Source of the DNA: a virus
Direction: 5' to 3' (one strand)
Virus record (IMG/VR): IMGVR_UViG_3300007516_000010
Coordinates: 417 to 64,416 of that record
DNA length: 64,000 nt
The position numbers were made by a program, and so were the translations under genes. A model generated the notes under the pieces. The model had not been told where the DNA came from, did not search any database, and saw only the letters and a list, made by a program, of their open reading frames with translations. Of this stretch, positions 1 through 64,000 are shown piece by piece (positions within the stretch are counted from its first letter, which is position 1; the number at the start of each line of letters is the position of its first letter).

Positions 1-82
1 GTACGAAGCGGAGCAGCTTGCTCCGCTGATCGAAAAGTGGCGAGAAGAGTCGGAGGAATTAGCCGAGAATACAGCTCCGCCC

Positions 83-505
83 GTGGAGCAGCCCAGCGAC
101 ACGCCGCGCATCGCTACGGAAACAGCCAGCGACGCGACGGCCGAGCCGGCAAGGCTTTCTAGGCTGGAGGTAAGCGAGCGAATACAGAACGACTTGATTT
201 GCTTGCTGGATTCTCATTTCGGTCAAGTCGAGTACGTCGACGAAGTAAAGACGGCTGCATGCCAGATCGTCGTTGATGCGTTCAAGCTGTCGGCAGTGAA
301 ACTGGAACCGCAAACCGTGTGGTTCGCGTGGGGTAGCGACTACGAAGATGGCGACCACCCGTACACGTACGAGTTTGAAACGCCTACAGAAATGAACGCG
401 TTTCTGCACGGCGTTAATGAAGCGATCGGGGCTAGCGATTGCGAGCAATTCGACACGGAGCAGGAAGCGATCGATTACATCAAAGAGAAAACGACTAATA
501 CGTAG
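83..505 (+). CDS. hypothetical protein (acidic, early-region type)
   Basis: 140-aa ORF, GTG start, protein-like composition, co-oriented with neighbours. Confidence 0.6.
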   Translation: MEQPSDTPRIATETASDATAEPARLSRLEVSERIQNDLICLLDSHFGQVEYVDEVKTAACQIVVDAFKLSAVKLEPQTVWFAWGSDYEDGDHPYTYEFETPTEMNAFLHGVNEAIGASDCEQFDTEQEAIDYIKEKTTNT

Positions 506-552
506 CCAGCGTTTCGACCTGGCCACTTAACCCAGAGCAAAAAGAGATACTC

Positions 553-801
553 ATGTTAGAGATCAGTAGGTCCCGCGTCGCGGAGATGATTGAACCACTG
601 GCCGACCACGATGCAGTACGCATCCAAGTGGAAGACGTCCGCCGGCTGCTTGACGCGGCGGTACTCCTGCAGCGGCTGCACTGTGCGGCGGACAAAGGAG
701 AGCTGGGCGATATGGACCTCGCTTGGATGATCGAAACCGACGCGTTAATCATTGGGGCCACCACGCCGGACGAGCATCCCGGCGAGAAGTTCGCTCGGTA
801 G
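553..801 (+). CDS. hypothetical protein
   Basis: 82-aa ORF, ATG preceded by purine-rich AAAAGAG. Confidence 0.6.
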   Translation: MLEISRSRVAEMIEPLADHDAVRIQVEDVRRLLDAAVLLQRLHCAADKGELGDMDLAWMIETDALIIGATTPDEHPGEKFAR

Positions 802-834
802 CTCTTGCTAATTTACAACCCATCCTCACCTCTA

Positions 835-862
835 GCGGCGACAAAATCGATTTTGTCGCCGC
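835..862. repeat. 28-bp dispersed palindrome, copy 1 (perfect)
   Basis: GCGGCGACAAAATCGATTTTGTCGCCGC, intergenic between the stop at 801 and ATG 889. Confidence 0.97.
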
Positions 863-888
863 TTCTTTCATTAACCACCAGGAAAAAT

Positions 889-2544
889 ATGTCTACGACG
901 CAGACCCGCAAGTTCGGACTTCACCCGCATTTGCTGATGGACGTGATTCAGCGGCAAGCTGGTTCACTCAGCAAGAGCTGCCTCGAAGCGGTGATGAATT
1001 CCGTCGACGCGGGAGCGACTTACTGCCGCCTTACGATCGAGAACAACAAAGTTCTGATTGTCGACGACGGACAAGGCTTTCGCAGCCTGCAGGAAATCGA
1101 ACTGTGGTTCGAGACTTTCGGACAGCCGCACGAAGAGTCGGAAAACAAAACCTATGGCTCGTTCCGTATGGGCCGCGGTCAGCTACTCGCCGCCGGCGTT
1201 AATTGCTGGCGTACCGGCGAGTTCGAGATGATCATCGACATCAAGAAAGACGGGCTGGACTACCAGCTGCACACGGATCAATCGCACCACGCGGGATGCG
1301 TAATCGCGGTCTATCTCTACGACAAGCTGCTTCCGTCGGATCTCAACGAGTGCGTCCGCGAGCTGGAAAACTGGGTCAAGTATTGTCCGATCCCGGTGTT
1401 GATCAACGGGCGGCAGGTGTCCAAAGATCCGGCCACCTGCAAGTGGGATTACATCACGGAGCAGGCGTACGTCAAGCTGCATCCCGGTACCGGCAGTGGG
1501 CTGGCGATTTACAATCTCGGTATCCATGTCATGACTGTGCCTGGCTGGAAGTACGGTGTCGGCGGCGAGGTCGTATCGCGGCAACAAGTTCGCGTGAACT
1601 TTGCCCGCAATGATATTCAGAGCGACTGCCCCGTATGGCGGATCGTGAAAGCAAATATCGACGACCAGGCGGGTAAGGAGCTACCTAAGAAAAAGTCGCT
1701 CAACGACGGCGAACGACAACGCCTGGTCGATCGCTTGCTCGGTAAGTCGACGATGTGGGACGATTTTAGAGAATCGCGGACGATCACAGCGGTAACCGGC
1801 AGGCATTACAAGCCGTGGCAATTGCAAGGGTGTCAGCGGGTTACCGTCGCGGCTAAAGGCAACCGGAAGGGCGACACAATCCACCGCCAGAACTTAGCTT
1901 TCGTGATCGCGGAAGAAACACTGCGAAGGTTCCACGTCGAGGATGCAGGTGAGCTGCTGCGGGTGCTGGACAAGTCTGCTGAAAGCTATCTGTACTCGCG
2001 GCTGACCGTCTTAGACTTCGACGAACTGGCAGCCACGATCAGCGATGAACATGAATTGTTGCTAGAGAAAGACCATAATATAAGGGAGAAGATTTGGCTT
2101 GACATGATAAGCGAAACCCGTTTCTGTTTGTCCGTTAGCGATAGCAAGGCAAGTTACCGCAACTTGTGTATTGGCAAAAGCGGTTCCGCTATTGGATGGA
2201 CTGACGCGAATACATACATCGCGATCAACCGGTCCTACCTAGCCAAGCTAAGTTTCAACGCGACTGACTTTGGAAAACTCGCATCTGTTTTGCTGCACGA
2301 AATGTGTCACTGCGATCCAGACATGGATGAGCACGACCATGGTCAGGAGTTCTACGAAGAGTTCCACGACCACGCGCACAAAATCGCCACCTTCGCAGCG
2401 AAGATGGTGAAATTCGTTCCGTCGGTATTAAAGCGGCACGGACGCAAGATCACTAAAGCCCAGCTGGCCGAGCAGGATCAGCTAGCGAAACTGGAAAAAG
2501 CCCAAGAAGACTTCGCAATCGTAACCTCTGACGAAAGGGATTGA
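889..2544 (+). CDS. GHKL (Hsp90/MORC-like) ATPase fused to a C-terminal HExxH zinc-metallopeptidase-like domain
   Basis: Bergerat-fold motifs LEAVMNSVDAGA, IVDDGQGF, GSFRMGRG; C-terminal LLHEMCH...HDHGQEF; start moved from 805 to ATG 889 (SD-like CAGGA). Confidence 0.8.
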   Translation: MSTTQTRKFGLHPHLLMDVIQRQAGSLSKSCLEAVMNSVDAGATYCRLTIENNKVLIVDDGQGFRSLQEIELWFETFGQPHEESENKTYGSFRMGRGQLLAAGVNCWRTGEFEMIIDIKKDGLDYQLHTDQSHHAGCVIAVYLYDKLLPSDLNECVRELENWVKYCPIPVLINGRQVSKDPATCKWDYITEQAYVKLHPGTGSGLAIYNLGIHVMTVPGWKYGVGGEVVSRQQVRVNFARNDIQSDCPVWRIVKANIDDQAGKELPKKKSLNDGERQRLVDRLLGKSTMWDDFRESRTITAVTGRHYKPWQLQGCQRVTVAAKGNRKGDTIHRQNLAFVIAEETLRRFHVEDAGELLRVLDKSAESYLYSRLTVLDFDELAATISDEHELLLEKDHNIREKIWLDMISETRFCLSVSDSKASYRNLCIGKSGSAIGWTDANTYIAINRSYLAKLSFNATDFGKLASVLLHEMCHCDPDMDEHDHGQEFYEEFHDHAHKIATFAAKMVKFVPSVLKRHGRKITKAQLAEQDQLAKLEKAQEDFAIVTSDERD

Positions 2545-2546
2545 CA

Positions 2547-2858
2547 ATGGAAACGCAAGAAACACCGGTTAGTTTGTCGGTATCGCTGCGAGATGCAGCG
2601 GAGGATCAGCTGTATGTCTCGCCCGTGTGCGTACGCGTATGGCGAGACCATATCACGTTGGACCTGGAGGAGCACGGGTTGAACGAGTTAGAATCAGGCT
2701 GCGGCGAGATCATTTACCTGGAGAGGTACGAAGGCTCGCTTCGGTTGATTGTGTGGGCAGACATTAACGACGCAGATCCGACGCACGTGATCGACCTCAG
2801 CAGCGCCCTAGAGAGCAACCGCCGTGTAGCTACTACGGAGACAACCGCACCATGGTAA
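2547..2858 (+). CDS. hypothetical protein
   Basis: ORF abutting the previous stop, ATG 2547. Confidence 0.65.
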   Translation: METQETPVSLSVSLRDAAEDQLYVSPVCVRVWRDHITLDLEEHGLNELESGCGEIIYLERYEGSLRLIVWADINDADPTHVIDLSSALESNRRVATTETTAPW

Positions 2859-3079
2859 CTAACGAAGACCGGGCCCAGTGGGCGGAGAACGTCATGGAGA
2901 CGTTTGCTGACGAGACCGGAATGGACCAGGAGACGGAGCCGGAGACGATTCTAGCGGACTTGTTGTGCGACTTGATGCACTACGCCGCGACGCTAAGCGA
3001 AGGCATTTTTGAAGCGGCGTTGGCGGACGCGAGAGCACACTACGAGCATGAGGTCGGTGACGGCTGCGGCGACAACTGA
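2852..3079 (+). CDS. small conserved phage-type hypothetical protein
   Basis: 75 aa, NEDRAQWA...DLLCDLMHYA...ARAHYEHE; overlaps the previous stop. Confidence 0.7.
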   Translation: MVTNEDRAQWAENVMETFADETGMDQETEPETILADLLCDLMHYAATLSEGIFEAALADARAHYEHEVGDGCGDN

Positions 3080-3121
3080 GCGTTAACGACTTAACGAACC
3101 AAACTAAAAAAGGACCAGTAA

Positions 3122-3853
3122 ATGGGGATTGATTTTACAAAGTCGCCACTCGGCACAAAAGTAGAAACCGTCTACGGACCAGGCGAGATCGCGAAAATTG
3201 ACTCACTGCACCCGTATTCGGTCGTGGTGAATATCGGCAGAAACAAAAGCATGATCCATCGCTATCGAGCGGACGGCAGGGTATGTGGAGCTCATTTACG
3301 CCCCACACTGTTCCTCGCCGACGGGTTCCAGTGGCCTACACAGGAACAGCCGGCCGCACCGGTCGATTGGTCGAAGGTCGTGCTGGATACACCGATCTGG
3401 GTAAAACCTGATGGTTTGACCGCGGTAAAACGTCACTTCAGTATTTACTTAGACGGCAACGTGCGGTTCTGGCCAAACGGAAAAACGAGCCACACCGCGG
3501 GTGATGGCGTCGCTACCGGTGAGGTGCCGTGTTTGTACTGTTCGCTTGTGGAGCCAACACCGCCGCCCGCAACGGCGAAGCCCGAGGAGGCAGAACGGCC
3601 GACGCCGCCGATCGACAAGCGGCACAGGGTCGTACTATCCAACGGAACGGAAATGCACCTGGAAGAATTCAACGAACGCTTGCGTATCAGCTACGTCTAC
3701 ATCGAAGACGGCCACAAGTACGACTCACACATCTGCGAGATCAACGAGAACGGTTTGCTGATTCGCGAGTCGGATGTCTGTGAAATCGTTACCGGACTTA
3801 GCGGACTTAAGTCGCCGGCCAACGAAGACGACCCATACGGGATGCCACGATGA
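3122..3853 (+). CDS. hypothetical protein (contains a VDWSKV-type small phage domain)
   Basis: 243 aa, SD AAGGA; internal VDWSKVVLDTPIWVK...KRHF...NGKTS segment recalled from phage hypotheticals. Confidence 0.65.
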   Translation: MGIDFTKSPLGTKVETVYGPGEIAKIDSLHPYSVVVNIGRNKSMIHRYRADGRVCGAHLRPTLFLADGFQWPTQEQPAAPVDWSKVVLDTPIWVKPDGLTAVKRHFSIYLDGNVRFWPNGKTSHTAGDGVATGEVPCLYCSLVEPTPPPATAKPEEAERPTPPIDKRHRVVLSNGTEMHLEEFNERLRISYVYIEDGHKYDSHICEINENGLLIRESDVCEIVTGLSGLKSPANEDDPYGMPR

Positions 3854-3915
3854 CAACCGACGATGCGTGTGAATGCGAAGAATGCGAAGAATGCGACAAC
3901 GGGAGCGATCAATGA
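3850..3915 (+). CDS. 21-aa Cys/Glu-rich micropeptide MTTDDACECEECEECDNGSDQ
   Basis: ATGA overlap with the upstream stop and ATGA overlap with the downstream start; contains a GAATGCGAA x3 microrepeat. Confidence 0.45.
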   Translation: MTTDDACECEECEECDNGSDQ

Positions 3916-4385
3916 CAAACGCGGAAAAGACCATGACACCGTCACCTTACGCTGCCCAGTTCAATGAGATAGCGGATCAGATCGAAAAACACCGCGAACG
4001 GTTCGACATGCGGTATTGGCTCGACATACCGTATGAGTTTGCGGACGATTTGTCGCGAGTGGGTTACGAGGCTAGTGAAGATATCCTCGTCGATGAAGGC
4101 TATTGCGGCACCGCTGCTTGTATCGGCGGAACTGCCGAAGCTATCGCGGCAAAGGATGGCAAGTCGCTACAGGAGTATTTGCCGCTTAGCAGTGTCCAGC
4201 GGCTATCGCTTTATTACTCGGATGCCGTATATCCACTGCTTAGCGTGTGGGAAATGTACGCAGCCGAACTAGGCATTACCGAAGAGGCGGTGGCAGATGC
4301 CGAGCTGCTGGCGACAATCGACGCTGAAATGGCCATTACGATGCTGCGAAAGCTAGCCACAGGCGAATGGGTATTCGATGCTTAG
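3912..4385 (+). CDS. hypothetical protein
   Basis: start moved to ATG 3912; contains FDMRYW and CGTAACIGG. Confidence 0.65.
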   Translation: MTNAEKTMTPSPYAAQFNEIADQIEKHRERFDMRYWLDIPYEFADDLSRVGYEASEDILVDEGYCGTAACIGGTAEAIAAKDGKSLQEYLPLSSVQRLSLYYSDAVYPLLSVWEMYAAELGITEEAVADAELLATIDAEMAITMLRKLATGEWVFDA

Positions 4386-4401
4386 TATCCATTTCACCTT
4401 A

Positions 4402-4429
4402 GCGGCGACAAAATCGATTTTGTCGCCGA
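4402..4429. repeat. 28-bp dispersed palindrome, copy 2 (1 mismatch)
   Basis: GCGGCGACAAAATCGATTTTGTCGCCGA, 16 bp after the stop at 4385. Confidence 0.95.
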
Positions 4430-4464
4430 TGATCAGTTAAACCCCCCAACCCAGTGAAATTTAA

Positions 4465-5460
4465 ATGACATTTTCAACTTATTCTACAGCAAGTAAGCCA
4501 CGATCGATTGCGAAACACAACTCGACGACAAAACGAGAACCGTTTACAACGCTAGGACAAACTAACACACCGGTTTCAATCTACGACTTCGCCACGCTTT
4601 GGGGTGACTTGGTCGAGGCTTATCACCGCCAAGGCAGCCGAGAGCGGCTAGACACGGTGGTTCTACCGGCGTTCTGTGTCGACGAGCATACTCAATTGAA
4701 CTCGTTGATGACGCTGGCTGGCGAGTTTGCGAAGCGTTACCGTTGCGAGTTTTGGTTTGATGGCAAGCCGCTACCTGCGTACTTGGACGCTATGAACGGT
4801 AACTACAAGTTTTCGCAGGTCGCGATTACGGTTGTACGACCGGAATTAATGACTGCTGAGCAGAGTATGCCACGTGATGAGCCGAACGCGGCCGATGCGG
4901 CAGAGACGGTAGCCAACCCTGAACCTGCACCCGCGGCGGAGGTGGTAGCGGAGGCCGAACCTGAACCCGCGGCGGAGGTGGTAGCCAACCCTGAACCTGA
5001 ACCCGCGGCGGAGGTGGTAGCGGAGGCCGAACCTGAACCCGCGGCGGAGGTGGTAGCTTTAGCTGAGGAGCTGCCTGTGTCCGAGCCGGCCAAGGCAGTT
5101 AAACCGGGCAAGTCCGCCAAACCGGCCAAACCGGCCAAACCGGCCAAACCTGGCAAACAGTTGAGGCCTAGCTTGGCGGACTTAGATAGAGCTAGGCGAG
5201 AGAAGCGAAAGTACAAAGGCTACCAGGCAACGCCAACGAGCAAGCCGCGGTTCTTCAGTCGTGTTGCCGATGCGGATATGGAGAACCTGTTAGACGCGGT
5301 GATCGCCATCGATAAACTACGTCGTCCACAGTATAAGGAGGTCAAGCTCTCCGCGGATTTATTCGACAAGTTGAAACAGGTGATCATCGAGATGGATGCC
5401 ATCCGTGGTGATTTGCTTGAGGTCATCGTCGCACAGCCATCGCACTTACCGGGAGATTAA
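4465..5460 (+). CDS. hypothetical protein with Ala/Glu/Pro repeats and a KPA basic repeat
   Basis: 331 aa; (VANPEPxPAAEV/VAEAEPEPAAEV) x4 followed by KPAKPAKPAKPGK. Confidence 0.75.
   Translation: MTFSTYSTASKPRSIAKHNSTTKREPFTTLGQTNTPVSIYDFATLWGDLVEAYHRQGSRERLDTVVLPAFCVDEHTQLNSLMTLAGEFAKRYRCEFWFDGKPLPAYLDAMNGNYKFSQVAITVVRPELMTAEQSMPRDEPNAADAAETVANPEPAPAAEVVAEAEPEPAAEVVANPEPEPAAEVVAEAEPEPAAEVVALAEELPVSEPAKAVKPGKSAKPAKPAKPAKPGKQLRPSLADLDRARREKRKYKGYQATPTSKPRFFSRVADADMENLLDAVIAIDKLRRPQYKEVKLSADLFDKLKQVIIEMDAIRGDLLEVIVAQPSHLPGD
4909..5057 (+). repeat. intragenic 36-nt tandem repeat, alternating A-B-A-B units
   Basis: GTAGCCAACCCTGAACCTG(C/A)ACCCGCGGCGGAGGTG alternating with GTAGCGGAGGCCGAACCTGAACCCGCGGCGGAGGTG. 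Confidence 0.9.
5116..5151 (+). repeat. 9-nt tandem repeat (GCCAAACCG x4) encoding AKP
   Basis: read directly from the sequence. Confidence 0.9.
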
Positions 5461-5468
5461 AGGCTAAC

Positions 5469-5792
5469 TTGACCACCGACTACATCGAGGCCGGCAGTAT
5501 CGCCGTGCCGGGTAAGTGGGTTCATCTCTGCGAGCGATGGCATGCGGGTAAATCGAGCATGTGTTACGCGATCGCAACAGCGGGAAACGTACCGTTTGCC
5601 GTCCGGACACCAACGCAGGTCACTGCGGAGCAGCGATACCATGGTTGCTACTTACAACTCGTCTACGAGTTGAGGCAGATGGTGTCACTGTCGCAACACG
5701 CAAGCGACGATCAAAGACGGCTGCAACTGTTTCTAGCCTGGGCGGAAAGTCAGGCCGCTCGATTGCAGGAGAACTATCAGCTAGAGTGCTGA
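5469..5792 (+). CDS. hypothetical protein
   Basis: 107 aa, TTG start after AAAGG. Confidence 0.6.
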   Translation: MTTDYIEAGSIAVPGKWVHLCERWHAGKSSMCYAIATAGNVPFAVRTPTQVTAEQRYHGCYLQLVYELRQMVSLSQHASDDQRRLQLFLAWAESQAARLQENYQLEC

Positions 5793-5862
5793 CCGAACAA
5801 GAAAAAAGCCGGCCGCTGTTGGACAGACAGCGACCGGCCGAAGACAACACGGGAAGCCGCCC

Positions 5863-6858
5863 ATGTCACCTACTATTCTACCGCCGGTACCTCCGCCCGA
5901 TCCAGTGGTGTTACCTGATTTTTCTGCGATTATCGGCAGGCAACAGGCCGAGGTTTTTAGTAATTCGTTAGCTAGGGAGACCATTAGAGAAAACAACATT
6001 CGTAATCACCGCGTGGCAGACTTCATGCAGGACAGGGATGCCGACATTGCCGCTCGTTTGCGAAGTTGCCATCGGCTACTACAGCGTAAGGGCGATTATT
6101 ACCAGTCGTCCATGTTTTGCCGGCAGACTCGCTTGTGCGCTAATTGTCACGTGATTCGTAGCCGCTACACCCAGGAGCGATTCAGCGAGGCGGTGGCTGC
6201 GTTCTCTTCCCGGCAAGGGGTAAAAACACGCCTATTATCATTTGTGCTGCATCCAGAGGCGAAGCCTGAGTTATCGCTCTCGGTAGTCGCCGACGTCATA
6301 AGTCGTTTTGGGCAGCGGTTAGAGTGGTACCGAACGCGGCATAACAACAGCGGAGTAACTAAGCGAGAGGTGCTTGGTCCGGTGATGCTGTCGTCACATT
6401 TGCAACCGGCTGCCAAGTTTACTGCTCCTGGCGGCTTTCGGATGTCGCACGGCGACAAGATGCACCTTCACATTTTGCTAGGTGTACATGACCGCGCTGT
6501 TGCTAAAGACATCGCCGCGATGCTAGAGCAGCTGTGGGTGTCCGCACAGTACAGCGATCATCGGCAAATGGATATGAAGCTTAAGCGGGAGAAACTTGAG
6601 CTCGAGGATGCAGAGCATGAGGCCAATTTGATCGCATACCTGGCTAGACACATTAAGCCGGTATGGAATCCGCGACAGGTGATTCAAGCGTACGACCTGG
6701 CTGCGACGTTGTCGCGGTCTTCGCTATGCCGTCTCATGGGTGCATCGGGCGTGGTGCGTAAGTTACCTAGCCGACTACCGTTGATCGGCGAGGCGATACA
6801 GTTTAATTCCGACGGGCTAAATTTCGAGCCTGTCTTCCTTTCACAGTGGACACATTAA
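5863..6858 (+). CDS. rolling-circle Rep_1-like HUH endonuclease
   Basis: N-terminal AARLRSC...FCRQTRLCANC Cys cluster, motif I LSFVLHP, HUH motif II MHLHILL, motif III LIAYLARHIK. Confidence 0.65.
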   Translation: MSPTILPPVPPPDPVVLPDFSAIIGRQQAEVFSNSLARETIRENNIRNHRVADFMQDRDADIAARLRSCHRLLQRKGDYYQSSMFCRQTRLCANCHVIRSRYTQERFSEAVAAFSSRQGVKTRLLSFVLHPEAKPELSLSVVADVISRFGQRLEWYRTRHNNSGVTKREVLGPVMLSSHLQPAAKFTAPGGFRMSHGDKMHLHILLGVHDRAVAKDIAAMLEQLWVSAQYSDHRQMDMKLKREKLELEDAEHEANLIAYLARHIKPVWNPRQVIQAYDLAATLSRSSLCRLMGASGVVRKLPSRLPLIGEAIQFNSDGLNFEPVFLSQWTH

Positions 6859-7019
6859 TGCCGGTTAAAAAGTTTTTCGGCGAACGGCTGTGGTGACTTA
6901 CGCTTGGCCGTTGTCGCGGCAGGCTATCTGAGTTTTGCCGCAGCGACGACAAGGTAAGCATCAAAAGAAGCGATAATTGAACAAGTGTCTCACTGATGTG
7001 ACACGGAAAGCGACAAAAT

Positions 7020-7634
7020 ATGAAAGCAACGTCACTACGATCTCAGGTCCCAAATAATTCCCACGCTTCTTTGAAGGATCTGCTGGTCTCACTAGGAGTG
7101 GCTCGTTGGGACGTTTTAGCGTTTACCGACGGCTCCGGCTCCACCCGCGGTAAAGCGGGAGGCTACGCGGCGGTTTACCGTACGCACGATTCCGCATTCA
7201 GGACTCTTACGGGTGGAATTGAGAGCACCACAAGCCAGGAAGCGGAGCTGCGGGCGGTATTTGAGGTAGTAAACGCCCTCTTGGTAACCCGCAAAAATGA
7301 ACAGTCTGGCGGGCTGTTAATCCAGCTAGTAAGCGATAGCAGGTACGTCGTCGACAAGCTAGCGTCGCTCGATCCGCTCAGTTCTCTTGATACAGGCAAA
7401 CACACCATGCTAATCGGCGGGTTACTAGAGGCCGCTCGCCGTGGCGTGAAAGTTGCTCCCCACTACGTGCCACGAAATCAGAACCCTCTGATGCGGTTGG
7501 CCGATCACTTGTCAAAAGTGGGAAGATTGGCGAATAGTTTGGAAACACATGAACCCAGGCTAGCCGCGACGTTGTCGGAGTGTGACAAGGAGTTCCCGCT
7601 GACGATCGTGGCAGCCAGAAAAGGAAAGATATAA
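7020..7634 (+). CDS. rnhA: ribonuclease HI
   Basis: catalytic D-E-D-D pattern: AFTDGS, SQEAELRA, VSDSRYV, HYVPRNQN...ADHLSK. Confidence 0.85.
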   Translation: MKATSLRSQVPNNSHASLKDLLVSLGVARWDVLAFTDGSGSTRGKAGGYAAVYRTHDSAFRTLTGGIESTTSQEAELRAVFEVVNALLVTRKNEQSGGLLIQLVSDSRYVVDKLASLDPLSSLDTGKHTMLIGGLLEAARRGVKVAPHYVPRNQNPLMRLADHLSKVGRLANSLETHEPRLAATLSECDKEFPLTIVAARKGKI

Positions 7635-7903
7635 TGATCACTGTCAACCAACCCAGAGTGTCTACGTTCACCGTAGAGCGGGGCGACTACCTAGTCGACT
7701 TGATCTGCGAAGAGCTCGGCACGCATCAAACACGCAAACTATCAGTGCTGGGCGTATACGACGGTTACGTCAACGCGGCAGACGAATTTGGTGGTTTGCT
7801 ACAGTTCAAGCTCGTATTTTGGCTAGACCGGATGAATCCGCGACGGTTCGTGAATACTGAACTGAGGTTGCTGCCAGACATGTTGCCTGCGCAGCAGTAC
7901 TGA
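7634..7903 (+). CDS. hypothetical protein
   Basis: 89 aa, TAATG coupling to rnhA. Confidence 0.6.
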   Translation: MITVNQPRVSTFTVERGDYLVDLICEELGTHQTRKLSVLGVYDGYVNAADEFGGLLQFKLVFWLDRMNPRRFVNTELRLLPDMLPAQQY

Positions 7904-7935
7904 CTAGCGATCAGCTAGTAATCGATAGTTTATGG

Positions 7936-7978
7936 ACAGCCGCCCTGGCCGCAAGGTTTGGGCGGCTGTTGTTGTTTT
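7936..7978 (+). terminator. intrinsic terminator
   Basis: ACAGCCGCCC/GGGCGGCTGT 10-bp stem topped by a GCAA tetraloop hairpin, followed by TGTTGTTTT. Confidence 0.7.
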
Positions 7979-8077
7979 CCGGGAGAGGATGTCAGCTTCG
8001 CCGGGAATTGTTAGGATACTCGCCGAGATCGTCCGTTGCCGGACGAGGCAAAGACCCCCTTTATCAAAAGATGTTTC

Positions 8078-9106
8078 ATGGCCAAGAAGAAGACGACCAA
8101 CGCTAGTAAAGCCGCCCCTATCGAGTTAGCGACTGCGGACTGCGTTAAACATGTTCTGCGGATTGCGATCAGCACCGGATCGAGTCCGAATCCGTATTTC
8201 GCTGAGACAATTCTGCGCAATTACGTGCCGATGGAGGCACTCACCGCCGTGGTGAAGTTGTCCGCAGATGGATTACAGATCGAACGCACTTACGTGTCGA
8301 TTCGCACCGGGGGGATGCCAGCCATCCTGGTGCTACTTGGCGATTACGTTCCGATGGCAATGATCGAGCTGGAATCCCTACAGGGTGTACCGGTGGCGGT
8401 CGAGGTGATGGCGGAAGCGGCGGACATGCTGCCGTTTGCGGCGAGCAGAGCGGCGTCTGTGGAGTCGCTGGTAGCTGCCGCGGTGCAGGTGGGGATCACC
8501 GCCTGGGAGAATTCCAGTGCCGGAGCTACGGATGCCGGTGAATACGAAGAGGTAGAGGACGCCGTGGAGGAGTCACCAGCGGTTGCCGAGCACGACGACG
8601 ACGAAACGGCACCATTTGATTCTGACGAAGAGACTGCGGAGGAGGAGCCAGCAGACGAAGAAGAGTACGAGGAGGTCGAGGTCGAGGTCGAAGAAGAGCT
8701 AGCAGACGGTGAAGAGTATGAGGAGCTAGCAGACGGTGAAGAGTATGAGGAGCTAGCAGACGGTGAAGAGTATGAGGAGGTCGAGGTCGAGGTCGAAGAG
8801 GAGCTAGCAGATGGTGAAGAGTATGAGGAGATCGAGGTCGAGGTCGAAGAAGAGCTAGCAGACGGCGAAGAGTACGAGGAGATCGAGGTCGAGGTCGAAG
8901 AAGAGTACGAAGATGAGGAGTACGAGATCGATAGCAGTGAAGAAACCGACGAAGAGATAATCGCGACCATCGCGGCGGTAAATGACATGGCGACGTTACT
9001 GCAGTACGCAGAGTCGGTAATGATGTCTGCTAAGACAGTGGCAAAATGCGGCAACGATCCGGTCAAGTTACGGACCGCGTTGATCGCACAGTTACAAAAA
9101 CCTTAA
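8078..9106 (+). CDS. highly acidic repeat protein
   Basis: start moved to MAKKKTT (8078); central EEYEEVEVEVEEELADG repeats. Confidence 0.75.
   Translation: MAKKKTTNASKAAPIELATADCVKHVLRIAISTGSSPNPYFAETILRNYVPMEALTAVVKLSADGLQIERTYVSIRTGGMPAILVLLGDYVPMAMIELESLQGVPVAVEVMAEAADMLPFAASRAASVESLVAAAVQVGITAWENSSAGATDAGEYEEVEDAVEESPAVAEHDDDETAPFDSDEETAEEEPADEEEYEEVEVEVEEELADGEEYEELADGEEYEELADGEEYEEVEVEVEEELADGEEYEEIEVEVEEELADGEEYEEIEVEVEEEYEDEEYEIDSSEETDEEIIATIAAVNDMATLLQYAESVMMSAKTVAKCGNDPVKLRTALIAQLQKP
8660..8905 (+). repeat. intragenic composite tandem repeat (51-nt and 27-nt units)
   Basis: order long-short-short-long-long-partial; long unit = EEYEE(V/I)EVEVEEELADG, short unit = EEYEELADG. Confidence 0.9.
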
Positions 9107-9118
9107 GGACCAAAACGG

Positions 9119-10228
9119 ATGAAAACTCCGCTTGCAATTGTGGCGGCTGATTTACATCTTCGAAGTCTGACTTGGCCGAGTCGCCCTGCGATCCAGGGCG
9201 ACTCTTTTTTTGCCTTCAGTCAGATTCTAGAGATAGCCAAGAAAAAGAAAATTAACGAGTTATGGCTGGGCGGCGACGTCGTTGAGACGCTGCATACGGG
9301 TACACCCAACAGCGCCACCGTGAATGTGCTTCGCAGCGGAATGGCCGATGCGTTCGCTGCCGAAATAAACGTCCGGCATATCTACGGTAACCACGACAAT
9401 ATCGAACCGGACTGGATTTATGCTTGTGGCGGTCCACCGGCGATGTCGAAGGACCGTCCCGTGACGATTAAAGGGAGGACGGTGCTGGGGCTGTCTTGGA
9501 TGCCATCGCGGTTTTTACGTGAAGCACAGGCGGCGGCCGAGGCGGATATTGTCCTGTGTCACCAAGCCTGGGCGGAGTTGATGCCTGGAGAGGGCAGCGA
9601 AGGCCAGCTGACACACTTCCGCGGTGCCAAGTTGGTGGTAACCGGCGATCTGCATCAGCACATCTATAAGAAGGTACGCAGGGAGGGGTTATCACCGCTG
9701 CGAGTGTTGTCGCCTGGGGCGACACACATGTGCAAGAGTAACGAGCCGACGTCGCATTACGTTGCGGTGCTGTACGACGACTACAGCATCACTTGGGTGA
9801 GGCTTCGATCCAGGGCGGTACTGCGTTACACGGTAAACGATGCCGCAGAGTTGGACTCGTTGTGTCTGCAGCTACCCGAGGCAATTGCAAAGGCCACGCA
9901 GGTAGCGATGGTGCAGAACTTGCCGAGCGAGTTGATCACGCCCATTTTTATTTTACGAGACCATTCGGGTATCCCAGGCGTTGAGCGACGAGTGACCAAC
10001 GTTGTTGGTAGTTTCGCACACGTTTTTTATCGTCCGCCGAAGATTAAGATTAGCGAAGAGACTGGCGACATCGCGGAGACTCAGGTGAGTTATTCGTTGG
10101 GCGAATTTGTCGCTCAGGAATCGGCGGGCGACCCGCCGGTGACCGATTTATTGCAAGCCTTGCTCGAGCCGGGCATCAAGCCTGCTGAGACTATCAAGCA
10201 ACACAGGGAAAGGTACATGCAATGTTGA
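9119..10228 (+). CDS. sbcD: SbcD/Mre11-like metallophosphoesterase nuclease
   Basis: ADLHL, GGDVV, GNHD, LCHQ, GDLHQ motifs; adjacent to SbcC. Confidence 0.88.
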   Translation: MKTPLAIVAADLHLRSLTWPSRPAIQGDSFFAFSQILEIAKKKKINELWLGGDVVETLHTGTPNSATVNVLRSGMADAFAAEINVRHIYGNHDNIEPDWIYACGGPPAMSKDRPVTIKGRTVLGLSWMPSRFLREAQAAAEADIVLCHQAWAELMPGEGSEGQLTHFRGAKLVVTGDLHQHIYKKVRREGLSPLRVLSPGATHMCKSNEPTSHYVAVLYDDYSITWVRLRSRAVLRYTVNDAAELDSLCLQLPEAIAKATQVAMVQNLPSELITPIFILRDHSGIPGVERRVTNVVGSFAHVFYRPPKIKISEETGDIAETQVSYSLGEFVAQESAGDPPVTDLLQALLEPGIKPAETIKQHRERYMQC

Positions 10229-12351
10229 TACTGCGGCGATTTAAACTGGCATACGCATGCCAGCACGAAGCCCTCGAACACCATCTGGGGCCAGGCATCA
10301 CTGCGATAAGGGGAAGCAACGGATCCGGCAAGAGCAACCTAGTGGAACTGATCCGTGCGTCGGTCACCAATGACTTTGGCGGCATGGAAGGTAACAAGCT
10401 GGACAATATCTGCCGGAGCCTTCCGACCGGGTCGCCGAGTTACGTCGAGACTGAATGGGAGGTGGACGCCGGAATGCTTGTCCTGAGACGGGCGTTAGCG
10501 AACGCGACCACCGAGCTGCGGCTTAACGGCGACGTGATTGCGAATAAAGAGAACGTCGTTACCGAGCAAGCGTTTCGCTTGATGGGTATTCAGCCGAAGG
10601 TATTCAAGGACTTCTTATTCGCCGACTACATCAAGCTGATTCAGCTAGCCTCTGGCAACAAGGAATCCCGGGCGGAATTGATCCAGTCGTTGTGCGGGCT
10701 GGAAGTGGTCGACAAGCTCGACCGACATCTGCGAGACGCGGTCTCGGCGGATACCGCACTGGCGTCGCAGTACGACCCCGCAGAGCTCGATTTGGAGCTA
10801 CGGACGTGGGGAGAGCATAGGTTGGCGATCCGCGAGTTAACGGCAGCTAATGCGGACTTGGCGGCTTTCATACTGTCTGAAGAGACACAGCGGTCTTGCC
10901 GCAACAAGCTGGTACAGCAAGAGAGGTTCTCGATGTACCAGGCTGAGCTGGCTAAAGCGAATGACAGGCTACGGAAGGCTAAGCAGGTATCCACTGATGG
11001 AGTCGAGCTGTCAAAGGCCTCGCGGGAATTGAAGGCGGCGGACGCTGCGCTGACGGAGTCGCAGACATCGCTCGGGATGCATGAGCAGAATCATCGAGAT
11101 TATCTCGCGTATCAAGGCTATCAGAAAGCATCGTCGCAGCTGCAGGCTCGAATCGAGCAACCGGGACCGGTAGCTCCCAAGCCGACACAAGGGCTTTCGA
11201 TGGACTACGCACAGGCTACGACGTCTATTGCGTTGGCGAACGAAAGAATCAGAGAGACAAACGAGGCGTTAACGTTAATCGACGACGGGAGGGAAATAAC
11301 CTGTCCTACTTGCTTACGGACGCTTAAACCTAGTCCGCCGTATTTAGAGTTTCTTAACTCGCGGCTGGCGGAGGCTCAACAGCAACTTTCGGTTGCGAAG
11401 GAATGCTCGCGAGCTTGGCAAACGTATGAGACACAGGAGAGCCTATACCGTACGGCTGCTGCGGTGCGGGAGCGAGCATTGGCGGATGCGAAGGCAGACT
11501 TGTTGCAACTGGTAAAACCAGACCGACAGGGCAAGCAAGACACCGGACAGGTCGAACAGCTGCGAGCGGTGGTGAAGCGAAACAAGGCGGACGCGGTTAA
11601 ATGGAGCCAGGCGAAGTTAGCCGCGATAGCGCAGCAGGCGGCAGCGGAGGCTAGGATCGAGGCGGCCGAGACGGACATCAGTTCGCATACGGCTTCGCTT
11701 GCGGCCGTCGGTAAGCCGCAGTCAGAAGCATCGCTTAAGCAAATTCAATTGCAGTTGGCGAGGCACGAGGAGCATATTGACGTCTTTAATTCGCAACGGT
11801 CAAAGCTCGCGGTAAAGCGAACGCAGGCCTTTGAGACGGCGGGGCGAATACGACGTTTGCGGCGTCAGCGGCGAAGCCTGCAGCGGTTATCGCAGTGGGT
11901 AGAAACGTTGAAACGATCGCGGGATGTTTTCAAGCGAGACAGGCTACCGGCGAGGGTTGTTGCTGGTATGCTCCACCGCACAACGGCGAAGCTTAACGAG
12001 TACTTGGGGCAACTTTCGGTACCGTTCAGCGTTGTCGCCGATCCAGCGGAGTTTTCGTTTCTAGCGACCCATAACGACGGGACGGTGGAACGGGCCAAAC
12101 GGCTGTCCACGGGGCAGTCGCTTTGCCTAGGTATAAGCTTCTGGCTAGCCAGGGCAGATGTATTTTCTGGTCAGTTACCATTTTTTTGTTTCGATGAACC
12201 GACGTCGAATCTGGATGACGAGCATGTCGTATCCGTGGCGGAACTGTTTTCTTATCTGGCGGGCGACCTGATTAGAAAACACAGGCAAGGTTTAGTCATC
12301 ACACATCACGAAGCGTTGGCACGTTGTGCTACGCACGTGATTCAACTTTAG
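10222..12351 (+). CDS. sbcC: SbcC/Rad50-like SMC ATPase
   Basis: Walker A GSNGSGKS, coiled coil with CPTC zinc hook, signature LSTGQ, Walker B/D-loop FDEPTSNLD, H-loop ITHH. Confidence 0.92.
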   Translation: MLILRRFKLAYACQHEALEHHLGPGITAIRGSNGSGKSNLVELIRASVTNDFGGMEGNKLDNICRSLPTGSPSYVETEWEVDAGMLVLRRALANATTELRLNGDVIANKENVVTEQAFRLMGIQPKVFKDFLFADYIKLIQLASGNKESRAELIQSLCGLEVVDKLDRHLRDAVSADTALASQYDPAELDLELRTWGEHRLAIRELTAANADLAAFILSEETQRSCRNKLVQQERFSMYQAELAKANDRLRKAKQVSTDGVELSKASRELKAADAALTESQTSLGMHEQNHRDYLAYQGYQKASSQLQARIEQPGPVAPKPTQGLSMDYAQATTSIALANERIRETNEALTLIDDGREITCPTCLRTLKPSPPYLEFLNSRLAEAQQQLSVAKECSRAWQTYETQESLYRTAAAVRERALADAKADLLQLVKPDRQGKQDTGQVEQLRAVVKRNKADAVKWSQAKLAAIAQQAAAEARIEAAETDISSHTASLAAVGKPQSEASLKQIQLQLARHEEHIDVFNSQRSKLAVKRTQAFETAGRIRRLRRQRRSLQRLSQWVETLKRSRDVFKRDRLPARVVAGMLHRTTAKLNEYLGQLSVPFSVVADPAEFSFLATHNDGTVERAKRLSTGQSLCLGISFWLARADVFSGQLPFFCFDEPTSNLDDEHVVSVAELFSYLAGDLIRKHRQGLVITHHEALARCATHVIQL

Positions 12352-12366
12352 GAGAGAGCTAGCACC

Positions 12367-13269
12367 ATGTTTCAGGCAATCTTGAGAAGCCGCAAAACAA
12401 CATTTGTAAGTGTAGAAAAGTCGGCGGCGACTCGCCGCAACCCAAAAGGAGTGTTTAATCGAACGGACGGCGTCGAAGTTTCTATATCCCTGGATGACGT
12501 CATCAGTGGTGGTCATGAGGTTTATGTAGGTGTGAACCGCCGTCCGACAAAGCTGTTGGCCAGGTTCATTCGAGATTACTATGCCAAAGGTGGCGACCTA
12601 TCCAGTCTATACCTGTTCGCAAACAACGAGGAGGCCGGGGACAATTGGCCGATGCGGCGAGCTTGCGAGGGTCCAACCATGGGCGTTTGCAGGTCGCTGG
12701 TGGAGAGCCTTGTAGGTTTACCCGTTGGCGGCCGAGTATGGCCGGACGCGACGCATCCAGCAGTGTGTGCGACCGGTTACCTAGTGCTAAATGGCGGTGA
12801 CCGAGCGTCAGCTAACGTGGTGGTAAATGCTCTGGGCGACATACGATACGCGGCGTCCAAGGCGAAAGACTTTGGCCTTTCCGCCGCGGCGATCGCCAAT
12901 CAAGTCTGGCCAGTTGGTTCACCAAACGAAGCGTTTTGCACGTCCGTAAGTCTGGAGCTGGCCAACGCGGTTGTTAGGTACAGCCAGGGCAATAAGAATC
13001 TTACGACGTTCTGTGATCATTTGCTGGCGGCGACGTTGGGCCGGGGGACCTATGTCCGTCGCCCAGGGTTATTTGCCAGCGACATGATCGATTGTTACGG
13101 AGAGTTTAAAATCGGCATAGCTGCCGCCGGCGTGGCGGCGTTAAAGCTGGTGGTAACGAGTTGGGCTTCGTCGGAGTTCCACTCCGACATCTTTGACGAC
13201 TCTGTATTTAGTGACTGCGACCCAGACGGAAAATTTCATGCAAAGTTCAAGCAGTTTTGTGGCCAGTAG
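12367..13269 (+). CDS. hypothetical protein (weak IS110-type helix-hairpin-helix-like segment)
   Basis: 300 aa; VVNALGDIRY...KDFGL only weakly resembles the IS110 HhH motif. Confidence 0.55.
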   Translation: MFQAILRSRKTTFVSVEKSAATRRNPKGVFNRTDGVEVSISLDDVISGGHEVYVGVNRRPTKLLARFIRDYYAKGGDLSSLYLFANNEEAGDNWPMRRACEGPTMGVCRSLVESLVGLPVGGRVWPDATHPAVCATGYLVLNGGDRASANVVVNALGDIRYAASKAKDFGLSAAAIANQVWPVGSPNEAFCTSVSLELANAVVRYSQGNKNLTTFCDHLLAATLGRGTYVRRPGLFASDMIDCYGEFKIGIAAAGVAALKLVVTSWASSEFHSDIFDDSVFSDCDPDGKFHAKFKQFCGQ

Positions 13270-13303
13270 CACGAAAGAAATACGCATCAACCGGTATTTC
13301 AAT

Positions 13304-14728
13304 ATGATCAGCCTGTACCGGCCGGAAGACAACCGGGTGCACGCAGCGTTTGTCAAGCGGTTGTCCGTACTAAGAAAAGTAAGCAGTCGTGAGCGGAACA
13401 AGTTCATGGTTGAGTTTATACCGGAACCGTTTTTTAAGGAGCAGCTGGTAGACGGGCGGCCGATGTATGTGATGGGTTTCGGACTTTACGCGATGGTCGA
13501 GGAGATACTCAAGTCGGCGGGATACGAGCCGTACGTGGTCGATATTGAGCCGCTTGATATGCAGGGGTTTAGGCGGCTGCTACCTAACAAGAATGTGATC
13601 GAGCGGATACGTTGGCGAGAGGATCAGAAAATGATCGTTAAAGACCTCGCCACGGTGCCAACCGCCCAGTACATGCTTTCCACCGGCGCTGGCAAGTCGT
13701 TCATGCTGAGAAAGCTGTGCGAGGTATTCGATAAGGCAAGAATCGTTTTGACGACTTGTGGTAAGGGGTTACTCGACGACCTGTATAGAGAAATGATCGC
13801 GGACGGTAGAGTCGACGTCGGAATTTACCATAGCGATCGACGACATGAGTACAACGGTCGCGTGTTGCTTTGTTCGGTGGGGATGCTGCAACACTTCTGT
13901 GACCGGGAATTTGACGTGTTGCTGCTGGATGAAAAGCACGAGTGCGGTACCCTGGCAAGAATTGACTCTTTGTTGTCTGTTAACTGCCGCCGTGCTTATG
14001 CGTTCTCAGCGGAACATGACAGCCGAGCGGATCAGGCTGATGGTTGGCTGAAGGTCGCTTTCGGCGAGCTACGCAGCCGGATCACGCATGCGGAATCCGT
14101 CGCCGCGGGGGACATTGTTCCGGTCAAGGTGGAGTGGGTGAAGGTGGATGTCAGCCGCTTCCCGGACTACAACCCGGCCTCTGTCCAGTTTCTACGGGAA
14201 GCTTATTGGAACAACAGCTTCCGCAACGCGGTGATTGCGAGCATGGCATTGAGTGCGGCCGAGAATGGGCAAACGCTTGTGTATGCTAGTTCTGTAGAGC
14301 ACGCCTACAGGCTAAAGAAGCTGTTGGGTTGTCCCGTCGTGCATGCGGTGCAGAACGCGGATAACTGGAAAAGATTACAGGATATGGGCGTGGTCGGCAT
14401 TGACGAGGTGTCGCCAACGGCGGCCCAACTGTTGGCGACGAAGAAGGCGATGATCAGTGGCAAGTTACCACTAGCGATCTGCAACAGCGTGTGGCGACGT
14501 GGCGTTGACTTCGTGCACCTGCGTACGCTTGTGCGAGCAGACGGATCGGCAAGTACGACCGATGCGACTCAGATCAGCGGGCGACTGACGCGTAAGTCCG
14601 CTGGCAAAGAGTTCGGCCGTTTGATCGATTTTTGGGATGTGTTCCACGACGCAGCATTCAGGAAGTCCAGAGTCAGACGCCAGCTTTACAAAGGTCTGGG
14701 GTATGCACAGGACGAGGTACCGAAATGA
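13304..14728 (+). CDS. uvsW: UvsW-like SF2 DNA helicase
   Basis: LSTGAGKS, LLDEKHE, AFSA, RGVDF, QISGRLTR motifs; start moved to ATG 13304. Confidence 0.85.
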   Translation: MISLYRPEDNRVHAAFVKRLSVLRKVSSRERNKFMVEFIPEPFFKEQLVDGRPMYVMGFGLYAMVEEILKSAGYEPYVVDIEPLDMQGFRRLLPNKNVIERIRWREDQKMIVKDLATVPTAQYMLSTGAGKSFMLRKLCEVFDKARIVLTTCGKGLLDDLYREMIADGRVDVGIYHSDRRHEYNGRVLLCSVGMLQHFCDREFDVLLLDEKHECGTLARIDSLLSVNCRRAYAFSAEHDSRADQADGWLKVAFGELRSRITHAESVAAGDIVPVKVEWVKVDVSRFPDYNPASVQFLREAYWNNSFRNAVIASMALSAAENGQTLVYASSVEHAYRLKKLLGCPVVHAVQNADNWKRLQDMGVVGIDEVSPTAAQLLATKKAMISGKLPLAICNSVWRRGVDFVHLRTLVRADGSASTTDATQISGRLTRKSAGKEFGRLIDFWDVFHDAAFRKSRVRRQLYKGLGYAQDEVPK

Positions 14729-15372
14729 GTCCAGACAATTCGTTACTGGTCATCGGGGAAGGCGGTGTCAACTATTTGACGCAGGTGTTTAGGCGAGGGT
14801 ACGTACACGCGTATCGACGATATCAAGCAGAGAGGGGCCAGCAGCAGACTTACCAACCACCTAAGGCGGATAAGCAGGATGGGCTGGCTAAATGGCGAGC
14901 AGCGATGATGCTGTTAGTCGGCCGCGAGCTTAACCCGTTGCAGGCGGTAAGGTACGAGATGCGGCGGTACCAGGCATTGAACGAGCCGGAGGCGCCGACG
15001 CTTACGCAGGTGGGCGCGTGCCGGGTGGACCCGAATATTCTAGAGGATGAAACCTATGCGGTAGCGGCGACGGCTATTACCAGCGATCTTGCTAAGATCA
15101 AACGGCTAAAGACCACCGCCAGCAGCTTGTTTGCTTCTACGCCTTCAGATGCACAGCTGGCCGCGGAGATCGTTTCTTCGGTCAACAGCCACGTGCTGAT
15201 GGTCGCGACGATGGACGCGACCGAGGGTTTGAAGGCAGAAGATTCGAAGCTGATTAACCTGGCGGTGCTTGAGTACTTAGAGTGTCCATCTGCGTACACC
15301 GATTTACGGTTACCGTTTGTGGTCAACCATTTGAAAAAGCTTAAAGATTTTTACTCGATTATGAAGGGTTGA
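14725..15372 (+). CDS. hypothetical protein between the two helicases
   Basis: ATGA overlap with the uvsW stop. Confidence 0.65.
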   Translation: MSPDNSLLVIGEGGVNYLTQVFRRGYVHAYRRYQAERGQQQTYQPPKADKQDGLAKWRAAMMLLVGRELNPLQAVRYEMRRYQALNEPEAPTLTQVGACRVDPNILEDETYAVAATAITSDLAKIKRLKTTASSLFASTPSDAQLAAEIVSSVNSHVLMVATMDATEGLKAEDSKLINLAVLEYLECPSAYTDLRLPFVVNHLKKLKDFYSIMKG

Positions 15373-15374
15373 CC

Positions 15375-16934
15375 ATGCTGGTGTTGACCCAGGCAAAGCT
15401 GCGAATCTTGTTTGCGGCTATCTGTGTAAGCGAAAGGCTTGTCAGACGGGCCTCAAAGATATTGCGGGAAGATACGTTTACGGATGCCTACGCGGTGTAC
15501 CGGTTTATCTTGGACGTGTTGCTAGAGTATTTTGACGAACACGGCAGGTTACCCTCGCCGCCGGTGCTACGCAGTAATTTGCTGGCGGACATGGCCGGCA
15601 ACGAGTATTCCGACGAATCGGACGAACAGGAATTGGCGGAGGTATACCGTTTAGTGGAGTCGCTGGTTACCGAAGACCCGGACTTTCTGGTGAAGTCGGT
15701 GACACCCTACATGGATGCGTTTAAGGAGCAGTGCATCCGCGAGCGACTTAAAGAGGTGATCGACAGCGTTGATCTTGGTGAGATGCTCAAGACGACGCAG
15801 GTTGAACTACGGCAAGCACTGGTCACCGACACCGACAAATTCGACAATCCGCTAGGCTCGTCGCTGGATCAGCGTAAACCAGGCAAGTTCACGATGCTCG
15901 GTAATCCTTTGATCGACATCTACACCGGCGGTACGGGCCCAGCGACTGGCGAAGTGATCGGGCATGCGGCGCCGTCGGGCGGAGGAAAGACGACGCTATC
16001 GTCGCAGATCGCACTTGACGCGACGATGATTGCAATACACGAAGCCACTAAGAACGGCGCACGTCCGACGGTCACGTACATATTCAATTACGAGATGTTG
16101 CTAGGCCCACTGTCGAACATTCTTGCTTATGGAGCGAGGGTCCCGCGGACAACGATCGAAGAGTATCTCAATAGCGTGGATACTTCCGAGGTATTCAGCC
16201 GTGGCCGTGACTATAAGCCATACGAGGTTAAGAAGTTCCGCAAGCACCTTAGTTTGGCGGCATCTGGTAATGGTCCTTATCCACTGGCGGAGTGGGACCG
16301 GATTCAGCGACTGCGGAACCAGATCAAGGATTCTCTGTACATCGTCGACTTCACAGGCGGCAACGACAAGTTGACCAACTACGCTAATCGGTTTGTCGAC
16401 GGGATTGACGAGTTCATTCAGGAGCATCAGTTGTCAGTCGGCAGCCCTGGCGTAACGGCTGTGTTTCTTGACTACGCTTCGGCGATCGCGAGGTCCTACA
16501 CAGCGAAGAAGAACAGGGAGACCGAGTACGAGCTGCTGGTTGACTTGCCGCTGCAGGTCAAACGAAAGATAACTAACCCGCTGCGTTGTTGGTCATTTAT
16601 TTCTCACCAGCTGGCCGCGGAAGAGGGCGACAAAGCAGGTGGCACACGGCCCAACCCTACTAAGTGGAAAGGTTGTAAATCGTTTTGCGAGAACTGCGAT
16701 TTCGGATTTGTAAACGGTAAGGCAACTGAGGAAACGTTCTTGTCAATTTTCGTACAGGCTAAGGTGCGTCGCGGCAAGCCCCAGCCAGACCAAGTGGGCC
16801 AGCTCAATGGCGAGTATTCCAACTGGCAACCTGCGGGCGGTGACTTGGTCATTACTGGCAACCGCGTGGTCGAACGCGACGAGGCGAGGAAGATGGCGGG
16901 CGTAAACGCCCGGATAGCGATCGATCAAGCATGA
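15375..16934 (+). CDS. dnaB: DnaB-like replicative helicase
   Basis: Walker A APSGGGKTT, YEM, Walker B FLDY, ISHQL; followed by primase. Confidence 0.85.
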   Translation: MLVLTQAKLRILFAAICVSERLVRRASKILREDTFTDAYAVYRFILDVLLEYFDEHGRLPSPPVLRSNLLADMAGNEYSDESDEQELAEVYRLVESLVTEDPDFLVKSVTPYMDAFKEQCIRERLKEVIDSVDLGEMLKTTQVELRQALVTDTDKFDNPLGSSLDQRKPGKFTMLGNPLIDIYTGGTGPATGEVIGHAAPSGGGKTTLSSQIALDATMIAIHEATKNGARPTVTYIFNYEMLLGPLSNILAYGARVPRTTIEEYLNSVDTSEVFSRGRDYKPYEVKKFRKHLSLAASGNGPYPLAEWDRIQRLRNQIKDSLYIVDFTGGNDKLTNYANRFVDGIDEFIQEHQLSVGSPGVTAVFLDYASAIARSYTAKKNRETEYELLVDLPLQVKRKITNPLRCWSFISHQLAAEEGDKAGGTRPNPTKWKGCKSFCENCDFGFVNGKATEETFLSIFVQAKVRRGKPQPDQVGQLNGEYSNWQPAGGDLVITGNRVVERDEARKMAGVNARIAIDQA

Positions 16935-18028
16935 TCAAGCTAAGAAATCCACGACTTTACAGGCGGCTGTGCACCGTTTTTGGGGAGGCTAACGTCGGCC
17001 TGCACCGGCCAGGTGAAGCTGGTGTTTTCGTAAAAGGAACCAGCACGTATAACGGCGCCGGACGGTTGACAAAGACGGCTGGCGAGGATGTTGGCGAGGA
17101 ATACAATGTCCCTTGCCTTGCCTGCGGTGAAAACCGAGTTGGCAAAGAAGGAAGGCTGTGGTTTAACCATTTGTGGGGAACCCGCGATCCGTTTACAGGC
17201 GGCACAATCCTGTGGCTGTGTCACTGCTACAACGAAGAGTGTCAGGCGAGCTACACCAACCGCCGTATGTTTGCTGAGAAGATCTTAGAGAGCGCCGAAC
17301 CCTACGTCGTGCAGCCCGCGGAGCAAGTAGTTAAGGTGCGTCGCAAGGCGGTGATGCCTGGCGGTACACAGTCGCTGCGGTATCTTGCCGGACACGACAT
17401 CAGGCACCCGGCGGTGCAGTTTTGCATTCGCAAAGGTTACGACCCTCGTGAGCTGTCAGACAAGTACGGGGTCGAGTATTGTCTTTCGCCACGATCCGTC
17501 AACTCGCTGGCCGCCAACCGGTTGATAGTTCCGTTTTACAAAGACGAGGAAGGTGTTCGCAGGCTAGCGGGCTGGACGGCGAGGAAATTAATTCAGGACG
17601 GGGCTGGAGATAAGTGGGTGCATTCGCCCAATCCGACTGGCGGCATTGTCTACGGATTGGACGAGGCGTCGCAGCATCCTGTGATTGTGATCGTCGAGGG
17701 CCCAGGAGACCGCTGGGCCGTAGGACCGCAGGCCGCGGCCATGTTGGGTAAAAATTGCGGGCCAGAGAAGGTGAAGAAGATCGTAATGGCGATGCAGGCG
17801 CACGGCGACGAAGCCAAGATCGTAATCTTGCTTGATCCGGCGCAAGACCACAAGGCGAGGTTACGCAAGCAGCCGCACCACATCTGGTCGGCTGTCGTGG
17901 CTTTTCAAAAGGCGAGCGAGATTCCCGTGTACGATGTCTGGCTACCAAGATGGTCAGATCCCGGTAGTCTCGCCAGGTCGTATATCTGGAAGCACATCGA
18001 TAAAAGGCTGACGCAATTGCCACGCTGA
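16931..18028 (+). CDS. dnaG: DNA primase (zinc-binding domain plus TOPRIM)
   Basis: CLAC...CHCYNEEC; RLIVPF...GWTAR; VIVEGPGD; VILLDP. Confidence 0.85.
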   Translation: MIKLRNPRLYRRLCTVFGEANVGLHRPGEAGVFVKGTSTYNGAGRLTKTAGEDVGEEYNVPCLACGENRVGKEGRLWFNHLWGTRDPFTGGTILWLCHCYNEECQASYTNRRMFAEKILESAEPYVVQPAEQVVKVRRKAVMPGGTQSLRYLAGHDIRHPAVQFCIRKGYDPRELSDKYGVEYCLSPRSVNSLAANRLIVPFYKDEEGVRRLAGWTARKLIQDGAGDKWVHSPNPTGGIVYGLDEASQHPVIVIVEGPGDRWAVGPQAAAMLGKNCGPEKVKKIVMAMQAHGDEAKIVILLDPAQDHKARLRKQPHHIWSAVVAFQKASEIPVYDVWLPRWSDPGSLARSYIWKHIDKRLTQLPR

Positions 18029-18043
18029 AGAGGAAGGTAAACC

Positions 18044-18778
18044 ATGCCGATTTTTGTACGAACCATAAAACTAGTAGAGGACGCGACTATGCCGGCAGAA
18101 ATTCAAAAAACGATGGAAGCCGACGTTAAACCGAAAAAGATCAACGCCAGACACGTCAGGCATCCCCGGTTGACCATTTTAGAGATCGTGGGCGCAACAA
18201 GGTACCTGGAGGCGAATTTCAAGAAGTTCGACGGAATGTCGTTGAAGGAGATACAGGGCGAGCTTGCGGCGTGGCGAAACCGGAGCGGCGACAAAATCGT
18301 TTTTGTCGGCGAGCAGGGTTACAAAGGCGTGTCGCTGGGGACAGCCAAAGAGAGTGCCAACGCGGTCGGGTTAAGCTTCGATAAACCCGAACCGCCACCA
18401 GTGATAGTGGCATCGTTGCTGTCCGGTCTGTCGGAGGTACTACTGCAACTGTGTGTGCTAGTGGACTATTTCGCCGCAAAATCGGTCCCATTACATGGCC
18501 CAATACTTAGAGGCAGTAAGCCTCACAACAAGTTGCAACTGCTGGTGGAGCAGGCAGCGTCGCTAGAAGCTGCCAGTCGTAAGGTGGCTGACGAGCCGCT
18601 TGCGGAAGTGGATGGCCACGATAAAAAAGCCGTAATGGCTGAGTACGCTAATTTATCCGCAGCAACTCATCCACCGCGAGGGCGAGGTCTGGATGAGGAA
18701 CCCCGCAATAAAAGGTCGGTGCGACGGACGTCGTCTCACCCCGGTCAGCCTTCGCTCTTTCCGCCGGTTAGTTCATGA
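18044..18778 (+). CDS. hypothetical protein containing an in-frame palindrome copy
   Basis: 244 aa, SD GAGGAAGG; the segment SGDKIVFVG is encoded by the palindrome. Confidence 0.65.
   Translation: MPIFVRTIKLVEDATMPAEIQKTMEADVKPKKINARHVRHPRLTILEIVGATRYLEANFKKFDGMSLKEIQGELAAWRNRSGDKIVFVGEQGYKGVSLGTAKESANAVGLSFDKPEPPPVIVASLLSGLSEVLLQLCVLVDYFAAKSVPLHGPILRGSKPHNKLQLLVEQAASLEAASRKVADEPLAEVDGHDKKAVMAEYANLSAATHPPRGRGLDEEPRNKRSVRRTSSHPGQPSLFPPVSS
18285..18312. repeat. 28-bp dispersed palindrome, copy 3 (intragenic, 3 mismatches)
   Basis: GCGGCGACAAAATCGTTTTTGTCGGCGA. Confidence 0.85.
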
Positions 18779-21700
18779 GCGACGATCAAGCCGGGCCGGT
18801 GACCGCCGCTGTGATCAGCTCGCGGCTACCGGCAAACCAGCCGATCATAAGCCTAAACAATAGGTCGCTTCCTCCGGTAGGCCGGGACATTGAGAACTGG
18901 GCCCGCAAACAGGAGCGGGCAGTTGAGTACGTACTGCGGCGGTGCCTCTACGGGCAAGGCGGTTACATGATGCCGTTCTCGCTCAACGCAGCTGGCGACG
19001 TAAAGCAGATGCAGGTGGTCAGCGGCCATCTTTGGTATCCCAACCCGGATAGAGTGACCCGGGGACCTGAGCCGGCCGATATCATGATTATCGGCAAATG
19101 GCTTAATGACCAGGATCTGGCGGCTCAGCGGATTTACGCTGGCGATCTCGGAAGTGTGCTGCGGACCAGCCTTCGCGGCGCTGGCTGGACCGAGAGCGAG
19201 ATGAGCAAGATTTACCTGACGACGGTGCTCAAGACCGAGCCGCCGGATTGGGGCAAGGCATCCATGCCGCGGCTGTGGGTGGACGCCCAGATCCACTTGC
19301 TGTGGCAGGAGATATTGTTGGTACGCCCGAAGTTCGTGTTGCTGCAAGGTGCGGACGCCGTGAAGGCAGTGCTCGGTAAGCGAGCGACCCTTAAGCAGGC
19401 TGAGGCCGCGTTTGTGAAAGTCGCGGTGGATTTCGCTGTCAGCTTCGGTAGCGACCCTGAACCCGCGGAGATCCAGTTCACGGCTTCGATTTCACCCGCG
19501 GCGGTGCTGCATGATCGCCAGCGGCCAGGTGAAGCGTCGAAGTACCTTACGCACGTCGAGCAGCGATTCGAGAGGCAGTTGCGGCTGTTTCGCGGCGTGG
19601 CGATCGAGGGCGGCAAGCTAGGAGACGGGTTAGCGGTAATTAAGGTGGACGTCGTTGGCAATCTCTTCGATCTCGAGGCGGCACTGGCGAAGATGCGAGA
19701 GGAGTGCCAGGACAAGCTAGTCGCATGGGATGCCGAGTGGCAGGGAGCACACCCGCAAAACGAAGGGTCCTACTTGCGATGCATTCAGTTCAGCTATCAC
19801 GACGACCACGCGGTAGTGATCGCTTTAACGCATCCGGGAGGGCAGCCACGGTTCACGCACATCGTGCAGACAGACGATGGTCCGCAGGTAACGACTGAAG
19901 GGGCGATGGCGGCGGCGATGGCGATGTGCAAGCAGTACATGCAGGGTCTGCGGGTTGTCGGTCATTACTTCGTCGCCGACTTAGAGTGGTTGGTCTACAG
20001 CGGGCTCGACCTACGAAAGGAGTATGACGCGGCGAAGAAGCCCAGTGGTGTCTACGCTGGCGAGGGTGGACTGGCGACGGAGCTGATGGCTCACGCTTGG
20101 GACGAGACCGCGAAGTTTGGCTTGGACGAGCAGGTGGCGACGCATCTTAATCTGCCACCTTACTGGAACGCTTTGGACGCTTGTAAGAAGCAGGCGAAAG
20201 AAGACCAGACGCTGTTGTTCGCTACGCAGACGGCAGCCTACAACGCAGCGGCTAAGGAACACCGTAAGGCTCGTAAAGCAGCCTTGGCGAAACGCTGGGC
20301 ACGTAATCGGGCAACGGGAGGCTGGATAGACAATCTGGAATCTTTGCGACGGGCGGAGTTAAAGCTGGCGACGGCCAGGCGTACCTACACAAGGCAGAAA
20401 TGGGATCACGATGAACGGTTGCGGGAGCTGCAGGCCGGTTACGGCTGGATACCCGATGATTTGCTTTATACGTACGGTGCATGGGACGCGGCTGCCGAGT
20501 TGCAGTTGGGCAAGCTCTACCTATCGCGACTCAAAGCAGATCGGCTGGGCAATGATTGCACGCGGGCTTACTGGATTAGCCACCGTGCGGCTCTGGCGGT
20601 GTTGGAGATTAACTCCACGGGGTTGCCGGTAGACCGTAAGAAGATCGATTACTTCTCGGAGGTTTTTGCAGTCAAGCGTGATCAGTTATTGGCCGACATT
20701 CGGAAGGAAATGCGATGGCCAACGTTTAACCCACGCAGCCGGTTCGAGTTTGCCGAGGCGCTTTTCGGCGAGCAGTACAACGGCTATTTCCAGCAGTACG
20801 GCAAGCGTAAGCGGATCCGTCCGCTGGGAGCTTTCACACTTCGTGCGGTACCGCTGCGGACGACAGGCCGCTATCCGATGGAGTGGGAGGAAGCGGTTAA
20901 GAAGACTAGCAACACCTGTACACCTAGTACAGGCAAGCAGACGCTCGGCGAGATGTTTTACTCCGGCGAGAAACTTCGGGTCTATCGGAAGGTAGACTCG
21001 GAGTGGGTAGTTCGGCAGGAAGATCACGGCAAGTTAATCGGGCTGCTGCGGGACTTCCGGTTCCTCGACCAGGCATTGAAGTCGCTGATTCGCGAGCCTG
21101 TAAAGGACAGCGAAGACAGCCTGGTTAAAGATGACGACGGCTGGAACGATTACGACAGCGGCGTGGTTCATATGATTTGCGGCGACGGACGGGTGCGGAC
21201 GCGTGTTCGACAGACTGTCGAGACGGGTCGCTGGGCGAGTTACGACCCCAACCTGACGAACTTGTCCAAGAGCCGCGAGAAGGATTACCGGCGGATACTA
21301 GGTAGCCAGTTCAGCGAGTCGATCCGGACGATCTTCGTACCGGACCCTGGTTGGTTTCTCGTCGAGGCGGATTACTCAGGTGCCGAGCTGATGATGGCGG
21401 CTATTCAGGCGGGCGATTTGAAAATGATTGAGCACTGCCAGCGTAACTTACTGGAAGACGACCATCCGGATTATTACGACATCCACTCATCGCTGACGGT
21501 GAAAGCGTTTAGGCTCGCCTGTGAGCCGACGAAGAAGGCTTTGGAGGGGATTAAGAAAGACCATTTGAGGACGGTTGCCAAGAGTGTTCTGTTCGGCCTT
21601 ATGTACGGACGCTCAGCTAGAGCGATTGCAATCGCGGTTCGACAGGAAGGCGTGTATATCACCGAGCAGGAAGCTGGTGAAATGATTGAAGCGGTGTTTG

Positions 21701-22296
21701 AGGCATACCCACAGTTGGAAGCGTTACTGGAAAACTGTCGCAACCGTGTCGAGCCCGGCTGGATGCGGAATATGTTCGGACGTCTTCGCCGGTTCCCGTA
21801 CACGAAGGACGAGTCGAAGCGGAAGGCGTTTGGGCGAGAGGCGATGAACGCTCCGATGCAGGGCGGTGTGGCGGATGCGATGAGTATCGCGGCCAGAAAT
21901 ATCATCGACTATCGCGACCGGCAGCAGATGCGGTACAAACTGGCTCTGCAGATTCACGATGCTTTTATTTTGCACGTCCCGGCGGACGAGCTGGAGCACG
22001 TGATCGATTCAGTCGCGGGAGTTTTTAAGCGGTGCATGGTTGACGCGGTGCCCCTGCGTCAGACCGATTTGGAAGGCCACCGGACAGCCAATGATGAGGT
22101 TTACCGATTCGGTATCGGGATCGACATCTACGGTGGCTGGGGCGAGGTACCGGATCCTGCCCGGTTCCTTGACTATGGACTGGACCCGGCACTGGCGGAC
22201 TGGAAATTGGACGACAATGATCCAGACCGCTGGCTGCACAGGTCCAAGCGGGGTGTTTATTGGTCGCAGCGGCGACGCAACTTTTTCACGAATTAG
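18775..22296 (+). CDS. polA: family A DNA polymerase with an N-terminal degenerate uracil-DNA-glycosylase-like domain and a 3'-5' exonuclease
   Basis: UDG-fold segment GPEPADIMIIG...IYLTTVLK...EILLVRPKFVLLQG; exo AWDAEW, HYFVADL, YGAWD; pol motifs A EADYSGAEL, B RTVAKSVLFGLMYG, C LQIHDAF. Confidence 0.92.
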   Translation: MSDDQAGPVTAAVISSRLPANQPIISLNNRSLPPVGRDIENWARKQERAVEYVLRRCLYGQGGYMMPFSLNAAGDVKQMQVVSGHLWYPNPDRVTRGPEPADIMIIGKWLNDQDLAAQRIYAGDLGSVLRTSLRGAGWTESEMSKIYLTTVLKTEPPDWGKASMPRLWVDAQIHLLWQEILLVRPKFVLLQGADAVKAVLGKRATLKQAEAAFVKVAVDFAVSFGSDPEPAEIQFTASISPAAVLHDRQRPGEASKYLTHVEQRFERQLRLFRGVAIEGGKLGDGLAVIKVDVVGNLFDLEAALAKMREECQDKLVAWDAEWQGAHPQNEGSYLRCIQFSYHDDHAVVIALTHPGGQPRFTHIVQTDDGPQVTTEGAMAAAMAMCKQYMQGLRVVGHYFVADLEWLVYSGLDLRKEYDAAKKPSGVYAGEGGLATELMAHAWDETAKFGLDEQVATHLNLPPYWNALDACKKQAKEDQTLLFATQTAAYNAAAKEHRKARKAALAKRWARNRATGGWIDNLESLRRAELKLATARRTYTRQKWDHDERLRELQAGYGWIPDDLLYTYGAWDAAAELQLGKLYLSRLKADRLGNDCTRAYWISHRAALAVLEINSTGLPVDRKKIDYFSEVFAVKRDQLLADIRKEMRWPTFNPRSRFEFAEALFGEQYNGYFQQYGKRKRIRPLGAFTLRAVPLRTTGRYPMEWEEAVKKTSNTCTPSTGKQTLGEMFYSGEKLRVYRKVDSEWVVRQEDHGKLIGLLRDFRFLDQALKSLIREPVKDSEDSLVKDDDGWNDYDSGVVHMICGDGRVRTRVRQTVETGRWASYDPNLTNLSKSREKDYRRILGSQFSESIRTIFVPDPGWFLVEADYSGAELMMAAIQAGDLKMIEHCQRNLLEDDHPDYYDIHSSLTVKAFRLACEPTKKALEGIKKDHLRTVAKSVLFGLMYGRSARAIAIAVRQEGVYITEQEAGEMIEAVFEAYPQLEALLENCRNRVEPGWMRNMFGRLRRFPYTKDESKRKAFGREAMNAPMQGGVADAMSIAARNIIDYRDRQQMRYKLALQIHDAFILHVPADELEHVIDSVAGVFKRCMVDAVPLRQTDLEGHRTANDEVYRFGIGIDIYGGWGEVPDPARFLDYGLDPALADWKLDDNDPDRWLHRSKRGVYWSQRRRNFFTN

Positions 22297-22304
22297 GGAC
22301 AACG

Positions 22305-23969
22305 ATGGCAGATTTTAAGAGAAGACGACCAAGTACTGTTGAGACCAAAGTCCAAGGGGGCATTCCAGGTTTCAAGATCTTTAAAGCGGGAGTCAGGGCA
22401 AGCATTTGTTTTCCGGATTTTAAGACGCATGCGATCCCGTCGGTTGGTCATATTGTGCCGACGATCGTGTCGTCGGACGCGACCGGACGCAAGATTAAGA
22501 AGCAGTTCATGGCGTACCGAGACGACCATGGCGTCGCCGGGCTGACGCCGTGGTACTTCCTAGCCGACGTCGCACGCAGTGTAGGCATTGGCGACGACCA
22601 GCGGACGTTTATCGCCGCAGACGCCGCAGATGAGGAAGGCGGCGGCGTGCTGACTTCGCCGTATGGAATTCTGTACAGCCGGATCAAGAAAGCGGTCAAA
22701 GCAGCATCCGGACCCGGCAAGGACATGCGAGTCGATTGCGAGATCAAGAAGGTTAATCCGAAGCTGTGGTTCGACTTGTTTGCCAGCAACGATACGGGCT
22801 TCAAGGATGTCGCACTGATTGATCCGAAGAAGATGCGTACCGGGTTCGTGCCTTGGCTGTCGCTCTACGAAGGTGGTCGCTTGCGGCTGGAGGAAGGTTA
22901 CCTTCGCGGAGCCGGCGGGCGAGATCAGGCCCAGATACTGATGCTGTCTGGGTCGGCGATGCAGGCACTCATTGAGGCCGCTTGTTTGGAGACGCCTGGT
23001 GTCGACCCGAACGACGCGTTTAACGACACCTACGTGCATGGCGACTTCACGGCGTTGGATGGAACCGGCAAGTTCGTGGTGATTTACAACGCCGATAAAC
23101 ACAAGACCGTCGGCGAAATTCTTTGCCGTAAAGTCACGCAGAAGATCGAGATGGACGCCGACGATTCCGAGGAAGAATATGATCCGGAAGCTGAAGGCGG
23201 TGGCGGCAAGCAGAAAGGCGAACGCAGCACGTTCGGCAACTATTCGGTCGATTTCTCTTCGAAGGTGCGTCTTTGTGCACCTGGCGACGAAACACGCGAC
23301 GTCACCTATTCCCAGGCGAAGCTGATCGCCAAGGAAGGTTTGTCCGATAGCGTCCTGGAGAATTACGACGAGATCTGGAGCTACTTCCGCCTGATGTCGG
23401 CTCCCGAGCAGATGATCGAGCTGGCTTCGGCGTTTAAGAAGAAGCCGGAAGTAATGTATTACGCGTTCAAACCGACGCCGGAACTGATGACGGCGGAAGT
23501 TCGCGGCATCCTGCAGGCAAGTGCTCAGGTGGCCATGCCGTCAGGGAACGGTTATTCCGACGACGACGACAGTGATGAATCGTCCGCGGCCCACTCAGAT
23601 AGCCCATACGACGATGACGACGTGGAAGAGTACGACGTCAGCGACGAGCCGCCGGCGAAGGAAAAGGGCGCCTACGTGAGCGACTCCGCGAAAGCCAAGC
23701 TTGCTGCATTGACTAGCGGCAAGTCTGCGGTAACTAAACCGCAGGAGCTGCATGAGCTTGAAGACGGGATGAATTCGCTTTTAACTCGCACGAGTAAAGT
23801 AGAGACGCCGGTCAAGAAGAAGGTAGTTACTGGCGGCGTTTCCGCTGTCTTCGCGACCAGGAAAGTGATTAAGAAAGTGGTTAAGAAAGTGGTCAAGAAA
23901 GCGACGCCACAGCCGCAAGCGGACCCACCAGCCAAGAAAAAGCGACCTACTGACGGTCTACCGTCCTAG
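22305..23969 (+). CDS. hypothetical protein, possibly ssDNA-binding or a recombination mediator
   Basis: lies between polA and recA; acidic tracts and a Lys-rich C-terminus; function inferred from context only. Confidence 0.6.
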   Translation: MADFKRRRPSTVETKVQGGIPGFKIFKAGVRASICFPDFKTHAIPSVGHIVPTIVSSDATGRKIKKQFMAYRDDHGVAGLTPWYFLADVARSVGIGDDQRTFIAADAADEEGGGVLTSPYGILYSRIKKAVKAASGPGKDMRVDCEIKKVNPKLWFDLFASNDTGFKDVALIDPKKMRTGFVPWLSLYEGGRLRLEEGYLRGAGGRDQAQILMLSGSAMQALIEAACLETPGVDPNDAFNDTYVHGDFTALDGTGKFVVIYNADKHKTVGEILCRKVTQKIEMDADDSEEEYDPEAEGGGGKQKGERSTFGNYSVDFSSKVRLCAPGDETRDVTYSQAKLIAKEGLSDSVLENYDEIWSYFRLMSAPEQMIELASAFKKKPEVMYYAFKPTPELMTAEVRGILQASAQVAMPSGNGYSDDDDSDESSAAHSDSPYDDDDVEEYDVSDEPPAKEKGAYVSDSAKAKLAALTSGKSAVTKPQELHELEDGMNSLLTRTSKVETPVKKKVVTGGVSAVFATRKVIKKVVKKVVKKATPQPQADPPAKKKRPTDGLPS

Positions 23970-23984
23970 TTAGCAGCAATCAAC

Positions 23985-24016
23985 GGGCGGCGACAAAATC
24001 GTTTTTGTCGCCGCCC
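23985..24016. repeat. 28-bp dispersed palindrome, copy 4 (centre TCGT, arms extended to 14 bp)
   Basis: GGGCGGCGACAAAA-TCGT-TTTTGTCGCCGCCC. Confidence 0.95.
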
Positions 24017-24055
24017 CGGCAAGGGAACGCAAAAAAACTTCAACGATAAACAAAC

Positions 24056-25807
24056 ATGGCGAAGAAGAAGATAACTAGTTTGACAACCCCGCGGCGGCGA
24101 GCACCACAGTCTACCGCGGCTAGTTTACCGGTGGCGGCGTTACCGGTACCGCCGCTGGCCAGCGTGAAACCAGCGGTGAAACCCGCGGCCGCGAAGAGGA
24201 AAACGAAAACACCGGTAAGGCTGAGCGAGGCAGACAGCGAGACCGTTGAGAAGATTAACACCCGCGTTTCTCACAGACACGCACGGAGAGCCACCGAGCG
24301 GGAATCGTTCGTGAGTGTTTACAACGGCATACTAGAGAAGCAGCGGATTAAGAAGAAGATCGGCGAGGACAGTTTGATAGGCTTCGGTGCCGATACGTTT
24401 CAGCTAGGCATTCCGCTTCCGTTCATGCTGCAGTACATGTTTGGCTGTGCGGTACTGCCGATGGGCACTGTAATTGAAGCCAACGGCCCGCAGATGTCCT
24501 GCAAGACGATGTTGATGTACGAGTTCGGACGCTTTTTCAAGAATAGCGGCGGATGGCTCGACATGATTCTAACTGAAGGCAAGGTATCGACTAGCCTGAT
24601 CCGCTCGGTCGTCGGCTGGGACAAGCGATCACGAGACGCGGTATTTTCCGTTCGGGTCAGGCACATGAACCAGATGATGGATGAGATTACTCGGCGGCTG
24701 GCGATCGTGCACACGATGGCTACCAAGGGTATCGATGGGGCTCCTAAGACTGGCTACAAGTTTCCTGTGCTGATGGGGGTCGACTCGATTATGGGTGCGA
24801 ATGCCCTGGAGACGAAGAATAAGATCGAGAAGGAGGGCAGCACGAAACGCGGCTTCCCGATTGAGGCGTTGATCCTTAGCCCGTATCTCAAGAACGTGTC
24901 CTCAAATATCTCAGGGTTCCCGATCTCACTTTTCTTGATCAACCATCGCAAGGAGAAAGAAAAGGACGACGCGAAGCCGTACGAGAAGGTCAAGTTCACT
25001 AAATCTGGCGGCAAGCAGCTCCGCTTCCAGGCGACCTACGAGTTAGTGACGCATATGGTACGGGAATGGGTTTCTGGCGATCCGCGTCCCAATAGCAGCA
25101 GCGAGATCGAGAACCGCACGATACGCATTGGAAACGATAAGAATTCCGCGGGCACTAACGGACGTGAATTCGATATCCGAGTGAGCTGGCGGTTCCGCGT
25201 GTTGCCGAAGAAGCGAAACGACGGCAAGACAGTGCTGGTCGCTAGACAGATCACCCAGTGGCACTGGGAGGAAGCGATCGCCCCGTTCTTGATGAGCTGG
25301 AAAAAGGGCAGGACGAACGCCCAGGGAGTTAGTAAGGGGGCACAAGAGAGGGTAGCTAAGCTTGATGCGGTGCTTCATCTCAGGGAGGTAACTAAGGGGT
25401 CGTTCTACAGCGACACGCTGGGTATCCCGAAAGCGAAACCGGTTACCGCGTCCGTGATTGGCCGGATGCTTGAGCCTAGCGAAGAAGACAAGTTGGAGGA
25501 AACTGCCGCGGTGCGTGAAAAGCGAGACACGATCATCAAGGGCATACGCGCGGTCTTTGGTATCGACGATGGGTACGAGTGGGACTCAAACGTCGATTAC
25601 CGGTTGGCGATGAAGAAGCTGCAGGACTTCGCCACAAAAGAAGGCGGCGACAGCTTGGACGATTACGTGGATGCTTTAAAGCACAACCGGTTTGAAGACG
25701 ACGAGACTTTTGACGCGGTGCACCTGGGTCTCGACGATCTAACCTTTGACGGTGATGACGACTCGGACATGATCGATGACGACGACGAGGATGACTCGTA
25801 TGGTTAG
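24056..25807 (+). CDS. recA: RecA/UvsX-like recombinase
   Basis: VIEANGPQMSCKT (variant Walker A), LMGVDSI, FLINH, SGGKQLRFQA. Confidence 0.8.
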   Translation: MAKKKITSLTTPRRRAPQSTAASLPVAALPVPPLASVKPAVKPAAAKRKTKTPVRLSEADSETVEKINTRVSHRHARRATERESFVSVYNGILEKQRIKKKIGEDSLIGFGADTFQLGIPLPFMLQYMFGCAVLPMGTVIEANGPQMSCKTMLMYEFGRFFKNSGGWLDMILTEGKVSTSLIRSVVGWDKRSRDAVFSVRVRHMNQMMDEITRRLAIVHTMATKGIDGAPKTGYKFPVLMGVDSIMGANALETKNKIEKEGSTKRGFPIEALILSPYLKNVSSNISGFPISLFLINHRKEKEKDDAKPYEKVKFTKSGGKQLRFQATYELVTHMVREWVSGDPRPNSSSEIENRTIRIGNDKNSAGTNGREFDIRVSWRFRVLPKKRNDGKTVLVARQITQWHWEEAIAPFLMSWKKGRTNAQGVSKGAQERVAKLDAVLHLREVTKGSFYSDTLGIPKAKPVTASVIGRMLEPSEEDKLEETAAVREKRDTIIKGIRAVFGIDDGYEWDSNVDYRLAMKKLQDFATKEGGDSLDDYVDALKHNRFEDDETFDAVHLGLDDLTFDGDDDSDMIDDDDEDDSYG

Positions 25808-26345
25808 TCCAAGGGATCAGTTGGCCGCTAGGCTGTCTCGCAAGGAGGGCCGGGACGCCGACTTCGACACCAAGGCAACCGCCGACTTGCTACGCGGCAT
25901 TAAGCTTCCGCCGACGCTGCGTCAGCGAGTCTATGACCACGCCGAGCAGCGAAAGCGAGGGCAACCTAGGATCAAGGATTTCCGCGAGGTGTTCCCTGAT
26001 TTCCCGGTTTACATCACCGTTGACCGGCGAGAGAATTTGCGAGACACAGCGGGGCTGGGCCAGTTGTTTCCTGCGCAGAAGATGGCTTCGCAGCCGTTCG
26101 TGCAAGAGTTTTTTAAACTGCGAGCGGCAAGGCATTACGAGATAGCGGGACGCCCGGTCGTGGTTTTGATACGCTGGCCGAGCATGGCCGGGACCGTGGC
26201 CCTGCATCAAATTCCTTATGACTCGGATTTGCCAGGTGTTTCGATCCGGCTAACTATTCCTGGCGATCCGGCGGAGCGATTAGCGGTCGAGCCGGTCGAA
26301 CAGCTATTCACGCTGTTGAGCAGTTACGGCGTGATCATTAGCTGA
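25800..26345 (+). CDS. hypothetical protein
   Basis: ATG 25800 overlapping the end of recA. Confidence 0.65.
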   Translation: MVSPRDQLAARLSRKEGRDADFDTKATADLLRGIKLPPTLRQRVYDHAEQRKRGQPRIKDFREVFPDFPVYITVDRRENLRDTAGLGQLFPAQKMASQPFVQEFFKLRAARHYEIAGRPVVVLIRWPSMAGTVALHQIPYDSDLPGVSIRLTIPGDPAERLAVEPVEQLFTLLSSYGVIIS

Positions 26346-26368
26346 TGGGTTCAAAGTAGGGAAAAGCG

Positions 26369-27403
26369 ATGATTGTTCCGGTACGCAAACTCGACTTTAC
26401 GGGCGTAGAAGGTAAACGGCTTTTTGTGGGCCTGCTAGCGGCCGACGCCAAGAATCTACGCCTGATTGAGGTCGACAGTGCTCAGTCGATCTATCTCGAC
26501 GCTCGCTGTTTGATGGCAGGCAAGTACCAGATCACGGCGGTCGGGGCGAACCAGTACTTTGCCGTCTTGGGCAAAGGGCTTAATCAATTGGTTCGATTTA
26601 TGCTCTCAGACGAGGCTGGACACAGTACTCAGCCGGGTGAGATCAATCCGATGATCGCGAGGATAGTGAATCAATTAGCCAAGCATCGCGAGGTAGCGAT
26701 GCTTGGCCATCGGGCGGTGGTCTCCGAAGACCGACGGCAGCTTGATGGGTTTGTGGGTAGGTCGTACTTCGTAGTTTCGAATTTCGAGGTACACGATTAT
26801 TTCAGCATGGCGTGCGAGGCGCTGCGAGGTAACTTGAAGTTTTATACTGCCTCGATACATGGTCGAGACATGACCGCTGTTTACGCAGCGAAAAGTGACA
26901 CGATCAAGATGAATGAGGTGGTGCTCAAGCAGGGGGCGGTGATTCAGAACAGTGAGACTGCTGGCAGGGCGATACGCAGTGCGTGTGTGGTGCTCGACTC
27001 GGTTAGCCGTCAGTGGAGCGTGGACCGGTTCTACGCTGACACTCGTGTGCTGCACATCCGAGGAGCGAAACTGCGAGATCGGATGATGCAGTCAGCCGAT
27101 ACGTTGTCTGGATACCAGATGTCATCGGAAGAAATTTCTTCCGCGATAGCGAAGGCAAGGTCGCGAAGTTTATCTCCTGAGGCATTGCAGGCGGGACGGT
27201 CGAAATTGGTAAGTAGGGCGGAGAGACTGGGGGTATCCGCGGAGCTAGTTGACCAGATACTTTCTTCGCTAACGTTGGACACCAGACGAGCACCTACCTT
27301 GTTTGATATCTACACAAAGTGTTTACTACAGGCAGCGAACACGAATCTGAATCGTTCGATGCCGCTCAGACAGTTTGCGTTTTCTTTAGTGTTCGGCGGG
27401 TAA
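26369..27403 (+). CDS. hypothetical protein, possibly DUF932-like
   Basis: GRSYFVVSNFEV...GAVIQNSETAGRAI resembles the DUF932 core. Confidence 0.5.
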   Translation: MIVPVRKLDFTGVEGKRLFVGLLAADAKNLRLIEVDSAQSIYLDARCLMAGKYQITAVGANQYFAVLGKGLNQLVRFMLSDEAGHSTQPGEINPMIARIVNQLAKHREVAMLGHRAVVSEDRRQLDGFVGRSYFVVSNFEVHDYFSMACEALRGNLKFYTASIHGRDMTAVYAAKSDTIKMNEVVLKQGAVIQNSETAGRAIRSACVVLDSVSRQWSVDRFYADTRVLHIRGAKLRDRMMQSADTLSGYQMSSEEISSAIAKARSRSLSPEALQAGRSKLVSRAERLGVSAELVDQILSSLTLDTRRAPTLFDIYTKCLLQAANTNLNRSMPLRQFAFSLVFGG

Positions 27404-27443
27404 ATTTCCTACCGGACAAGAGTTTCTACAGTGAAGGGCTAAT

Positions 27444-28553
27444 ATGGCGAATAGAGACGAGTTGGCGGTTACGACGGAGAAGGTCGCTACCGAGGGTCAG
27501 TTGGTGTTGACCACCGTGAAGACGTTCAATCCACTGATGACAGATGTGAATCGTAGGTGGGAAACTGGTTTGCGAAGCCGGGCGGCTGATGACGCCAAGT
27601 TGTTCTACATGATGGCAACGGACGTTGTGACGATAGCTCGCAATCCGGAAGGCTACGGAGATGACGCAGTCGAGCGGCTATGGAAAGTGCACCATTTGGA
27701 CGATGCGACCAAGAAGCTCTATCTGTTGGTCGGCACAACCATTAAGCGAGAGTTCTTCGAGCAGATAGAGCAGTACAACGCTTCAGCGAACTCGGCGTAC
27801 GCTTCGATCAGCGCTGGTCACCTGATATTGATCTCGTCGCTACCGACGGATAAGGCGAGGCAGAAATGCTTCTCGCTCATCAAGTTTAACAAGTGGTCAA
27901 TCAAGTCGGCCAAAGTCTGGGCGGACGAGCAGAACGATAAGCTGGGCGAGAAAGACAGCAAGCCAAAAAGAATTGTGACGATGTTCGGCAAGATCATTAA
28001 AAGTGCCAAGCAGTTGATCGATTCGAGTGACCCGCTGTCTAACGAAACGTTTATCAGCGATCTGGAATCGGTCGACTCCAAGGATACGGCCACAGCGATA
28101 GAGCGATGTATCGCGATCAAGGAAGCCTACGAGACGATCTGCGAGACAGGCGAAGACCGGATCATGGTGCTGGACAACGTGATTCAGCGGTTGTCAGATC
28201 AGCGAAACGCGACCCAGGCTCGCTTGGCAGCGAAGAATCAGGACCTGGAGGATCGCCAGTCGAAGGCCAAGCGGAAGCTAGCGGCCGCTGCGGAGGCAAG
28301 TAACGCCGCAGCAACAAATCCGGCTAAGGGCGAGATAGTACAGGGCAAGGTAGTTAAAGGTAAGTTAGCGGCACCGGTTGCCGCGGCCGTGACACGTGTA
28401 CCGGTACTTAAGAAGGTGTCGCGCACGGGAAGTACGCAGCCGGCCGCGAAGTCAGTTCCTCCGCAGACCAAGCAGGTGACAAAATCCCCAACCAATCCTC
28501 CCATGCCCGCGAAAAAGAAGAAGCTTGTTCGCCGGGTTATCAATCCGAGCTGA
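27444..28553 (+). CDS. hypothetical helical protein with a basic low-complexity C-terminal tail
   Basis: 369 aa; ends PAKKKKLVRRVINPS. Confidence 0.7.
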   Translation: MANRDELAVTTEKVATEGQLVLTTVKTFNPLMTDVNRRWETGLRSRAADDAKLFYMMATDVVTIARNPEGYGDDAVERLWKVHHLDDATKKLYLLVGTTIKREFFEQIEQYNASANSAYASISAGHLILISSLPTDKARQKCFSLIKFNKWSIKSAKVWADEQNDKLGEKDSKPKRIVTMFGKIIKSAKQLIDSSDPLSNETFISDLESVDSKDTATAIERCIAIKEAYETICETGEDRIMVLDNVIQRLSDQRNATQARLAAKNQDLEDRQSKAKRKLAAAAEASNAAATNPAKGEIVQGKVVKGKLAAPVAAAVTRVPVLKKVSRTGSTQPAAKSVPPQTKQVTKSPTNPPMPAKKKKLVRRVINPS

Positions 28554-28572
28554 TCGTCGGTAGTTTTTATTC

Positions 28573-28611
28573 CCCTGGTCTTCTCTTCGATTCGCCAGAA
28601 GACCAGGGTTT
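28573..28611 (+). terminator. 12-bp stem-loop, probable terminator or processing site
   Basis: CCCTGGTCTTCT/AGAAGACCAGGG followed by TTT. Confidence 0.55.
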
Positions 28612-28621
28612 ACGGGCTGCT

Positions 28622-28999
28622 ATGGTGGCAACCGGCGACGGGCTGAGCGTTTACTACTTTGGCGAAGACGGCCCGCTGATCAGTGACATCGTCGCTGAGG
28701 GCATCATTGACAGCCGCAAGTCGGCCATGAAGCTGGTCGCTGACGCGGTGTGTCATGCGATTAATTCCGGTGCGGACTACTTCGAGTTGCTGCGAATGGT
28801 CGGGAGAATGCGAGCCGTCTCAACAAGCTATGCGTTTACGCTCGGCGATGATTGGGAGACAGGGACGATCGAGGCTACGTTACAGGTGGCGTACTGGCAG
28901 TTTAACGCTAAGACGGAAGAGCTGGTCAGGATCATCCCGGACGTGTCACACGATCTACGTGCACTTCGGGACTGGGAGGCTGGCAGTGCTTGTCAGTAA
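28622..28999 (+). CDS. hypothetical protein
   Basis: 125-aa ORF. Confidence 0.6.
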   Translation: MVATGDGLSVYYFGEDGPLISDIVAEGIIDSRKSAMKLVADAVCHAINSGADYFELLRMVGRMRAVSTSYAFTLGDDWETGTIEATLQVAYWQFNAKTEELVRIIPDVSHDLRALRDWEAGSACQ

Positions 29000-29735
29000 C
29001 GACGATTTTGTAAAGCTTCCTGCATTCTCCGCTGTAAAAACCAAGCTGCGGTTTATGGGGTTGCTGCAGGTAATGGCCGAGAACAACGGTGTTCCGGACG
29101 CTTTCCAGATCTGCCGGTCGCTAGGCTTATCTCATGACTACTCTCGCCGGGCGGTGGCGATTTCCGTAGGCGACGCAGAATCGCGTCCCGATTCGGTTGC
29201 GATTCGGCGGCGGTGTGCGTACCGGCTGGCAGCCAACCACGCCAGGCTCGCTAGGGGTTGGGCTTGCCCGCCCGGCGAAATAGTGAGAGACCAGTACTGC
29301 GGTGCAGTAATCACTGGTGTCGAAGTTCGTGTCGATAAAGGTGGTTCGCGTATTTACTTGCTGATAGCGTATCGCGTCTTGACCGGGCGGACGGCAGCCG
29401 AGCAGGTAATTGATAGATGCAGTAGCGGTACAGCGAAGATGATCCATTTTTCTCTGAGCGGTCGCCCGCGTAACTGTGGGTCGTACACGCCGTTGCTGCT
29501 AGTAGGATTAGAGGCGGCGATTTCGCTGCGTAGAGAGATGGGAGACGTTAAGGTGGTTTCGGTGGGTGTATCCCGGTCGCAGCAGACCCGCAACAAGAAA
29601 TTGACTCGCGAGCGATTTCGCCGTAACGCAGATTGCCTATTCGGTTTTGGTGTAGATTGTTGCCATTGCGGGGTCGGGCGAACAGAGTGTCGTCGCTCCG
29701 TGTTGGCAATTGATACACACATCATCGGAAACTGA
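28986..29735 (+). CDS. hypothetical protein with a C-terminal Cys cluster
   Basis: start moved to GTG 28986; CLFGFGVDCCHCGVGRTEC. Confidence 0.6.
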   Translation: MLVSNDDFVKLPAFSAVKTKLRFMGLLQVMAENNGVPDAFQICRSLGLSHDYSRRAVAISVGDAESRPDSVAIRRRCAYRLAANHARLARGWACPPGEIVRDQYCGAVITGVEVRVDKGGSRIYLLIAYRVLTGRTAAEQVIDRCSSGTAKMIHFSLSGRPRNCGSYTPLLLVGLEAAISLRREMGDVKVVSVGVSRSQQTRNKKLTRERFRRNADCLFGFGVDCCHCGVGRTECRRSVLAIDTHIIGN

Positions 29736-29736
29736 A

Positions 29737-30465
29737 ATGCGAGACGCCGCTAAGACCCCTCAAGAATTACATGAACGACTTACTCAGAAGTTTCTGGCGG
29801 CGCGTTGCCGGAACGACTCCAGTGGTAGCATTCATAACCCGCAGGCTGACGTCTCAGTGATGATGGCGTTCATGTTCGAACACATCGAAGCGGCGTTTAA
29901 GCAGAACGCTTGGCCAGAGTTGACAGGTTTCTTGATAGGCAAGTCGGGCGTCGACAAAAACGATTTTGTCGCCGAGCATGTCCGCAACGTGCACTTGCTA
30001 GTGGCGGATTACATCAAGGCCGCCTACGTGCCCACCGAGGAGCAGAAGTTGCACATGACCTTCGAGCAGACGCTTGATTCACTGGGCTGGCATTCACAGC
30101 CGATGGCCGCAAGGGTTGCGTATGTGTACATGCTGGGACTGTTTCATATGTCGCGATGCTGGGTAATCGGTAGGCAGTCCAATGAGCTCGGCATTTCGCC
30201 GGAGAGGGGTTTTGAAGACATTGCCGCAGCGGCCGGTGTGGAACTACGGATGTACGATCAACGGATCAATCCGACAATCGAAGCCCGCAATACATTACGG
30301 GATTCGGTGGTCTACGCACAGCAGCTAGGGATGTCTCGTGATTCGATCATTGCAGAGGTCGACACGACGCTGCGGGATTCTTCGCTGGTGTCGCGTGCGA
30401 TGTCATTGGTTAAAACAGCCGCATCGCGGCTGTATGACCGCGTGAATCCTCCTACGAAAGATTAG
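29737..30465 (+). CDS. hypothetical protein containing an in-frame palindrome copy
   Basis: ATG 29737 one base after the previous stop; GVDKNDFVAE is encoded by the palindrome. Confidence 0.65.
   Translation: MRDAAKTPQELHERLTQKFLAARCRNDSSGSIHNPQADVSVMMAFMFEHIEAAFKQNAWPELTGFLIGKSGVDKNDFVAEHVRNVHLLVADYIKAAYVPTEEQKLHMTFEQTLDSLGWHSQPMAARVAYVYMLGLFHMSRCWVIGRQSNELGISPERGFEDIAAAAGVELRMYDQRINPTIEARNTLRDSVVYAQQLGMSRDSIIAEVDTTLRDSSLVSRAMSLVKTAASRLYDRVNPPTKD
29948..29975. repeat. 28-bp dispersed palindrome, copy 5 (intragenic, 3 mismatches, centre ACGA)
   Basis: GCGTCGACAAAAACGATTTTGTCGCCGA; the centre is the reverse complement of the TCGT variant. Confidence 0.8.
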
Positions 30466-30472
30466 TTGAAAT

Positions 30473-31120
30473 ATGGGTAAAGCCGAACGTCGGTTGGCTC
30501 CCTGCGGAGTCGACGTCGGGGTTTCCGGCGGGTTTGGGATGGTTTGCGATCAAGAACTGGTGCTGGCGGATTGCCCAAAGGGAAAGCCGACGCCGTACCA
30601 GGAGCTGGAGGGCAGCTACAAGAAGCTGACAGCTAAAGACAAAGCGAAACCACGCTATGTAGATAAGACGTTACGCCCCAGAAAGGCCAAGGTATTCGAT
30701 TCGCTCGAAATGCTTGAGCTACTTAACTGGGCCAAGACGCTAGCCAAAGAGCGTGGCTACTGTGGTTTGTTCGTGGTGGTTGAGCAGCCGCAGCTGCACA
30801 TTGGGAAATCGCATCCGTCGAGCTACATGGTAACCGGCGGATGCTTTCATACCTGGGCATATTCGCTCAGGTCGATGGGGATTAAGTGGGGTGCGGTATC
30901 ACCTTCTCATTGGAAGAGTGGATACAAACTCACGTCTGACAAGCTACACAGCCGGTCCCGCCTGGCTGAGTTGTTACCCTCTGCGGTGGGTAAACGCACA
31001 GTCAGCGACAACAAGCTCGTGCTGGACCAGCACGACGTTAGTGAAGCCGTACTCTTGGCAATGTGGCTGAGAGACTTTTGCCCTCAATACTTACAGGATA
31101 ACTATGTTCCCGGAAACTGA
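30473..31120 (+). CDS. ruvC: RuvC-like Holliday junction resolvase
   Basis: GVDVGVSGG, VVVEQP, SPSHWK, HDVSEAVLLA acidic catalytic pattern. Confidence 0.78.
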   Translation: MGKAERRLAPCGVDVGVSGGFGMVCDQELVLADCPKGKPTPYQELEGSYKKLTAKDKAKPRYVDKTLRPRKAKVFDSLEMLELLNWAKTLAKERGYCGLFVVVEQPQLHIGKSHPSSYMVTGGCFHTWAYSLRSMGIKWGAVSPSHWKSGYKLTSDKLHSRSRLAELLPSAVGKRTVSDNKLVLDQHDVSEAVLLAMWLRDFCPQYLQDNYVPGN

Positions 31121-31817
31121 TGTCAGAATCATTGTCGCCGCGGCGATTAGCCCGATCGAACACTCGCAGCTGGAGGCTCTACGACCTCCGTTTCGCGTGC
31201 CTGGAAACATCTCCCAGGCGTCGACGATCGCCAAGTACGAAGCCGAATACCCGCAGAAATGGGCGGACTCGGCGATTGAGCGAGTCCACACGTCGGTAGT
31301 GGAGTCGATGCATTTGATTGTTTACGTCAACGACGAGAAGGTCATCGACGAGCTTGTCGGCCCGACTCAGGCCCGTGTGCGAGTGTTCGAGGCAATCAGC
31401 GATGCGACGCGGAATGCCGAGCGAGTATCGGTACGGTGGTTTGGTGAAAACAGCAAGCTGGTGCAGAAGCACCTGCTGTTCGCGTTCTCGTTCGCTAATC
31501 TGCTCACTCGCGAGGCCGGCAAGCTAACTGGCAAAATCGATCATCGTTTGTTTTACGCTTCACAGCACTTCTCGCTGGAAGCTTTGCTGGAGGTCGACAA
31601 GGAGCCCAACGTGGCGATGTCGCACGCCGTTGAGCATTTGCTGCCAGCGGGCACGATCCCTGCGGGACAATCGATCACCGGCAGCCTGATCCAGGATGCA
31701 AGGTTGATCGAGCAGTGCTTTGCTGCTGTGGGTGAGTTGCCCTCGGGTGCGACCGCAGAGGTGGTATCCATGACCAAGACAGTGATACGCCGCGTGGTCA
31801 AAAAAGTTGGGGGTTAA
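31104..31817 (+). CDS. hypothetical protein, possibly an inactive DEDD 3'-5' exonuclease homologue
   Basis: RVPGNISQASTIAKY resembles phage PolB-exo-like proteins, but the N-terminal DxE motif is absent. Confidence 0.45.
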   Translation: MFPETDVRIIVAAAISPIEHSQLEALRPPFRVPGNISQASTIAKYEAEYPQKWADSAIERVHTSVVESMHLIVYVNDEKVIDELVGPTQARVRVFEAISDATRNAERVSVRWFGENSKLVQKHLLFAFSFANLLTREAGKLTGKIDHRLFYASQHFSLEALLEVDKEPNVAMSHAVEHLLPAGTIPAGQSITGSLIQDARLIEQCFAAVGELPSGATAEVVSMTKTVIRRVVKKVGG

Positions 31818-31821
31818 CAAC

Positions 31822-32511
31822 ATGTTCTTGCCGTCCGGTATCATTTCGTCGGAGCAGACTACTGCGGAGAGATTCGCGGCCAAGCTGCTCAAGGGGCTAT
31901 CTGCGACTTCGTTAACCGCGGCGGACGAGGACTATGTGCTGCTGAACCCGTTCATATTCAACCTTTGCTTGCCGGAGGCTCCGATCGATCTGGTAACGGA
32001 ATCGATGCGAGTCACAGGTATGCCGTCATCGCATACTTGCATTCGGCTCCCAGCGGAGGTGTTTGATTACGGGCAACGCGGGCGAGACGTACAGATTCCT
32101 GGAAATCTGCTTGTTGCGATTCCCAAAGAGCAGTGGGAGACTGTGCGGCAGTTTATTCTTTCTGTCATGTTCATCGAGCCCGGCTCAAAGAGCTGTGTGT
32201 TTGTACGGTTAGGCGAGATTCTGCTGCGAGATCCTTTCGTCTCTACTAGCAAAGTCATCACCGACGTAGCAGCCGACACGGTTGCGGTGCAGGTGGTCGT
32301 AGTCGAGGCAGGTCGCCACGCATGGGTGCTGCGAGCTTCGACGGGTTGGCCACTGAATTCCCGGTACGATTTTGCTATGGTGAGGACTTCTGGGGATGCT
32401 CGCGGCGAGAGAGCTTGCGAATTATTCACCCAGGGTGAACAAAACCCACTGACGAAAGCAGAAGAAGAACATGGCAGATTCGATTTTGGAGAAGATGGCG
32501 ATACCCGATGA
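31822..32511 (+). CDS. hypothetical protein
   Basis: ATG 31822 after the previous stop. Confidence 0.6.
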   Translation: MFLPSGIISSEQTTAERFAAKLLKGLSATSLTAADEDYVLLNPFIFNLCLPEAPIDLVTESMRVTGMPSSHTCIRLPAEVFDYGQRGRDVQIPGNLLVAIPKEQWETVRQFILSVMFIEPGSKSCVFVRLGEILLRDPFVSTSKVITDVAADTVAVQVVVVEAGRHAWVLRASTGWPLNSRYDFAMVRTSGDARGERACELFTQGEQNPLTKAEEEHGRFDFGEDGDTR

Positions 32512-33163
32512 CGGCTCGGCTTGGTCGACTCGGATGTCGACGGCGTTAGCCACAGTGAGGTTATCGTCGGAAGACGAGTCTGCAGGCAGTAAGCTGGAGC
32601 AGAACCTGCAGAGATCCGTATTGTTGGTTACGTCCAAGCTCAATCAGGAGGCAAAGACAAGCGGACACCGTATCATTGGGGTTTACGCTCCGTCGTTCGC
32701 ATTTAACATTACGTCTAACGGCGATACGCTGGTGGTCGTAGCCTTGTGCGCGTTGTTCTTGCAGCCCGAAGAAAGTCATGCCGCCAAAATTGCAAATACA
32801 CCAGCCCGAAATTCCACCAGTGGCGGTACCAAAGAAGCGGCTATTGAAAAAATCATTGCCCGCTCCTCCCAGCGGTTCACCGCGTCCAGCGGAGCGGACG
32901 CCGAAGGTATCAAGCCCTACCGAATCCTCGACCCTTCCCCGCTCGGCAGTCCGCCGGTCTTCGTTGCCACCCCAGGCGACCGTCGACCATCCGACACCGG
33001 CGGCACCCGAGTCGTCCACCAAATCAACGCCTCCTCAAAAGCGATTGATAAAGCGGAAACGGTCTCAACCGTCGCCGACGGCGGAGCCGCCACCACCGGT
33101 CAACAAATACCAGTTGTTACTGGCCACGTTGGGAAATCGCCCTCGATGCGAGGGGTGTTCTGA
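32471..33163 (+). CDS. hypothetical protein whose C-terminal half overlaps the next ORF
   Basis: 230-aa ORF, SD GAAGAAG; 386-nt overlap with 32778-33446. Confidence 0.5.
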   Translation: MADSILEKMAIPDDGSAWSTRMSTALATVRLSSEDESAGSKLEQNLQRSVLLVTSKLNQEAKTSGHRIIGVYAPSFAFNITSNGDTLVVVALCALFLQPEESHAAKIANTPARNSTSGGTKEAAIEKIIARSSQRFTASSGADAEGIKPYRILDPSPLGSPPVFVATPGDRRPSDTGGTRVVHQINASSKAIDKAETVSTVADGGAATTGQQIPVVTGHVGKSPSMRGVF

Positions 33164-33446
33164 TTTGCAGCAGCTTGCTGCGATTCTTCAGCGGGAGATA
33201 AACCGATTTCCTGCAGAGGATATACGGGTGCTCATCGTCAAAGGCGAGCTGTTGCCGCTGACGGTGGAAGAATGCCTGGTACATTTCACAGACGGGGAGG
33301 AATCCGCGGTCATACGTTTGCCTGTCCCAGCGGCTACTGCCGAAGTGATTCAGAGTACCGGCGAGCTCGTCGGAAGTCTGGACGACGACATTGACCCTAG
33401 TTCAGACTTGACCGGGATACCGGACGAGGACTTTTTGTTTGGTTAA
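32778..33446 (+). CDS. hypothetical protein with a Pro/Lys-rich N-terminus and acidic C-terminus
   Basis: ATG after GAAGAAAG; globular-looking C-terminal part; followed by a terminator. Confidence 0.6.
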   Translation: MPPKLQIHQPEIPPVAVPKKRLLKKSLPAPPSGSPRPAERTPKVSSPTESSTLPRSAVRRSSLPPQATVDHPTPAAPESSTKSTPPQKRLIKRKRSQPSPTAEPPPPVNKYQLLLATLGNRPRCEGCSDLQQLAAILQREINRFPAEDIRVLIVKGELLPLTVEECLVHFTDGEESAVIRLPVPAATAEVIQSTGELVGSLDDDIDPSSDLTGIPDEDFLFG

Positions 33447-33483
33447 GTGGTGTTGCTGTGCGTTGCAGCAATCGTTGGTTTCG

Positions 33484-33516
33484 AAGCCGTCCAAATCGGA
33501 CGGCTTTTTTCGTTTT
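33484..33516 (+). terminator. intrinsic terminator
   Basis: AAGCCGTCC/GGACGGCTT stem, 5-nt loop, T-tract. Confidence 0.8.
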
Positions 33517-33534
33517 AGGATTGAGAGAAAAATT

Positions 33535-34986
33535 ATGCTTCATTACAACCACCGCACCGGTGACGGTATGAACGCCGCCCAGCGAGGCTATCGACGCGGT
33601 CGTGAGCAATTGCGAGCTGCGAACATGTTTCGCTTGGCCCGGGTGTTGATTCGCCCGGATGCATTGTTTTCCTCTCCGGAGGAGAACGAAGTTTCGGTTA
33701 TTTCTGTGCGAGACGTCACCGCGACTGTGGTGATGGACGTCCCTCGCGCTGGCGAATTGCCTAACAGCCGGATGTACCAAACCGGCAAGTTGGTCGTTAG
33801 CGAGAACGAGGCGATGCCTTGGAGACCTCGGTTGTCCCTCCAGGTTGACACAGCGTGCGATCTCGCTGCAGGCATTGCCTGCCGTGTGCAAGCATCTCGC
33901 GACGTCACGACGGATGACACCATTCTGTCGCCTAGAGCAGGCACCGCGTGGCTGCGAGGCGACGGCAATAGCGTCTTTGTATGTGTAGGTAACTACAGCG
34001 TTGACAACGAGATTAGGCCGTTTCGGGTCGTTAGATTGGCTACGCAAGATTTACAGCATGTCCGGATTGGCGGCCAGCGACCTGGCAGTCTGATTGGCAT
34101 TCCTGGCACACTGCGTATGGGCCCTATGGAAAAGGGCTCGCCGCTGGTTAGATTTGACCGTCCGTTGAAGGTGGAGATCGCCAACCTTGGGCTGGGGAAC
34201 GAACCTTTGATGCGTGATAACCTCAGTCACGCAGTTCCGGCTCAGCACGCCCGGGCCATGTTCAAGACCGCGGCCAGCATTGTTGATCAGGCAGACGCGA
34301 AAGGTGTTTGTTGTAGCGGCGGATTCTCCGTCATGCAGGCTGGTTATCTCGATGACCTTGAGGCCGACGGGGTCAGCGGCACTCAGTGGGATAACCGCCA
34401 GGCGTCGCTGTTGGGCGCCGGCAAACACTTGGGCTTCGCTAAGCCTGTCGAGATCCTGTTCCCTGGTAACGGGGTAATTAAGGAGATCGTGGCTGGCGAT
34501 CGCGGCAAGCGAGTTTGCCTGGTGATGGAAGATGGAACGGAGTATTCCTACCCGTCTGACGCGATACTGACAGCGAGTACCGGCCACTGCAGCCGATATA
34601 CGCCGATCGGTGTTTGGACGACGCCTGCTGGTCACGCGATTCGACCAGACAGACTGTCGCACGAGGATGTGTTGTCGCTTTTGTGGGACGCAGCACAACA
34701 GCAGGGACATGTCTGTGAGGTGGGTGACAAAATGTGCTTGATGGCCCCGCAAGGGCTGCTAGGTTCATTGGCCATCCAGGGCGAGGAGGAAAACGGAGTG
34801 AGCGACCACTACCTCAGCTTTAGCGCAGACCTGTGGAACGAGAAGCTTGGCGGTTTCTTACTACCCAGTGAGTCGTTTGAGCAGGATTTCTGGTTGGGCA
34901 ATGCTCAGTTCGAAACTTTAGTGGGTGTTGCTGCGGAGTCTGGAACGCGTCCTGCTAGGCGTCAGCTTATAAGCAGACGTAGATAG
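33535..34986 (+). CDS. hypothetical protein with a possible sandwich-barrel-hybrid (RNAP-like) segment
   Basis: start moved to ATG 33535; FPGNGVIKEIVAGDRGKRVCLVMEDGTEYSYP. Confidence 0.6.
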   Translation: MLHYNHRTGDGMNAAQRGYRRGREQLRAANMFRLARVLIRPDALFSSPEENEVSVISVRDVTATVVMDVPRAGELPNSRMYQTGKLVVSENEAMPWRPRLSLQVDTACDLAAGIACRVQASRDVTTDDTILSPRAGTAWLRGDGNSVFVCVGNYSVDNEIRPFRVVRLATQDLQHVRIGGQRPGSLIGIPGTLRMGPMEKGSPLVRFDRPLKVEIANLGLGNEPLMRDNLSHAVPAQHARAMFKTAASIVDQADAKGVCCSGGFSVMQAGYLDDLEADGVSGTQWDNRQASLLGAGKHLGFAKPVEILFPGNGVIKEIVAGDRGKRVCLVMEDGTEYSYPSDAILTASTGHCSRYTPIGVWTTPAGHAIRPDRLSHEDVLSLLWDAAQQQGHVCEVGDKMCLMAPQGLLGSLAIQGEEENGVSDHYLSFSADLWNEKLGGFLLPSESFEQDFWLGNAQFETLVGVAAESGTRPARRQLISRRR

Positions 34987-35061
34987 GCTGCAGTGACGTT
35001 AGGTTACCGTTGTGCTATGCTCGCCCACGGTTTATTTCGTGGGCGAGTTAAAGGTAGAGCG

Positions 35062-35955
35062 ATGACAGGTAAAGCGATTATCCCTAGTGGATACAGCGAC
35101 GAGTACGGCCAGCCTAAAGAGTTAGACGCACCACTGGTTTTTAACGCAGCGGTGGCCGTTAGCTACGACGAGGACGACGAGGAGTTCGATCCCACCGTAC
35201 CGTTGCCGCCGGAGATTGCGTCGCAGGCGTTTGCGCTAGCCACGGATAAGTTCAATTCGCTAGACGTTAAGACAAGAGATAAGACGTCAGTAGGTGCTTT
35301 GGCTATCCAGTTCGCCAGAGCGCTGCGTCTGAGGGAGCAGCCGCGGACCAAGAAGCCGCCTGCTGTTCGCGTGACGCAGGACGACCTTCCGGCGACGACC
35401 AACAGCCGCAAGAAAGCGGTTAAGACGGCGACGGTATCGGAGATCTCGCCGGCGACACCGAAAAAGACTAAGACGGTCAAGCGAGTCATTCGCGTTAAAC
35501 GGCACGTCGACCAGCGGGTAGACGATTCTGGGCCGAGTTTAATCAGCGTTAGACGTCCGGTAGTGACCAAACGCACTCCGGTCATCGTCGCACCTGCCGA
35601 CGCGTCGCTAGCGTCACTAAAGATTCCTCGACTAAGTGGTGTTCCTTCGTCGCCGGGCATCGCGATACAGCTGAGGTATACAGAGCAGTCGCAGTTGGTA
35701 TCTCAGCGGTTCCGAGTGCACTGGTTGTTGACCTATCTGGACGACGAAGATCAGGTGACGCAGGTAGCAATGACATTTGATCGTCGCTACGGCGAATCTC
35801 CTTTCGATGAACTCGAGATCGATTTCTCACCGTATGAATCGATGCAGCTAGTTATTAGCGGAACACAATCGATGACGTTGGAGGTGTTACGAGGTAAGAT
35901 GGTCGTCGACCTTGGCGTTTTCAACACCGCAATTTTCAACGTAGTGAGACCATGA
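35062..35955 (+). CDS. hypothetical protein
   Basis: start moved to ATG 35062; basic low-complexity middle region. Confidence 0.65.
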   Translation: MTGKAIIPSGYSDEYGQPKELDAPLVFNAAVAVSYDEDDEEFDPTVPLPPEIASQAFALATDKFNSLDVKTRDKTSVGALAIQFARALRLREQPRTKKPPAVRVTQDDLPATTNSRKKAVKTATVSEISPATPKKTKTVKRVIRVKRHVDQRVDDSGPSLISVRRPVVTKRTPVIVAPADASLASLKIPRLSGVPSSPGIAIQLRYTEQSQLVSQRFRVHWLLTYLDDEDQVTQVAMTFDRRYGESPFDELEIDFSPYESMQLVISGTQSMTLEVLRGKMVVDLGVFNTAIFNVVRP

Positions 35956-36140
35956 TGGATAAATTTGGCGTGATTCAGCCTGGCCGGACACCTGATCCCG
36001 AAGATTCTAAGAAATCGAAGGATAGGGGCAAAAGTGCAGCCGAGCTAGATAATGGTATCCTTCGGGACGTCGCTGACCGCACGCAGGATCATCTGCGATC
36101 CAGAGCAGCCGACCCGAACGACCACCAACCAACCGGCTAG
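35952..36140 (+). CDS. small protein upstream of the portal (KSA motif)
   Basis: 62 aa, ATGA coupling, MDKFGV...GKSAAE. Confidence 0.6.
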   Translation: MMDKFGVIQPGRTPDPEDSKKSKDRGKSAAELDNGILRDVADRTQDHLRSRAADPNDHQPTG

Positions 36141-36141
36141 C

Positions 36142-38031
36142 ATGTACGACAAGCTCACCTCATTCGATTGTCCCGGTAACGCACGGTACAGCGGTAACGG
36201 CAGTAGTGCCGCTTACCCGAAGAACTTCCTGGATTACGCTAGCACCGCCGTTCCGCAGACGTTCGCGGAGTTACTGGACTGGTCTGAATACGCGTTCTTG
36301 GCCACGGGCGACTACAAGTCTCTTTTCGAGCGGCTATACAACTACTTCATCACTGAGCTGAAGATCTCGTCGATTGACAACGCTAAGAAGCCGATGGATG
36401 AAGAGACCGCGAACGAATGGCGGCAGTTGCTCGAAGACGATCTCAACTGGGGCGAGGTCGCGGCCAGTATGATGCTCAATTTGGGTGTCTACGGTAACGA
36501 TTTTATCTCTGTTTACGCACCTATTCGCCGCTTTCTAGATTGCCCGAATTGCGGGCTGCGGATTGATATGAAGACGCTGGCTGACACTAGCGGCAGTGAT
36601 TTCGGTTATCGCAGCGGTAAGTTCACTGCCAGGTGCGTGGGCCAGAAGTGCCGACGAGAGAACCGCGGCACCGAGATATGGTCGCCGCATGATTTGCGAT
36701 CAAGCCGCCCTGAAGACTTCAAGATCAAGCAGTGGCCGACTCGTGAGATGATTATCCATCATTACGCTTGGACCGACCGCACTATTATTTACTGGCGAAT
36801 TCCTGAGCACTACAAGCGAGCGGTGCAGTCAGGCGACGTTGAGACACTTGCCGAAGCCGATGTCAACGTGCTTGAGGCTATCGAGAAGAACATGTTGTTC
36901 AAGTTCCGTGATGATCGAATCTTTCATGCGAAAGAGCCGACCATTACGGGACTGCAAACGCGTGGCTGGGGTTTGCCGAGGTCGATTTTTCTTAACCGTC
37001 AGGGCTGGACGCTGCAGCTATTAAGAAAGAACACGCAGGGGTTGGCACTGGACTGGGTGATGCCGATGAAGATCGTCTCGCCGTCTGCGCAAGCGGTTCC
37101 GGTTGGGCGGGGTAATTCGATGAGCCCTTCGGCGAGCGTTAATCAAGCCGACTTTTCTCGCATGTTCGCTAAGGCGGTTTCGTCTCACCGCAGTAATCCG
37201 ACGAGTTGGCAGGCAATGCAGATGCCAGTGGACGCTAATATCCTTGGTGGCGACGCCAACCGGCTGTTTCCTGCGGACATGATCCGTCACGCCAAAGACG
37301 AGTTTCTCGACGCCGGCGGGTTTCCTGTGGAGATGTACCGTGGCACGTTAACGTTGCAGACCGCTCCGGTCGGACTTCGCCTGTTCGAGGCCACCAACAA
37401 ATCAATCCCGTCGATTCTTAACCGTGCGGTGAAATTCATCAGCGGACGTGTCTCTGAGTTGGCCAGCCGCGACCCGGTTGTCTGTAAGCACGAGCGAGTC
37501 TCGATTACTGACGATTTGGAAACGCTAATGATGCAGACGCAGATGGCTATGAGCGGAGCTTTGGCGATGAGCGAACCGATGCGACGCATGGGCGTTGACT
37601 ACCGTGACAACGCACGTCAGACGATGCGTGAGACAGAAATCACGCAGGAGCTTCAGGAAGCTGCCCAGGAAGAGCAGATTAAGCGACAGCAGTCCAACGC
37701 GGCGATGGCGACTCCACCTGCGGGTGGAGCCGATCCGGCTGCGGGCGGTGCCGCTCCGGCAGAAGGTGGCGATCCGGCTGCTAACCCAATGGCAGGCATG
37801 CTACCCAGCACAGGGTATGTGCCACCAATGGCGCCAGACCAGATGGAAGAGGCAGCTACGGCGTTGGCCCAAACGCTCGCCGGGATGGACCCGATGTCAC
37901 GGGACCGCGAGCTAAAGATCATCCGCGACCGTTACCAGACGTTCCACGCGATTGTAAGGACGCGGTTGGAGCAGGCGGATCAGCAAATGGGGCAGCAGGG
38001 GCGTCAGATGATGATCGGACAAGGCGGTTAG
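36142..38031 (+). CDS. probable portal protein with an inserted Cys4 zinc ribbon
   Basis: ~630 aa; helical N-terminus, VYGNDFISV, FHAKEP...GWGLP, Q/M/A-rich low-complexity tail; CPNC...CVGQKC insert; call rests on general resemblance and context. Confidence 0.55.
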   Translation: MYDKLTSFDCPGNARYSGNGSSAAYPKNFLDYASTAVPQTFAELLDWSEYAFLATGDYKSLFERLYNYFITELKISSIDNAKKPMDEETANEWRQLLEDDLNWGEVAASMMLNLGVYGNDFISVYAPIRRFLDCPNCGLRIDMKTLADTSGSDFGYRSGKFTARCVGQKCRRENRGTEIWSPHDLRSSRPEDFKIKQWPTREMIIHHYAWTDRTIIYWRIPEHYKRAVQSGDVETLAEADVNVLEAIEKNMLFKFRDDRIFHAKEPTITGLQTRGWGLPRSIFLNRQGWTLQLLRKNTQGLALDWVMPMKIVSPSAQAVPVGRGNSMSPSASVNQADFSRMFAKAVSSHRSNPTSWQAMQMPVDANILGGDANRLFPADMIRHAKDEFLDAGGFPVEMYRGTLTLQTAPVGLRLFEATNKSIPSILNRAVKFISGRVSELASRDPVVCKHERVSITDDLETLMMQTQMAMSGALAMSEPMRRMGVDYRDNARQTMRETEITQELQEAAQEEQIKRQQSNAAMATPPAGGADPAAGGAAPAEGGDPAANPMAGMLPSTGYVPPMAPDQMEEAATALAQTLAGMDPMSRDRELKIIRDRYQTFHAIVRTRLEQADQQMGQQGRQMMIGQGG

Positions 38032-38039
38032 GCGATAGA

Positions 38040-38179
38040 ACGCGAGTGGTGGAATAGGTAGACACACGGAAATGGCGGGTCGAGTACGAGAAAGACGGGT
38101 CCGACCGTAGGAGTCGGGTAGCCTATGTAGCTGCGTCTATAATCTCGGCTATGCTGGGTGCGAATCCCGGTCTCGCGTC
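38040..38179 (+). ncRNA. class-II tRNA-like RNA (tRNA-Leu(UAG)-like) with an extra ~35-nt domain and an enlarged variable arm
   Basis: acceptor ACGCGAG/CTCGCGT; U8; Leu/Ser-type D arm GTG-GAATAGGTAGA-CAC; hairpin CCGAC-CGTAGGA-GTCGG; TAGCC/GGCTA arm; T arm GCTGGG-TGCGAAT-CCCGGT; no encoded CCA. Confidence 0.65.
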
Positions 38180-38190
38180 TTCAATAACAT

Positions 38191-38218
38191 GCGGCGACAA
38201 AATCGATTTTGTCGCCGC
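38191..38218. repeat. 28-bp dispersed palindrome, copy 6 (perfect)
   Basis: 11 bp after the tRNA-like RNA and 30 bp before a wHTH gene. Confidence 0.97.
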
Positions 38219-38248
38219 TATCTCTCTCTCCCTTCCTAAGGAAGTCTA

Positions 38249-38560
38249 GTGGCTAAAAAGAAAGTAAAACCGGCAACCATTACAGCAAGGTCGCGACGCA
38301 GCAAGATAACACCGATGGTAGCGTTGCTGGTACTCGAAGAAAGCAGTCCTTGCGATCCTGAGACATTGATCAACAAGATCAAGATCGATATGCGGTTGAC
38401 TTCGGATGATGAGTTTGAGTGGGCCTCGAACTACTCTTTTGTGCCTACCGTGTTGACGCCGCTGCTGGAGAAAGGCTGGGCAATTCGTAAATACGAGCGA
38501 GACGGGTACATTTTCTCTATCACGCCCGCCGGTAAAGCCGAGATCGCTCGGCAGTTTTAG
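38249..38560 (+). CDS. winged helix-turn-helix DNA-binding protein (PadR-like)
   Basis: 103 aa; LLVLEESSP...LTPLLEKGWA...FSITPAGK; SD AAGGAAG, GTG start. Confidence 0.6.
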   Translation: MAKKKVKPATITARSRRSKITPMVALLVLEESSPCDPETLINKIKIDMRLTSDDEFEWASNYSFVPTVLTPLLEKGWAIRKYERDGYIFSITPAGKAEIARQF

Positions 38561-38604
38561 CCTAGGCGATCTCAGCTTTACTTCGTTCTCGATAAGCGTA
38601 AACC

Positions 38605-40272
38605 ATGGCATCAACACGCGGCGACGTTAATATCCACGCGGTACCAGGTGGCAAGGACTATCTCAAACAGACGATGGCTTCTCGTTACAAGGCGACGCTG
38701 CGTAAGTCGCCGCAAGCGGGAATGGCTTCTCCCGTCGGCGTGATCTCGCCAGCTACCCCGATAGCGGGAGAGGTCGTCAAAAGTGCTTTTCAAATTAACA
38801 GGGAGGCATTGTTCCAAGAAAACCCCTCCTACGGGTGGCAAGTAACCGGGAGTGGGGGTGGAAATGGGTCATTTCCAGTAGTTGGTGGGTATGACGCTGT
38901 GCTTCATTCAGCTGCAGTAAAAATCGCTTTTCTAACGACCTCTACCGGTCATTCAGACGGTTGGACCGGCAAATTAGCGGGAATCAGCGAGTTTGCCGGG
39001 AACCGTTCGGTCACTCTTAAACACGCTTTTAGCCCTTGGAGTGCCGTTAAGAGCGTTACTGACCCTGTCTGGGAAGCAGGTTACGGTGCCGCGGACAGTA
39101 CCGTCAGTGCGATACGCAACGCACCTCGTGCGGTGATGAACGCGGGTTCGGCGTATAAGCATCAGTTCAATCGGATGTACAACCCCTATTCGCAGGCTTG
39201 GAACGAACCGGGGATGAGCGGAGACAATATTGGAAGGGCGGCAATGGGGGCCGGATTGGGCGCCGGGGCACTTGCAGCCGGGATGGTTGCCGGACCTGCG
39301 GCAGCTGCAGGCGGTGCTGCCCAGGGAGCGAGAGCACTGCTTACAGGCGGCATGCAGGTTGTCCGTAACATGGCTCCTACCGCGATTAGGCAGGCAGCAC
39401 AAAAGACCGTGGCAGCTTCCCCGACAGCGGCCAGGCTAGCTCAGGCCAGTGGCCGCGGGCTTCAGGCAGTTCAGCAAGGGGCCGGGAAGGCAGTGCAGGT
39501 AGTTAAGCAGGTTGCAACCAATCCTACAGTTGTTGATGCAACGAAGCGGTTGGGTTTTGGCCAAGGGTACGGCTACGCGGGCGATTTTGCGGGTAGTGCG
39601 GCGGATACAGTAGCCGGCCAGGCTGGTATTGACACCAATGGATGGGGGCAGGCGATTGGCGGGAACTACGGGTTTTTTCGCGGGCTTGGCAAAGGGATAC
39701 CGGCGGCGGGACCGCTCGGTTCGTTACTGAGCCGTACAGAAAAGAAACTTAAACCGGCGGCGGGACAACTGACCACGTACGGAATCGGTGATGCGACTAT
39801 CGGAAAGATGCAGGAAGAGCTTACTGACGGCAATATGAACATGTTTCGCCCTACAGATTCGTATCTAAACGCGCAGGATGCGGTATCTCGCAGGATGGAT
39901 GCCACGGTGTTGGAAGCCACCGGCATGACCGTTCCGCAGATAAGGGAGATGGCGGACCGGGCTAAGCCACTTGTAGAGCAGGCATATCAGGAGTACGGCC
40001 CGCTCCCGCAGCAACCTTACGCGACTCCGGCATCAACAGCGACCGTAGCCCGACCGCAACCACCGCAACCACCACAACCAACGCAGCAACCGCAACCACC
40101 GCAACCAACGCAACCACCACAACCAACGCCGCAACCGCAACCAACACAACCAACGCAACCAACGACCGTACCCGCTTCTTTGCCGCGAGCAGGTGCCAGC
40201 GGCCTTAGCGGACGTAGACCAGGCGAGAGCACAACTAATTTCATCTCGCGACTAGCTGAAGGCGGTAGCTAG
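38605..40272 (+). CDS. Gly/Ala-rich probable virion (internal) protein with K-x-A motifs and a Gln/Pro/Thr tail
   Basis: VKSAF, VKIAF, LKHAF; GAGLGAGALAAG; QPPQPT repeats. Confidence 0.65.
   Translation: MASTRGDVNIHAVPGGKDYLKQTMASRYKATLRKSPQAGMASPVGVISPATPIAGEVVKSAFQINREALFQENPSYGWQVTGSGGGNGSFPVVGGYDAVLHSAAVKIAFLTTSTGHSDGWTGKLAGISEFAGNRSVTLKHAFSPWSAVKSVTDPVWEAGYGAADSTVSAIRNAPRAVMNAGSAYKHQFNRMYNPYSQAWNEPGMSGDNIGRAAMGAGLGAGALAAGMVAGPAAAAGGAAQGARALLTGGMQVVRNMAPTAIRQAAQKTVAASPTAARLAQASGRGLQAVQQGAGKAVQVVKQVATNPTVVDATKRLGFGQGYGYAGDFAGSAADTVAGQAGIDTNGWGQAIGGNYGFFRGLGKGIPAAGPLGSLLSRTEKKLKPAAGQLTTYGIGDATIGKMQEELTDGNMNMFRPTDSYLNAQDAVSRRMDATVLEATGMTVPQIREMADRAKPLVEQAYQEYGPLPQQPYATPASTATVARPQPPQPPQPTQQPQPPQPTQPPQPTPQPQPTQPTQPTTVPASLPRAGASGLSGRRPGESTTNFISRLAEGGS
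40050..40165 (+). repeat. degenerate CAACC-based tandem repeat (QP/QT)
   Basis: CAACCACCGCAACCACCACAACCAACG... read directly. Confidence 0.8.
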
Positions 40273-40413
40273 GAGTCGCTGGCTGTTTATCGACCGACAA
40301 ACAGGTTAAAGTTGACCCATCTGGGTCACTTATTTGCCAGTGGTTAGTGATGAACGTGTGTACGTTAGTGGCTAGCCTAGCAGTCCTTCTCTGTCGATAC
40401 AGGCGAAAGCAGC

Positions 40414-41220
40414 ATGGAAAACGATCAGTGGCGGGCGGCGATTATTGTCGAACGCAAAGACGCCAAGTACATGGACATTGGAATTCAGCGACTGCGAGCT
40501 GCTGGTTTCGAGAACATCCACGTCATGGCTAGTGAAGGGGTGACGATCTCTAAGCGGTATCAACCGATGAGTCACCAAGCCAAAGAATGGACCGACGGGT
40601 ACTCGCTTTGGAGAGGCGCGATCGAGTTGTTGGGTAAGATCTACACTTCGCGTTCCCAGCTGTTCCTGCTGATGCGACCCAACTTCCACCTGTGGGGCGA
40701 TCTGATGCGATATGGTGAATTAACGATCGACCAAAGGTTGCTAGCTGTATGGAGTCCGTTCACTCCTAACCGCGTATTTCCCTCAAGTAACCAGACTCGC
40801 CCATCTTGCGAGGGTAGCTTTGGTTGGTGTCCGACCGCGATGAACGCTGACGCTTCTGTTGCAGACTGCTTGATAATGACCGGCCATATGCTTACGTTAG
40901 TCGGCCAGTACCTACCAGCGGTGTCGGCAGGCGGGCAAGTGGGCAGTGCGATTGCTGCGGCAATGGAACGTCAGGGCGTGCCGTTCTATTACCACTTACC
41001 AAGCCTGGTGACTACAGCAGAGCACACGCTCGAGGCCGACGACTTTGTCGGTGTTACGTTCGATATGTCCAGGAAGGACATGCTGACGGGTAGCTTTCTT
41101 CTCAACCCTAGCACGCCCAGACGTAGAAAAACAGGAAGTATGACATGCGTACCCTCGAACTCGTACCAGAACGCAAGTTCGCCCCCGACAGTAGTAAAAA
41201 AACCGCGACTCGGGTCGTAG
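40414..41220 (+). CDS. glycosyltransferase-like protein (GT-A fold, DxD apparently lost)
   Basis: IQRLRAAGF...WRGAIELL...FLLMRPN...VWSPFTP...YYHLPSLV pattern. Confidence 0.45.
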   Translation: MENDQWRAAIIVERKDAKYMDIGIQRLRAAGFENIHVMASEGVTISKRYQPMSHQAKEWTDGYSLWRGAIELLGKIYTSRSQLFLLMRPNFHLWGDLMRYGELTIDQRLLAVWSPFTPNRVFPSSNQTRPSCEGSFGWCPTAMNADASVADCLIMTGHMLTLVGQYLPAVSAGGQVGSAIAAAMERQGVPFYYHLPSLVTTAEHTLEADDFVGVTFDMSRKDMLTGSFLLNPSTPRRRKTGSMTCVPSNSYQNASSPPTVVKKPRLGS

Positions 41221-42161
41221 TTGCGGTTTATGGAGCTGACACCCGGATCGGCTGCAAATTGATTGCATTGTTGAGGCAGAACAATCTCGGGGTGCTACCT
41301 CGTCCGGTCAGTTGGGCTATCGGAAAAAGCTCAGCCGAGATCCGTGCGGACGTCGTGGACAAACAACCAGGGGTGATTCTGAACTGTTTGATCGATCCAG
41401 ACAGCGGAGACCTACCGATCGACGAGACGGCTGCTTACGTGGCAGTGACACAGTCGCTCGTCTCTCAGGCTAAGCAATTAGGTTGTCGTTACATCCACTG
41501 TTCCAGTGCAAGAATTTATGGGCTTGGCGACAAGCCGGAACACGGCAACTCTTATGCCGAATATGATTCGGTGCTGGTAAAAGGTGATGACCCATGGCGA
41601 CAGTTAATCGCCGCCACCGAGCGGACGGTGATGTTGCACACGTTGCTAGCTAATCCGGTCGCCTCGCGTACAGCGAATGATCGTTTTGGGTTCTACGTAG
41701 CCAGATTTGGTCATGTGCTAGGTTTTGGCGAAACCCGTTCGCAGCGGTTCCCTGCGGTTCACACGCTATCTGCTTGTCTACAGGAAGCATCGCAGAACAA
41801 CTGCACGCTGATCTGCAACGATCCTGACCGGCGGATATCACCGGTCAGCGTGGGTACAGCTGCCGGGTGTATCGCGGACTTATGCGAACCGCGTTGTCAG
41901 GCACCTTACGGGTTTTACAACGTCGGGTCCACCGACACCGTTTCGTTGCGAGAGATCTGTACTCAGTTAGCACTGCGGCATGGTGTTTACACTTCGCTGG
42001 TGCCTTTCAGCGGCCGACGAGATGCTAAGGCGGTCTACGGGGTCGACGCTGATCAGGCGGTGAACCCGGCCTGGTGGCTCAGTCGCGGGATGCGAAAGCT
42101 GCCCACCTGGAGAGCGGCGGTCGCCGAGCTGATGGTTGACCGCGATTTGTGCTCGGTCTGA
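41145..42161 (+). CDS. RmlD/NAD-dependent epimerase-like SDR protein (degenerate)
   Basis: VAVYGADTRIG, VILNC, YIHCSSARIYG, YVARFGHVLG, GFYNVGS; catalytic YxxxK absent. Confidence 0.65.
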   Translation: MRTLELVPERKFAPDSSKKTATRVVVAVYGADTRIGCKLIALLRQNNLGVLPRPVSWAIGKSSAEIRADVVDKQPGVILNCLIDPDSGDLPIDETAAYVAVTQSLVSQAKQLGCRYIHCSSARIYGLGDKPEHGNSYAEYDSVLVKGDDPWRQLIAATERTVMLHTLLANPVASRTANDRFGFYVARFGHVLGFGETRSQRFPAVHTLSACLQEASQNNCTLICNDPDRRISPVSVGTAAGCIADLCEPRCQAPYGFYNVGSTDTVSLREICTQLALRHGVYTSLVPFSGRRDAKAVYGVDADQAVNPAWWLSRGMRKLPTWRAAVAELMVDRDLCSV

Positions 42162-42202
42162 CCTGGCAGGGTGAATTACTCAGCCGATCACGTAGGCATT
42201 AA

Positions 42203-42237
42203 CCTAGCGGGTGACCCGTTCTCGCTCACCCGCTAGG
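42203..42237 (+). promoter_or_regulatory. 12-bp hairpin overlapping the RBS of the 2H phosphoesterase gene
   Basis: CCTAGCGGGTGA/TCACCCGCTAGG; the 3' arm includes AGG of AGGA, 7 nt before ATG 42245. Confidence 0.5.
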
Positions 42238-42244
42238 AATCGAT

Positions 42245-42766
42245 ATGCTAGGCGAATTATTCAAAACCGCGGACGACACCGCCGCGGCTAAGCTTTCCGG
42301 AAGACTGATTTTGTCAGATTCCGGATGGTTATTATTGACGGTGCCAAACGCACTGGTTCGCGGGGCATTCTCCGCGCTGGCGGTTCCAGGAATCGAGCTA
42401 CCGCCGCGTAAAAGCGGTTCGGCGTTGCGGGCACATATCTCGGTGATGAACGCCGAAGAGGTCGCCGCTATACCTGGCAAGATCAACGAACTAGGGAAAT
42501 CGTATTCCTATCAGCTCGGTCAGATCCGCGAAGTCAAGCCGATAGGCTGGCAGGGAATGGAACGGGTCTGGTTCATTCGCGTTGATTCGCCTCAGCTCAA
42601 GGAACTGCGAAGAAGCTACGGGCTAAGTCCGATCCCGATGGGCGGGCGGACCGAGAAACCTTTTCATATTACGATTGCCGTAAGACGCAAGAACGTGTTA
42701 CGGACCGGATCAATGTCCAAGTTGTCTCTTTTTAACTCTTTCTCGATAGGAACGAATATTGGATAG
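42245..42766 (+). CDS. 2H phosphoesterase (cyclic phosphodiesterase fold)
   Basis: two Hx[ST]h motifs, AHISVM and FHITIA; N-terminal FKTA/AKLS. Confidence 0.75.
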   Translation: MLGELFKTADDTAAAKLSGRLILSDSGWLLLTVPNALVRGAFSALAVPGIELPPRKSGSALRAHISVMNAEEVAAIPGKINELGKSYSYQLGQIREVKPIGWQGMERVWFIRVDSPQLKELRRSYGLSPIPMGGRTEKPFHITIAVRRKNVLRTGSMSKLSLFNSFSIGTNIG

Positions 42767-42777
42767 GATGTGCAGAG

Positions 42778-43530
42778 TTGGCTAAACACGCCATAAGCGA
42801 GTTCGTGTTTCCTGTTCCTCTACGGCCAGGAAACGAAAAAACAGGTACAGAGGTCTATACGACCTCGCTACCTCCGGGCAAGACTTGCCCGGGAATGACA
42901 GCAGATTGCTGGGAGAAGTGCTACGCCCGCAAGGGCCATTACAACGGGCCGACGGTAATCAACCGCCTGGCGGTGAACGACGCGATGCGGCAATTGCCCG
43001 ACTTCGTTCGCAGAGTAACGGGCCAGATCGTTTCTCAAGGGATTCGATTCGTGCGGGTCCATGCGGCGGGCGATTTTGACACCCAGGAATATATCCAACA
43101 GTGGATCGATATCGCCAAGCGAAATAAGAACACAGTGTTCTATGCCTACACACGATCATGGTCGGTACCTAGCTTGCTACCCAAGCTGCGTAAGCTGGCC
43201 AAGATGCCTAATGTTTCGCTATGGTTTAGTTGCGACCGGTCAACCGGTATGCCGCCCAAGAGTACGCGGGTTAGGCGTGCGTACATGTCCGTTACCGACA
43301 GCGATAAGCCACGGTACAAAGTTGACCTATTCTTTCGTGCCGGCAGTCGCAGACAGAAACAGGTCAAGTCAGCCGGTACGTTGGTGTGCCCGGCCGAGCG
43401 GACGCCAACTAAAGGCGTTACCTGCAGTCAGTGTCGAATCTGCATTGATCGCGGCGATTGGCTAGATCAGCAGAATGATCGTTTGCGTGGCAAGGCAATC
43501 AGTCTTCCTGTGCTACAGGGAGGCGTATGA
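42778..43530 (+). CDS. Gp88-family protein (Cys-rich, putative Fe-S)
   Basis: SLPPGKTCPG..C...CYARKG, VRVHAAGDF, FYAYTRSW, SLWFSCD, CPA...CSQCRIC. Confidence 0.7.
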   Translation: MAKHAISEFVFPVPLRPGNEKTGTEVYTTSLPPGKTCPGMTADCWEKCYARKGHYNGPTVINRLAVNDAMRQLPDFVRRVTGQIVSQGIRFVRVHAAGDFDTQEYIQQWIDIAKRNKNTVFYAYTRSWSVPSLLPKLRKLAKMPNVSLWFSCDRSTGMPPKSTRVRRAYMSVTDSDKPRYKVDLFFRAGSRRQKQVKSAGTLVCPAERTPTKGVTCSQCRICIDRGDWLDQQNDRLRGKAISLPVLQGGV

Positions 43531-43778
43531 TGGGATTTCTTCTTCTTTTGGACATGCGAGGGCCCTCGTTCACGCAGGATGGCTACCCTAAGCCAGAACC
43601 AGAGCTGAAAAAGATACTGATGAGGCTCGTCCGCTCGCTAGACAAGGGAACTTCAATCGCACAGTTTGACAACCAGGAGGTGTTGGATTCGCAGCGGCGT
43701 CCCTGCGGATCGATATGGGTAAGCCAGCAGCGATGGACGGACGATGCGATTGACGCCTTGATTCGAGAGCTTGAATGA
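43527..43778 (+). CDS. hypothetical protein
   Basis: 83 aa, ATGA coupling, SD GGAGG. Confidence 0.6.
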   Translation: MMGFLLLLDMRGPSFTQDGYPKPEPELKKILMRLVRSLDKGTSIAQFDNQEVLDSQRRPCGSIWVSQQRWTDDAIDALIRELE

Positions 43779-43783
43779 CCCTA

Positions 43784-43811
43784 GCGGCGACAAAATCGAT
43801 TTTGTCGCCGC
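43784..43811. repeat. 28-bp dispersed palindrome, copy 7 (perfect)
   Basis: 5 bp after the stop at 43778, upstream of rIIB. Confidence 0.97.
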
Positions 43812-43829
43812 ATCCACCTAACCCTTTGA

Positions 43830-44786
43830 ATGAGGATTTCGATGAGTATTATTTACGCGATAGCTAATGACGGCGGTATTTCCGCCTACGTCAACGGCCA
43901 GATGAAGGTGGTCGCTCCTGACCACCCCAAGTATGAAGACATCTTGCTGGCGTTGGACAAGCAGGATTCCGACAAGTTTTTGAGGTTGGCCGACGTCAGC
44001 AGCGCGGTTAATGATTACCTCAGCCCCAGCGGCAAGTTGGCCGTCAAGAATGGCCAGGTGCTTTATCAAGGTGTTTCGATCGAGTTTGCGTTCACGACGC
44101 GGCTACTGGAAATGATGGCCAAGTCATTGCCGTATCTGCCTTATGTCCGCTACATCGAGCGAACGATGCGTAACCCGCGGCCACGCTGCGTCGCATCGCT
44201 GGATTTGCTAATCAACCGGGCGGATGCGAAGTATCCGTTACCGCTGCTTCCTGACGGACGGTTCCTGGCATACAAGCGAGTCCGTCCGGATTACCTGGAC
44301 CATTACGGCGCTACGGTGCTCTACGAGCCGCTGGAGGTTAAGTACAAGGATCACCCTTTGGTGGGTGATTTAAACTGGCTGCATGCACAGGAAGGAAACC
44401 GCGTCGGGATGCCGATCTGGGAAACAGACGACAACTTCCAGCTAGCTTGCTCGGCGGGATTCCACGCTGGCTTGTACGAGTACGTCGAGACGTTTCACAA
44501 GGACGACGGCCCGATACTAGCCGTGGCGATTTGCCCCAGCCAGGTGATCTCAGTTCCACAGGACGCCAGTGCGTTTAAGTTTCGCACACACGCACTGGAA
44601 GTGCGGCACATCGTCCCGGAGACGTTCTTGGACTTGATCTTTGATCCGACTGGCTCGCTTAAAGCGGCCAGGGCTAATTCGACGTTCTATAACGACGCTT
44701 GGTCCTGCGAAGAAAGTGAGTTCGAGTACTCAGAATTTGGCGACGACGACGACGACGAACACGACGACGACTGGTCGCAGATCTAG
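43830..44786 (+). CDS. rIIB: rIIB-like protein
   Basis: DHPKY, GQVLYQG, LPDGRFLAYKRV, CSAGFHAG, VISVPQD...KFR; acidic tail. Confidence 0.78.
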   Translation: MRISMSIIYAIANDGGISAYVNGQMKVVAPDHPKYEDILLALDKQDSDKFLRLADVSSAVNDYLSPSGKLAVKNGQVLYQGVSIEFAFTTRLLEMMAKSLPYLPYVRYIERTMRNPRPRCVASLDLLINRADAKYPLPLLPDGRFLAYKRVRPDYLDHYGATVLYEPLEVKYKDHPLVGDLNWLHAQEGNRVGMPIWETDDNFQLACSAGFHAGLYEYVETFHKDDGPILAVAICPSQVISVPQDASAFKFRTHALEVRHIVPETFLDLIFDPTGSLKAARANSTFYNDAWSCEESEFEYSEFGDDDDDEHDDDWSQI

Positions 44787-44810
44787 TCGTTATTTTCGGC
44801 TGTAACACCA

Positions 44811-44851
44811 AAGGGCACCCAGGAGCCGTTCCGGGTGCCCTTGTTTCATTT
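44811..44851 (+). terminator. stem-loop, probable terminator
   Basis: AAGGGCACCC/GGGTGCCCTT followed by GTTTCATTT. Confidence 0.65.
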
Positions 44852-44909
44852 CTGGCGGAATTGTTTCAGCAATTCCACCAGCGTTTCATTAAACCATCAG
44901 GACCGATCC

Positions 44910-47405
44910 ATGATTCCGGCAATCAGTACCAATTCTTTTGCGTCGTTCGGGATGTCCGGCGGCGGCAAATGCACGATGCGCAACGCCTCCCATTTGCAGC
45001 AGTTGTTCCTTGGAAAGATTTATGCGGATCCACTGCACGCACTTGTACGCGAGCTATGGCTAAACGCCATCGACAGCATGATTCAGGCGGGTCGGCCCGA
45101 GGTTCCGATCGAGGTTTCGCTGCCAAACTTATTGTCGCCGGTTTACCGGGCGAGGGATTTTGGCGTCGGAATGACGCACGACCAGTTCGAGGCCATCTAC
45201 AGTGACCTGGGCGGCTCTACTAAACGCAGTGATGCCGCCGTCACTGGTTCGTTAGGCCTTGGCTCCAAGAGTCCGTTAGGCTACGCGGACTTGTTTAACG
45301 TCTCCTGTTACGACGGAGAGACGGTTAGACATTACCTGATCTCTAAAGACGTCGACGGCGACATGATGTGGGTCCCTGTCTCATCGTGCCCCAGTGACGA
45401 ACCGCAGGGAGTCGAGGTAGTCGTTCCGATTAAGACTGGCGATACCGCTAAGGTTATCCATCACTACTACAAGATCTTGTCGGCACTGAACCATCCCAAC
45501 ATGCCGCAGGTAGCGGTGCCAAACGTGACTGGGTTATCCGGTGCTCGACCAGAACCAACGGACTGGTCAGACTATCCCTTGACCTCGCCGACGGTTTCGT
45601 TCGACGCGTCTAACAGCCGAACAACGTCCTTTCGGTTCTTTATGGGTAATATCGAATACCGCGCGAACCTCGAAGCGATGGTCGCGAACGCATCGAAAAC
45701 CTGGGAAGACCACCGGGAGCTAGTACTGGCGACCGCCCGTGAGCTTAAGATTGCCGTCTTTGCACCGATGGACGCCTCGCATGGTCATTGCCCGGTGGAC
45801 TTCGACGCCGGACGTTACAACGTGCAGCCGACCGCGAGGTCATCTGACTGGGTCATGTCGCAGCTTGTCGAGGCGGCTGAAAAGTACTGGAAGGCACAAG
45901 TAGCCAGGCTCAAAGCGGCGGACGGCTTGCTGCAACGGTGGTCGCTGTTAGCGTCGCTTGATAAGCAGTACACCGCGGCTATTTTTAAACACCTGGTAGC
46001 ACGTGCGGGGGTCACCGGCGACGCTCAGTTGCTTATTCCAGTTAGTAAAAGCCCGCTCAATTTGTTGCTGGAAGCGGCTGGCGACCAGATCGGTACGGGC
46101 TGGTTGCCTAGGACCTACACTTCAGGCGGCTCCGACATGCGAGATGTGTCCCAGAAAATGGCTGGTAAACGGCTGGCCAATCACGCAAAAACGAGGGCGA
46201 GAGTGGACGACTTCGTGTCATTGACTAGGCAGCTTCGGAGTTCCACCGCCTCGGTGCTAATCATCGACGAGCCGAATAGCTGGCGGCAGCGGTATGAAGC
46301 GGATTATGACGCCCGTTTACCGGTTTTCACGGTGGCTTATGAAGAGTTAGTCGCCGGTAAGCTTGTGCGTAAGCCGACAGCGGCGTCCGCATTTAATCTT
46401 CGGCGGTATTTAGAGTCTCACGGCGTACAGGTAACGCAGGTCAGCGAGTTGCCGGTAATCGAGCGATCTCGTACGGTGAAGCTTAAACGGCGTGAGAAGC
46501 AGTTCACGCTGCAGCAGTGCTACACCGTCAATTCGTCGATGTTCAATTATCCAGCAAGTGTCTTCCGTCCTTACAGTGGCTACGGTGGCGACACGGACGA
46601 TAGGTTTCTTTTGCTCCGCGTAAATGGACACAGGATCGAAACGTCACCGACGTCTGGGTGGTGTGAGGTGAGTGCTACATGGCATGAAGGTATCACCGCC
46701 GCGATGGCAACCGACTTAACACGTAGCGACACGCAGCACTACAGCGATTTACTCGCTTACCGGCTTTCGGGAGTCAAGTCGTCTGCGATGCCGGACAACT
46801 GCGACGACTTGTTCGTTTATTTGCGGGAGCAGTATCAGTGGCATCTACCGCTGCTGGAGTGCGCAGCCTTGGAGCGGCATTTAAGGGCGGCGTTAAACAA
46901 CGCTGACGTCATGGAGCATATTGAGGGCGACACACCGTTTGGCGAGGGTCGTCCGCGGATTCAGACGCCGGTTAACTGGATGCGGTCGATGATGCAAATC
47001 TTCGGCCATCGGATGCGGTCGCACATCTGCCGTTTCGAGAAGGTATGCGTAGCCTTCTTCGGGCAAGAATACATCGAGAAGCAAGACCAGTGGAAAGCAA
47101 AGAACGATCCGGTATGTCGACAGCTGGCCGAGAACTTTGTCAAGCAGTACCCGCTCTCGCCGATTCTTCCTTTCGGAAACTTTCGAGATACGGTAAAGAC
47201 TTACCCACAGATGGCCCACCGGCTGGACCGCAAGGACCATCTGACGGCTAAGGACATCCCTAAACTGCCGATTCTGCCAGAGTCCGAATTGCTGACGAAG
47301 CTAGTACCCGATCTGCCGCATTTTGTCTCGCTGACGTCGTCAAGCTATTCTGGCTGGCTAAAGCGAGACCAAGTATGCAAGACGAAAGTGTTGACGAATT
47401 CGTAG
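44910..47405 (+). CDS. rIIA: rIIA-like protein (N-terminal GHKL ATPase domain)
   Basis: VRELWLNAIDS, RDFGVGM, GSTKR...GSLGLGSKSPLGY, GVEVVVPI; adjacent to rIIB; start moved to ATG 44910. Confidence 0.78.
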   Translation: MIPAISTNSFASFGMSGGGKCTMRNASHLQQLFLGKIYADPLHALVRELWLNAIDSMIQAGRPEVPIEVSLPNLLSPVYRARDFGVGMTHDQFEAIYSDLGGSTKRSDAAVTGSLGLGSKSPLGYADLFNVSCYDGETVRHYLISKDVDGDMMWVPVSSCPSDEPQGVEVVVPIKTGDTAKVIHHYYKILSALNHPNMPQVAVPNVTGLSGARPEPTDWSDYPLTSPTVSFDASNSRTTSFRFFMGNIEYRANLEAMVANASKTWEDHRELVLATARELKIAVFAPMDASHGHCPVDFDAGRYNVQPTARSSDWVMSQLVEAAEKYWKAQVARLKAADGLLQRWSLLASLDKQYTAAIFKHLVARAGVTGDAQLLIPVSKSPLNLLLEAAGDQIGTGWLPRTYTSGGSDMRDVSQKMAGKRLANHAKTRARVDDFVSLTRQLRSSTASVLIIDEPNSWRQRYEADYDARLPVFTVAYEELVAGKLVRKPTAASAFNLRRYLESHGVQVTQVSELPVIERSRTVKLKRREKQFTLQQCYTVNSSMFNYPASVFRPYSGYGGDTDDRFLLLRVNGHRIETSPTSGWCEVSATWHEGITAAMATDLTRSDTQHYSDLLAYRLSGVKSSAMPDNCDDLFVYLREQYQWHLPLLECAALERHLRAALNNADVMEHIEGDTPFGEGRPRIQTPVNWMRSMMQIFGHRMRSHICRFEKVCVAFFGQEYIEKQDQWKAKNDPVCRQLAENFVKQYPLSPILPFGNFRDTVKTYPQMAHRLDRKDHLTAKDIPKLPILPESELLTKLVPDLPHFVSLTSSSYSGWLKRDQVCKTKVLTNS

Positions 47406-48382
47406 CCATCTTCGGCGACGGCGGGAAGATAGCAAAGCTGGCCGCCGAATTACCGGCGGTCAGCCAAGTTACGTGGCCAGATCCTTACGAGATCACTGAG
47501 CTACGGGAGTTGGCCAAGCAGGGCAACGCCGTCGCTCTTGCGATCTACGGACTGCACGATCGTTTCCAGGGAAACGACCCTAAGACATTCTTTCACGCTA
47601 TTAAAGTGGCCGGGGAGGTCAGCGAACAACTACAGAAACTAGCGGATTCCCTGATACCGCCCGCTCGCGACGTGATGACCAACTTCAAGTCGCCGTTCGA
47701 TCGCGACCCGAAGCGGTACAGTTCGATACTGGATCAGGCCGGTACGGTTGCCCAGTGGTGGCCAGGGACGATCGGCGGCGTCCCTAACTTGCCAGGTCCG
47801 CTTTCGAGCCTGGCGGTGATGGGTACACTCGGCGCTGGTGCCGGGAACCTGACGGGTAGGTTGCTTGCCAATCACCCAGCATTTGATCCAGAGACGGTAA
47901 CTAGCCGGGCGACGATGATCGGCGGCCTGCTGGGGTTACTTCCTGGGGCGGCGTCCATGGGAATGAACGCTTTGGCTGGCAAGTCGTTGCTGGGTGACAA
48001 CGTATTGGGGATGCAGAAGCGTTCTCTGTTAGATCCGACGCTGTTCTCACGCCCTAACTTGATTCCGGTTGAGCAGCTGCAGCAGATGGTTTGGGAAGAC
48101 CCCGACGTCGCTGGCCGTCTGCCCATTCACATTGCGGCGGCAACGTCGGCTCTTGTCGAAGGGGCTAGTCGGCAGAGCCGCAGCGAAACTCCGTTTATCA
48201 CCCCTGGCGATATTGCGAGAATGGCTGTGGGCATGGGTTCCGGCTACACTAGCGGCTTATTGGTCGGTAAGGCCCTGGGCGGGCTGTTCGGAGTTTCCGA
48301 CGCAGCTCAGCAGGTACTGCGTCGCTCCGGAGCGGCAGCCGGTCTTTTACAGACATTTGTACCGTTAGCTTTTGGTGCGTAG
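47375..48382 (+). CDS. probable virion protein (K-x-[AS] motif, Gly/Ala-rich helices)
   Basis: IAKLAA, MQKRS; GTLGAGAG, GLLVGKALGGLFG. Confidence 0.65.
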   Translation: MQDESVDEFVAIFGDGGKIAKLAAELPAVSQVTWPDPYEITELRELAKQGNAVALAIYGLHDRFQGNDPKTFFHAIKVAGEVSEQLQKLADSLIPPARDVMTNFKSPFDRDPKRYSSILDQAGTVAQWWPGTIGGVPNLPGPLSSLAVMGTLGAGAGNLTGRLLANHPAFDPETVTSRATMIGGLLGLLPGAASMGMNALAGKSLLGDNVLGMQKRSLLDPTLFSRPNLIPVEQLQQMVWEDPDVAGRLPIHIAAATSALVEGASRQSRSETPFITPGDIARMAVGMGSGYTSGLLVGKALGGLFGVSDAAQQVLRRSGAAAGLLQTFVPLAFGA

Positions 48383-48772
48383 ATGACATTCTTAAAGGGT
48401 TCCACCGGTCTTTGGCTTCCCGGCTCGGCGGACAGTAACTGTACGGAAGCCAGAGGGGTGAGTTTCTACGCGGAGAACGGCATGGTGTGCATGCGTAAGG
48501 AGCTGCCAGACGGTAAAGAGGAGTTTAAGCAGTTGGCCCCCAGCGAGGCCAGGATACGCATGCAGGCGCTCGTAGAGGTTGCCAAGCGATCAAGCGACGT
48601 CCACGGGCCGAACCATTCCCAGTCTAAGTTTTACGAAAACTTTATCGACGGGTATAAACGAGCCATCGTTGCGGCAGAAGAGCAGGGTCCGTATGAGGAT
48701 CCCAGCAGTCGTCGAGACCGCGTCAACCGCCGTCCGAAGTCGTTCGCGATGCCCTCTAAAAGCCTGGAATGA
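48383..48772 (+). CDS. hypothetical protein
   Basis: 129 aa, starts immediately after the previous stop. Confidence 0.65.
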   Translation: MTFLKGSTGLWLPGSADSNCTEARGVSFYAENGMVCMRKELPDGKEEFKQLAPSEARIRMQALVEVAKRSSDVHGPNHSQSKFYENFIDGYKRAIVAAEEQGPYEDPSSRRDRVNRRPKSFAMPSKSLE

Positions 48773-49317
48773 TCATGTCCACTGCCGAACAACGCGCTAA
48801 GCTCGCCGCCGATATGCTGGGAACCCTAGTTGATGCGGGGTTGAGTAGGCAGGAAATGATTAGCATGCTGTCGTTCTCCGCTGACGTCCTGGAGAAGCAG
48901 GCATCGCAAGGAAAGACGCTTGACACCATGGAGTTGGACAAACAGTCAGGTTTGTTTGGTGCATTGGCCGGAGCGTTGCCGATAGATGCGATCAAGGATA
49001 TCGCTCTTCGCGGGGCGGACAAGGTGTTTGGGCTTGGCGAGCGTGTAGTAGGCAGTGCGTTGGATACGACCATGAAGTATTCGCCACTGATTGCGGGAGC
49101 TGCGTTGGCGACTCCGGTGATCGCAGGTTACGCCGCAGGTCATGGGATAGGTACTGGCAGCGACAACGGCGATGAGATGGTTCGATCGATTCACCAGCGA
49201 GAATTGGTTTCGATGCTGCGGGAGAACGCGAGGCTAGCTGAGCAGACTCGCTTGGTTGAGGAGCAGCGACAGAAGCAGTTGGCAGGTAAAAAGCGACCAC
49301 GCCGTTTCGCTGGCTAA
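48769..49317 (+). CDS. probable virion protein (K-x-[AS] motifs)
   Basis: RAKLAA, LEKQAS, LDKQSG; hydrophobic Gly/Ala helix. Confidence 0.65.
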   Translation: MIMSTAEQRAKLAADMLGTLVDAGLSRQEMISMLSFSADVLEKQASQGKTLDTMELDKQSGLFGALAGALPIDAIKDIALRGADKVFGLGERVVGSALDTTMKYSPLIAGAALATPVIAGYAAGHGIGTGSDNGDEMVRSIHQRELVSMLRENARLAEQTRLVEEQRQKQLAGKKRPRRFAG

Positions 49318-49323
49318 AGCGTG

Positions 49324-49351
49324 TCGCCGACAAAATCGATTTTGTCGGCGT
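49324..49351. repeat. 28-bp dispersed palindrome, copy 8 (compensatory G-C to C-G swap)
   Basis: core CGCCGACAAAATCGATTTTGTCGGCG (49325-49350) is still a perfect palindrome. Confidence 0.92.
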
Positions 49352-49410
49352 GAACCCGGAAGTGGCTAGCTGGTACATTGCTTGTGGTATCACTCCACAG
49401 GCGAGAAACA

Positions 49411-50007
49411 ATGCACGATAATCAATCCAGCGATCAAACTCTCAGCTATCAGCATTTCGATCGCGAGCATGTTCCGTTCAGCGGTCAGATGCCGCAACTG
49501 ACTGCGGCAGAGTACTCACAGATCACACGTCGTGTACGGATATCGGGCTATGGGTTGTTTGACACGTCGGACCCGTCGCAGCGATATTTTGGGAGAACGC
49601 TGGCAGATTTGCTTAATCGTGCCGCACTAGAACAATACGAGCTCACGGTCTGTCAGCCGTATCATTTTGTTGACGGGGCCGGCACTAATAAAACGCTACG
49701 CTTTTATCTTTGGGTGATGTGGTATGAAAAAGTTGATCTCGATGCCGCAGCTGCCCGTAAGTTCTCCGAAACGGGCGTCCTTGACACCGAACCTGTTGTC
49801 GAAATTGTCACAGACGCCGACGTCGACGACGGCCTCAAAAACCTCGGCGGATCCGACCACGGAAGCTTTGCTGCGAGCGGCCAATCTCGACGCGTTCAAC
49901 AAGATTATCCCCAATCTAGTTCGTTATGGGACCGCGTTCGCCACAGGCGGAGCCGCTCTCGCTGGCTTGAACCGTCTGACGAAATTGCGAACCGAGCAGG
50001 AGATTGA
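49411..50007 (+). CDS. hypothetical protein (3' end overlaps the next ORF)
   Basis: start moved to ATG 49411. Confidence 0.55.
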   Translation: MHDNQSSDQTLSYQHFDREHVPFSGQMPQLTAAEYSQITRRVRISGYGLFDTSDPSQRYFGRTLADLLNRAALEQYELTVCQPYHFVDGAGTNKTLRFYLWVMWYEKVDLDAAAARKFSETGVLDTEPVVEIVTDADVDDGLKNLGGSDHGSFAASGQSRRVQQDYPQSSSLWDRVRHRRSRSRWLEPSDEIANRAGD

Positions 50008-50617
50008 CAACGAAGAAAGCAATTCGCAGAACCAGTTGATCCGCGTGATGAAGCATGCCGAAACAGGCTGGTGGGATGCGATTAAAGGCGGTTTGCAGGC
50101 AGGCAACCCGGCTGCCACATCACCACATGAGTTTCCGATCTACGCACCGGCCGTTGGCATGACGATCGGGGCAGGGCTGATAGGCGGATACAAAGCGACC
50201 GACATGGTTCTTTCTCGATTGCGAGACAGGGCGGCCAAGAAAGAGATAGCACAGGCACGCAAGGAATACGAAGACGCTATTTTCGGTGCTGGCGGCGGTA
50301 GTGGTGTCAAGCTTGCAGGGACCGGCGGCAGCGAACTATCAAGGCAGTTAACTCGCTTTGTAGATGCGGTGACGGCGATGTTACCGCACGACAAGACAGC
50401 CTTAAGCCCTGATGACGCACAGCGGATGACTGGTTCGCTTGCGGGACTTTATCTACTGCTTGCTGGCGGCGGTTTGACTGCGGGAGCTTATCACGGCTAC
50501 AAAGCACAGCGTCGCAATAGCGACATTGCGGCGGTCTCCCGGGCAAACAAAGAGCGGCAACTGGCCGACAACCGCCCAGTAACGCTGCTGCCGACGGTTA
50601 TTTCTCCCCCCAGCTAA
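49724..50617 (+). CDS. probable virion protein (K-x-A motifs); true start uncertain
   Basis: MKHAE, VKLAG, DKTAL; Gly/Ala hydrophobic helices. Confidence 0.65.
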   Translation: MKKLISMPQLPVSSPKRASLTPNLLSKLSQTPTSTTASKTSADPTTEALLRAANLDAFNKIIPNLVRYGTAFATGGAALAGLNRLTKLRTEQEIDNEESNSQNQLIRVMKHAETGWWDAIKGGLQAGNPAATSPHEFPIYAPAVGMTIGAGLIGGYKATDMVLSRLRDRAAKKEIAQARKEYEDAIFGAGGGSGVKLAGTGGSELSRQLTRFVDAVTAMLPHDKTALSPDDAQRMTGSLAGLYLLLAGGGLTAGAYHGYKAQRRNSDIAAVSRANKERQLADNRPVTLLPTVISPPS

Positions 50618-50638
50618 ACATAAACCAAGAGTAATTCC

Positions 50639-53600
50639 ATGCTGCAGCCGCCCGTATCTCCTGGTTCGGCGGCTCAGCCAGCCGCGATTTCTCCTATCAA
50701 ACCACGCTCGCCGCTGATGCCATTGGCGGACTCTCCCGGCGAAGAAATGCCAGTGGGCGTTAAGCTGCGAGCGACAGACGATCCAGACGCTTTACGTACC
50801 GGCGTTTACGACTCGGTGCTGGCAGCGGCTAGCTCGATGCCTCCAGCAGTGAGTAACACGCACACGCTCAAGCTGACGGATCTGCATTACGCTGAGGATG
50901 ATCCTGAGTTCAACGCCACCGACGAGAAGAAGGCGATTCTTTCTGGCAGTAGTCTGAGTCGTCGGTTACGAGGCACGTGGCGGTTGTTTGACAACGGCAC
51001 AGGTGGCGAGATCGCTGAGCGTAAAGCGACTGTTGCTAACGTCCCGGCGATTCTGCGAGACGGCTCGTTTCTTCGCGGCGGAACGCGGTACACGATGGGT
51101 GTGCAGCAACGGTTGCGTCCAGGTGCGTATGCTCGCTACCGCAAAAATGGGGAGGCCGAATTGCACGTTAACGCCCGCCAGGGCACCGGGCGTAGTCACC
51201 GTTACGTGCTGGAGCCCGAGACAGGGCACTTCTCTGTGCATGTTGAAGGGGCGAAGATTCCGCTCGTGCCGCTGTTAACTTCGCTGGGCGTTACCCGTGA
51301 CCAGATGGAGAGTGCTTGGGGCAAGGAGCTGACGGACAAGAACTTCGCAAAGCAGGATCCTAAAGCGATCGGTAAATTCTATGACCGCTTTGTCCCTAAG
51401 TCGCAGCAGAACGCAGAGGACCGGTCGAATCCTGAGATGGTTCAGGCGAAGATTCGCGAAGCGTTTGAAAAGATCGAGCTGGATGACGAGGTCGTTGGTC
51501 ACACACTTGGCAGGGCCACGGGCAAGGTAGACGCTGACAATATTCTGCGGGGCACGACCAAGACGCTGCGGATGTTGCAAGGGCAAGAAGATGCCGACGA
51601 CCGAGACAACCTGGCGTTTGCCAGCTACCACGGGGCACCCGAGATATTCGCTGAACGGTTCATTAAAGATTACGGACGGTTCCGCAAGGAACTGCTTTAC
51701 AAGGCGTCACGTAAAGGCACGCTGGACAACGTCCCTTCAGGGGCTTTGGACAAGTACATCAACGCGGCAATTTTCCGTAGCGGACTTGCGCAAGGGTCCG
51801 AAGAAATAAATCCGTTCGAAATTCTCGCCGCTGGAACCAAGGTTACGCGGTTCGGCGAGGGTGGTCTTCCTGACACACTGTCGGCACCTGATGAGTCACG
51901 AGAAGTAAGCCCGAGTCAGTTCGGATTCATTGACGCGGTGGTATCACCGGAGACTCTCCGCATCGGCATTGACGGTTTCTTGGCTCGTGACACGTTCATC
52001 GGTGACGACAACCGGCTGTACAGCAAACTGCTGGACAGCAAGACCGGCAAGACGGTGCTACGGAGCCCCAATCAGTTGCTCAACAGCACCACTGCGATTG
52101 GAGCCTCACCGATCCCTGGCTGGGAGCTAGCGATGCAAAAGGGTAAGTTGCGGATGGTGAAGGAAGGCACCGCCGAATACCGCATCCCCAGCATGGAAGA
52201 CACGTTCGGTCAGTTAGCCAGTTTCACCCCGATGAAATCTGGCATGTTTGGTCAGCGAACTTCAATGGCGAGTCGTATGGCGGCACAGGCTTTGGCTATC
52301 GATAACGCCGAGGCTCCGCTGGTGCAGACGGGCGTACCGGGTGATGCGGATGAGTCGTTCGAGGAGCGACTGGGTGTACGCCTGGGTGCGATCCGCGCCG
52401 AAGAGCGAGGCCGTGTTCTGGAGGTTTCGCCTGACCACATCTTGGTGCGTTACGCCCACGGCAAAGACAAGAAGTTCAGCCTGGACAACAATCGGCCTGG
52501 AGCCCGCAAGAGCGTGTTCCATCACGACCCGATGGTTTCCGTCGGCCAGGAAGTCGAACCCAATCAGATGCTCGCTAAGAGTAACTACGTTGATGACAAA
52601 GGCACAGCGGCACTGGGCACCAACGCCCGTACGGCATTGATGGCGTGGGACGACGCGTTCGAGGACGGCATCGTAGTTTCGCAGTCGTTCGCTGACCGCG
52701 TGCGGGTACAGCAGGCGTACAAGCACCGTATTCAGCCTGGCGAAGGCGAGAAGGTAGATAAGAAGTCGTACCTGCAGGTGTTCGGCAACCGGTACACAGG
52801 CGACCAGCTCAAGGCGATCGACAACGACGGTGTGATTCGCATCGGTACCACAGTCAAGAGCGGCGATCCGTTGATCCTGGGCGTCCGCAAGCGTGACGGA
52901 GCCAAGACCCGTGTGCATCGGCAGAGCAAGATGGACTTTGGTGACTCCAGTATCCGCTGGGATCACCATAGTGAAGGCGTCGTCACCGACGTGTTCCATA
53001 GCGAGAAAGGTTCGCAGGTTGTTGTCAGGTCGTCTAAATCCCTGGAAGAGGGCGATAAGCTTTGCTACGACGAGCTGACTGAAGTGTTGACCCGCACAGG
53101 TTGGAAGCTCGTCGCGGATCTCCGGTTTGACGATGAGATTTGCTGTCGGAGCGAGGATGGCGGCATCCGCTACGACAAGCCGACCAAGCTTTATCAATAC
53201 GCGACTGGCGGACGGATGTACCGGATAGAGTCGCAACAGATCGACCTGTTCGTTACTGCGTCGCACAACATGTTTGTGCAGCGACGTAATGGTAAAGCAT
53301 TCGAGTTGTTGCCTACGACGGCTATCGCAGGCAAGCGTGTTCGATACGCCAAGTCAGGTAGCTGGGCAGGCAAGAGTCCGGAGTATTTTGAATTCCCTGC
53401 GATGCGAGTAAAGGCAGGGCAGTCTGGTCGCGGGTCACGAGACTTACCGGCGATCCGCTGGCCGTTACGCACGTACCTGATGCTGTTAGGGGTGTACCTG
53501 GCTGACGGCAACTGTTCCAAGCAAGTAAAGAAAGGGAACTGGTTCGTTGACATCACGAAGATCAAAGAGCCAAACCGCACGCAGCTACGGGAGGCATTAA

Positions 53601-56176
53601 CCGCGGCTGGCATTAAGTTCCATGAAGCCGCCGGTGGTACCAAAGTTCGTATCCAGAGCAAGCAGCTGTACCAGCACTTCCAGCAATTTGGCCGGGCATG
53701 GGAAAAGTTTATCCCTGCCGAAGTGTTCGATTACGCCAGGGAAGACCTGGAGTATCTGTTCCAGTGGCTGATGTGGGGCGACGGGCACGCCGGCGATAAG
53801 TGGCCGATCAGCTACTCATCGACGTCTAAACAGCTGGCAGATGATGTCAGTCGCTTGCTGCTCCACATCGGCAAGGCAGGCAACGTCAGCTTTAAAGATC
53901 CGGAAGACTGCGTGATCCGTGGCAAGCAGTACAAATGTCGTCGATGTTATTCCGTGGGAATCATCAACACCAAGCTGACGCCGCAGGTAAATCACTCGCA
54001 CGTCAAGAAGCAATCCGCACAGACGGAAGAGTACATCGACGGCTACGACAAGCCAGTGTTCTGCGTGGAAGTCCCGACGCACGTGCTGTATGTCCGCCGC
54101 AACGGAAAGGCCTGTTGGTCTGGTAACTCTGGGCGTCAGGGAAACAAGGGCGTGATCACGGTCAAGCCCGACGAAGAGATGCCACAGGGTGAAGACGGTA
54201 AAGCGATCGAGGTAATCTTTAGTCCGCTGTCAGTACCCAGCCGCGGTAACAGCTCGTTCCCACTGGAGATGTTGCTCGGCAAGATCGCTCGCAAACGAGG
54301 CCAGGCGTACAAGATCAAGGACTTCAAAGGCGAAGACTTGCAGCAGATGGTTCTCAATGAAGCCGACAAGTACGGCGTCAGCGACACCGAGACCTTCATC
54401 GATCCTGCGACGGGTAGAAAGATCAAGGGCGTGTTGTCAGGCGACATGTTCTTGATGGCTCTTCACCACACGGCCGAATCGAAACAGAGTTCTCGCGGGC
54501 TGGGGAAATATTCCGCAGAAGATTCCCCCGCAAAGGGCGGAGAAGAGGGTGCCCAAGCGAAGAGATTCAGTGGCCAGCAGCTTTGGGCTGGGCTATCTCA
54601 CGGAGCTTATGCCACGTCCAAGGAAGCGTCACTGCTGCGTGGAACCCGCAATGACGATTACTGGTCGGCGTTCATGGCCGGCAATCAGGTCGCTCCTCCG
54701 AAGGTTCCTGTCCAGTACAACGCGTTCATGGACAGGCTCCGCGCATCGGGCATCAATCCGGTCCGCAGGGGCACCCAGACGCAACTGATGGCGATGACGG
54801 ACAACGACGTCCGAGACATCGCTGGAGACCGCGTCGTACGCGTTAACGACACGGTAGAAGTCCACAAGGACATGAAGCCCGTGCCGGGCGGTCTGTTCGA
54901 TCCGCGACTATTCGGCGATGGGACTCGCTTCGCAGCGATCGAGTTACCCGAGCGGATGCCCAACCCTGTCTTCGAGGAGCCACTGCGGCGACTGCTGGGT
55001 TACACCGAGAAGGATTTCAGGGAAGTGCTGGGGGGTAAAAAAGAGATACCTGGTTTCGGCAGCGGTCCTGACGCGTTGTTCAAACGCCTGGAGCAGATCG
55101 ACGTTCCCAAGGAACTTTCCCGTGCTCGTAACGAGATCGCTGGCACTCGTAAGGTAGCTCGCGACGCAGCGGTCCGGCGGCTGGGGTATCTGAAGAACTT
55201 CGAGAAGACCGGTACGCATCCGACGGATCTGATGATCTCGATGGTTCCGGTGATGCCACCGCGGCTGCGTCCGATCTCCAAGCTTGGCGGCAAGGGCGGC
55301 GTCGTGATCAGCGATCCCAACTTTCTGTACCGCGAGTTGATGCAGGCCAATGATGTGGTCAGCGAGCTCAAAGGTAAGGTCGACGACATCTCCGACGAAC
55401 GGCTGGCGGTTTACGATGCTCACAAGGCACTCGTTGGTGTCACCGACTCGACCAACCGCGAGTTACAGCAGCGGAAGGTCAAAGGGATCATCAAGCGTCT
55501 TGTGGGGAGCAACCCCAAAAGCGGAGACATGCAGAGGAAGCTGCTCAGTGGCAACGTCGATACGGTCGGCCGCGGCGTGATCATGCCTGACACGTCGCTG
55601 GACATGGACAGCTTCGGTTTACCCGAGGCGATGGCGTTCAACATGTTTGAACCCTACGTCGCGAGAAACCTGTCGCTTAAGGGGATTCCCCGTATACAGG
55701 CGATGGAGCACCTTAAGGCCAGGGACAGTGTTGCCCGTAAGGCATTGCTGGAAGAGATAGGCAAACGACCGGTGTCGCTTAGCCGTGCACCGATTCTCTA
55801 CAAGTATGGCGACATCGCTTTGTTGCCGCAGTTGGTTAAGGGAGACACGATCAAGCTCAATCCGTTCGTGGTCAAGGGCCTCGGCGCCGATTACGATGGA
55901 GACGCTGTCAACCTTAACGTCATGCACGGACGCGAAGCGGTAGCTGAAGCGATGGACAGGATGTTGCCCAGCCGCATGCTGTTCGCCACCAAGGACTTTA
56001 AGAGTCCGATGTTCACACCCAGCCAAGACATGCTGCTGGGACTCAACAGGGCTTCCCAGCCAGCAAAGAAGGGAGCCAAGACCCGTTACTTCGCTTCCTT
56101 TGAAGATGCCAAATCGGCACTGAAGCGAGGTGACATCGACCTTGACACACCTGTTCGGTTTCCGAAGACACCGTGA
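50639..56176 (+). CDS. rpoBC: single-chain multisubunit-type RNA polymerase: beta fused to the N-terminal/catalytic part of beta-prime; contains an intein
   Basis: beta motifs RTSMASRMAAQA, MAWDDAFEDGIVVS, GDKL|SGRQGNKGV, SPLSVPSRG, KRFSGQQLWA; beta-prime motifs GLFDPRLFG, VPVMPPRLRP, LLSGNVDTVGRGVI, LSRAPILY, catalytic GADYDGD, SQDMLLGL. Confidence 0.92.
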   Translation: MLQPPVSPGSAAQPAAISPIKPRSPLMPLADSPGEEMPVGVKLRATDDPDALRTGVYDSVLAAASSMPPAVSNTHTLKLTDLHYAEDDPEFNATDEKKAILSGSSLSRRLRGTWRLFDNGTGGEIAERKATVANVPAILRDGSFLRGGTRYTMGVQQRLRPGAYARYRKNGEAELHVNARQGTGRSHRYVLEPETGHFSVHVEGAKIPLVPLLTSLGVTRDQMESAWGKELTDKNFAKQDPKAIGKFYDRFVPKSQQNAEDRSNPEMVQAKIREAFEKIELDDEVVGHTLGRATGKVDADNILRGTTKTLRMLQGQEDADDRDNLAFASYHGAPEIFAERFIKDYGRFRKELLYKASRKGTLDNVPSGALDKYINAAIFRSGLAQGSEEINPFEILAAGTKVTRFGEGGLPDTLSAPDESREVSPSQFGFIDAVVSPETLRIGIDGFLARDTFIGDDNRLYSKLLDSKTGKTVLRSPNQLLNSTTAIGASPIPGWELAMQKGKLRMVKEGTAEYRIPSMEDTFGQLASFTPMKSGMFGQRTSMASRMAAQALAIDNAEAPLVQTGVPGDADESFEERLGVRLGAIRAEERGRVLEVSPDHILVRYAHGKDKKFSLDNNRPGARKSVFHHDPMVSVGQEVEPNQMLAKSNYVDDKGTAALGTNARTALMAWDDAFEDGIVVSQSFADRVRVQQAYKHRIQPGEGEKVDKKSYLQVFGNRYTGDQLKAIDNDGVIRIGTTVKSGDPLILGVRKRDGAKTRVHRQSKMDFGDSSIRWDHHSEGVVTDVFHSEKGSQVVVRSSKSLEEGDKLCYDELTEVLTRTGWKLVADLRFDDEICCRSEDGGIRYDKPTKLYQYATGGRMYRIESQQIDLFVTASHNMFVQRRNGKAFELLPTTAIAGKRVRYAKSGSWAGKSPEYFEFPAMRVKAGQSGRGSRDLPAIRWPLRTYLMLLGVYLADGNCSKQVKKGNWFVDITKIKEPNRTQLREALTAAGIKFHEAAGGTKVRIQSKQLYQHFQQFGRAWEKFIPAEVFDYAREDLEYLFQWLMWGDGHAGDKWPISYSSTSKQLADDVSRLLLHIGKAGNVSFKDPEDCVIRGKQYKCRRCYSVGIINTKLTPQVNHSHVKKQSAQTEEYIDGYDKPVFCVEVPTHVLYVRRNGKACWSGNSGRQGNKGVITVKPDEEMPQGEDGKAIEVIFSPLSVPSRGNSSFPLEMLLGKIARKRGQAYKIKDFKGEDLQQMVLNEADKYGVSDTETFIDPATGRKIKGVLSGDMFLMALHHTAESKQSSRGLGKYSAEDSPAKGGEEGAQAKRFSGQQLWAGLSHGAYATSKEASLLRGTRNDDYWSAFMAGNQVAPPKVPVQYNAFMDRLRASGINPVRRGTQTQLMAMTDNDVRDIAGDRVVRVNDTVEVHKDMKPVPGGLFDPRLFGDGTRFAAIELPERMPNPVFEEPLRRLLGYTEKDFREVLGGKKEIPGFGSGPDALFKRLEQIDVPKELSRARNEIAGTRKVARDAAVRRLGYLKNFEKTGTHPTDLMISMVPVMPPRLRPISKLGGKGGVVISDPNFLYRELMQANDVVSELKGKVDDISDERLAVYDAHKALVGVTDSTNRELQQRKVKGIIKRLVGSNPKSGDMQRKLLSGNVDTVGRGVIMPDTSLDMDSFGLPEAMAFNMFEPYVARNLSLKGIPRIQAMEHLKARDSVARKALLEEIGKRPVSLSRAPILYKYGDIALLPQLVKGDTIKLNPFVVKGLGADYDGDAVNLNVMHGREAVAEAMDRMLPSRMLFATKDFKSPMFTPSQDMLLGLNRASQPAKKGAKTRYFASFEDAKSALKRGDIDLDTPVRFPKTP
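53063..54127 (+). mobile_element. 355-aa intein with LAGLIDADG homing endonuclease
   Basis: N-terminal CYDELTEVLTRTGW, block B VTASHNMFV, LLGVYLADG and LMWGDG, C-terminal VFCVEVPTHVLYVRRNGKACWSGN followed by Ser; removal restores GDKLSGRQGNKG. Confidence 0.92.
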
Positions 56177-56209
56177 GCCTAGTTTAGGCAAGCAGGTTTC
56201 GACCACCAC

Positions 56210-56242
56210 AACAGCCAGGTAATTACCTGGCTGTTTTCGTTT
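56210..56242 (+). terminator. intrinsic terminator after the RNAP gene
   Basis: AACAGCCAGGT-AATT-ACCTGGCTGTT followed by TTCGTTT. Confidence 0.8.
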
Positions 56243-56268
56243 ACACACACACACGAGAAGATCAAAAG

Positions 56269-57546
56269 ATGAATAGCCACCACAAGTACACAAACGCCAA
56301 CTTCCGCAACGCCACGCTGGTTGAAGCGTACCGGCTGTACCTCAACAGCAATGACAAGAAGCTATTGACGTCGCTAATGACTGTCGACAACAAGTTTAAC
56401 GAAGAACTCTATGAAGCGACCGTTTCCGGCCAGGGGACAGGCGCAGAATTCGTCAGTGAGCCGGCCTTTGTACCGATCTGGCGGTCACAGACGAATTCCG
56501 CGCACAACCTGGTGAAGGCCGGACTGGCGATGCAGTCCACGCAACTGTTTGAAGGACTCCATAAACCTTGCGTCGCAATTACCAGGATGGGTCACCTGAT
56601 TGCTGCCGGACTGATTTACGGCGGAGACGCTTGTACGGCAGACCCCGAGTTTAATCATTTCTATGAGCCGATCGTGGGTATCCAGGCGAAGCTGGCGAGG
56701 GAGGGTAAATCAGCCGACCTGGCGGAGGAGCTGGCAGCCGTCTCGAAGGAGGCTACCAGTCTTAAAAGTTTATACCGCAAAACGAAAGACGCGATCGTTA
56801 ACGCGATGAGCTTGAATACCACTCTCGCGACCGAGCGGGACCTGTGGACTAAGCGGGCCTATGAATTGCAAAAGGAAGCGGTTTCCACGAAGAAAGAAAC
56901 CGCCGTAAATACGGCTAAACTGAAGGCTCAAATAACCCAACTGCACGTCGCGACGGACGAGCAGATTAAGCGACAAGAAGCGCATAACCGTAAAGTAGCT
57001 GATGATTCGGCGAGCATCGTCGTTGAGCGGGACATGTTGCTTCGGCAGGTCGCCAGACTGGAAAAGGCTTCCGTTTCGGCGAGGGAGTCAACCGATAGAA
57101 AGATAGCCACACTGACGGCCCAGCTGGCAGAATCGCAAGACGCGTTGGCACAGAAACCGCAGAGGCAAGCGGCGGAGGTTGCGATTCTGCAGAAGCACCT
57201 GACAACCGCTTGCGTCCAGTTAGAGGCGGCGACGACGAAGATTTTTGAGGCGGAACGCGCCGCCATCCCGGACAAGAAGCAGGCCGCTACCATATTAGCC
57301 GCTGTAGAGTTAGCGTTAGCCAAGGCAGAAGCCGCGTTAGAGGCGAAGACGCAAGAGCTGGCTAAGGCACAAACGTTGGCCGCGAAGCTGGTGAAGAGCA
57401 AGTCTGTTACTGTTACGAAGCCAGCCGCCAAGACACGCAAGCCTGCCAAGCCTGCCAAGCCTGCCAAGCCCGCTAAACCCAGAGCGAAGAAGTCCAAACT
57501 GGGCGAAGGTTTAAACCTTAACTTTGACTGGACAGGAAAAAAGTAA
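56269..57546 (+). CDS. coiled-coil protein with a histone-H1-like KPA tail
   Basis: 425 aa; heptad-rich; KPAKPAKPAKP near the C-terminus. Confidence 0.7.
   Translation: MNSHHKYTNANFRNATLVEAYRLYLNSNDKKLLTSLMTVDNKFNEELYEATVSGQGTGAEFVSEPAFVPIWRSQTNSAHNLVKAGLAMQSTQLFEGLHKPCVAITRMGHLIAAGLIYGGDACTADPEFNHFYEPIVGIQAKLAREGKSADLAEELAAVSKEATSLKSLYRKTKDAIVNAMSLNTTLATERDLWTKRAYELQKEAVSTKKETAVNTAKLKAQITQLHVATDEQIKRQEAHNRKVADDSASIVVERDMLLRQVARLEKASVSARESTDRKIATLTAQLAESQDALAQKPQRQAAEVAILQKHLTTACVQLEAATTKIFEAERAAIPDKKQAATILAAVELALAKAEAALEAKTQELAKAQTLAAKLVKSKSVTVTKPAAKTRKPAKPAKPAKPAKPRAKKSKLGEGLNLNFDWTGKK
57439..57480 (+). repeat. 9-nt tandem repeat (AAGCCTGCC) encoding KPA
   Basis: three exact and two degenerate units. 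Confidence 0.85.
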
Positions 57547-57627
57547 CAGCTGTTCCTCGTTGATTTAAGTGACGCGTTTAGGGAGGAGTAAGAAGGATTT
57601 AGTCACTCACTACAAGGAACGGGCAAC

Positions 57628-58089
57628 ATGCCTCGCAAGACGGAACACTACAGGATATTACGCGGAAAGGTTCGCATAGAAGAATATTTCTGTGACAAGA
57701 TTAGCGACACTGTCGAGTCAATAAAGGGTGTCAACCTCATGCGTATTGCGAGGGATGAATCGCTAGCACGATTAAAAGCGAACCCGCGTTGCGGTTTAGC
57801 CACAGGAAGCACTGACAGCGAGGAATGGTTTGAGTCTGTGAACACCACCGGCTCAACAGCTGCCGGTATGGGGTCGTCCGTTTATTTACCAAGCCGCGAA
57901 GAGATTGCCGCCGCGTGTGCAGCATTCCGCGTACGCGACCCACGGGGTTCCGTCTATGGGGGTTCACCCGACTACGACATCGGCGTCCAGTTCCCGACTT
58001 TCAACGACCTATCCACTCGACGTACCACGATCCCGGAAGACGATCGAAAATGCGACTGCCCTTACTGGGGTACCGAAGGAAAAGAATGA
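57628..58089 (+). CDS. hypothetical protein
   Basis: 153 aa, SD AAGGA. Confidence 0.6.
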   Translation: MPRKTEHYRILRGKVRIEEYFCDKISDTVESIKGVNLMRIARDESLARLKANPRCGLATGSTDSEEWFESVNTTGSTAAGMGSSVYLPSREEIAAACAAFRVRDPRGSVYGGSPDYDIGVQFPTFNDLSTRRTTIPEDDRKCDCPYWGTEGKE

Positions 58090-58154
58090 CCGAAAACCAA
58101 ACTAACCAGGTGAAACCGAATGGCTAAATACATTGTGGAACTTTACGAACTCCG

Positions 58155-58496
58155 GTGAAAACAGATGCGATACTGCGAGATATTATGACGACCGAAGAAT
58201 ATACGGCTGAAATGTTAAAAGCGTTGGATTGGCTCAAAAGACTTCCTGACGAAAAAATGATGCTGAGTGCGTTGACCCTGATGTTTTTAAAAGGACGCAA
58301 CGCCACCGATGAAGCTAGTGCGATCCCAGATGCGGAGTTGCAGCATTTCGGGGAACACGTTCAAGAAACGTTCGCGTCAGTGGGATTCCTTTTGCTGATG
58401 GCTCGCGGAAGCGTTGTCGCAAACTTTACTGACGGCGTGCCGAAGTATTCAGTTAGCGATCAAGGCATTAAGGAAGCCGATTCGCTTAGTCAGTAG
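58155..58496 (+). CDS. hypothetical protein
   Basis: 113 aa; start uncertain. Confidence 0.55.
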   Translation: MKTDAILRDIMTTEEYTAEMLKALDWLKRLPDEKMMLSALTLMFLKGRNATDEASAIPDAELQHFGEHVQETFASVGFLLLMARGSVVANFTDGVPKYSVSDQGIKEADSLSQ

Positions 58497-58550
58497 AACG
58501 CTATCAACCACCTCGCCGCCGCGAGTTGATTCAATTTCAAAAACAAGCTT

Positions 58551-58582
58551 CAGCGGCGACAAAATCGATTTTGTCGCCGCTG
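58551..58582. repeat. 28-bp dispersed palindrome, copy 9 (perfect, extended to 32 bp)
   Basis: CAGCGGCGACAAAATCGATTTTGTCGCCGCTG. Confidence 0.97.
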
Positions 58583-58610
58583 TTTCTTTTACTCAAGCAA
58601 GGATTAATGG

Positions 58611-59336
58611 ATGACAACGCAGACAAAAATTGAGTTTTCAGGCTTTACCGCTACTATCTCTCAAGATCCAGACTACCCCGATCCGATGCGAGAGGCTGAC
58701 GCCCCGGACGTTTTTGCTACCTGGCATAGGCGATACGCTTTCGGTGACGACGCATCTGCCAGGTGGAGCCGGGAAGAATACCGTAAGGCGAACATCGGCC
58801 AGCATGACTTGGTACTGGACGTCTACATGTACGACCACAGCGGAGTCGTATTTTCGCACAGTCCTTTCGCGGACAAATGGGACAGTGGCTGGCTCGGCTG
58901 GCACTGGATATCCCAGGAAGCGATCATCCGGGACTTCACCGGCGACGTTGAGCTGGCCAAGAAGTGGCTGAAAGCCAGGCTCGAAGTTTTCAACAACTAC
59001 GTCAGCGGCGACGTTTGGGAAGTGGTTACCACGGACCCGCGCGGCGAAGAAGTAGACAGCTACTCGTTAGCCGAAGCGATCGACGACGAAAGATGCGCCA
59101 GGATACTTGCCGATCTGCGTGTCCTCGCAGGGAACTGGAAGTACCAGGACTTCGTGAAGCCGATGTCGGCGAACGAGATCCTCACCTCGCTGGTCGAAAG
59201 CTTTGGCGAAGCCTTCGACGCTGACGAACCGATTAACGGCAGCGACGCCGTTGAGTGGATTTGCGACACGTTACCGCAAGCCCGTGTGTGGCTTGCCAAG
59301 CAATCCGCTGTGATAGCGGATTTAAACCCTCTTTGA
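58611..59336 (+). CDS. conserved phage/plasmid-type hypothetical protein
   Basis: DPMRE...TWHRRY...VYMYDHSG...WDSGWLG...YVSGDVW pattern. Confidence 0.7.
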   Translation: MTTQTKIEFSGFTATISQDPDYPDPMREADAPDVFATWHRRYAFGDDASARWSREEYRKANIGQHDLVLDVYMYDHSGVVFSHSPFADKWDSGWLGWHWISQEAIIRDFTGDVELAKKWLKARLEVFNNYVSGDVWEVVTTDPRGEEVDSYSLAEAIDDERCARILADLRVLAGNWKYQDFVKPMSANEILTSLVESFGEAFDADEPINGSDAVEWICDTLPQARVWLAKQSAVIADLNPL

Positions 59337-59361
59337 TTCTCTATCCAACTAGGAAATTACC

Positions 59362-60138
59362 ATGTCTTTAGTTCTTCACTGCGGCGGCGCAACGGTTACC
59401 CGTGATGACGTTTTGAATGTTATCACCCCCGAGGCCACCAAGACGCACTTTCCCGTACCGCACAGCAAGCTGCTGGAGTCGATCGAGCGAGTGCTGCAAA
59501 CCGAAAGCGGCTATCAGATTACCAAGACGACGCACGCATTGTCTCACGAGGGTAAGCGGTACTTCGGTTTGCTGGAAGTGCAGGCTCCTAACGGCGGCTA
59601 CGCCGACCGGACACTGATGGTTGGTTGCCGGAATTCGCACGACCGGTCGTTCGCGATTGACTTTACGCTGGGCAGCCGAGTTTTTGTTTGCGACAATCTG
59701 TCGTTCTCAGGCGAGGTAAAGCTGGACGGCCACGTGGATCGTCCTGGTTACATCCCCAACACATCCCGCCGCAAGCACACCCGGCACGCGATCAACGATC
59801 TTTCGCGGATGGTCAGTGCGACGGTAGGCCGCCTCGGTGACCACCGTAAGAAGCAAGACTTGCGGATTGCCGCTTACAAGACGGCGGAGCTGAACGACAA
59901 GGACACCCACGACTTGGTCATCAAGGCGGTTGAGTGCAAGGCGATCCCTGGCCAGCAGATCATGGCGGTACTGGAGCAGTGGCGTAAACCAGCTTACGAG
60001 GAGTTCGAACCGCGAACCATGTGGAGCTTGTTCAACGGTTTCACGCACGTTTACAAAGAAGGCAGCCTGGAGCTGACACGTAAGCGGTCGCAGTCGCTGC
60101 ATGGGCTGTTCGACGCGTACATTGGATTGGCCGTTTGA
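59362..60138 (+). CDS. DUF932 family protein
   Basis: PVPHSKLL, KRYFG, VGCRNSHDRSF, VFVCDNLSF, WSLFNGFT; SD AGGA. Confidence 0.8.
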   Translation: MSLVLHCGGATVTRDDVLNVITPEATKTHFPVPHSKLLESIERVLQTESGYQITKTTHALSHEGKRYFGLLEVQAPNGGYADRTLMVGCRNSHDRSFAIDFTLGSRVFVCDNLSFSGEVKLDGHVDRPGYIPNTSRRKHTRHAINDLSRMVSATVGRLGDHRKKQDLRIAAYKTAELNDKDTHDLVIKAVECKAIPGQQIMAVLEQWRKPAYEEFEPRTMWSLFNGFTHVYKEGSLELTRKRSQSLHGLFDAYIGLAV

Positions 60139-60383
60139 TGGCCGGCCGCTTAAGGTACGCCACGATACTTTTACTACCTAAGAAAAGGTATCAGTCTATT
60201 TCCAGCTACCTGTCGGTTAATTTCGGTGGTACCTGGGAATACGACAACAGTGGGACGTGGCTGTGCGACGATGAACTGCGATACGCCCGCCGAGTGTGCA
60301 GTTGCAGCGGAGAAGAAGATCGATGCACTTGCTTTCCGTCGTTGTGGGTTTATGGCGGACCCAACGGATCGGTGCGGGCTTAA
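60135..60383 (+). CDS. hypothetical protein (Cys-containing)
   Basis: 82 aa; its start overlaps the DUF932 stop. Confidence 0.5.
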   Translation: MMAGRLRYATILLLPKKRYQSISSYLSVNFGGTWEYDNSGTWLCDDELRYARRVCSCSGEEDRCTCFPSLWVYGGPNGSVRA

Positions 60384-60492
60384 GCGATCGCCGCTTCGTG
60401 ACCAGGATCTGCTATTTTGCTTGCGAGGGAAATCAACGTCATACTCTGCCGTTGGCCCTTGCTTCCGCAAATCCGAACACGAAGAGAACCTT

Positions 60493-61239
60493 ATGGCCAC
60501 TACCGAACGCAGCGTCCTTGAATACCGCATTGACATCAGTGCTGGTTTACAGATCCCCGAAGATGTCGCCAAACTGGCGGTGCTTATTTCGGTCAGCTCC
60601 GACGAAGTGAGTTACGCACCACAGCTTATGCTGATCGCCACGGATGCTACCGAGTTATTTTTCCGCGTACCGCAGGACGTTGACGTTGAATTGCGTTACG
60701 GCTTTGCCGATGACGCGAGAGACGGCAACAACCAACCTAAGCCGAATATCTCGTGGAGCACTCCGGTGACGATGCGGTCGCTTGATACGCTTCCGCCACC
60801 TGAACCGACCGTCTTCGGTAGCGTCAGCCTGGTTGGCGAATCCAAGGAGCAGGTTGAACTGCTCTCACAGGCTACGACAGCCGCACCGCTGACACCTGTG
60901 GAAACCTCGACGCTACCCCCGTGGATCGTTCTGCCGGTCGACGTAGCTGACGTCACACTTGTAAGCGAAACTGTCGAGACGGTAGAAACCGCGACATCGG
61001 CTCCTGTGGCTACTACCGCGGCACCAGAAGTTCCTGCCGTTGACGTCCCTGAAGTCACCCAGGCTCCAGTGGCCGAGTCGGCCACTGGATCGCCTATGGT
61101 CGAAGTCACCACACCGGCTCCTATGGTCGAAGTCACCACACCGGCTCCTGAGGTACTGCCAGTGTCAGTCACGACTGCTTCGCCATCCGGCGGTCAGTAT
61201 GCGGATGGCTCGCCGATTATTAGCAACGACTTCAGCTAA
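60493..61239 (+). CDS. hypothetical protein with a beta-rich N-domain and a Thr/Pro/Val-rich tail
   Basis: start moved to ATG 60493; a 27-nt duplication (61093-61146) encodes PMVEVTTPA x2. Confidence 0.7.
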   Translation: MATTERSVLEYRIDISAGLQIPEDVAKLAVLISVSSDEVSYAPQLMLIATDATELFFRVPQDVDVELRYGFADDARDGNNQPKPNISWSTPVTMRSLDTLPPPEPTVFGSVSLVGESKEQVELLSQATTAAPLTPVETSTLPPWIVLPVDVADVTLVSETVETVETATSAPVATTAAPEVPAVDVPEVTQAPVAESATGSPMVEVTTPAPMVEVTTPAPEVLPVSVTTASPSGGQYADGSPIISNDFS

Positions 61240-61263
61240 CGCGGTACTGCCTACTTTATTTCG

Positions 61264-61300
61264 ACGAGCGGCGGGTATTACTCGCCGCTCGTTTCATTTC
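61264..61300 (+). terminator. intrinsic terminator
   Basis: ACGAGCGGCG/CGCCGCTCGT followed by TTCATTTC. Confidence 0.7.
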
Positions 61301-61347
61301 AGCTAGCCGCTCCATCCAGGTAGACTCCGTGCTTTCGACGACCTAAC

Positions 61348-61614
61348 TTGGAAAAACAGATGCCGCCAACCCGTCTACTCGCCGCGTTCATCCTCATGTT
61401 CTTCGTCACCGTTTTGGCTGTGACGGGTTACGCAGAATACATGCTTAAGCTGGAGCTAAAGCTATTTGGGCCTGACGAACGGCTGGGAGTCTTCGGTATT
61501 CCCTACACGCCGTTTTGGTGGGATACTCTCTGGATCTGTATCGCCGCGGCAGTAGTGGTTTACTGGATGTCGGTGGCTTATCAACTGAAAAAAGCGATCA
61601 ATCATGGTGATTGA
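61348..61614 (+). CDS. small membrane protein (2 predicted TM helices)
   Basis: hydrophobic stretches LLAAFILMFFVTVLAV and LWICIAAAVVVYWM. Confidence 0.6.
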   Translation: MEKQMPPTRLLAAFILMFFVTVLAVTGYAEYMLKLELKLFGPDERLGVFGIPYTPFWWDTLWICIAAAVVVYWMSVAYQLKKAINHGD

Positions 61615-61703
61615 CTTATTTAACTTCTCGGCGTCTGGTCTATTCACGCCGGTTCGTCCACTTTCGACCGACCACTAACACACTACTTGAACGGAGCCTC
61701 TCA

Positions 61704-62324
61704 GTGAGCACAAACGAAAATGTCTTGGTCATTCCCTCGGAGCACATCCCTGGGCTATCCAGCTTGTCTGGTTTCGACGGCAACGTCGATTTGGCCGTTC
61801 GCCCGGTACTGGAATCTTCCGCACTACGGTTCATGCCTCGCTCGGAAGCAGAGACCAACGAGAACTTTAAGCAGATTATCCCTTACGTGATGATCCGCTA
61901 TTTCAACGAGCACCTGGCGGCCCGTTATTACACTTATGTCCGTGGGAACGCCCAGGGTGAGGCTAGGCTGCACGCAAAGGTAAGTTTTGGTGTCGGAGGC
62001 CACATCAACGATCAGGACTCACAGGACCCATTTAAGGCGTTCCTGCCGGGTACTATCCGGGAGATCAAAGAGGAGGTCACGATGCAGACGGATGTGGTCT
62101 TCTCGCCTGAAGTGGTCGGCGCCGTCTACGATCCGACCACGTCGGTGGGCCGGGTTCACTACGGCATCGTGATGGTGTTGCATGCTTCGCATGAGTCAGC
62201 GGTAAAGAACAACGACGCATCCGCCGAGAACATCCGCTGGCAAAGCGTTGTCGAACTGCGTCAGAACACCAATTTGGAAGCCTGGTCGAGGCTGTGCTTG
62301 TCCGGTCTGCACCCACCGAAGTAG
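61704..62324 (+). CDS. NUDIX hydrolase (predicted phosphoesterase type)
   Basis: ENVLV, SEAETNENFKQIIPY, SFGVGGHIN, REIKEEV, GRVHYG, LEAWS; start moved to GTG 61704 (SD CGGAG). Confidence 0.82.
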   Translation: MSTNENVLVIPSEHIPGLSSLSGFDGNVDLAVRPVLESSALRFMPRSEAETNENFKQIIPYVMIRYFNEHLAARYYTYVRGNAQGEARLHAKVSFGVGGHINDQDSQDPFKAFLPGTIREIKEEVTMQTDVVFSPEVVGAVYDPTTSVGRVHYGIVMVLHASHESAVKNNDASAENIRWQSVVELRQNTNLEAWSRLCLSGLHPPK

Positions 62325-62330
62325 CTAACT

Positions 62331-62358
62331 GCAGCGACAAAATCGATTTTGTCGCCGC
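62331..62358. repeat. 28-bp dispersed palindrome, copy 10 (1 mismatch)
   Basis: GCAGCGACAAAATCGATTTTGTCGCCGC, 6 bp after the stop at 62324. Confidence 0.95.
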
Positions 62359-62389
62359 TAGCTTCACAGGGTCATTTTCACTTTCACTG

Positions 62390-62420
62390 GCGGCCTGTCG
62401 CATAGTCAGGCCGCTTTTTT
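62390..62420 (+). terminator. intrinsic terminator
   Basis: GCGGCCTG/CAGGCCGC followed by TTTTTT. Confidence 0.8.
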
Positions 62421-62444
62421 CGTTAACCAACAAAGAGACAATCC

Positions 62445-62732
62445 ATGCGAGACATGCTCTACGAGTTGTTCGGGCTAATACGTGAGATCATTAAAAGCGC
62501 GCTGAGCCCTTTGGGGATCTCGCTTCTTATCTGCCTGGCGGTTTTCGCTCCCAAGTCCTCGGTAAGAGAGGTCATGGGTCTGACAAGACTAGAACGGGAG
62601 GACACCGTCAAATGTATCTTGGCGATACATCACGAACTAAACGATTTAAACGACCGGATGAGTTACCTAGAAACCCTTCTAGGCAAATCCTTACCACCGA
62701 CGAAGGATGATGGCTATGGCGACAGCCCATGA
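62445..62732 (+). CDS. small membrane-anchored coiled-coil protein
   Basis: hydrophobic LGISLLICLAVFA followed by a heptad segment. Confidence 0.55.
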   Translation: MRDMLYELFGLIREIIKSALSPLGISLLICLAVFAPKSSVREVMGLTRLEREDTVKCILAIHHELNDLNDRMSYLETLLGKSLPPTKDDGYGDSP

Positions 62733-63444
62733 CAAGCACGTGATCGGATGTTTCACCCCGTCACGTGGCAGGCAGCTCATGACACGCGCCTGCATCATGC
62801 AAATGATTTCGCAGTCGCGGCGACCAGACTATTATTCGCTGTTTATCAACGGAAATACGCAAGAGCGTGATTGTTCACTATTCCAGGACCTGCTGACCGC
62901 CTACCCGTGGATCAACAAGCATTCGGGCGGTGAATCGATGCTGACGGTCGAGGTTAAGCATCACGCAATGCAGCCGCTGTTGCACACCGATACGTCGTTG
63001 TTCGTGATGATCGACTCAGACGACGTTTACGACTGCGACTATCTCGAGCGGTACGTACGGATGATTGACGAGTCGCTGGCAGCTAAACCGCAACCAAATG
63101 GCTTTTGCTTCAACCTTATTAACCAACGCTGGATCGACACAGAGGCTGGACAACCGGTCCTCTGGAAGCACTGGCCGGCGGTGAACGGCCTGGGCATTAC
63201 CCCGTCGGAGAGAAAAAAGGGCATTGTTTGCGGCGCTCCGCCGACTTACGTCTTTGACCGTAAAGCCGCAGAGGCTTTGCAGGGGTGGCGAGACCATCCT
63301 CGCTACAGCGTAGATACGTCGAGCGACCGTAGTTGGCGGAATATGCTGTTCGATGCAGGGATTCCCATCACGTGCGTCGGCACCGTCCCGCCTATCTTTG
63401 GTTACGTCCGTCACGAGTCGAACACATGCAAACTAATCAGCTAG
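62707..63444 (+). CDS. glycosyltransferase family 2-like protein
   Basis: FTPSRGR, FVMIDSDDVY (DxD), YVRHESN. Confidence 0.7.
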   Translation: MMAMATAHDKHVIGCFTPSRGRQLMTRACIMQMISQSRRPDYYSLFINGNTQERDCSLFQDLLTAYPWINKHSGGESMLTVEVKHHAMQPLLHTDTSLFVMIDSDDVYDCDYLERYVRMIDESLAAKPQPNGFCFNLINQRWIDTEAGQPVLWKHWPAVNGLGITPSERKKGIVCGAPPTYVFDRKAAEALQGWRDHPRYSVDTSSDRSWRNMLFDAGIPITCVGTVPPIFGYVRHESNTCKLIS

Positions 63445-63446
63445 TA

Positions 63447-64000
63447 ATGCCGGCGGTTGGCGATGCGGTTAAAGTTTACTGGAATACTCACCGTCGTTGT
63501 TTTTCGCTACAAGACAGCGAACGGGTCAGGGCTTACAGTGACTCGATGCTATTAGCCGACGTCAGTTTTCACGTAGGCCGAACAGGCCGTCGCCGTGTCC
63601 TGGTATCTCGCCGCAAGAACGTGCACGCCAAAGTGCATGGAACAATCGTCGGTCTGCTCACCGGCGGAGGCAGACAAGTCGAGGTTCGGTACGATCCTTA
63701 TGTTTGCGGCTTCTTTTATTCGCCGGAAAACCCCAACGACGAAGTGATCGGCGGCCAGTGGTGCCGCCTAGCTGTTGTGGATGAGCATCCGCAGATTCTG
63801 GTAATCAACCCCGTTTTTAGGACACAGACGATGGCACATAGCGAGCATCAAATGGACATGCGTCCGACGCCTCCCGACGATCTTTACGCTGACGACCAGG
63901 ACGGGCTAGGGTCTTTCGCGTTACAGCCTAACTTCAGCGGGGAGCAATTCGGCAAGGTTGTCTGTTACCCCGTGATCGTCGAAGCCTGGGACCAGGTGAT
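63447..64000 (+). CDS. conserved phage hypothetical protein, truncated by the window end (absent from the ORF track)
   Basis: MPAVGDAVKVYWNTHRRCFS...RRVLVSRRKNVHAKVHG...RYDPY; open to the last base. Confidence 0.7.
   Translation, partial: MPAVGDAVKVYWNTHRRCFSLQDSERVRAYSDSMLLADVSFHVGRTGRRRVLVSRRKNVHAKVHGTIVGLLTGGGRQVEVRYDPYVCGFFYSPENPNDEVIGGQWCRLAVVDEHPQILVINPVFRTQTMAHSEHQMDMRPTPPDDLYADDQDGLGSFALQPNFSGEQFGKVVCYPVIVEAWDQV

Follow-up and report, generated by a model that had tools for sequence, protein, structure and literature searches.

The RNase III sites of phage T7 are about ten intercistronic hairpins in a co-directional genome, located just after stop codons and a few tens of nucleotides before the next start; a protective 3' hairpin is left, and the next gene needs no promoter. 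Their stems are longer than those described here and imperfect, with an internal loop, and their sequences are not identical. The KorB operators (OB) of IncP plasmids occur in tens of copies in short intergenic gaps. The promoters of the N4 virion RNA polymerase (vRNAP) comprise three copies before early genes, each with a 5-7-bp stem and a 3-nt loop, and are recognised strand-specifically by a T7-like single-subunit enzyme.

In phiKZ, 61 mapped terminators share one conserved hairpin motif together with TTAT (PMC10914365). Motif A of 201phi2-1 is similar to these terminators (PMC11512511), and both phages transcribe with their own RNAPs. The Cluster O mycobacteriophages carry more than 30 copies of the 17-bp palindrome TGTTCGG-N3-CCGAACA, for which a dimeric protein was suggested by the authors and between whose copies recombination causes indels (PMC4351075). 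The stoperators of cluster A are asymmetric 13-mers read by a monomer in an orientation-dependent manner (PMC9283540, PMC6550527), and the PeSLs of T4-like phages are composites of a terminator stem-loop and a sigma-70 early promoter (PMC2839356, PMC4122927).

The window analysed here is a stretch of 64,000 nt within a 96.9-kb contig, about 49% of the genome of an uncultured freshwater jumbo phage. All 89 genes lie on the + strand, and most ORFs of the contig have no family assignment. The phage encodes its own RNAP, a fused beta-beta' enzyme of the multisubunit type in a single chain (Pfam RNA_pol_Rpb2_6 and Rpb1 domains). The RNAP of Salmonella phage Arash is homologous to it with 28% identity, and is the most abundant protein detected in Arash virions (PMC10585845).

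Copies of the palindrome and their placement

The original prediction listed ten copies of a 28-bp palindrome in the window, and all ten were recovered where it had placed them (Table 1), with none expected by chance. Nine were found at up to 3 mismatches (0 expected, 100 shuffles), while the tenth, at 49324 with four changes, was recovered through an 18-nt core (10 found vs 0.14 expected). The quality classes were reproduced as well, with four perfect copies (835, 38191, 43784 and 58553), three with one change (4402, 23987 and 62331) and three with three or four changes (18285, 29948 and 49324). Successive copies are separated by 3567, 13883, 5702, 5961, 8243, 5593, 5540, 9229 and 3778 bp, so that four of the nine gaps indeed fall at 5.5-6.0 kb. 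As had been claimed, eight of the ten are intergenic, and these lie 33, 16, 17, 159, 5, 6, 56 and 6 nt after the upstream stop; the copies at 18285 and 29948 are within ORFs.

When the scan was extended to the contig, 7 further copies were found, giving 17 in 96.9 kb and a mean density of about 1 per 5.7 kb. The spacing is more even than random (CV 0.53 vs 0.95 for random placement, P = 0.003), which suggests a requirement along the DNA. Copies between co-oriented genes account for 15 of the 17 (intergenic enrichment P ~1e-9), and they are spread through the replication and structural modules instead of standing before a few early genes.

Table 1. Palindrome copies and the adjacent canonical terminator in the window, with their placement, sequence and counterparts
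Feature	Coordinates	Strand	Placement	Sequence and fold	Counterpart in relatives
Copy 1	835..862	+	33 nt after stop of ORF 553-801; 26 nt before ATG 889	perfect 28-mer; dG -20.9, z -7.0; T-rich tail	L017, upstream of orthologous gene
Copy 2	4402..4429	+	16 nt after stop of 3873-4385; 35 nt before 4465	one change, C28A
Copy 3	18285..18312	+	within ORFan ORF 18044-18778 (no homologues)	three changes; 20-nt core intact, outer stem mismatched
Copy 4	23987..24014	+	17 nt after stop of 22260-23969; 41 nt before 24056	loop TCGT; dG -28.4	L206 copy differs by two compensatory pair swaps
Copy 5	29948..29975	+	in frame inside ORF 29710-30465	three changes	same place kept in 69%-identical orthologue
Copy 6	38191..38218	+	downstream of large gene 36052-38031; 30 nt before 38249	perfect	L014 at 1789-1811
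Copy 7	43784..43811	+	5 nt after stop of 43527-43778; left edge of rIIB-rIIA cassette	perfect
Copy 8	49324..49351	+	6 nt after stop of 48769-49317	four changes including paired swap G4C/C25G	L014 (8673), L015 (4528)
Copy 9	58553..58580	+	30 nt before 58611	perfect; 14-bp extended stem, T-rich tail; dG -24.7
Copy 10	62331..62358	+	6 nt after stop of 61611-62324	one change, G3A
Canonical terminator	62389..62424	+	30 nt after copy 10	11-bp GC-rich stem (62389-62415) + TTTTTCGTT

The palindrome stands close behind the upstream stop codon, at 4-17 nt in 9 of the 15 intergenic copies of the contig, at 2-16 nt for the same motif on other contigs and at 0-10 nt for the different palindromes of related phages. 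The next start is anywhere between 18 and about 100 nt away; the position follows the upstream stop codon rather than the downstream start. The separate canonical terminator that had been described after copy 10 is present (Table 1), and the palindrome comes first in every one of the 5 cases with a neighbouring canonical terminator (10-31 nt apart), as at genome positions 66845/66883 and in the related contigs L014 and L017. Because the terminator comes after it, the palindrome lies in the 3' UTR. The gap to the next start is often 18-41 nt, which leaves no room for a sigma-70-type promoter, and therefore transcription must largely continue or be processed; sigma-70 promoter-like sites are not enriched (6 vs 9.6 expected).

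The least probable explanation, which we hardly credit, is a set of ordinary factor-independent terminators for the host RNAP that share their sequence by chance. Stable stems with a GC-rich base just after stop codons are what such terminators would show, and the T-rich tails of three of 30 copies (835, 58553 and genome 73452) are picked up by terminator scans. However, in the other 27 no more than 5 of the 10 nt past the stem are T (mean 2.7), the stem top consists of eight A-U pairs by the loop, the canonical terminators form a distinct class that is sometimes found directly downstream, and the invariance of the sequence would be left unexplained. The original prediction's view that the palindrome is no ordinary intrinsic terminator therefore stands.

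The first idea of the original prediction, by analogy with N4, was that the palindrome is a promoter, in hairpin or cruciform form, for an RNAP that the phage encodes and may package in its virion. The phage does encode an RNAP, whose Arash homologue is abundant in virions, and the copy number, length and concerted lineage-specific change of the palindrome resemble T7-type promoter sets. Our motif search found no other strongly over-represented intergenic motif, and a distance of 18-100 nt to the next start is compatible with a 5' UTR. The flanks are unrelated, as had been noted, but 11 of 30 copies are followed at 7-12 nt by a weak T[AT]A(A)C[CAT] element, which counts for a promoter. Nevertheless, a promoter of this kind is very improbable. 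A perfect palindrome is directionless although all the genes run one way, its fixed order before terminators makes no sense for a promoter, its position follows the upstream stop, and copies are present inside ORFs. The N4-like form in particular is unlikely, since the RNAP is fused beta-beta' and not a T7-like vRNAP, the copies are found across modules, and the 12-bp stem and 4-nt loop differ from N4 as the polymerase class does.

The motif in related phages and in prokaryotic genomes

The 20-nt core of the palindrome has 8 matches in 185,579 prokaryotic species genomes (596 Gb), all single-copy; this is near the chance level, and no genome contains multiple copies, so the motif is not a host REP-like element. 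The same motif also recurs in multiple copies on other freshwater phage contigs, whose DNA otherwise has almost nothing in common with the contig studied here. Relatives identified through the fused beta-beta' RNAP carry different palindromes, all centred on CG, and at least three of these are at orthologous gene junctions. Because different palindromes occupy orthologous junctions, the sequence has changed in concert at conserved sites. Conservation in relatives, on which the original prediction depended, is thus borne out at the level of the junction, and since relatives have their own versions at the same spots, the palindrome is a real, lineage-specific signal that a phage factor would read.

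Some sites are gained or lost. The site after the RNAP gene is present in L014, L015 and L017 and absent in the window and in L202. In the slot after the copy at 43784, rIIB-rIIA starts 18 nt on in the window, an HTH-integrase cassette is found in L204, and the slot is empty in L014; in L015, five unrelated genes directly follow the copy at 4528. Such variable cassettes beside the copies, the gain or loss after the RNAP gene, the identical motif in contigs with almost nothing else in common, and the PeSL precedent (PMC2839356, PMC4122927) would all suit a self-propagating or recombinogenic repeat that has no dedicated reader, either a PeSL-like shuffling junction or a REP/MITE-like passenger, homogenised by gene conversion or quasi-palindrome correction. 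We consider this improbable. There are no target-site duplications or terminal repeats and, as predicted, no transposase: the 96.9-kb contig, which covers about 49% of the genome, has no Y1_Tnp (PF01797; RAYT, Y1 HUH type), and ORF 5863-6858, which had been described as Rep-like, has no Pfam match. Orthologous junctions keep their copies across lineages despite sequence turnover, no sigma-70 promoter is attached, unlike in PeSLs, and the even spacing together with the conserved in-gene copy argues for selection.

Hairpin folding and constraint on the core

The predicted hairpin has a 12-14-bp stem and a 4-nt WCGW loop, with the eight A-U pairs adjoining the loop, and the predicted folds are stable (dG -17 to -28 kcal/mol, with z as low as -7.5). 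The apical 20-nt core is invariant in at least 30 copies, across phages that are 62-72% identical around it. In the lineage of the window phage, positions 1 and 4 of the outer stem frequently lack a pairing partner (about 13 of 32 copies); at position 4/25, for example, the combination is GC in 20, GG in 5, CG in 2 and CC in 2. Taken together, the invariant core and the often unpaired outer positions fit recognition of sequence by a protein as well as a hairpin.

On the whole, pairing is kept where the sequence varies. Across lineages, 88% of cells are paired, whereas shuffles give 64% and slid controls 42-55%. In L204, the longest three of six copies gain 3 more pairs of differing sequence, 9/9 complementary, and two copies contain symmetric internal swaps, while the two copies of L015 have different yet paired outer stems. 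Paired swaps also separate orthologous copies (window 23987 vs L206; genome 91736 vs L160). The variation has an orientation too: the loop is TCGT in 5 copies vs ACGA in 1, consistently with gene direction, and in the AAACGTTT lineage the inner-stem wobbles read on the sense strand are G.U in 4 cases and A.C in 0. All three L014 copies carry G.U; over the whole stem the ratio of G.U to A.C is 10 to 7, which is not significant.

The reading that we tentatively favour is punctuation of polycistronic transcripts by a hairpin in the sense-strand RNA, which a co-evolving phage factor would read and which would act through attenuation, processing or 3' protection. The asymmetric composition downstream of the copies (C 34%, G 18%), where 72% of the bases at +4 to +8 are pyrimidines, counts in its favour. 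The acting form, we infer, is RNA: the palindrome would be transcribed on the sense strand just beyond the stop codon and would fold (about -20 kcal/mol) as a stem of 12-14 bp closed by a WCGW loop. A phage-encoded factor, either the fused beta-beta' RNAP or a partner protein (RNA-binding or nuclease), may then recognise its invariant apical 20 nt. The outcome would be the formation of a 3' end, by partial termination, or by cleavage or 3'-end protection, of the mRNA of the upstream cistron. In this working model the palindrome would act as the RNase III sites do in T7, or as the sequence-conserved terminators do in phiKZ. The 97 kb available (about 49% of the genome) contain no RNase III, no sigma factor and no other candidate for the reader.

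In the strongest rival reading, the palindrome would be bound as double-stranded DNA by a symmetric, dimeric phage protein; we regard this as a serious possibility, although less likely than the RNA hairpin. Each genome would offer this protein some 35 evenly spaced 20-bp cores to bind. Its role might be global regulation or an elongation roadblock (stoperator- or KorB-like), or the organisation or compaction of the genome (MatP-, Noc- or SlmA-like). The invariance of the core despite the divergence around it is in its favour, as are the even spacing, the absence of a U-tract with terminators forming a separate class, and the integrases carried by relatives. In every lineage the central four bases, TCGA or ACGT, are self-complementary, with a universal CG and perfect two-fold symmetry, which counts against reading as RNA because an RNA loop needs no such centre. 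Both copies inside ORFs keep exactly the core; in copy 5 all third-codon positions of the core are unchanged in the orthologue, while the peptide sequence is not kept in distant homologues. A terminator or cleavage site would not readily be expected within ORFs, yet two copies are there, one of them conserved at the nucleotide level. Concerted change at orthologous sites is expected from co-evolution of DNA specificity, for which the Cluster A repressor and its stoperators are a precedent (PMC6550527), and the more than 30 invariant 17-bp palindromes of Cluster O were read in this way by their authors (PMC4351075). On the other hand, the extra complementarity and the symmetric within-genome variants of L204 and L015 are unexpected for a DNA site, which also leaves unexplained the coupling to stop codons and the fixed order before terminators, and the orientation-consistent asymmetries of the loop and of the L014 wobbles speak against it. 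In the 97-kb contig, about 49% of the genome and with most ORFs outside any family, there is no ParB_N, HTH_3, HTH_17 or integrase.

The original prediction of a phage-specific cis-acting system is retained, and of the three functions it offered, the RNA processing or stabilising stem and the operator or organising site for a dimeric protein now lead, while the promoter is set aside. A more specific form of the RNA hairpin reading is that the palindrome and the minimal fused beta-beta' RNAP (or a small partner protein) are a co-evolving, lineage-private signal-reader pair with a sequence-specific hairpin stop or processing code. We put this forward as a speculation that is probably wrong. If it were true, phage and host polymerases would read the same co-directional genome differently, the canonical terminators stopping one polymerase and the palindromes the other, and the pair would span a large uncultured clade of freshwater and soil phages of about 200 kb.

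Comparison with known systems

With N4, the likeness is a hairpin-forming DNA signal specific to a phage-encoded, virion-associated polymerase; the copy number, the stem and loop size and the strand-specific reading by a single-subunit enzyme all differ from what is found here. PeSLs are likewise repeated intergenic stem-loops at the borders of variable cassettes in large myovirus genomes, but here the bare palindrome alone is conserved, with unrelated flanks and no promoter consensus attached.

Stoperators and the KorB OB sites share with the palindrome tens of copies of one site in short intergenic gaps throughout the genome, and a site and reader that co-evolve into lineage-specific specificities. 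They lack the hairpin-type covariation that the palindrome shows, and no repressor or ParB/KorB homologue is present in the 97 kb searched. The Cluster O palindrome is likewise a dispersed invariant inverted repeat, both intergenic and within ORFs, absent from the host and at similar positions in relatives. It is shorter, however, has a variable 3-nt spacer and places one third of its copies in ORFs, and it belongs to temperate-type siphoviruses that have no RNAP of their own and in which its placement was not reported to favour the stop-codon side.

The T7 RNase III sites resemble the palindrome as intercistronic hairpins just after stop codons in a co-directional genome, although a 12-bp stem is short for the E. 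coli RNase III and the available half of the genome has no RNase III gene. The phiKZ-like terminators differ in that their sequence is unrelated to that of the palindrome, which is perfect including its loop and has no fixed downstream TTAT; moreover, beta and beta' are fused in one RNAP chain here, some copies are within ORFs, and termination is a proposal only. What the two systems share is a jumbo phage with its own multisubunit-type RNAP, the lack of a classical long U-tract, and one hairpin consensus that is reused genome-wide at gene ends and kept between related phages.

Distribution of the palindrome and the phage that carries it

The dispersed 28-mer GCGGCGACAAAA-TCGA-TTTTGTCGCCGC was present at all ten positions of the original prediction, nine times with up to 3 mismatches and at 49324 through its 18-nt core; the expectation from shuffles was 0 for the 28-mer at that tolerance and 0.14 for the 18-nt core. 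The grading of the copies (4 perfect, 3 with one change and 3 with 3-4 changes), the gaps between them and the canonical terminator after copy 10 (62331) were likewise as described. The parent IMG/VR contig, of which the window covers bases 417-64416, has 96,941 bp and is rated ~49% complete. It carries 17 copies, and all of its ~89 genes lie on the + strand. Fifteen of the 17 copies are intergenic (binomial P ~1e-9) and two are within ORFs, and the spacing is more even than random (CV 0.53 vs 0.95, P = 0.003). No target-site duplications were found at the copies.

A host REP element is ruled out, as the 20-nt core gave only chance-level single matches, namely eight in 185,579 prokaryotic species genomes and one in IMG/VR. 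The reported lack of a transposase also held for RAYT transposases in the contig (~49% of the genome), where ParB, RNase III, sigma-70 r2, integrase, HTH_3 and HTH_17 were not found either. Two other early assignments gained no support. For the ORF at 5863-6858, once taken for a rolling-circle Rep of the HUH type, Pfam gave no match at E <= 0.01, and therefore its link to the hairpins is unsupported; the tRNA-like RNA proposed at 38040-38179, just upstream of copy 6, received neither an ARAGORN call nor an Rfam family at the gathering threshold. No Rfam family matched in the window, no tRNA or tmRNA was found, and Pfam/PHROG annotation of the genes adjoining the copies was uninformative.

The ORF at 50639-56176 encodes a single-chain beta-beta' RNA polymerase (RNAP) split by a LAGLIDADG intein; other genes of the window encode a family A DNA polymerase, helicases, SbcCD and rIIA/rIIB. 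The nearest cultured RNAP matches, at ~28% identity, are Vibrio phages D69, D148 and D181 and Salmonella phage Arash, in which the homologous RNAP is the top-abundance protein among those detected in virions (PMC10585845). Close cultured relatives were not found: no phage in INPHARED exceeds 30% identity in DNA polymerase or RNAP. The RNAP family occurs in 399 related IMG/VR contigs, many of ~200 kb, with homologues from ~1,450 aa (intein-free) to >3,000 aa (several inteins). The phage sequence comes from freshwater metagenomes, and only three DNA runs and no RNA runs contain it. Single-chain beta-beta' RNAP phages are thus abundant, and no close one is in culture. Part of the clade may be temperate, since two relatives with RNAP 53-57% identical encode tyrosine integrases (L203, 788-1924, - strand; L204, 4390-6171) and L204 also encodes an HTH_17 protein.

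Conserved sites and changing sequences

The 28-mer was also found, identical, in several further freshwater contigs (see table), one of which holds the sole tandem pair of copies observed (L160 336-412, 45 nt apart). Almost none of their DNA can be aligned with ours, and only one protein, at 62% identity, is detectably shared. The gene of this protein has a copy behind its stop in either genome (at 10 and 13 nt), and two paired swaps distinguish these copies. In L206, a syntenic relative of ~71% nucleotide identity, copies lie exactly at the positions of window copies 4 and 5. Both have the loop ACGT, and the first differs from its window counterpart by two compensatory swaps (G1-C28 to C-G and G4-C25 to C-G). 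Among 30 unique copies, positions 5-12 with their partners and the central CG are invariant, the loop flanks are only A or T (TCGA 23, TCGT 5, ACGA 1, ACGT 1), and the outer positions 1 and 4 are variable and often unpaired.

Locations of the palindromes and associated features (window coordinates unless a contig is named; "genome" denotes the parent contig beyond the window)
Feature	Location	Sequence	Remark
Palindrome copies	835, 4402, 18285, 23987, 29948, 38191, 43784, 49324, 58553, 62331	28-mer	18285 and 29948 within ORFs 18044-18778 and 29710-30465
Identical 28-mer	Ga0209702_10001895 (38 kb; L101, L160)	28-mer	6 copies
Identical 28-mer	Ga0105050_10006613 (L104)	28-mer	3 copies
Identical 28-mer	L117, L118, L119, L161, L171	28-mer	1-2 copies each
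Palindromes, RNAP 61-70% to window	L014, L015/L016, L017	CC[CG]A[GA]AAACGTTT[TC]T[CG]GG	0-10 nt after stop codons
Palindromes, RNAP 53%	L204	GCC[GC][GA]GGCACGTGCC[CT][CG]GGC	six copies
Palindromes, RNAP 42-47%	more distant lineages	ATTAACGTTAAT or GTGGAGACGTCTCCAC	
Counterpart sites	38191; L014 1789		after large gene 36052-38031
Counterpart sites	49324; L014 8673; L015 4528		after 48769-49317
Counterpart sites	835; L017 8006		before 889-2544
Canonical terminators	33484-33515, 56212-56243, 62389-62424	T-tract TTTT(T)CGTTT(A/C)	
Canonical terminators	genome 76645; L014 16042-16075; L017 6843-6875; L202 ~5200-5235	T-tract TTTT(T)CGTTT(A/C)	
Palindrome, then terminator	62331; genome 66845; L014 16016; L017 6809; L017 8006		
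T[AT]A(A)C[CAT] after copies	835, 4402, 43784, 58553; genome 73452; L101; others	TTAACC, TAAACC, TTTAC	
Variable slot	43784-47405; also L203, L205		rIIB-rIIA
Variable slot	L204 3769-6682		HTH and tyrosine-integrase cassette
Variable slot	L014 6422-6778		almost empty

The relatives carry palindromes of their own, all perfect and CG-centred, and four motif lineages were named (TCGA, A5CGT5, GAAACGTTTC and GGCACGTGCC). A search of IMG/VR for the AAACGTTT-type motif returned chance single matches only. From the gene-by-gene comparison, which established positional orthology, we conclude that the sites were kept at orthologous junctions and that the sequence changed in concert within each lineage, so the predicted conservation in relatives was borne out. 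Such concerted change calls for a trans-acting reader that co-evolves with the sites, or else for copies that homogenise one another. In relatives, a palindrome also stands directly after the RNAP stop; at this place in the window (56177-56210), the canonical terminator is preceded by just a small hairpin of 5 bp (GCCTAGTTTAGGC), which may be a decayed or replaced copy.

Copies are also found at the borders of a slot with variable content (see table), and in L015 (4528-7273) five unrelated genes directly follow the palindrome. A recombinogenic repeat with no reader would be in keeping with variable cassettes adjoining copies, and PeSL is a precedent (PMC2839356, PMC4122927); we consider this improbable. 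Selection acts on the nucleotides, even within a gene. Copy 5 (29948) sits in a variable linker of a conserved protein, and a 69%-identical orthologue of its ORF retains 20/20 core nucleotides; the three differences fall at variable motif positions and all alter the amino acid. In distant homologues the linker at this site is unrelated. No homologues were found for the ORF of copy 3 (18285), an ORFan.

Relation to transcription signals

The contig also has canonical terminators, which form a class apart; several end in TTTT(T)CGTTT, a tail that recurs in relatives. The constant CGTTT(A/C) behind the U-run may belong to a signal for the gene that follows. Where a palindrome adjoins such a terminator it always comes first, 10-31 nt upstream (five cases). 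The copies stay close to the upstream stop; the spacing to the following start varies and, at 18-41 nt in many cases, is too small to accommodate a sigma-70-type promoter. U-rich tails follow only 3 of the 30 copies, and the downstream flank is C-rich and G-poor. The letters T[AT]A(A)C[CAT] occur 7-12 nt downstream in 11/30 copies, compared with a 12% background in random 30-mers, and similar letters also follow canonical terminators. They could be a mini-promoter, an initiator or part of a stop signal. Nothing else convincing was found in a search of the intergenic DNA for conserved promoter-like motifs.

Together, these observations place the palindrome in the 3' untranslated region of the cistron before it and argue against both a promoter and a plain host-type terminator. 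Thus, of the three original proposals, the N4-like hairpin promoter becomes very unlikely by its order and start distance, and the RNA stem and the duplex operator are retained as leading readings. That the copies are ordinary terminators, which the original prediction had already doubted, is hardly credible given the tails and the separate class.

RNA hairpin or duplex site

All window copies fold stably (dG -17 to -28 kcal/mol). In L204, three copies lengthen the palindrome by three further pairs of differing sequence (TCT/AGA, TAT/ATA, GTT/AAC), complementary in 9/9 cases (chance ~4e-6), and two copies show symmetric internal swaps. The outer stems of the two L015 copies are different in sequence and both paired, and the paired swaps between orthologous copies likewise speak for pairing within the strand. 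Paired cells across lineages amount to 88% vs 64% in shuffles. This cross-lineage covariation is strong, but it was given little weight and does not count as proof that a hairpin forms, because the symmetric half-sites bound by a dimer would show it too. As a guide to the acting strand, wobble pairs gave G.U 4 vs A.C 0 in the inner stem of the AAACGTTT lineage, and G.U 10 vs A.C 7 over the whole stem, which is not significant.

We tentatively favour a sense-strand RNA hairpin that punctuates transcripts and is read by a phage factor. It would punctuate long co-directional transcripts, with partial termination, cleavage or 3'-end protection as the outcome. The factor, which may be the RNAP itself, would recognise the invariant apical part, and its specificity would shift between lineages. 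The strongest rival, a duplex site bound by a dimeric regulator or by a protein that organises the genome, is in our judgement somewhat less likely. It better explains the invariant core, the symmetry, the copies within ORFs and the even spacing, and accounts less well for the lengthened pairing, the tie to stop codons and the constant position ahead of terminators. The self-complementary centre in every lineage and the often unpaired outer positions in the window lineage also speak for it. Such a site was proposed for the Cluster O palindromes (PMC4351075), and stoperators and repressors co-evolve (PMC6550527, PMC9283540).

A private signal that covaries by lineage, occupies conserved junctions between genes and is far better conserved than the proteins offers a direct handle for defining units of transcription or organisation, and the palindrome can serve as bait for its reader. 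As a sequence tag, the motif ties metagenome contigs of one lineage together, and has already done so for contigs with almost no alignable DNA in common. Should it prove to be a stop or processing code specific to one polymerase, it would give a new instance of phages keeping their own transcription apart from that of the host; if a DNA site, it would be a jumbo-phage case for an unexplained class of dispersed phage palindromes.

For the favoured RNA hairpin, the nearest analogue is the set of intercistronic RNase III hairpins of T7. The nearest documented behaviour is that of the sequence-conserved terminator set of phiKZ and 201phi2-1 (PMC10914365, PMC11512511). Dispersed invariant palindromes in phage genomes are already known; new here are the setting (a clade of uncultured jumbo phages whose minimal RNAP is fused), the keeping of sites while the sequence turns over in concert, and the occurrence together of an apical core that is conserved and paired bases that vary.

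Follow-up and report, generated by a model that had tools for sequence, protein, structure and literature searches.

Cellular-type RNA polymerases are thought to depend on the alpha dimer as a platform and on two zinc sites with a structural role in beta-prime. A phage gene on the plus strand of the 64,000-nucleotide stretch analysed here (the window, positions 417 to 64,416 of IMG/VR record IMGVR_UViG_3300007516_000010) joins beta to a part of beta-prime in a single frame at 50639–56176, which raises the question of whether one such chain is a whole polymerase or what completes it. An earlier note on this DNA had described the product as a minimal single-chain enzyme, in which bridge helix and trigger loop were not recognisable, and had suggested that it is packaged in virions.

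Domain layout of the large chain and its intein

The gene is one uninterrupted frame of 1845 amino acids (aa) with an ATG start, and it encodes beta, the N-terminal half of beta-prime and one intein, giving a mature chain of 1490 aa. The N-extein (residues 1–808; 50639–53062, plus strand) starts with a variable extension of about 70 aa rich in proline, serine and alanine, continues with the beta part and stops at the conserved GDKL motif. In PDB alignments, the beta part follows Thermus beta co-linearly between about residue 65 and the C-terminus, with residues 78–767 corresponding to Thermus beta 65–757/778, and the whole subunit is covered. The C-terminal part of beta (residues 1164 to ~1385; 54128–54793, plus strand) begins with SGRQGNKG, and residues 1164 to ~1412 align with the final residues of bacterial beta chains. 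The lysine motif of beta, GDK...GRxGNKG, is kept as GDKL/SGRQGNKG at residues 805–808 and 1164–1171.

The homology to beta-prime sets in about 30 residues past the end of beta. This N-terminal, gamma/RpoC1-like half of beta-prime (residues ~1386–1845; 54794–56176, plus strand) contains the clamp core and the catalytic double-psi beta-barrel, and it matches cyanobacterial gamma and plastid RpoC1 best, in sequence as well as in fold. It covers gamma to residue 553–555 of about 624 in the PDB alignment. The AlphaFold model of residues 1164–1845 has a pLDDT of 81.9 and reaches TM scores of 0.60–0.62 (by target) against cyanobacterial gamma and plastid RpoC1. The catalytic Mg-binding loop reads GADYDGD (residues 1749–1755; 55883–55903, plus strand), the variant already noticed in the earlier note; it aligns to NADFDGD of gamma and retains all three aspartates. 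The chain does end soon after this loop, although the distance is 90 aa and not about 80. Pfam places Rpb2_6 (E 1.8e-38, split by the intein), Rpb1_1 and Rpb1_2 one after another in the same frame, as expected from the claim that beta motifs run into beta-prime, and beta-like and beta-prime-like PHROG profiles both match the chain. In the large chain, a compact but complete beta thus passes with hardly any linker into the N-terminal half of beta-prime.

The intein occupies residues 809–1163 (355 aa; 53063–54127, plus strand). The alignments of Arash gp206 and D69_0261, from cultured relatives, break at residue 809 and pick up again at residue 1164, and the intein-free homologue P0002 (1488 aa, 88% identical) spans the junction as GDKLAARQGNKG. 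The intein bounds and the mature length of 1490 aa are therefore fixed by homologues; the presence of an intein and this length agree with the earlier note. By its sequence the insertion would be a class 1 intein with a LAGLIDADG homing endonuclease: it has Cys1 (C809), TASH as the TxxH block, two LAGLIDADG motifs (LGVYLADG and LMWGDG), a terminal Asn (N1163) and Ser at +1 (S1164), and Pfam LAGLIDADG_3 matches within it (E 4.6e-6). The penultimate position holds Gly rather than the usual His (...WSGN/S). Predicted protein splicing would excise the intein from the beta motif GDKL/SGRQGNKG and leave the 1490-aa chain. All nine cysteines of the ORF fall within the intein.

A separate gene for the C-terminal half of beta-prime

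The rest of beta-prime is encoded beyond the window. A search for a separate beta-prime C-terminal ORF, as the earlier note had proposed, located a 631-aa gene on the plus strand of the same contig, 28.5 kb downstream of the large-chain gene (contig C1:85066–86961, equal to L003:1067–2962 and to 84650–86545 in extended window numbering). The bridge-helix and trigger-loop motifs are clear in this ORF and absent from the large chain. The observation that the large chain does not contain them was thus correct, but the description of a minimal single-chain enzyme was not. The PHROG beta-prime profile is shared between the two genes, with its positions 139–541 in the large chain and 677–1098 in the 631-aa ORF. 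On the continuous beta-prime of Streptomyces the large-chain piece stops at residue 629 and the 631-aa piece starts at residue 662, indicating a clean cut, and the alignment of the 631-aa chain begins at the N-terminus of RpoC2. Since the second gene supplies the remaining beta-prime, the core amounts to 1490 + 631 = 2121 aa in two chains. The cut falls past the catalytic barrel, in the same region as the gamma/beta-prime split of cyanobacteria and plastids. With the packaging considered below included, there is good reason to believe that the phage encodes a bacterial-type core in two chains, one holding beta and beta-prime N and the other beta-prime C.

The same layout marks a large, mostly uncultured phage family, whose cultured members are Salmonella phage Arash (Gp206, 1525 aa, and Gp216, 606 aa) and Vibrio phages D69, D148 and D181. 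The fusion was found in at least 488 protein clusters (90% identity) and the beta-prime C chain in at least 572, and long contigs carry both genes together. In the full-length rows among the best 150 representatives (50% identity), the chain measures at least 1440 aa and its beta-prime N part stops no more than a few residues before the C-terminus; about 30 shorter rows are fragment-like, and intein-split rows give one stretch only. The phage studied here also has the arrangement of Arash, a large chain of ~1450–1530 aa and a beta-prime C chain of ~600–650 aa in the same genome. No published account of the fusion of beta with beta-prime N was found in a literature search that covered few subscription journals.

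Two other explanations of the short large chain can be weighed against these data. A self-sufficient single chain that works without bridge helix and trigger loop would fit the stop 90 aa past the catalytic loop, and the window itself holds no more beta-prime sequence; yet the missing half lies on the same contig with its motifs clear, the beta-prime C chain is as widespread as the fusion and occurs on the same contigs, and Arash and D69 carry it too. This explanation is therefore very improbable. It is hardly credible that the gene is an assembly or annotation artefact or a decaying gene, with a frameshifted or chimeric rpoB-rpoC join or a beta-prime truncated by mutation. Lone metagenomic contigs can indeed be chimeric, and 28.5 kb is an unusually long distance between the two genes. 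However, the identical 1845-aa protein was called on 8 contigs from separate samples, and hundreds of homologues with 44–88% identity have the same start, junction and C-terminus. The last 682 residues also contain 66 invariant columns with a mean column identity of 62%, and the isolates Arash and D69 have the same layout.

Zinc sites, accessory subunits and probable virion packaging

The two-chain core lacks both beta-prime zinc sites. At the vacant zinc-ribbon site of the large chain (residues 1418–1437; 54890–54949, plus strand), GLFDPRLFG leads straight to AAIELP without any cysteine, and the AlphaFold pLDDT is above 90. From GLFDPRLFG (residues 1418–1426) to the next conserved block there are 45 residues, compared with 120 in cyanobacterial gamma. 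The N-terminal Cys4 ribbon is thus missing from the extein, as the earlier note had stated, and it is missing across the family. At the second Cys4 site, in the 631-aa chain, the four positions are A, S, Y and D, and no cysteine is present. Arash and D69 retain the four cysteines of this second site (C, C and CxxC), which are replaced in the clade of the phage studied here; their large chains have one or two cysteines and no Cys4 ribbon.

Both mature chains are completely free of cysteine, which is a new observation. The 2121 mature residues include none, whereas cysteine makes up 1.34% of the other ORFs of the phage (P about 4e-13), and the count is likewise zero in 87 of 94 homologues of the fusion and in 95 of 96 homologues of the beta-prime C chain. 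Known ejected proteins show the same composition: N4 gp50 (3500 aa), gp51 and gp52 and T7 gp15 and gp16 are all free of cysteine. In contrast, the non-virion polymerases of N4 and T7 contain 1.4–2.2% cysteine; this comparison covers two control phages, both podoviruses. The composition of the N4 and T7 proteins supports packaging and ejection of the cysteine-free polymerase chains. A literature search, in which subscription journals were mostly outside coverage, found no description of cysteine-free ejection proteins.

The other subunits of a cellular enzyme were not detected. The earlier note had reported no alpha or sigma gene in the window, and profiles for alpha, omega and Sigma70 region 2 or 3 likewise had no match in the 96.9-kb contig, which is about 49% complete. 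Neither the contig nor the complete Arash and D69 genomes gave a match to RNA_pol_A_bac or Rpb6, and the controls were positive. Each of these two complete genomes has a single beta and a single beta-prime C and lacks alpha and omega, and both encode a Sigma70_r3 protein. BLASTP of the Arash sigma Gp10, helicase Gp217 and structural proteins Gp4, Gp8 and Gp218 returned nothing from the contig, so none of the genes in this half-genome could be identified as a sigma or an accessory subunit. The profile of T7-like single-subunit polymerases (PF00940) had no match, with a control set that was unable to give a positive. The covalent link of beta to beta-prime would substitute for the assembly role of the alpha dimer, and the enzyme would probably pair with a sigma-like factor of the phage, whose gene would lie in the genome half that is still unsequenced.

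Judging from the virion proteome of Arash and from composition, the polymerase is probably carried in the virus particle. Gp206 is the most-detected protein of Arash virion preparations, with 3516 spectra, above the major capsid protein; Gp216 is represented by 1210 spectra, and the sigma factor Gp10 was detected too (PMC10585845). These packaging data come from Arash only, at 28–29% identity. Packaging had earlier been argued from the gene neighbourhood, where the polymerase follows a cluster of proteins with K-x-A motifs. The cluster consists of three cysteine-free, Gly/Ala-rich ORFs on the plus strand (47375–48382, 48769–49317 and 49724–50617, together spanning 47375–50617) without family matches. 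Their K-x-A motifs are weakly enriched, 10 against 5 expected, so the cluster is only weakly seen, and the motif was not used as an argument for packaging. The Arash proteome and the cysteine-free composition give packaging better support than the weak argument from the K-x-A neighbourhood does, and the suggestion of the earlier note is plausible. The three ORFs may be candidates for co-packaged or ejected proteins. Pfam and PHROG scans of 47375–50617, of 56269–58089 and of the 787-aa ORF after beta-prime C found no family. A packaged enzyme would be ejected with the DNA and would transcribe early genes independently of the host polymerase, and a build free of zinc and cysteine would suit an enzyme that crosses tail and envelope loosely folded and then refolds.

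Alternatively, the two-chain enzyme could act inside the cell in middle or late infection. In that case an abundant protein would have been carried over into the Arash virion preparations, and cysteine would be lacking for a different reason, for instance because the habitat is oxidising or poor in zinc, or because its absence protects against host factors that target thiols. The Arash authors themselves pointed out that abundant intracellular enzymes may contaminate virion preparations (PMC10585845). The complete relatives have a single polymerase set, and late transcription would therefore presumably depend on the same enzyme too, unless the host enzyme serves, while the large-chain gene is 12.6 kb from the portal gene in the phage studied here. 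In Arash and D69, however, the gene lies in the portal/head neighbourhood, and in Arash Gp206 outranks the major capsid protein in detection (PMC10585845). The absence of cysteine also groups the chains with known ejected proteins rather than with the non-virion polymerases of N4 and T7, and it extends to the three ORFs immediately upstream. A purely intracellular role is thus considered unlikely, and carriage in the virion is the preferred interpretation.

A broader proposal is that a two-chain enzyme free of zinc, cysteine, alpha and omega is built for packaging in the capsid, loose passage through the tail and refolding that needs neither metal nor disulfides, and that a total lack of cysteine is a general signature of ejected proteins. 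This proposal is tentative and somewhat less likely to hold than to fail. If it is true, the absence of cysteine in large proteins would predict ejected proteomes cheaply from sequence alone, and the signature would single out the ORF at 38605–40272 as well as the three ORFs that precede the polymerase gene.

Relation to known RNA polymerases

The closest known layout is that of Arash and the Vibrio phages, which have the same division into beta plus beta-prime N and beta-prime C and, in Arash and D69, likewise one enzyme set without alpha or omega. Their identity to the phage studied here is only 25–29%, and their gene has no intein. Their two genes are 0.6–4.8 kb apart and adjoin the portal gene, compared with 28.5 kb between the two genes here. 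The published label of Gp206 is "beta subunit", and the D69 gene is labelled "hypothetical" (OQ632216.1, OZ195729.1; PMC10585845).

In the cyanobacterial and plastid enzymes, gamma/RpoC1 and RpoC2 (PDB 8syi, 8gzh, 8ras), beta-prime is likewise cut past the catalytic barrel. The phage piece differs from cyanobacterial gamma in that it is fused to beta and ends about 65 residues sooner. Both zinc sites, alpha and omega are absent from the phage enzyme, and the cellular enzymes are larger. The shared split site may be either inherited or recurrent. The C-terminus of beta and the N-terminus of beta-prime are close together in the enzyme, and natural beta to beta-prime fusions in Helicobacter and Wolbachia, as well as engineered rpoB-rpoC of E. 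coli, contain the full beta-prime and use alpha and omega. The phage chain has the same joint, but its beta-prime is cut again past the catalytic domain.

The earlier note had named phiKZ-like phages and the mReC lineage as known carriers of multisubunit polymerases, and the gene layout here is that of neither. The phiKZ and AR9 polymerases are also phage-encoded and free of alpha and omega, their beta-prime is split past the catalytic barrel, and one version is packaged in the virion (PMC7598289, PMC8287921). Their beta, however, is in two or three chains and not fused to beta-prime, and they have two paralogous sets, the extra subunit gp68 and no sigma (PMC7598289, PMC8287921), whereas the contig studied here encodes one unsplit beta. 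Unlike the large chain, phiKZ gp74 retains the Cys4 zinc site. The phiKZ/AR9 PHROG profiles match the large chain at E 1e-8, compared with 1e-48 for a bacterial-like phage profile. Membership in the phiKZ-like group is ruled out by the layout and the far weaker profile scores. The mReC phages (Weinheimer and Aylward 2020) are tailed, large and uncultured, and their beta and beta-prime are compact, bacterial-like and alignable to cellular enzymes, as here, but the listed contigs have separate, mostly adjacent genes for beta (~900–1560 aa) and beta-prime (~900–1390 aa) (PMC7481178). No pattern of ~1470 + 620 aa occurs among the mReC contigs of Supplementary Data 2, and the paper does not mention fusion, split or inteins in these enzymes (PMC7481178). 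Membership in mReC was not adopted because the gene layout differs. Gp50 of N4 is likewise a cysteine-free polymerase that is carried in the virion and ejected, together with the cysteine-free gp51 and gp52, although it has an unrelated single-subunit T7-like fold, is one chain of 3500 aa and belongs to a podovirus. A loose fold inside the capsid and refolding within the cell have been proposed for it (PMC13434306).

For annotation, "beta subunit" alone is not suitable for the large chain, and the 631-aa chain should be tied to it. The beta-prime cut past the barrel occurs here too, with the N-terminal piece fused to beta. This phage lineage does without the alpha platform and both zinc sites and re-partitions the two large subunits, providing a naturally minimal core, about 2120 aa in size, on which structure and mechanism can be studied. 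The lineage is very common in environmental metagenomes and has cultured members already available, and it is likely to offer a new model of a multisubunit polymerase delivered alongside phage DNA.

The fusion ORF and its intein

The ORF at 50639–56176 (+ strand) encodes 1845 aa in a single frame. Its Pfam domains are Rpb2_6 in two pieces (E 1.8e-38) split by a LAGLIDADG domain, followed by Rpb1_1 and Rpb1_2, and the PHROG matches are a bacterial-like phage beta (phrog_24349) and then beta-prime (phrog_25354, positions 139–541 of 1216). The alignment to the homologues of two cultured relatives, Salmonella phage Arash and Vibrio phage D69, stops at residue 809 and restarts at 1164, and an insert-free homologue of 1488 aa is 88% identical. 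The insert (residues 809–1163, 355 aa) lies between GDKL and SGRQGNKG of a conserved beta motif and has the features of an intein: Cys1, a TxxH block, two LAGLIDADG motifs, a terminal Asn and a +1 Ser, with Gly in place of the usual His as the penultimate residue. Its removal leaves a mature chain of 1490 aa, the value computed in the earlier note.

The beta part is complete and compact: residues 78–767 are co-linear with Thermus beta 65–757/778, and from residue 1164 to about 1412 the alignment runs out to the last residues of bacterial beta chains. A Pro/Ser/Ala-rich N-terminal extension (50639–50840, up to about residue 68) cannot be aligned with Arash or D69. It may serve as a signal for packaging or processing, or else translation may really begin further downstream.

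Beta-prime homology begins at about residue 1409, so the beta/beta-prime joint is essentially linker-free. GLFDPRLFG (1418–1426) is separated from the next conserved block by 45 residues, compared with 120 in cyanobacterial gamma. The extein contains no cysteine, which makes a Cys4 ribbon impossible, and the missing zinc ribbon reported from the sequence alone therefore holds. The catalytic loop GADYDGD is at residues 1749–1755 and the chain, as had been noticed, stops soon after, 90 residues on (about gamma residue 555–560 of 624). An AlphaFold model of residues 1164–1845, built with 41 family sequences, has a mean pLDDT of 81.9 and a pTM of 0.71 and is confident over the ribbon-less stretch; its fold is best matched by cyanobacterial gamma and plastid RpoC1.

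The separate beta-prime C gene and its setting

The source contig, from an uncultured phage (96,941 bp, estimated 49% complete, window at bases 417–64416), has almost all genes on the + strand. When the whole contig was searched with Rpb1_5, one match was found (85594–86163), within a 631-aa ORF at contig 85066–86961, which is outside the window and 28.5 kb downstream of the fusion gene. It covers positions 677–1098 of the PHROG beta-prime profile also matched by the fusion chain and aligns to bacterial beta-prime through the bridge helix and trigger loop. Mapped onto the continuous beta-prime of Streptomyces, the first chain stops at about 629 and the second takes over at about 662; the cut is thus clean, with nothing essential missing. 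The observation in the earlier note is confirmed and its interpretation partly supported, but the reading as a minimal single chain without bridge helix is wrong, because this separate ORF supplies the rest of beta-prime, including the bridge helix and trigger loop regions; the search for such an ORF was the check proposed in that note, and its result overturns the single-chain reading. The core is therefore 1490 + 631 = 2121 aa, which is below the size of bacterial cores yet above that of the smallest published pairs of the mReC phages (about 1000 + 900 aa).

Only one beta match exists in the contig. The absence of alpha and sigma genes from the window extends to the whole 49%-complete contig, where no alpha, omega, or Sigma70 region 2 or 3 was found. 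The complete genomes of Arash and D69 each have exactly one beta and one beta-prime C, and no alpha or omega was found in them. Since both carry a small Sigma70_r3 protein at about 11–12 kb, a sigma-like factor may lie in the missing half of this phage's genome.

Recognisable genes of the contig include an SbcC-like ATPase, a portal homologue (36052–38031), an RIIA-like gene (44835–47405) and a family A DNA polymerase (18775–22296, 1173 aa) joined to an N-terminal UDG-superfamily domain (residues 97–253). A 787-aa ORF (C1:86995–89358; L003:2996–5359) that follows directly on the beta-prime C gene, beyond the window, has no family match and 13 K-x-A motifs (3.9 expected). ORFs of 801 and 786 aa occupy the same relative position in relatives L012 and L013; the 787-aa product may be a conserved partner or have a structural role. 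In L013, the contig of a 71%-identical relative, a reverse transcriptase (RVT_1) gene (951–2900) lies 4 kb upstream of the beta-prime C gene.

Distribution of the family

With the C-terminal 682 residues as query, at least 488 protein clusters were retrieved. Lengths in the best 120 are all about 1450–1530 aa, or more where extra inteins are present, and the contigs of origin reach 216 kb. When the beta-prime N part was the query, an exhaustive profile-free search gave 1266 representatives at E below 1e-30. Among the best 150, full-length chains are at least 1440 aa and the match ends a few residues from the C-terminus; about 30 shorter entries look like fragments, and intein-split entries report one stretch only. 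Clusters of the 631-aa chain number at least 572. Calls of the identical 1845-aa protein come from 8 contigs of separate samples, ruling out an assembly artefact.

Many representatives have one to three inteins per chain (e.g. P0241, 3350 aa; P0183, 3089 aa), recurrently directly after the catalytic DxDGD loop and, near the position of residue 1629 of the present protein, in an RQNLLGKR-type motif. By precomputed Pfam labels, some members (P0007, 1906 aa; P0357, 917 aa) have a NUDIX domain (PF00293) within either the large or the beta-prime C chain. The fusion and beta-prime C genes are 4.5 kb apart on a 216-kb relative, 4.8 kb in Arash and 0.6 kb in D69, and in the latter two the pair adjoins the portal gene. 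The 28.5-kb separation in this phage is the exception.

Cysteine content and probable virion packaging

The intein holds all 9 cysteines of the ORF. The two mature chains, 2121 residues together, have none, compared with 1.34% in the other + strand ORFs of the phage (P about 4e-13). Cysteine scarcity is family-wide: 94 fusion homologues total 138,711 residues with 10 Cys, and 96 beta-prime C homologues total 61,057 residues with 1. The loss extends to the second beta-prime zinc site, which reads A, S, Y, D in this phage's clade versus C, C, CxxC kept in Arash and D69; phiKZ gp74, in contrast to this clade, retains the site.

In control counts on experimentally known ejected proteins, N4 gp50 (3500 aa), gp51 and gp52 (L017 34523–47523) have no cysteine, and the non-virion polymerase of N4 has 1.5–2.2%; among the ejected T7 proteins (L018 27728–34551), gp15 and gp16 have none and gp14 has one, and T7 RNA polymerase has 12. 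Non-virion polymerases and replication proteins of both phages have 1–2.7%. This trait of N4 and T7 ejected proteins was not mentioned in two papers on ejection proteins. N4 gp50 has been proposed to adopt a loose fold inside the capsid and to refold once ejected (PMC13434306). By inference from these two control phages, the cysteine-free composition supports packaging and ejection of the polymerase. In gradient-purified Arash virions, no protein was detected more than the large chain Gp206 (3516 spectra), whose annotation reads only "beta subunit"; the beta-prime C chain Gp216 (1210 spectra) and sigma Gp10 were also detected. The authors allow carry-over of abundant enzymes as a possibility (PMC10585845).

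Three ORFs directly upstream of the fusion gene (47375–48382, 335 aa; 48769–49317, 182 aa; 49724–50617, 297 aa) and a further ORF (38605–40272, 555 aa) are also cysteine-free and Gly/Ala-rich. None has a Pfam or PHROG match, and all four are possible internal or ejected virion proteins.

A review of jumbo-phage polymerases describes the post-barrel beta-prime split as common to phiKZ/AR9 and cyanobacteria, and does not describe a fusion of beta to beta-prime (PMC7598289), nor do a comparative jumbo-phage paper and a 2026 review. The mReC paper lists beta and beta-prime as separate genes only, with no mention of fusion, split or intein in them (PMC7481178). Neither the layout nor its lack of cysteine was found in any paper by our search, whose incomplete literature coverage leaves absence unproven. 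The absence of cysteine is a new line of evidence on this polymerase, which belongs to a large variant of the phage multisubunit enzymes that has effectively gone undescribed. Specific to this window are an intein within the active-site motif of beta, a beta-prime C gene at an unusual distance and the complete loss of both zinc sites.
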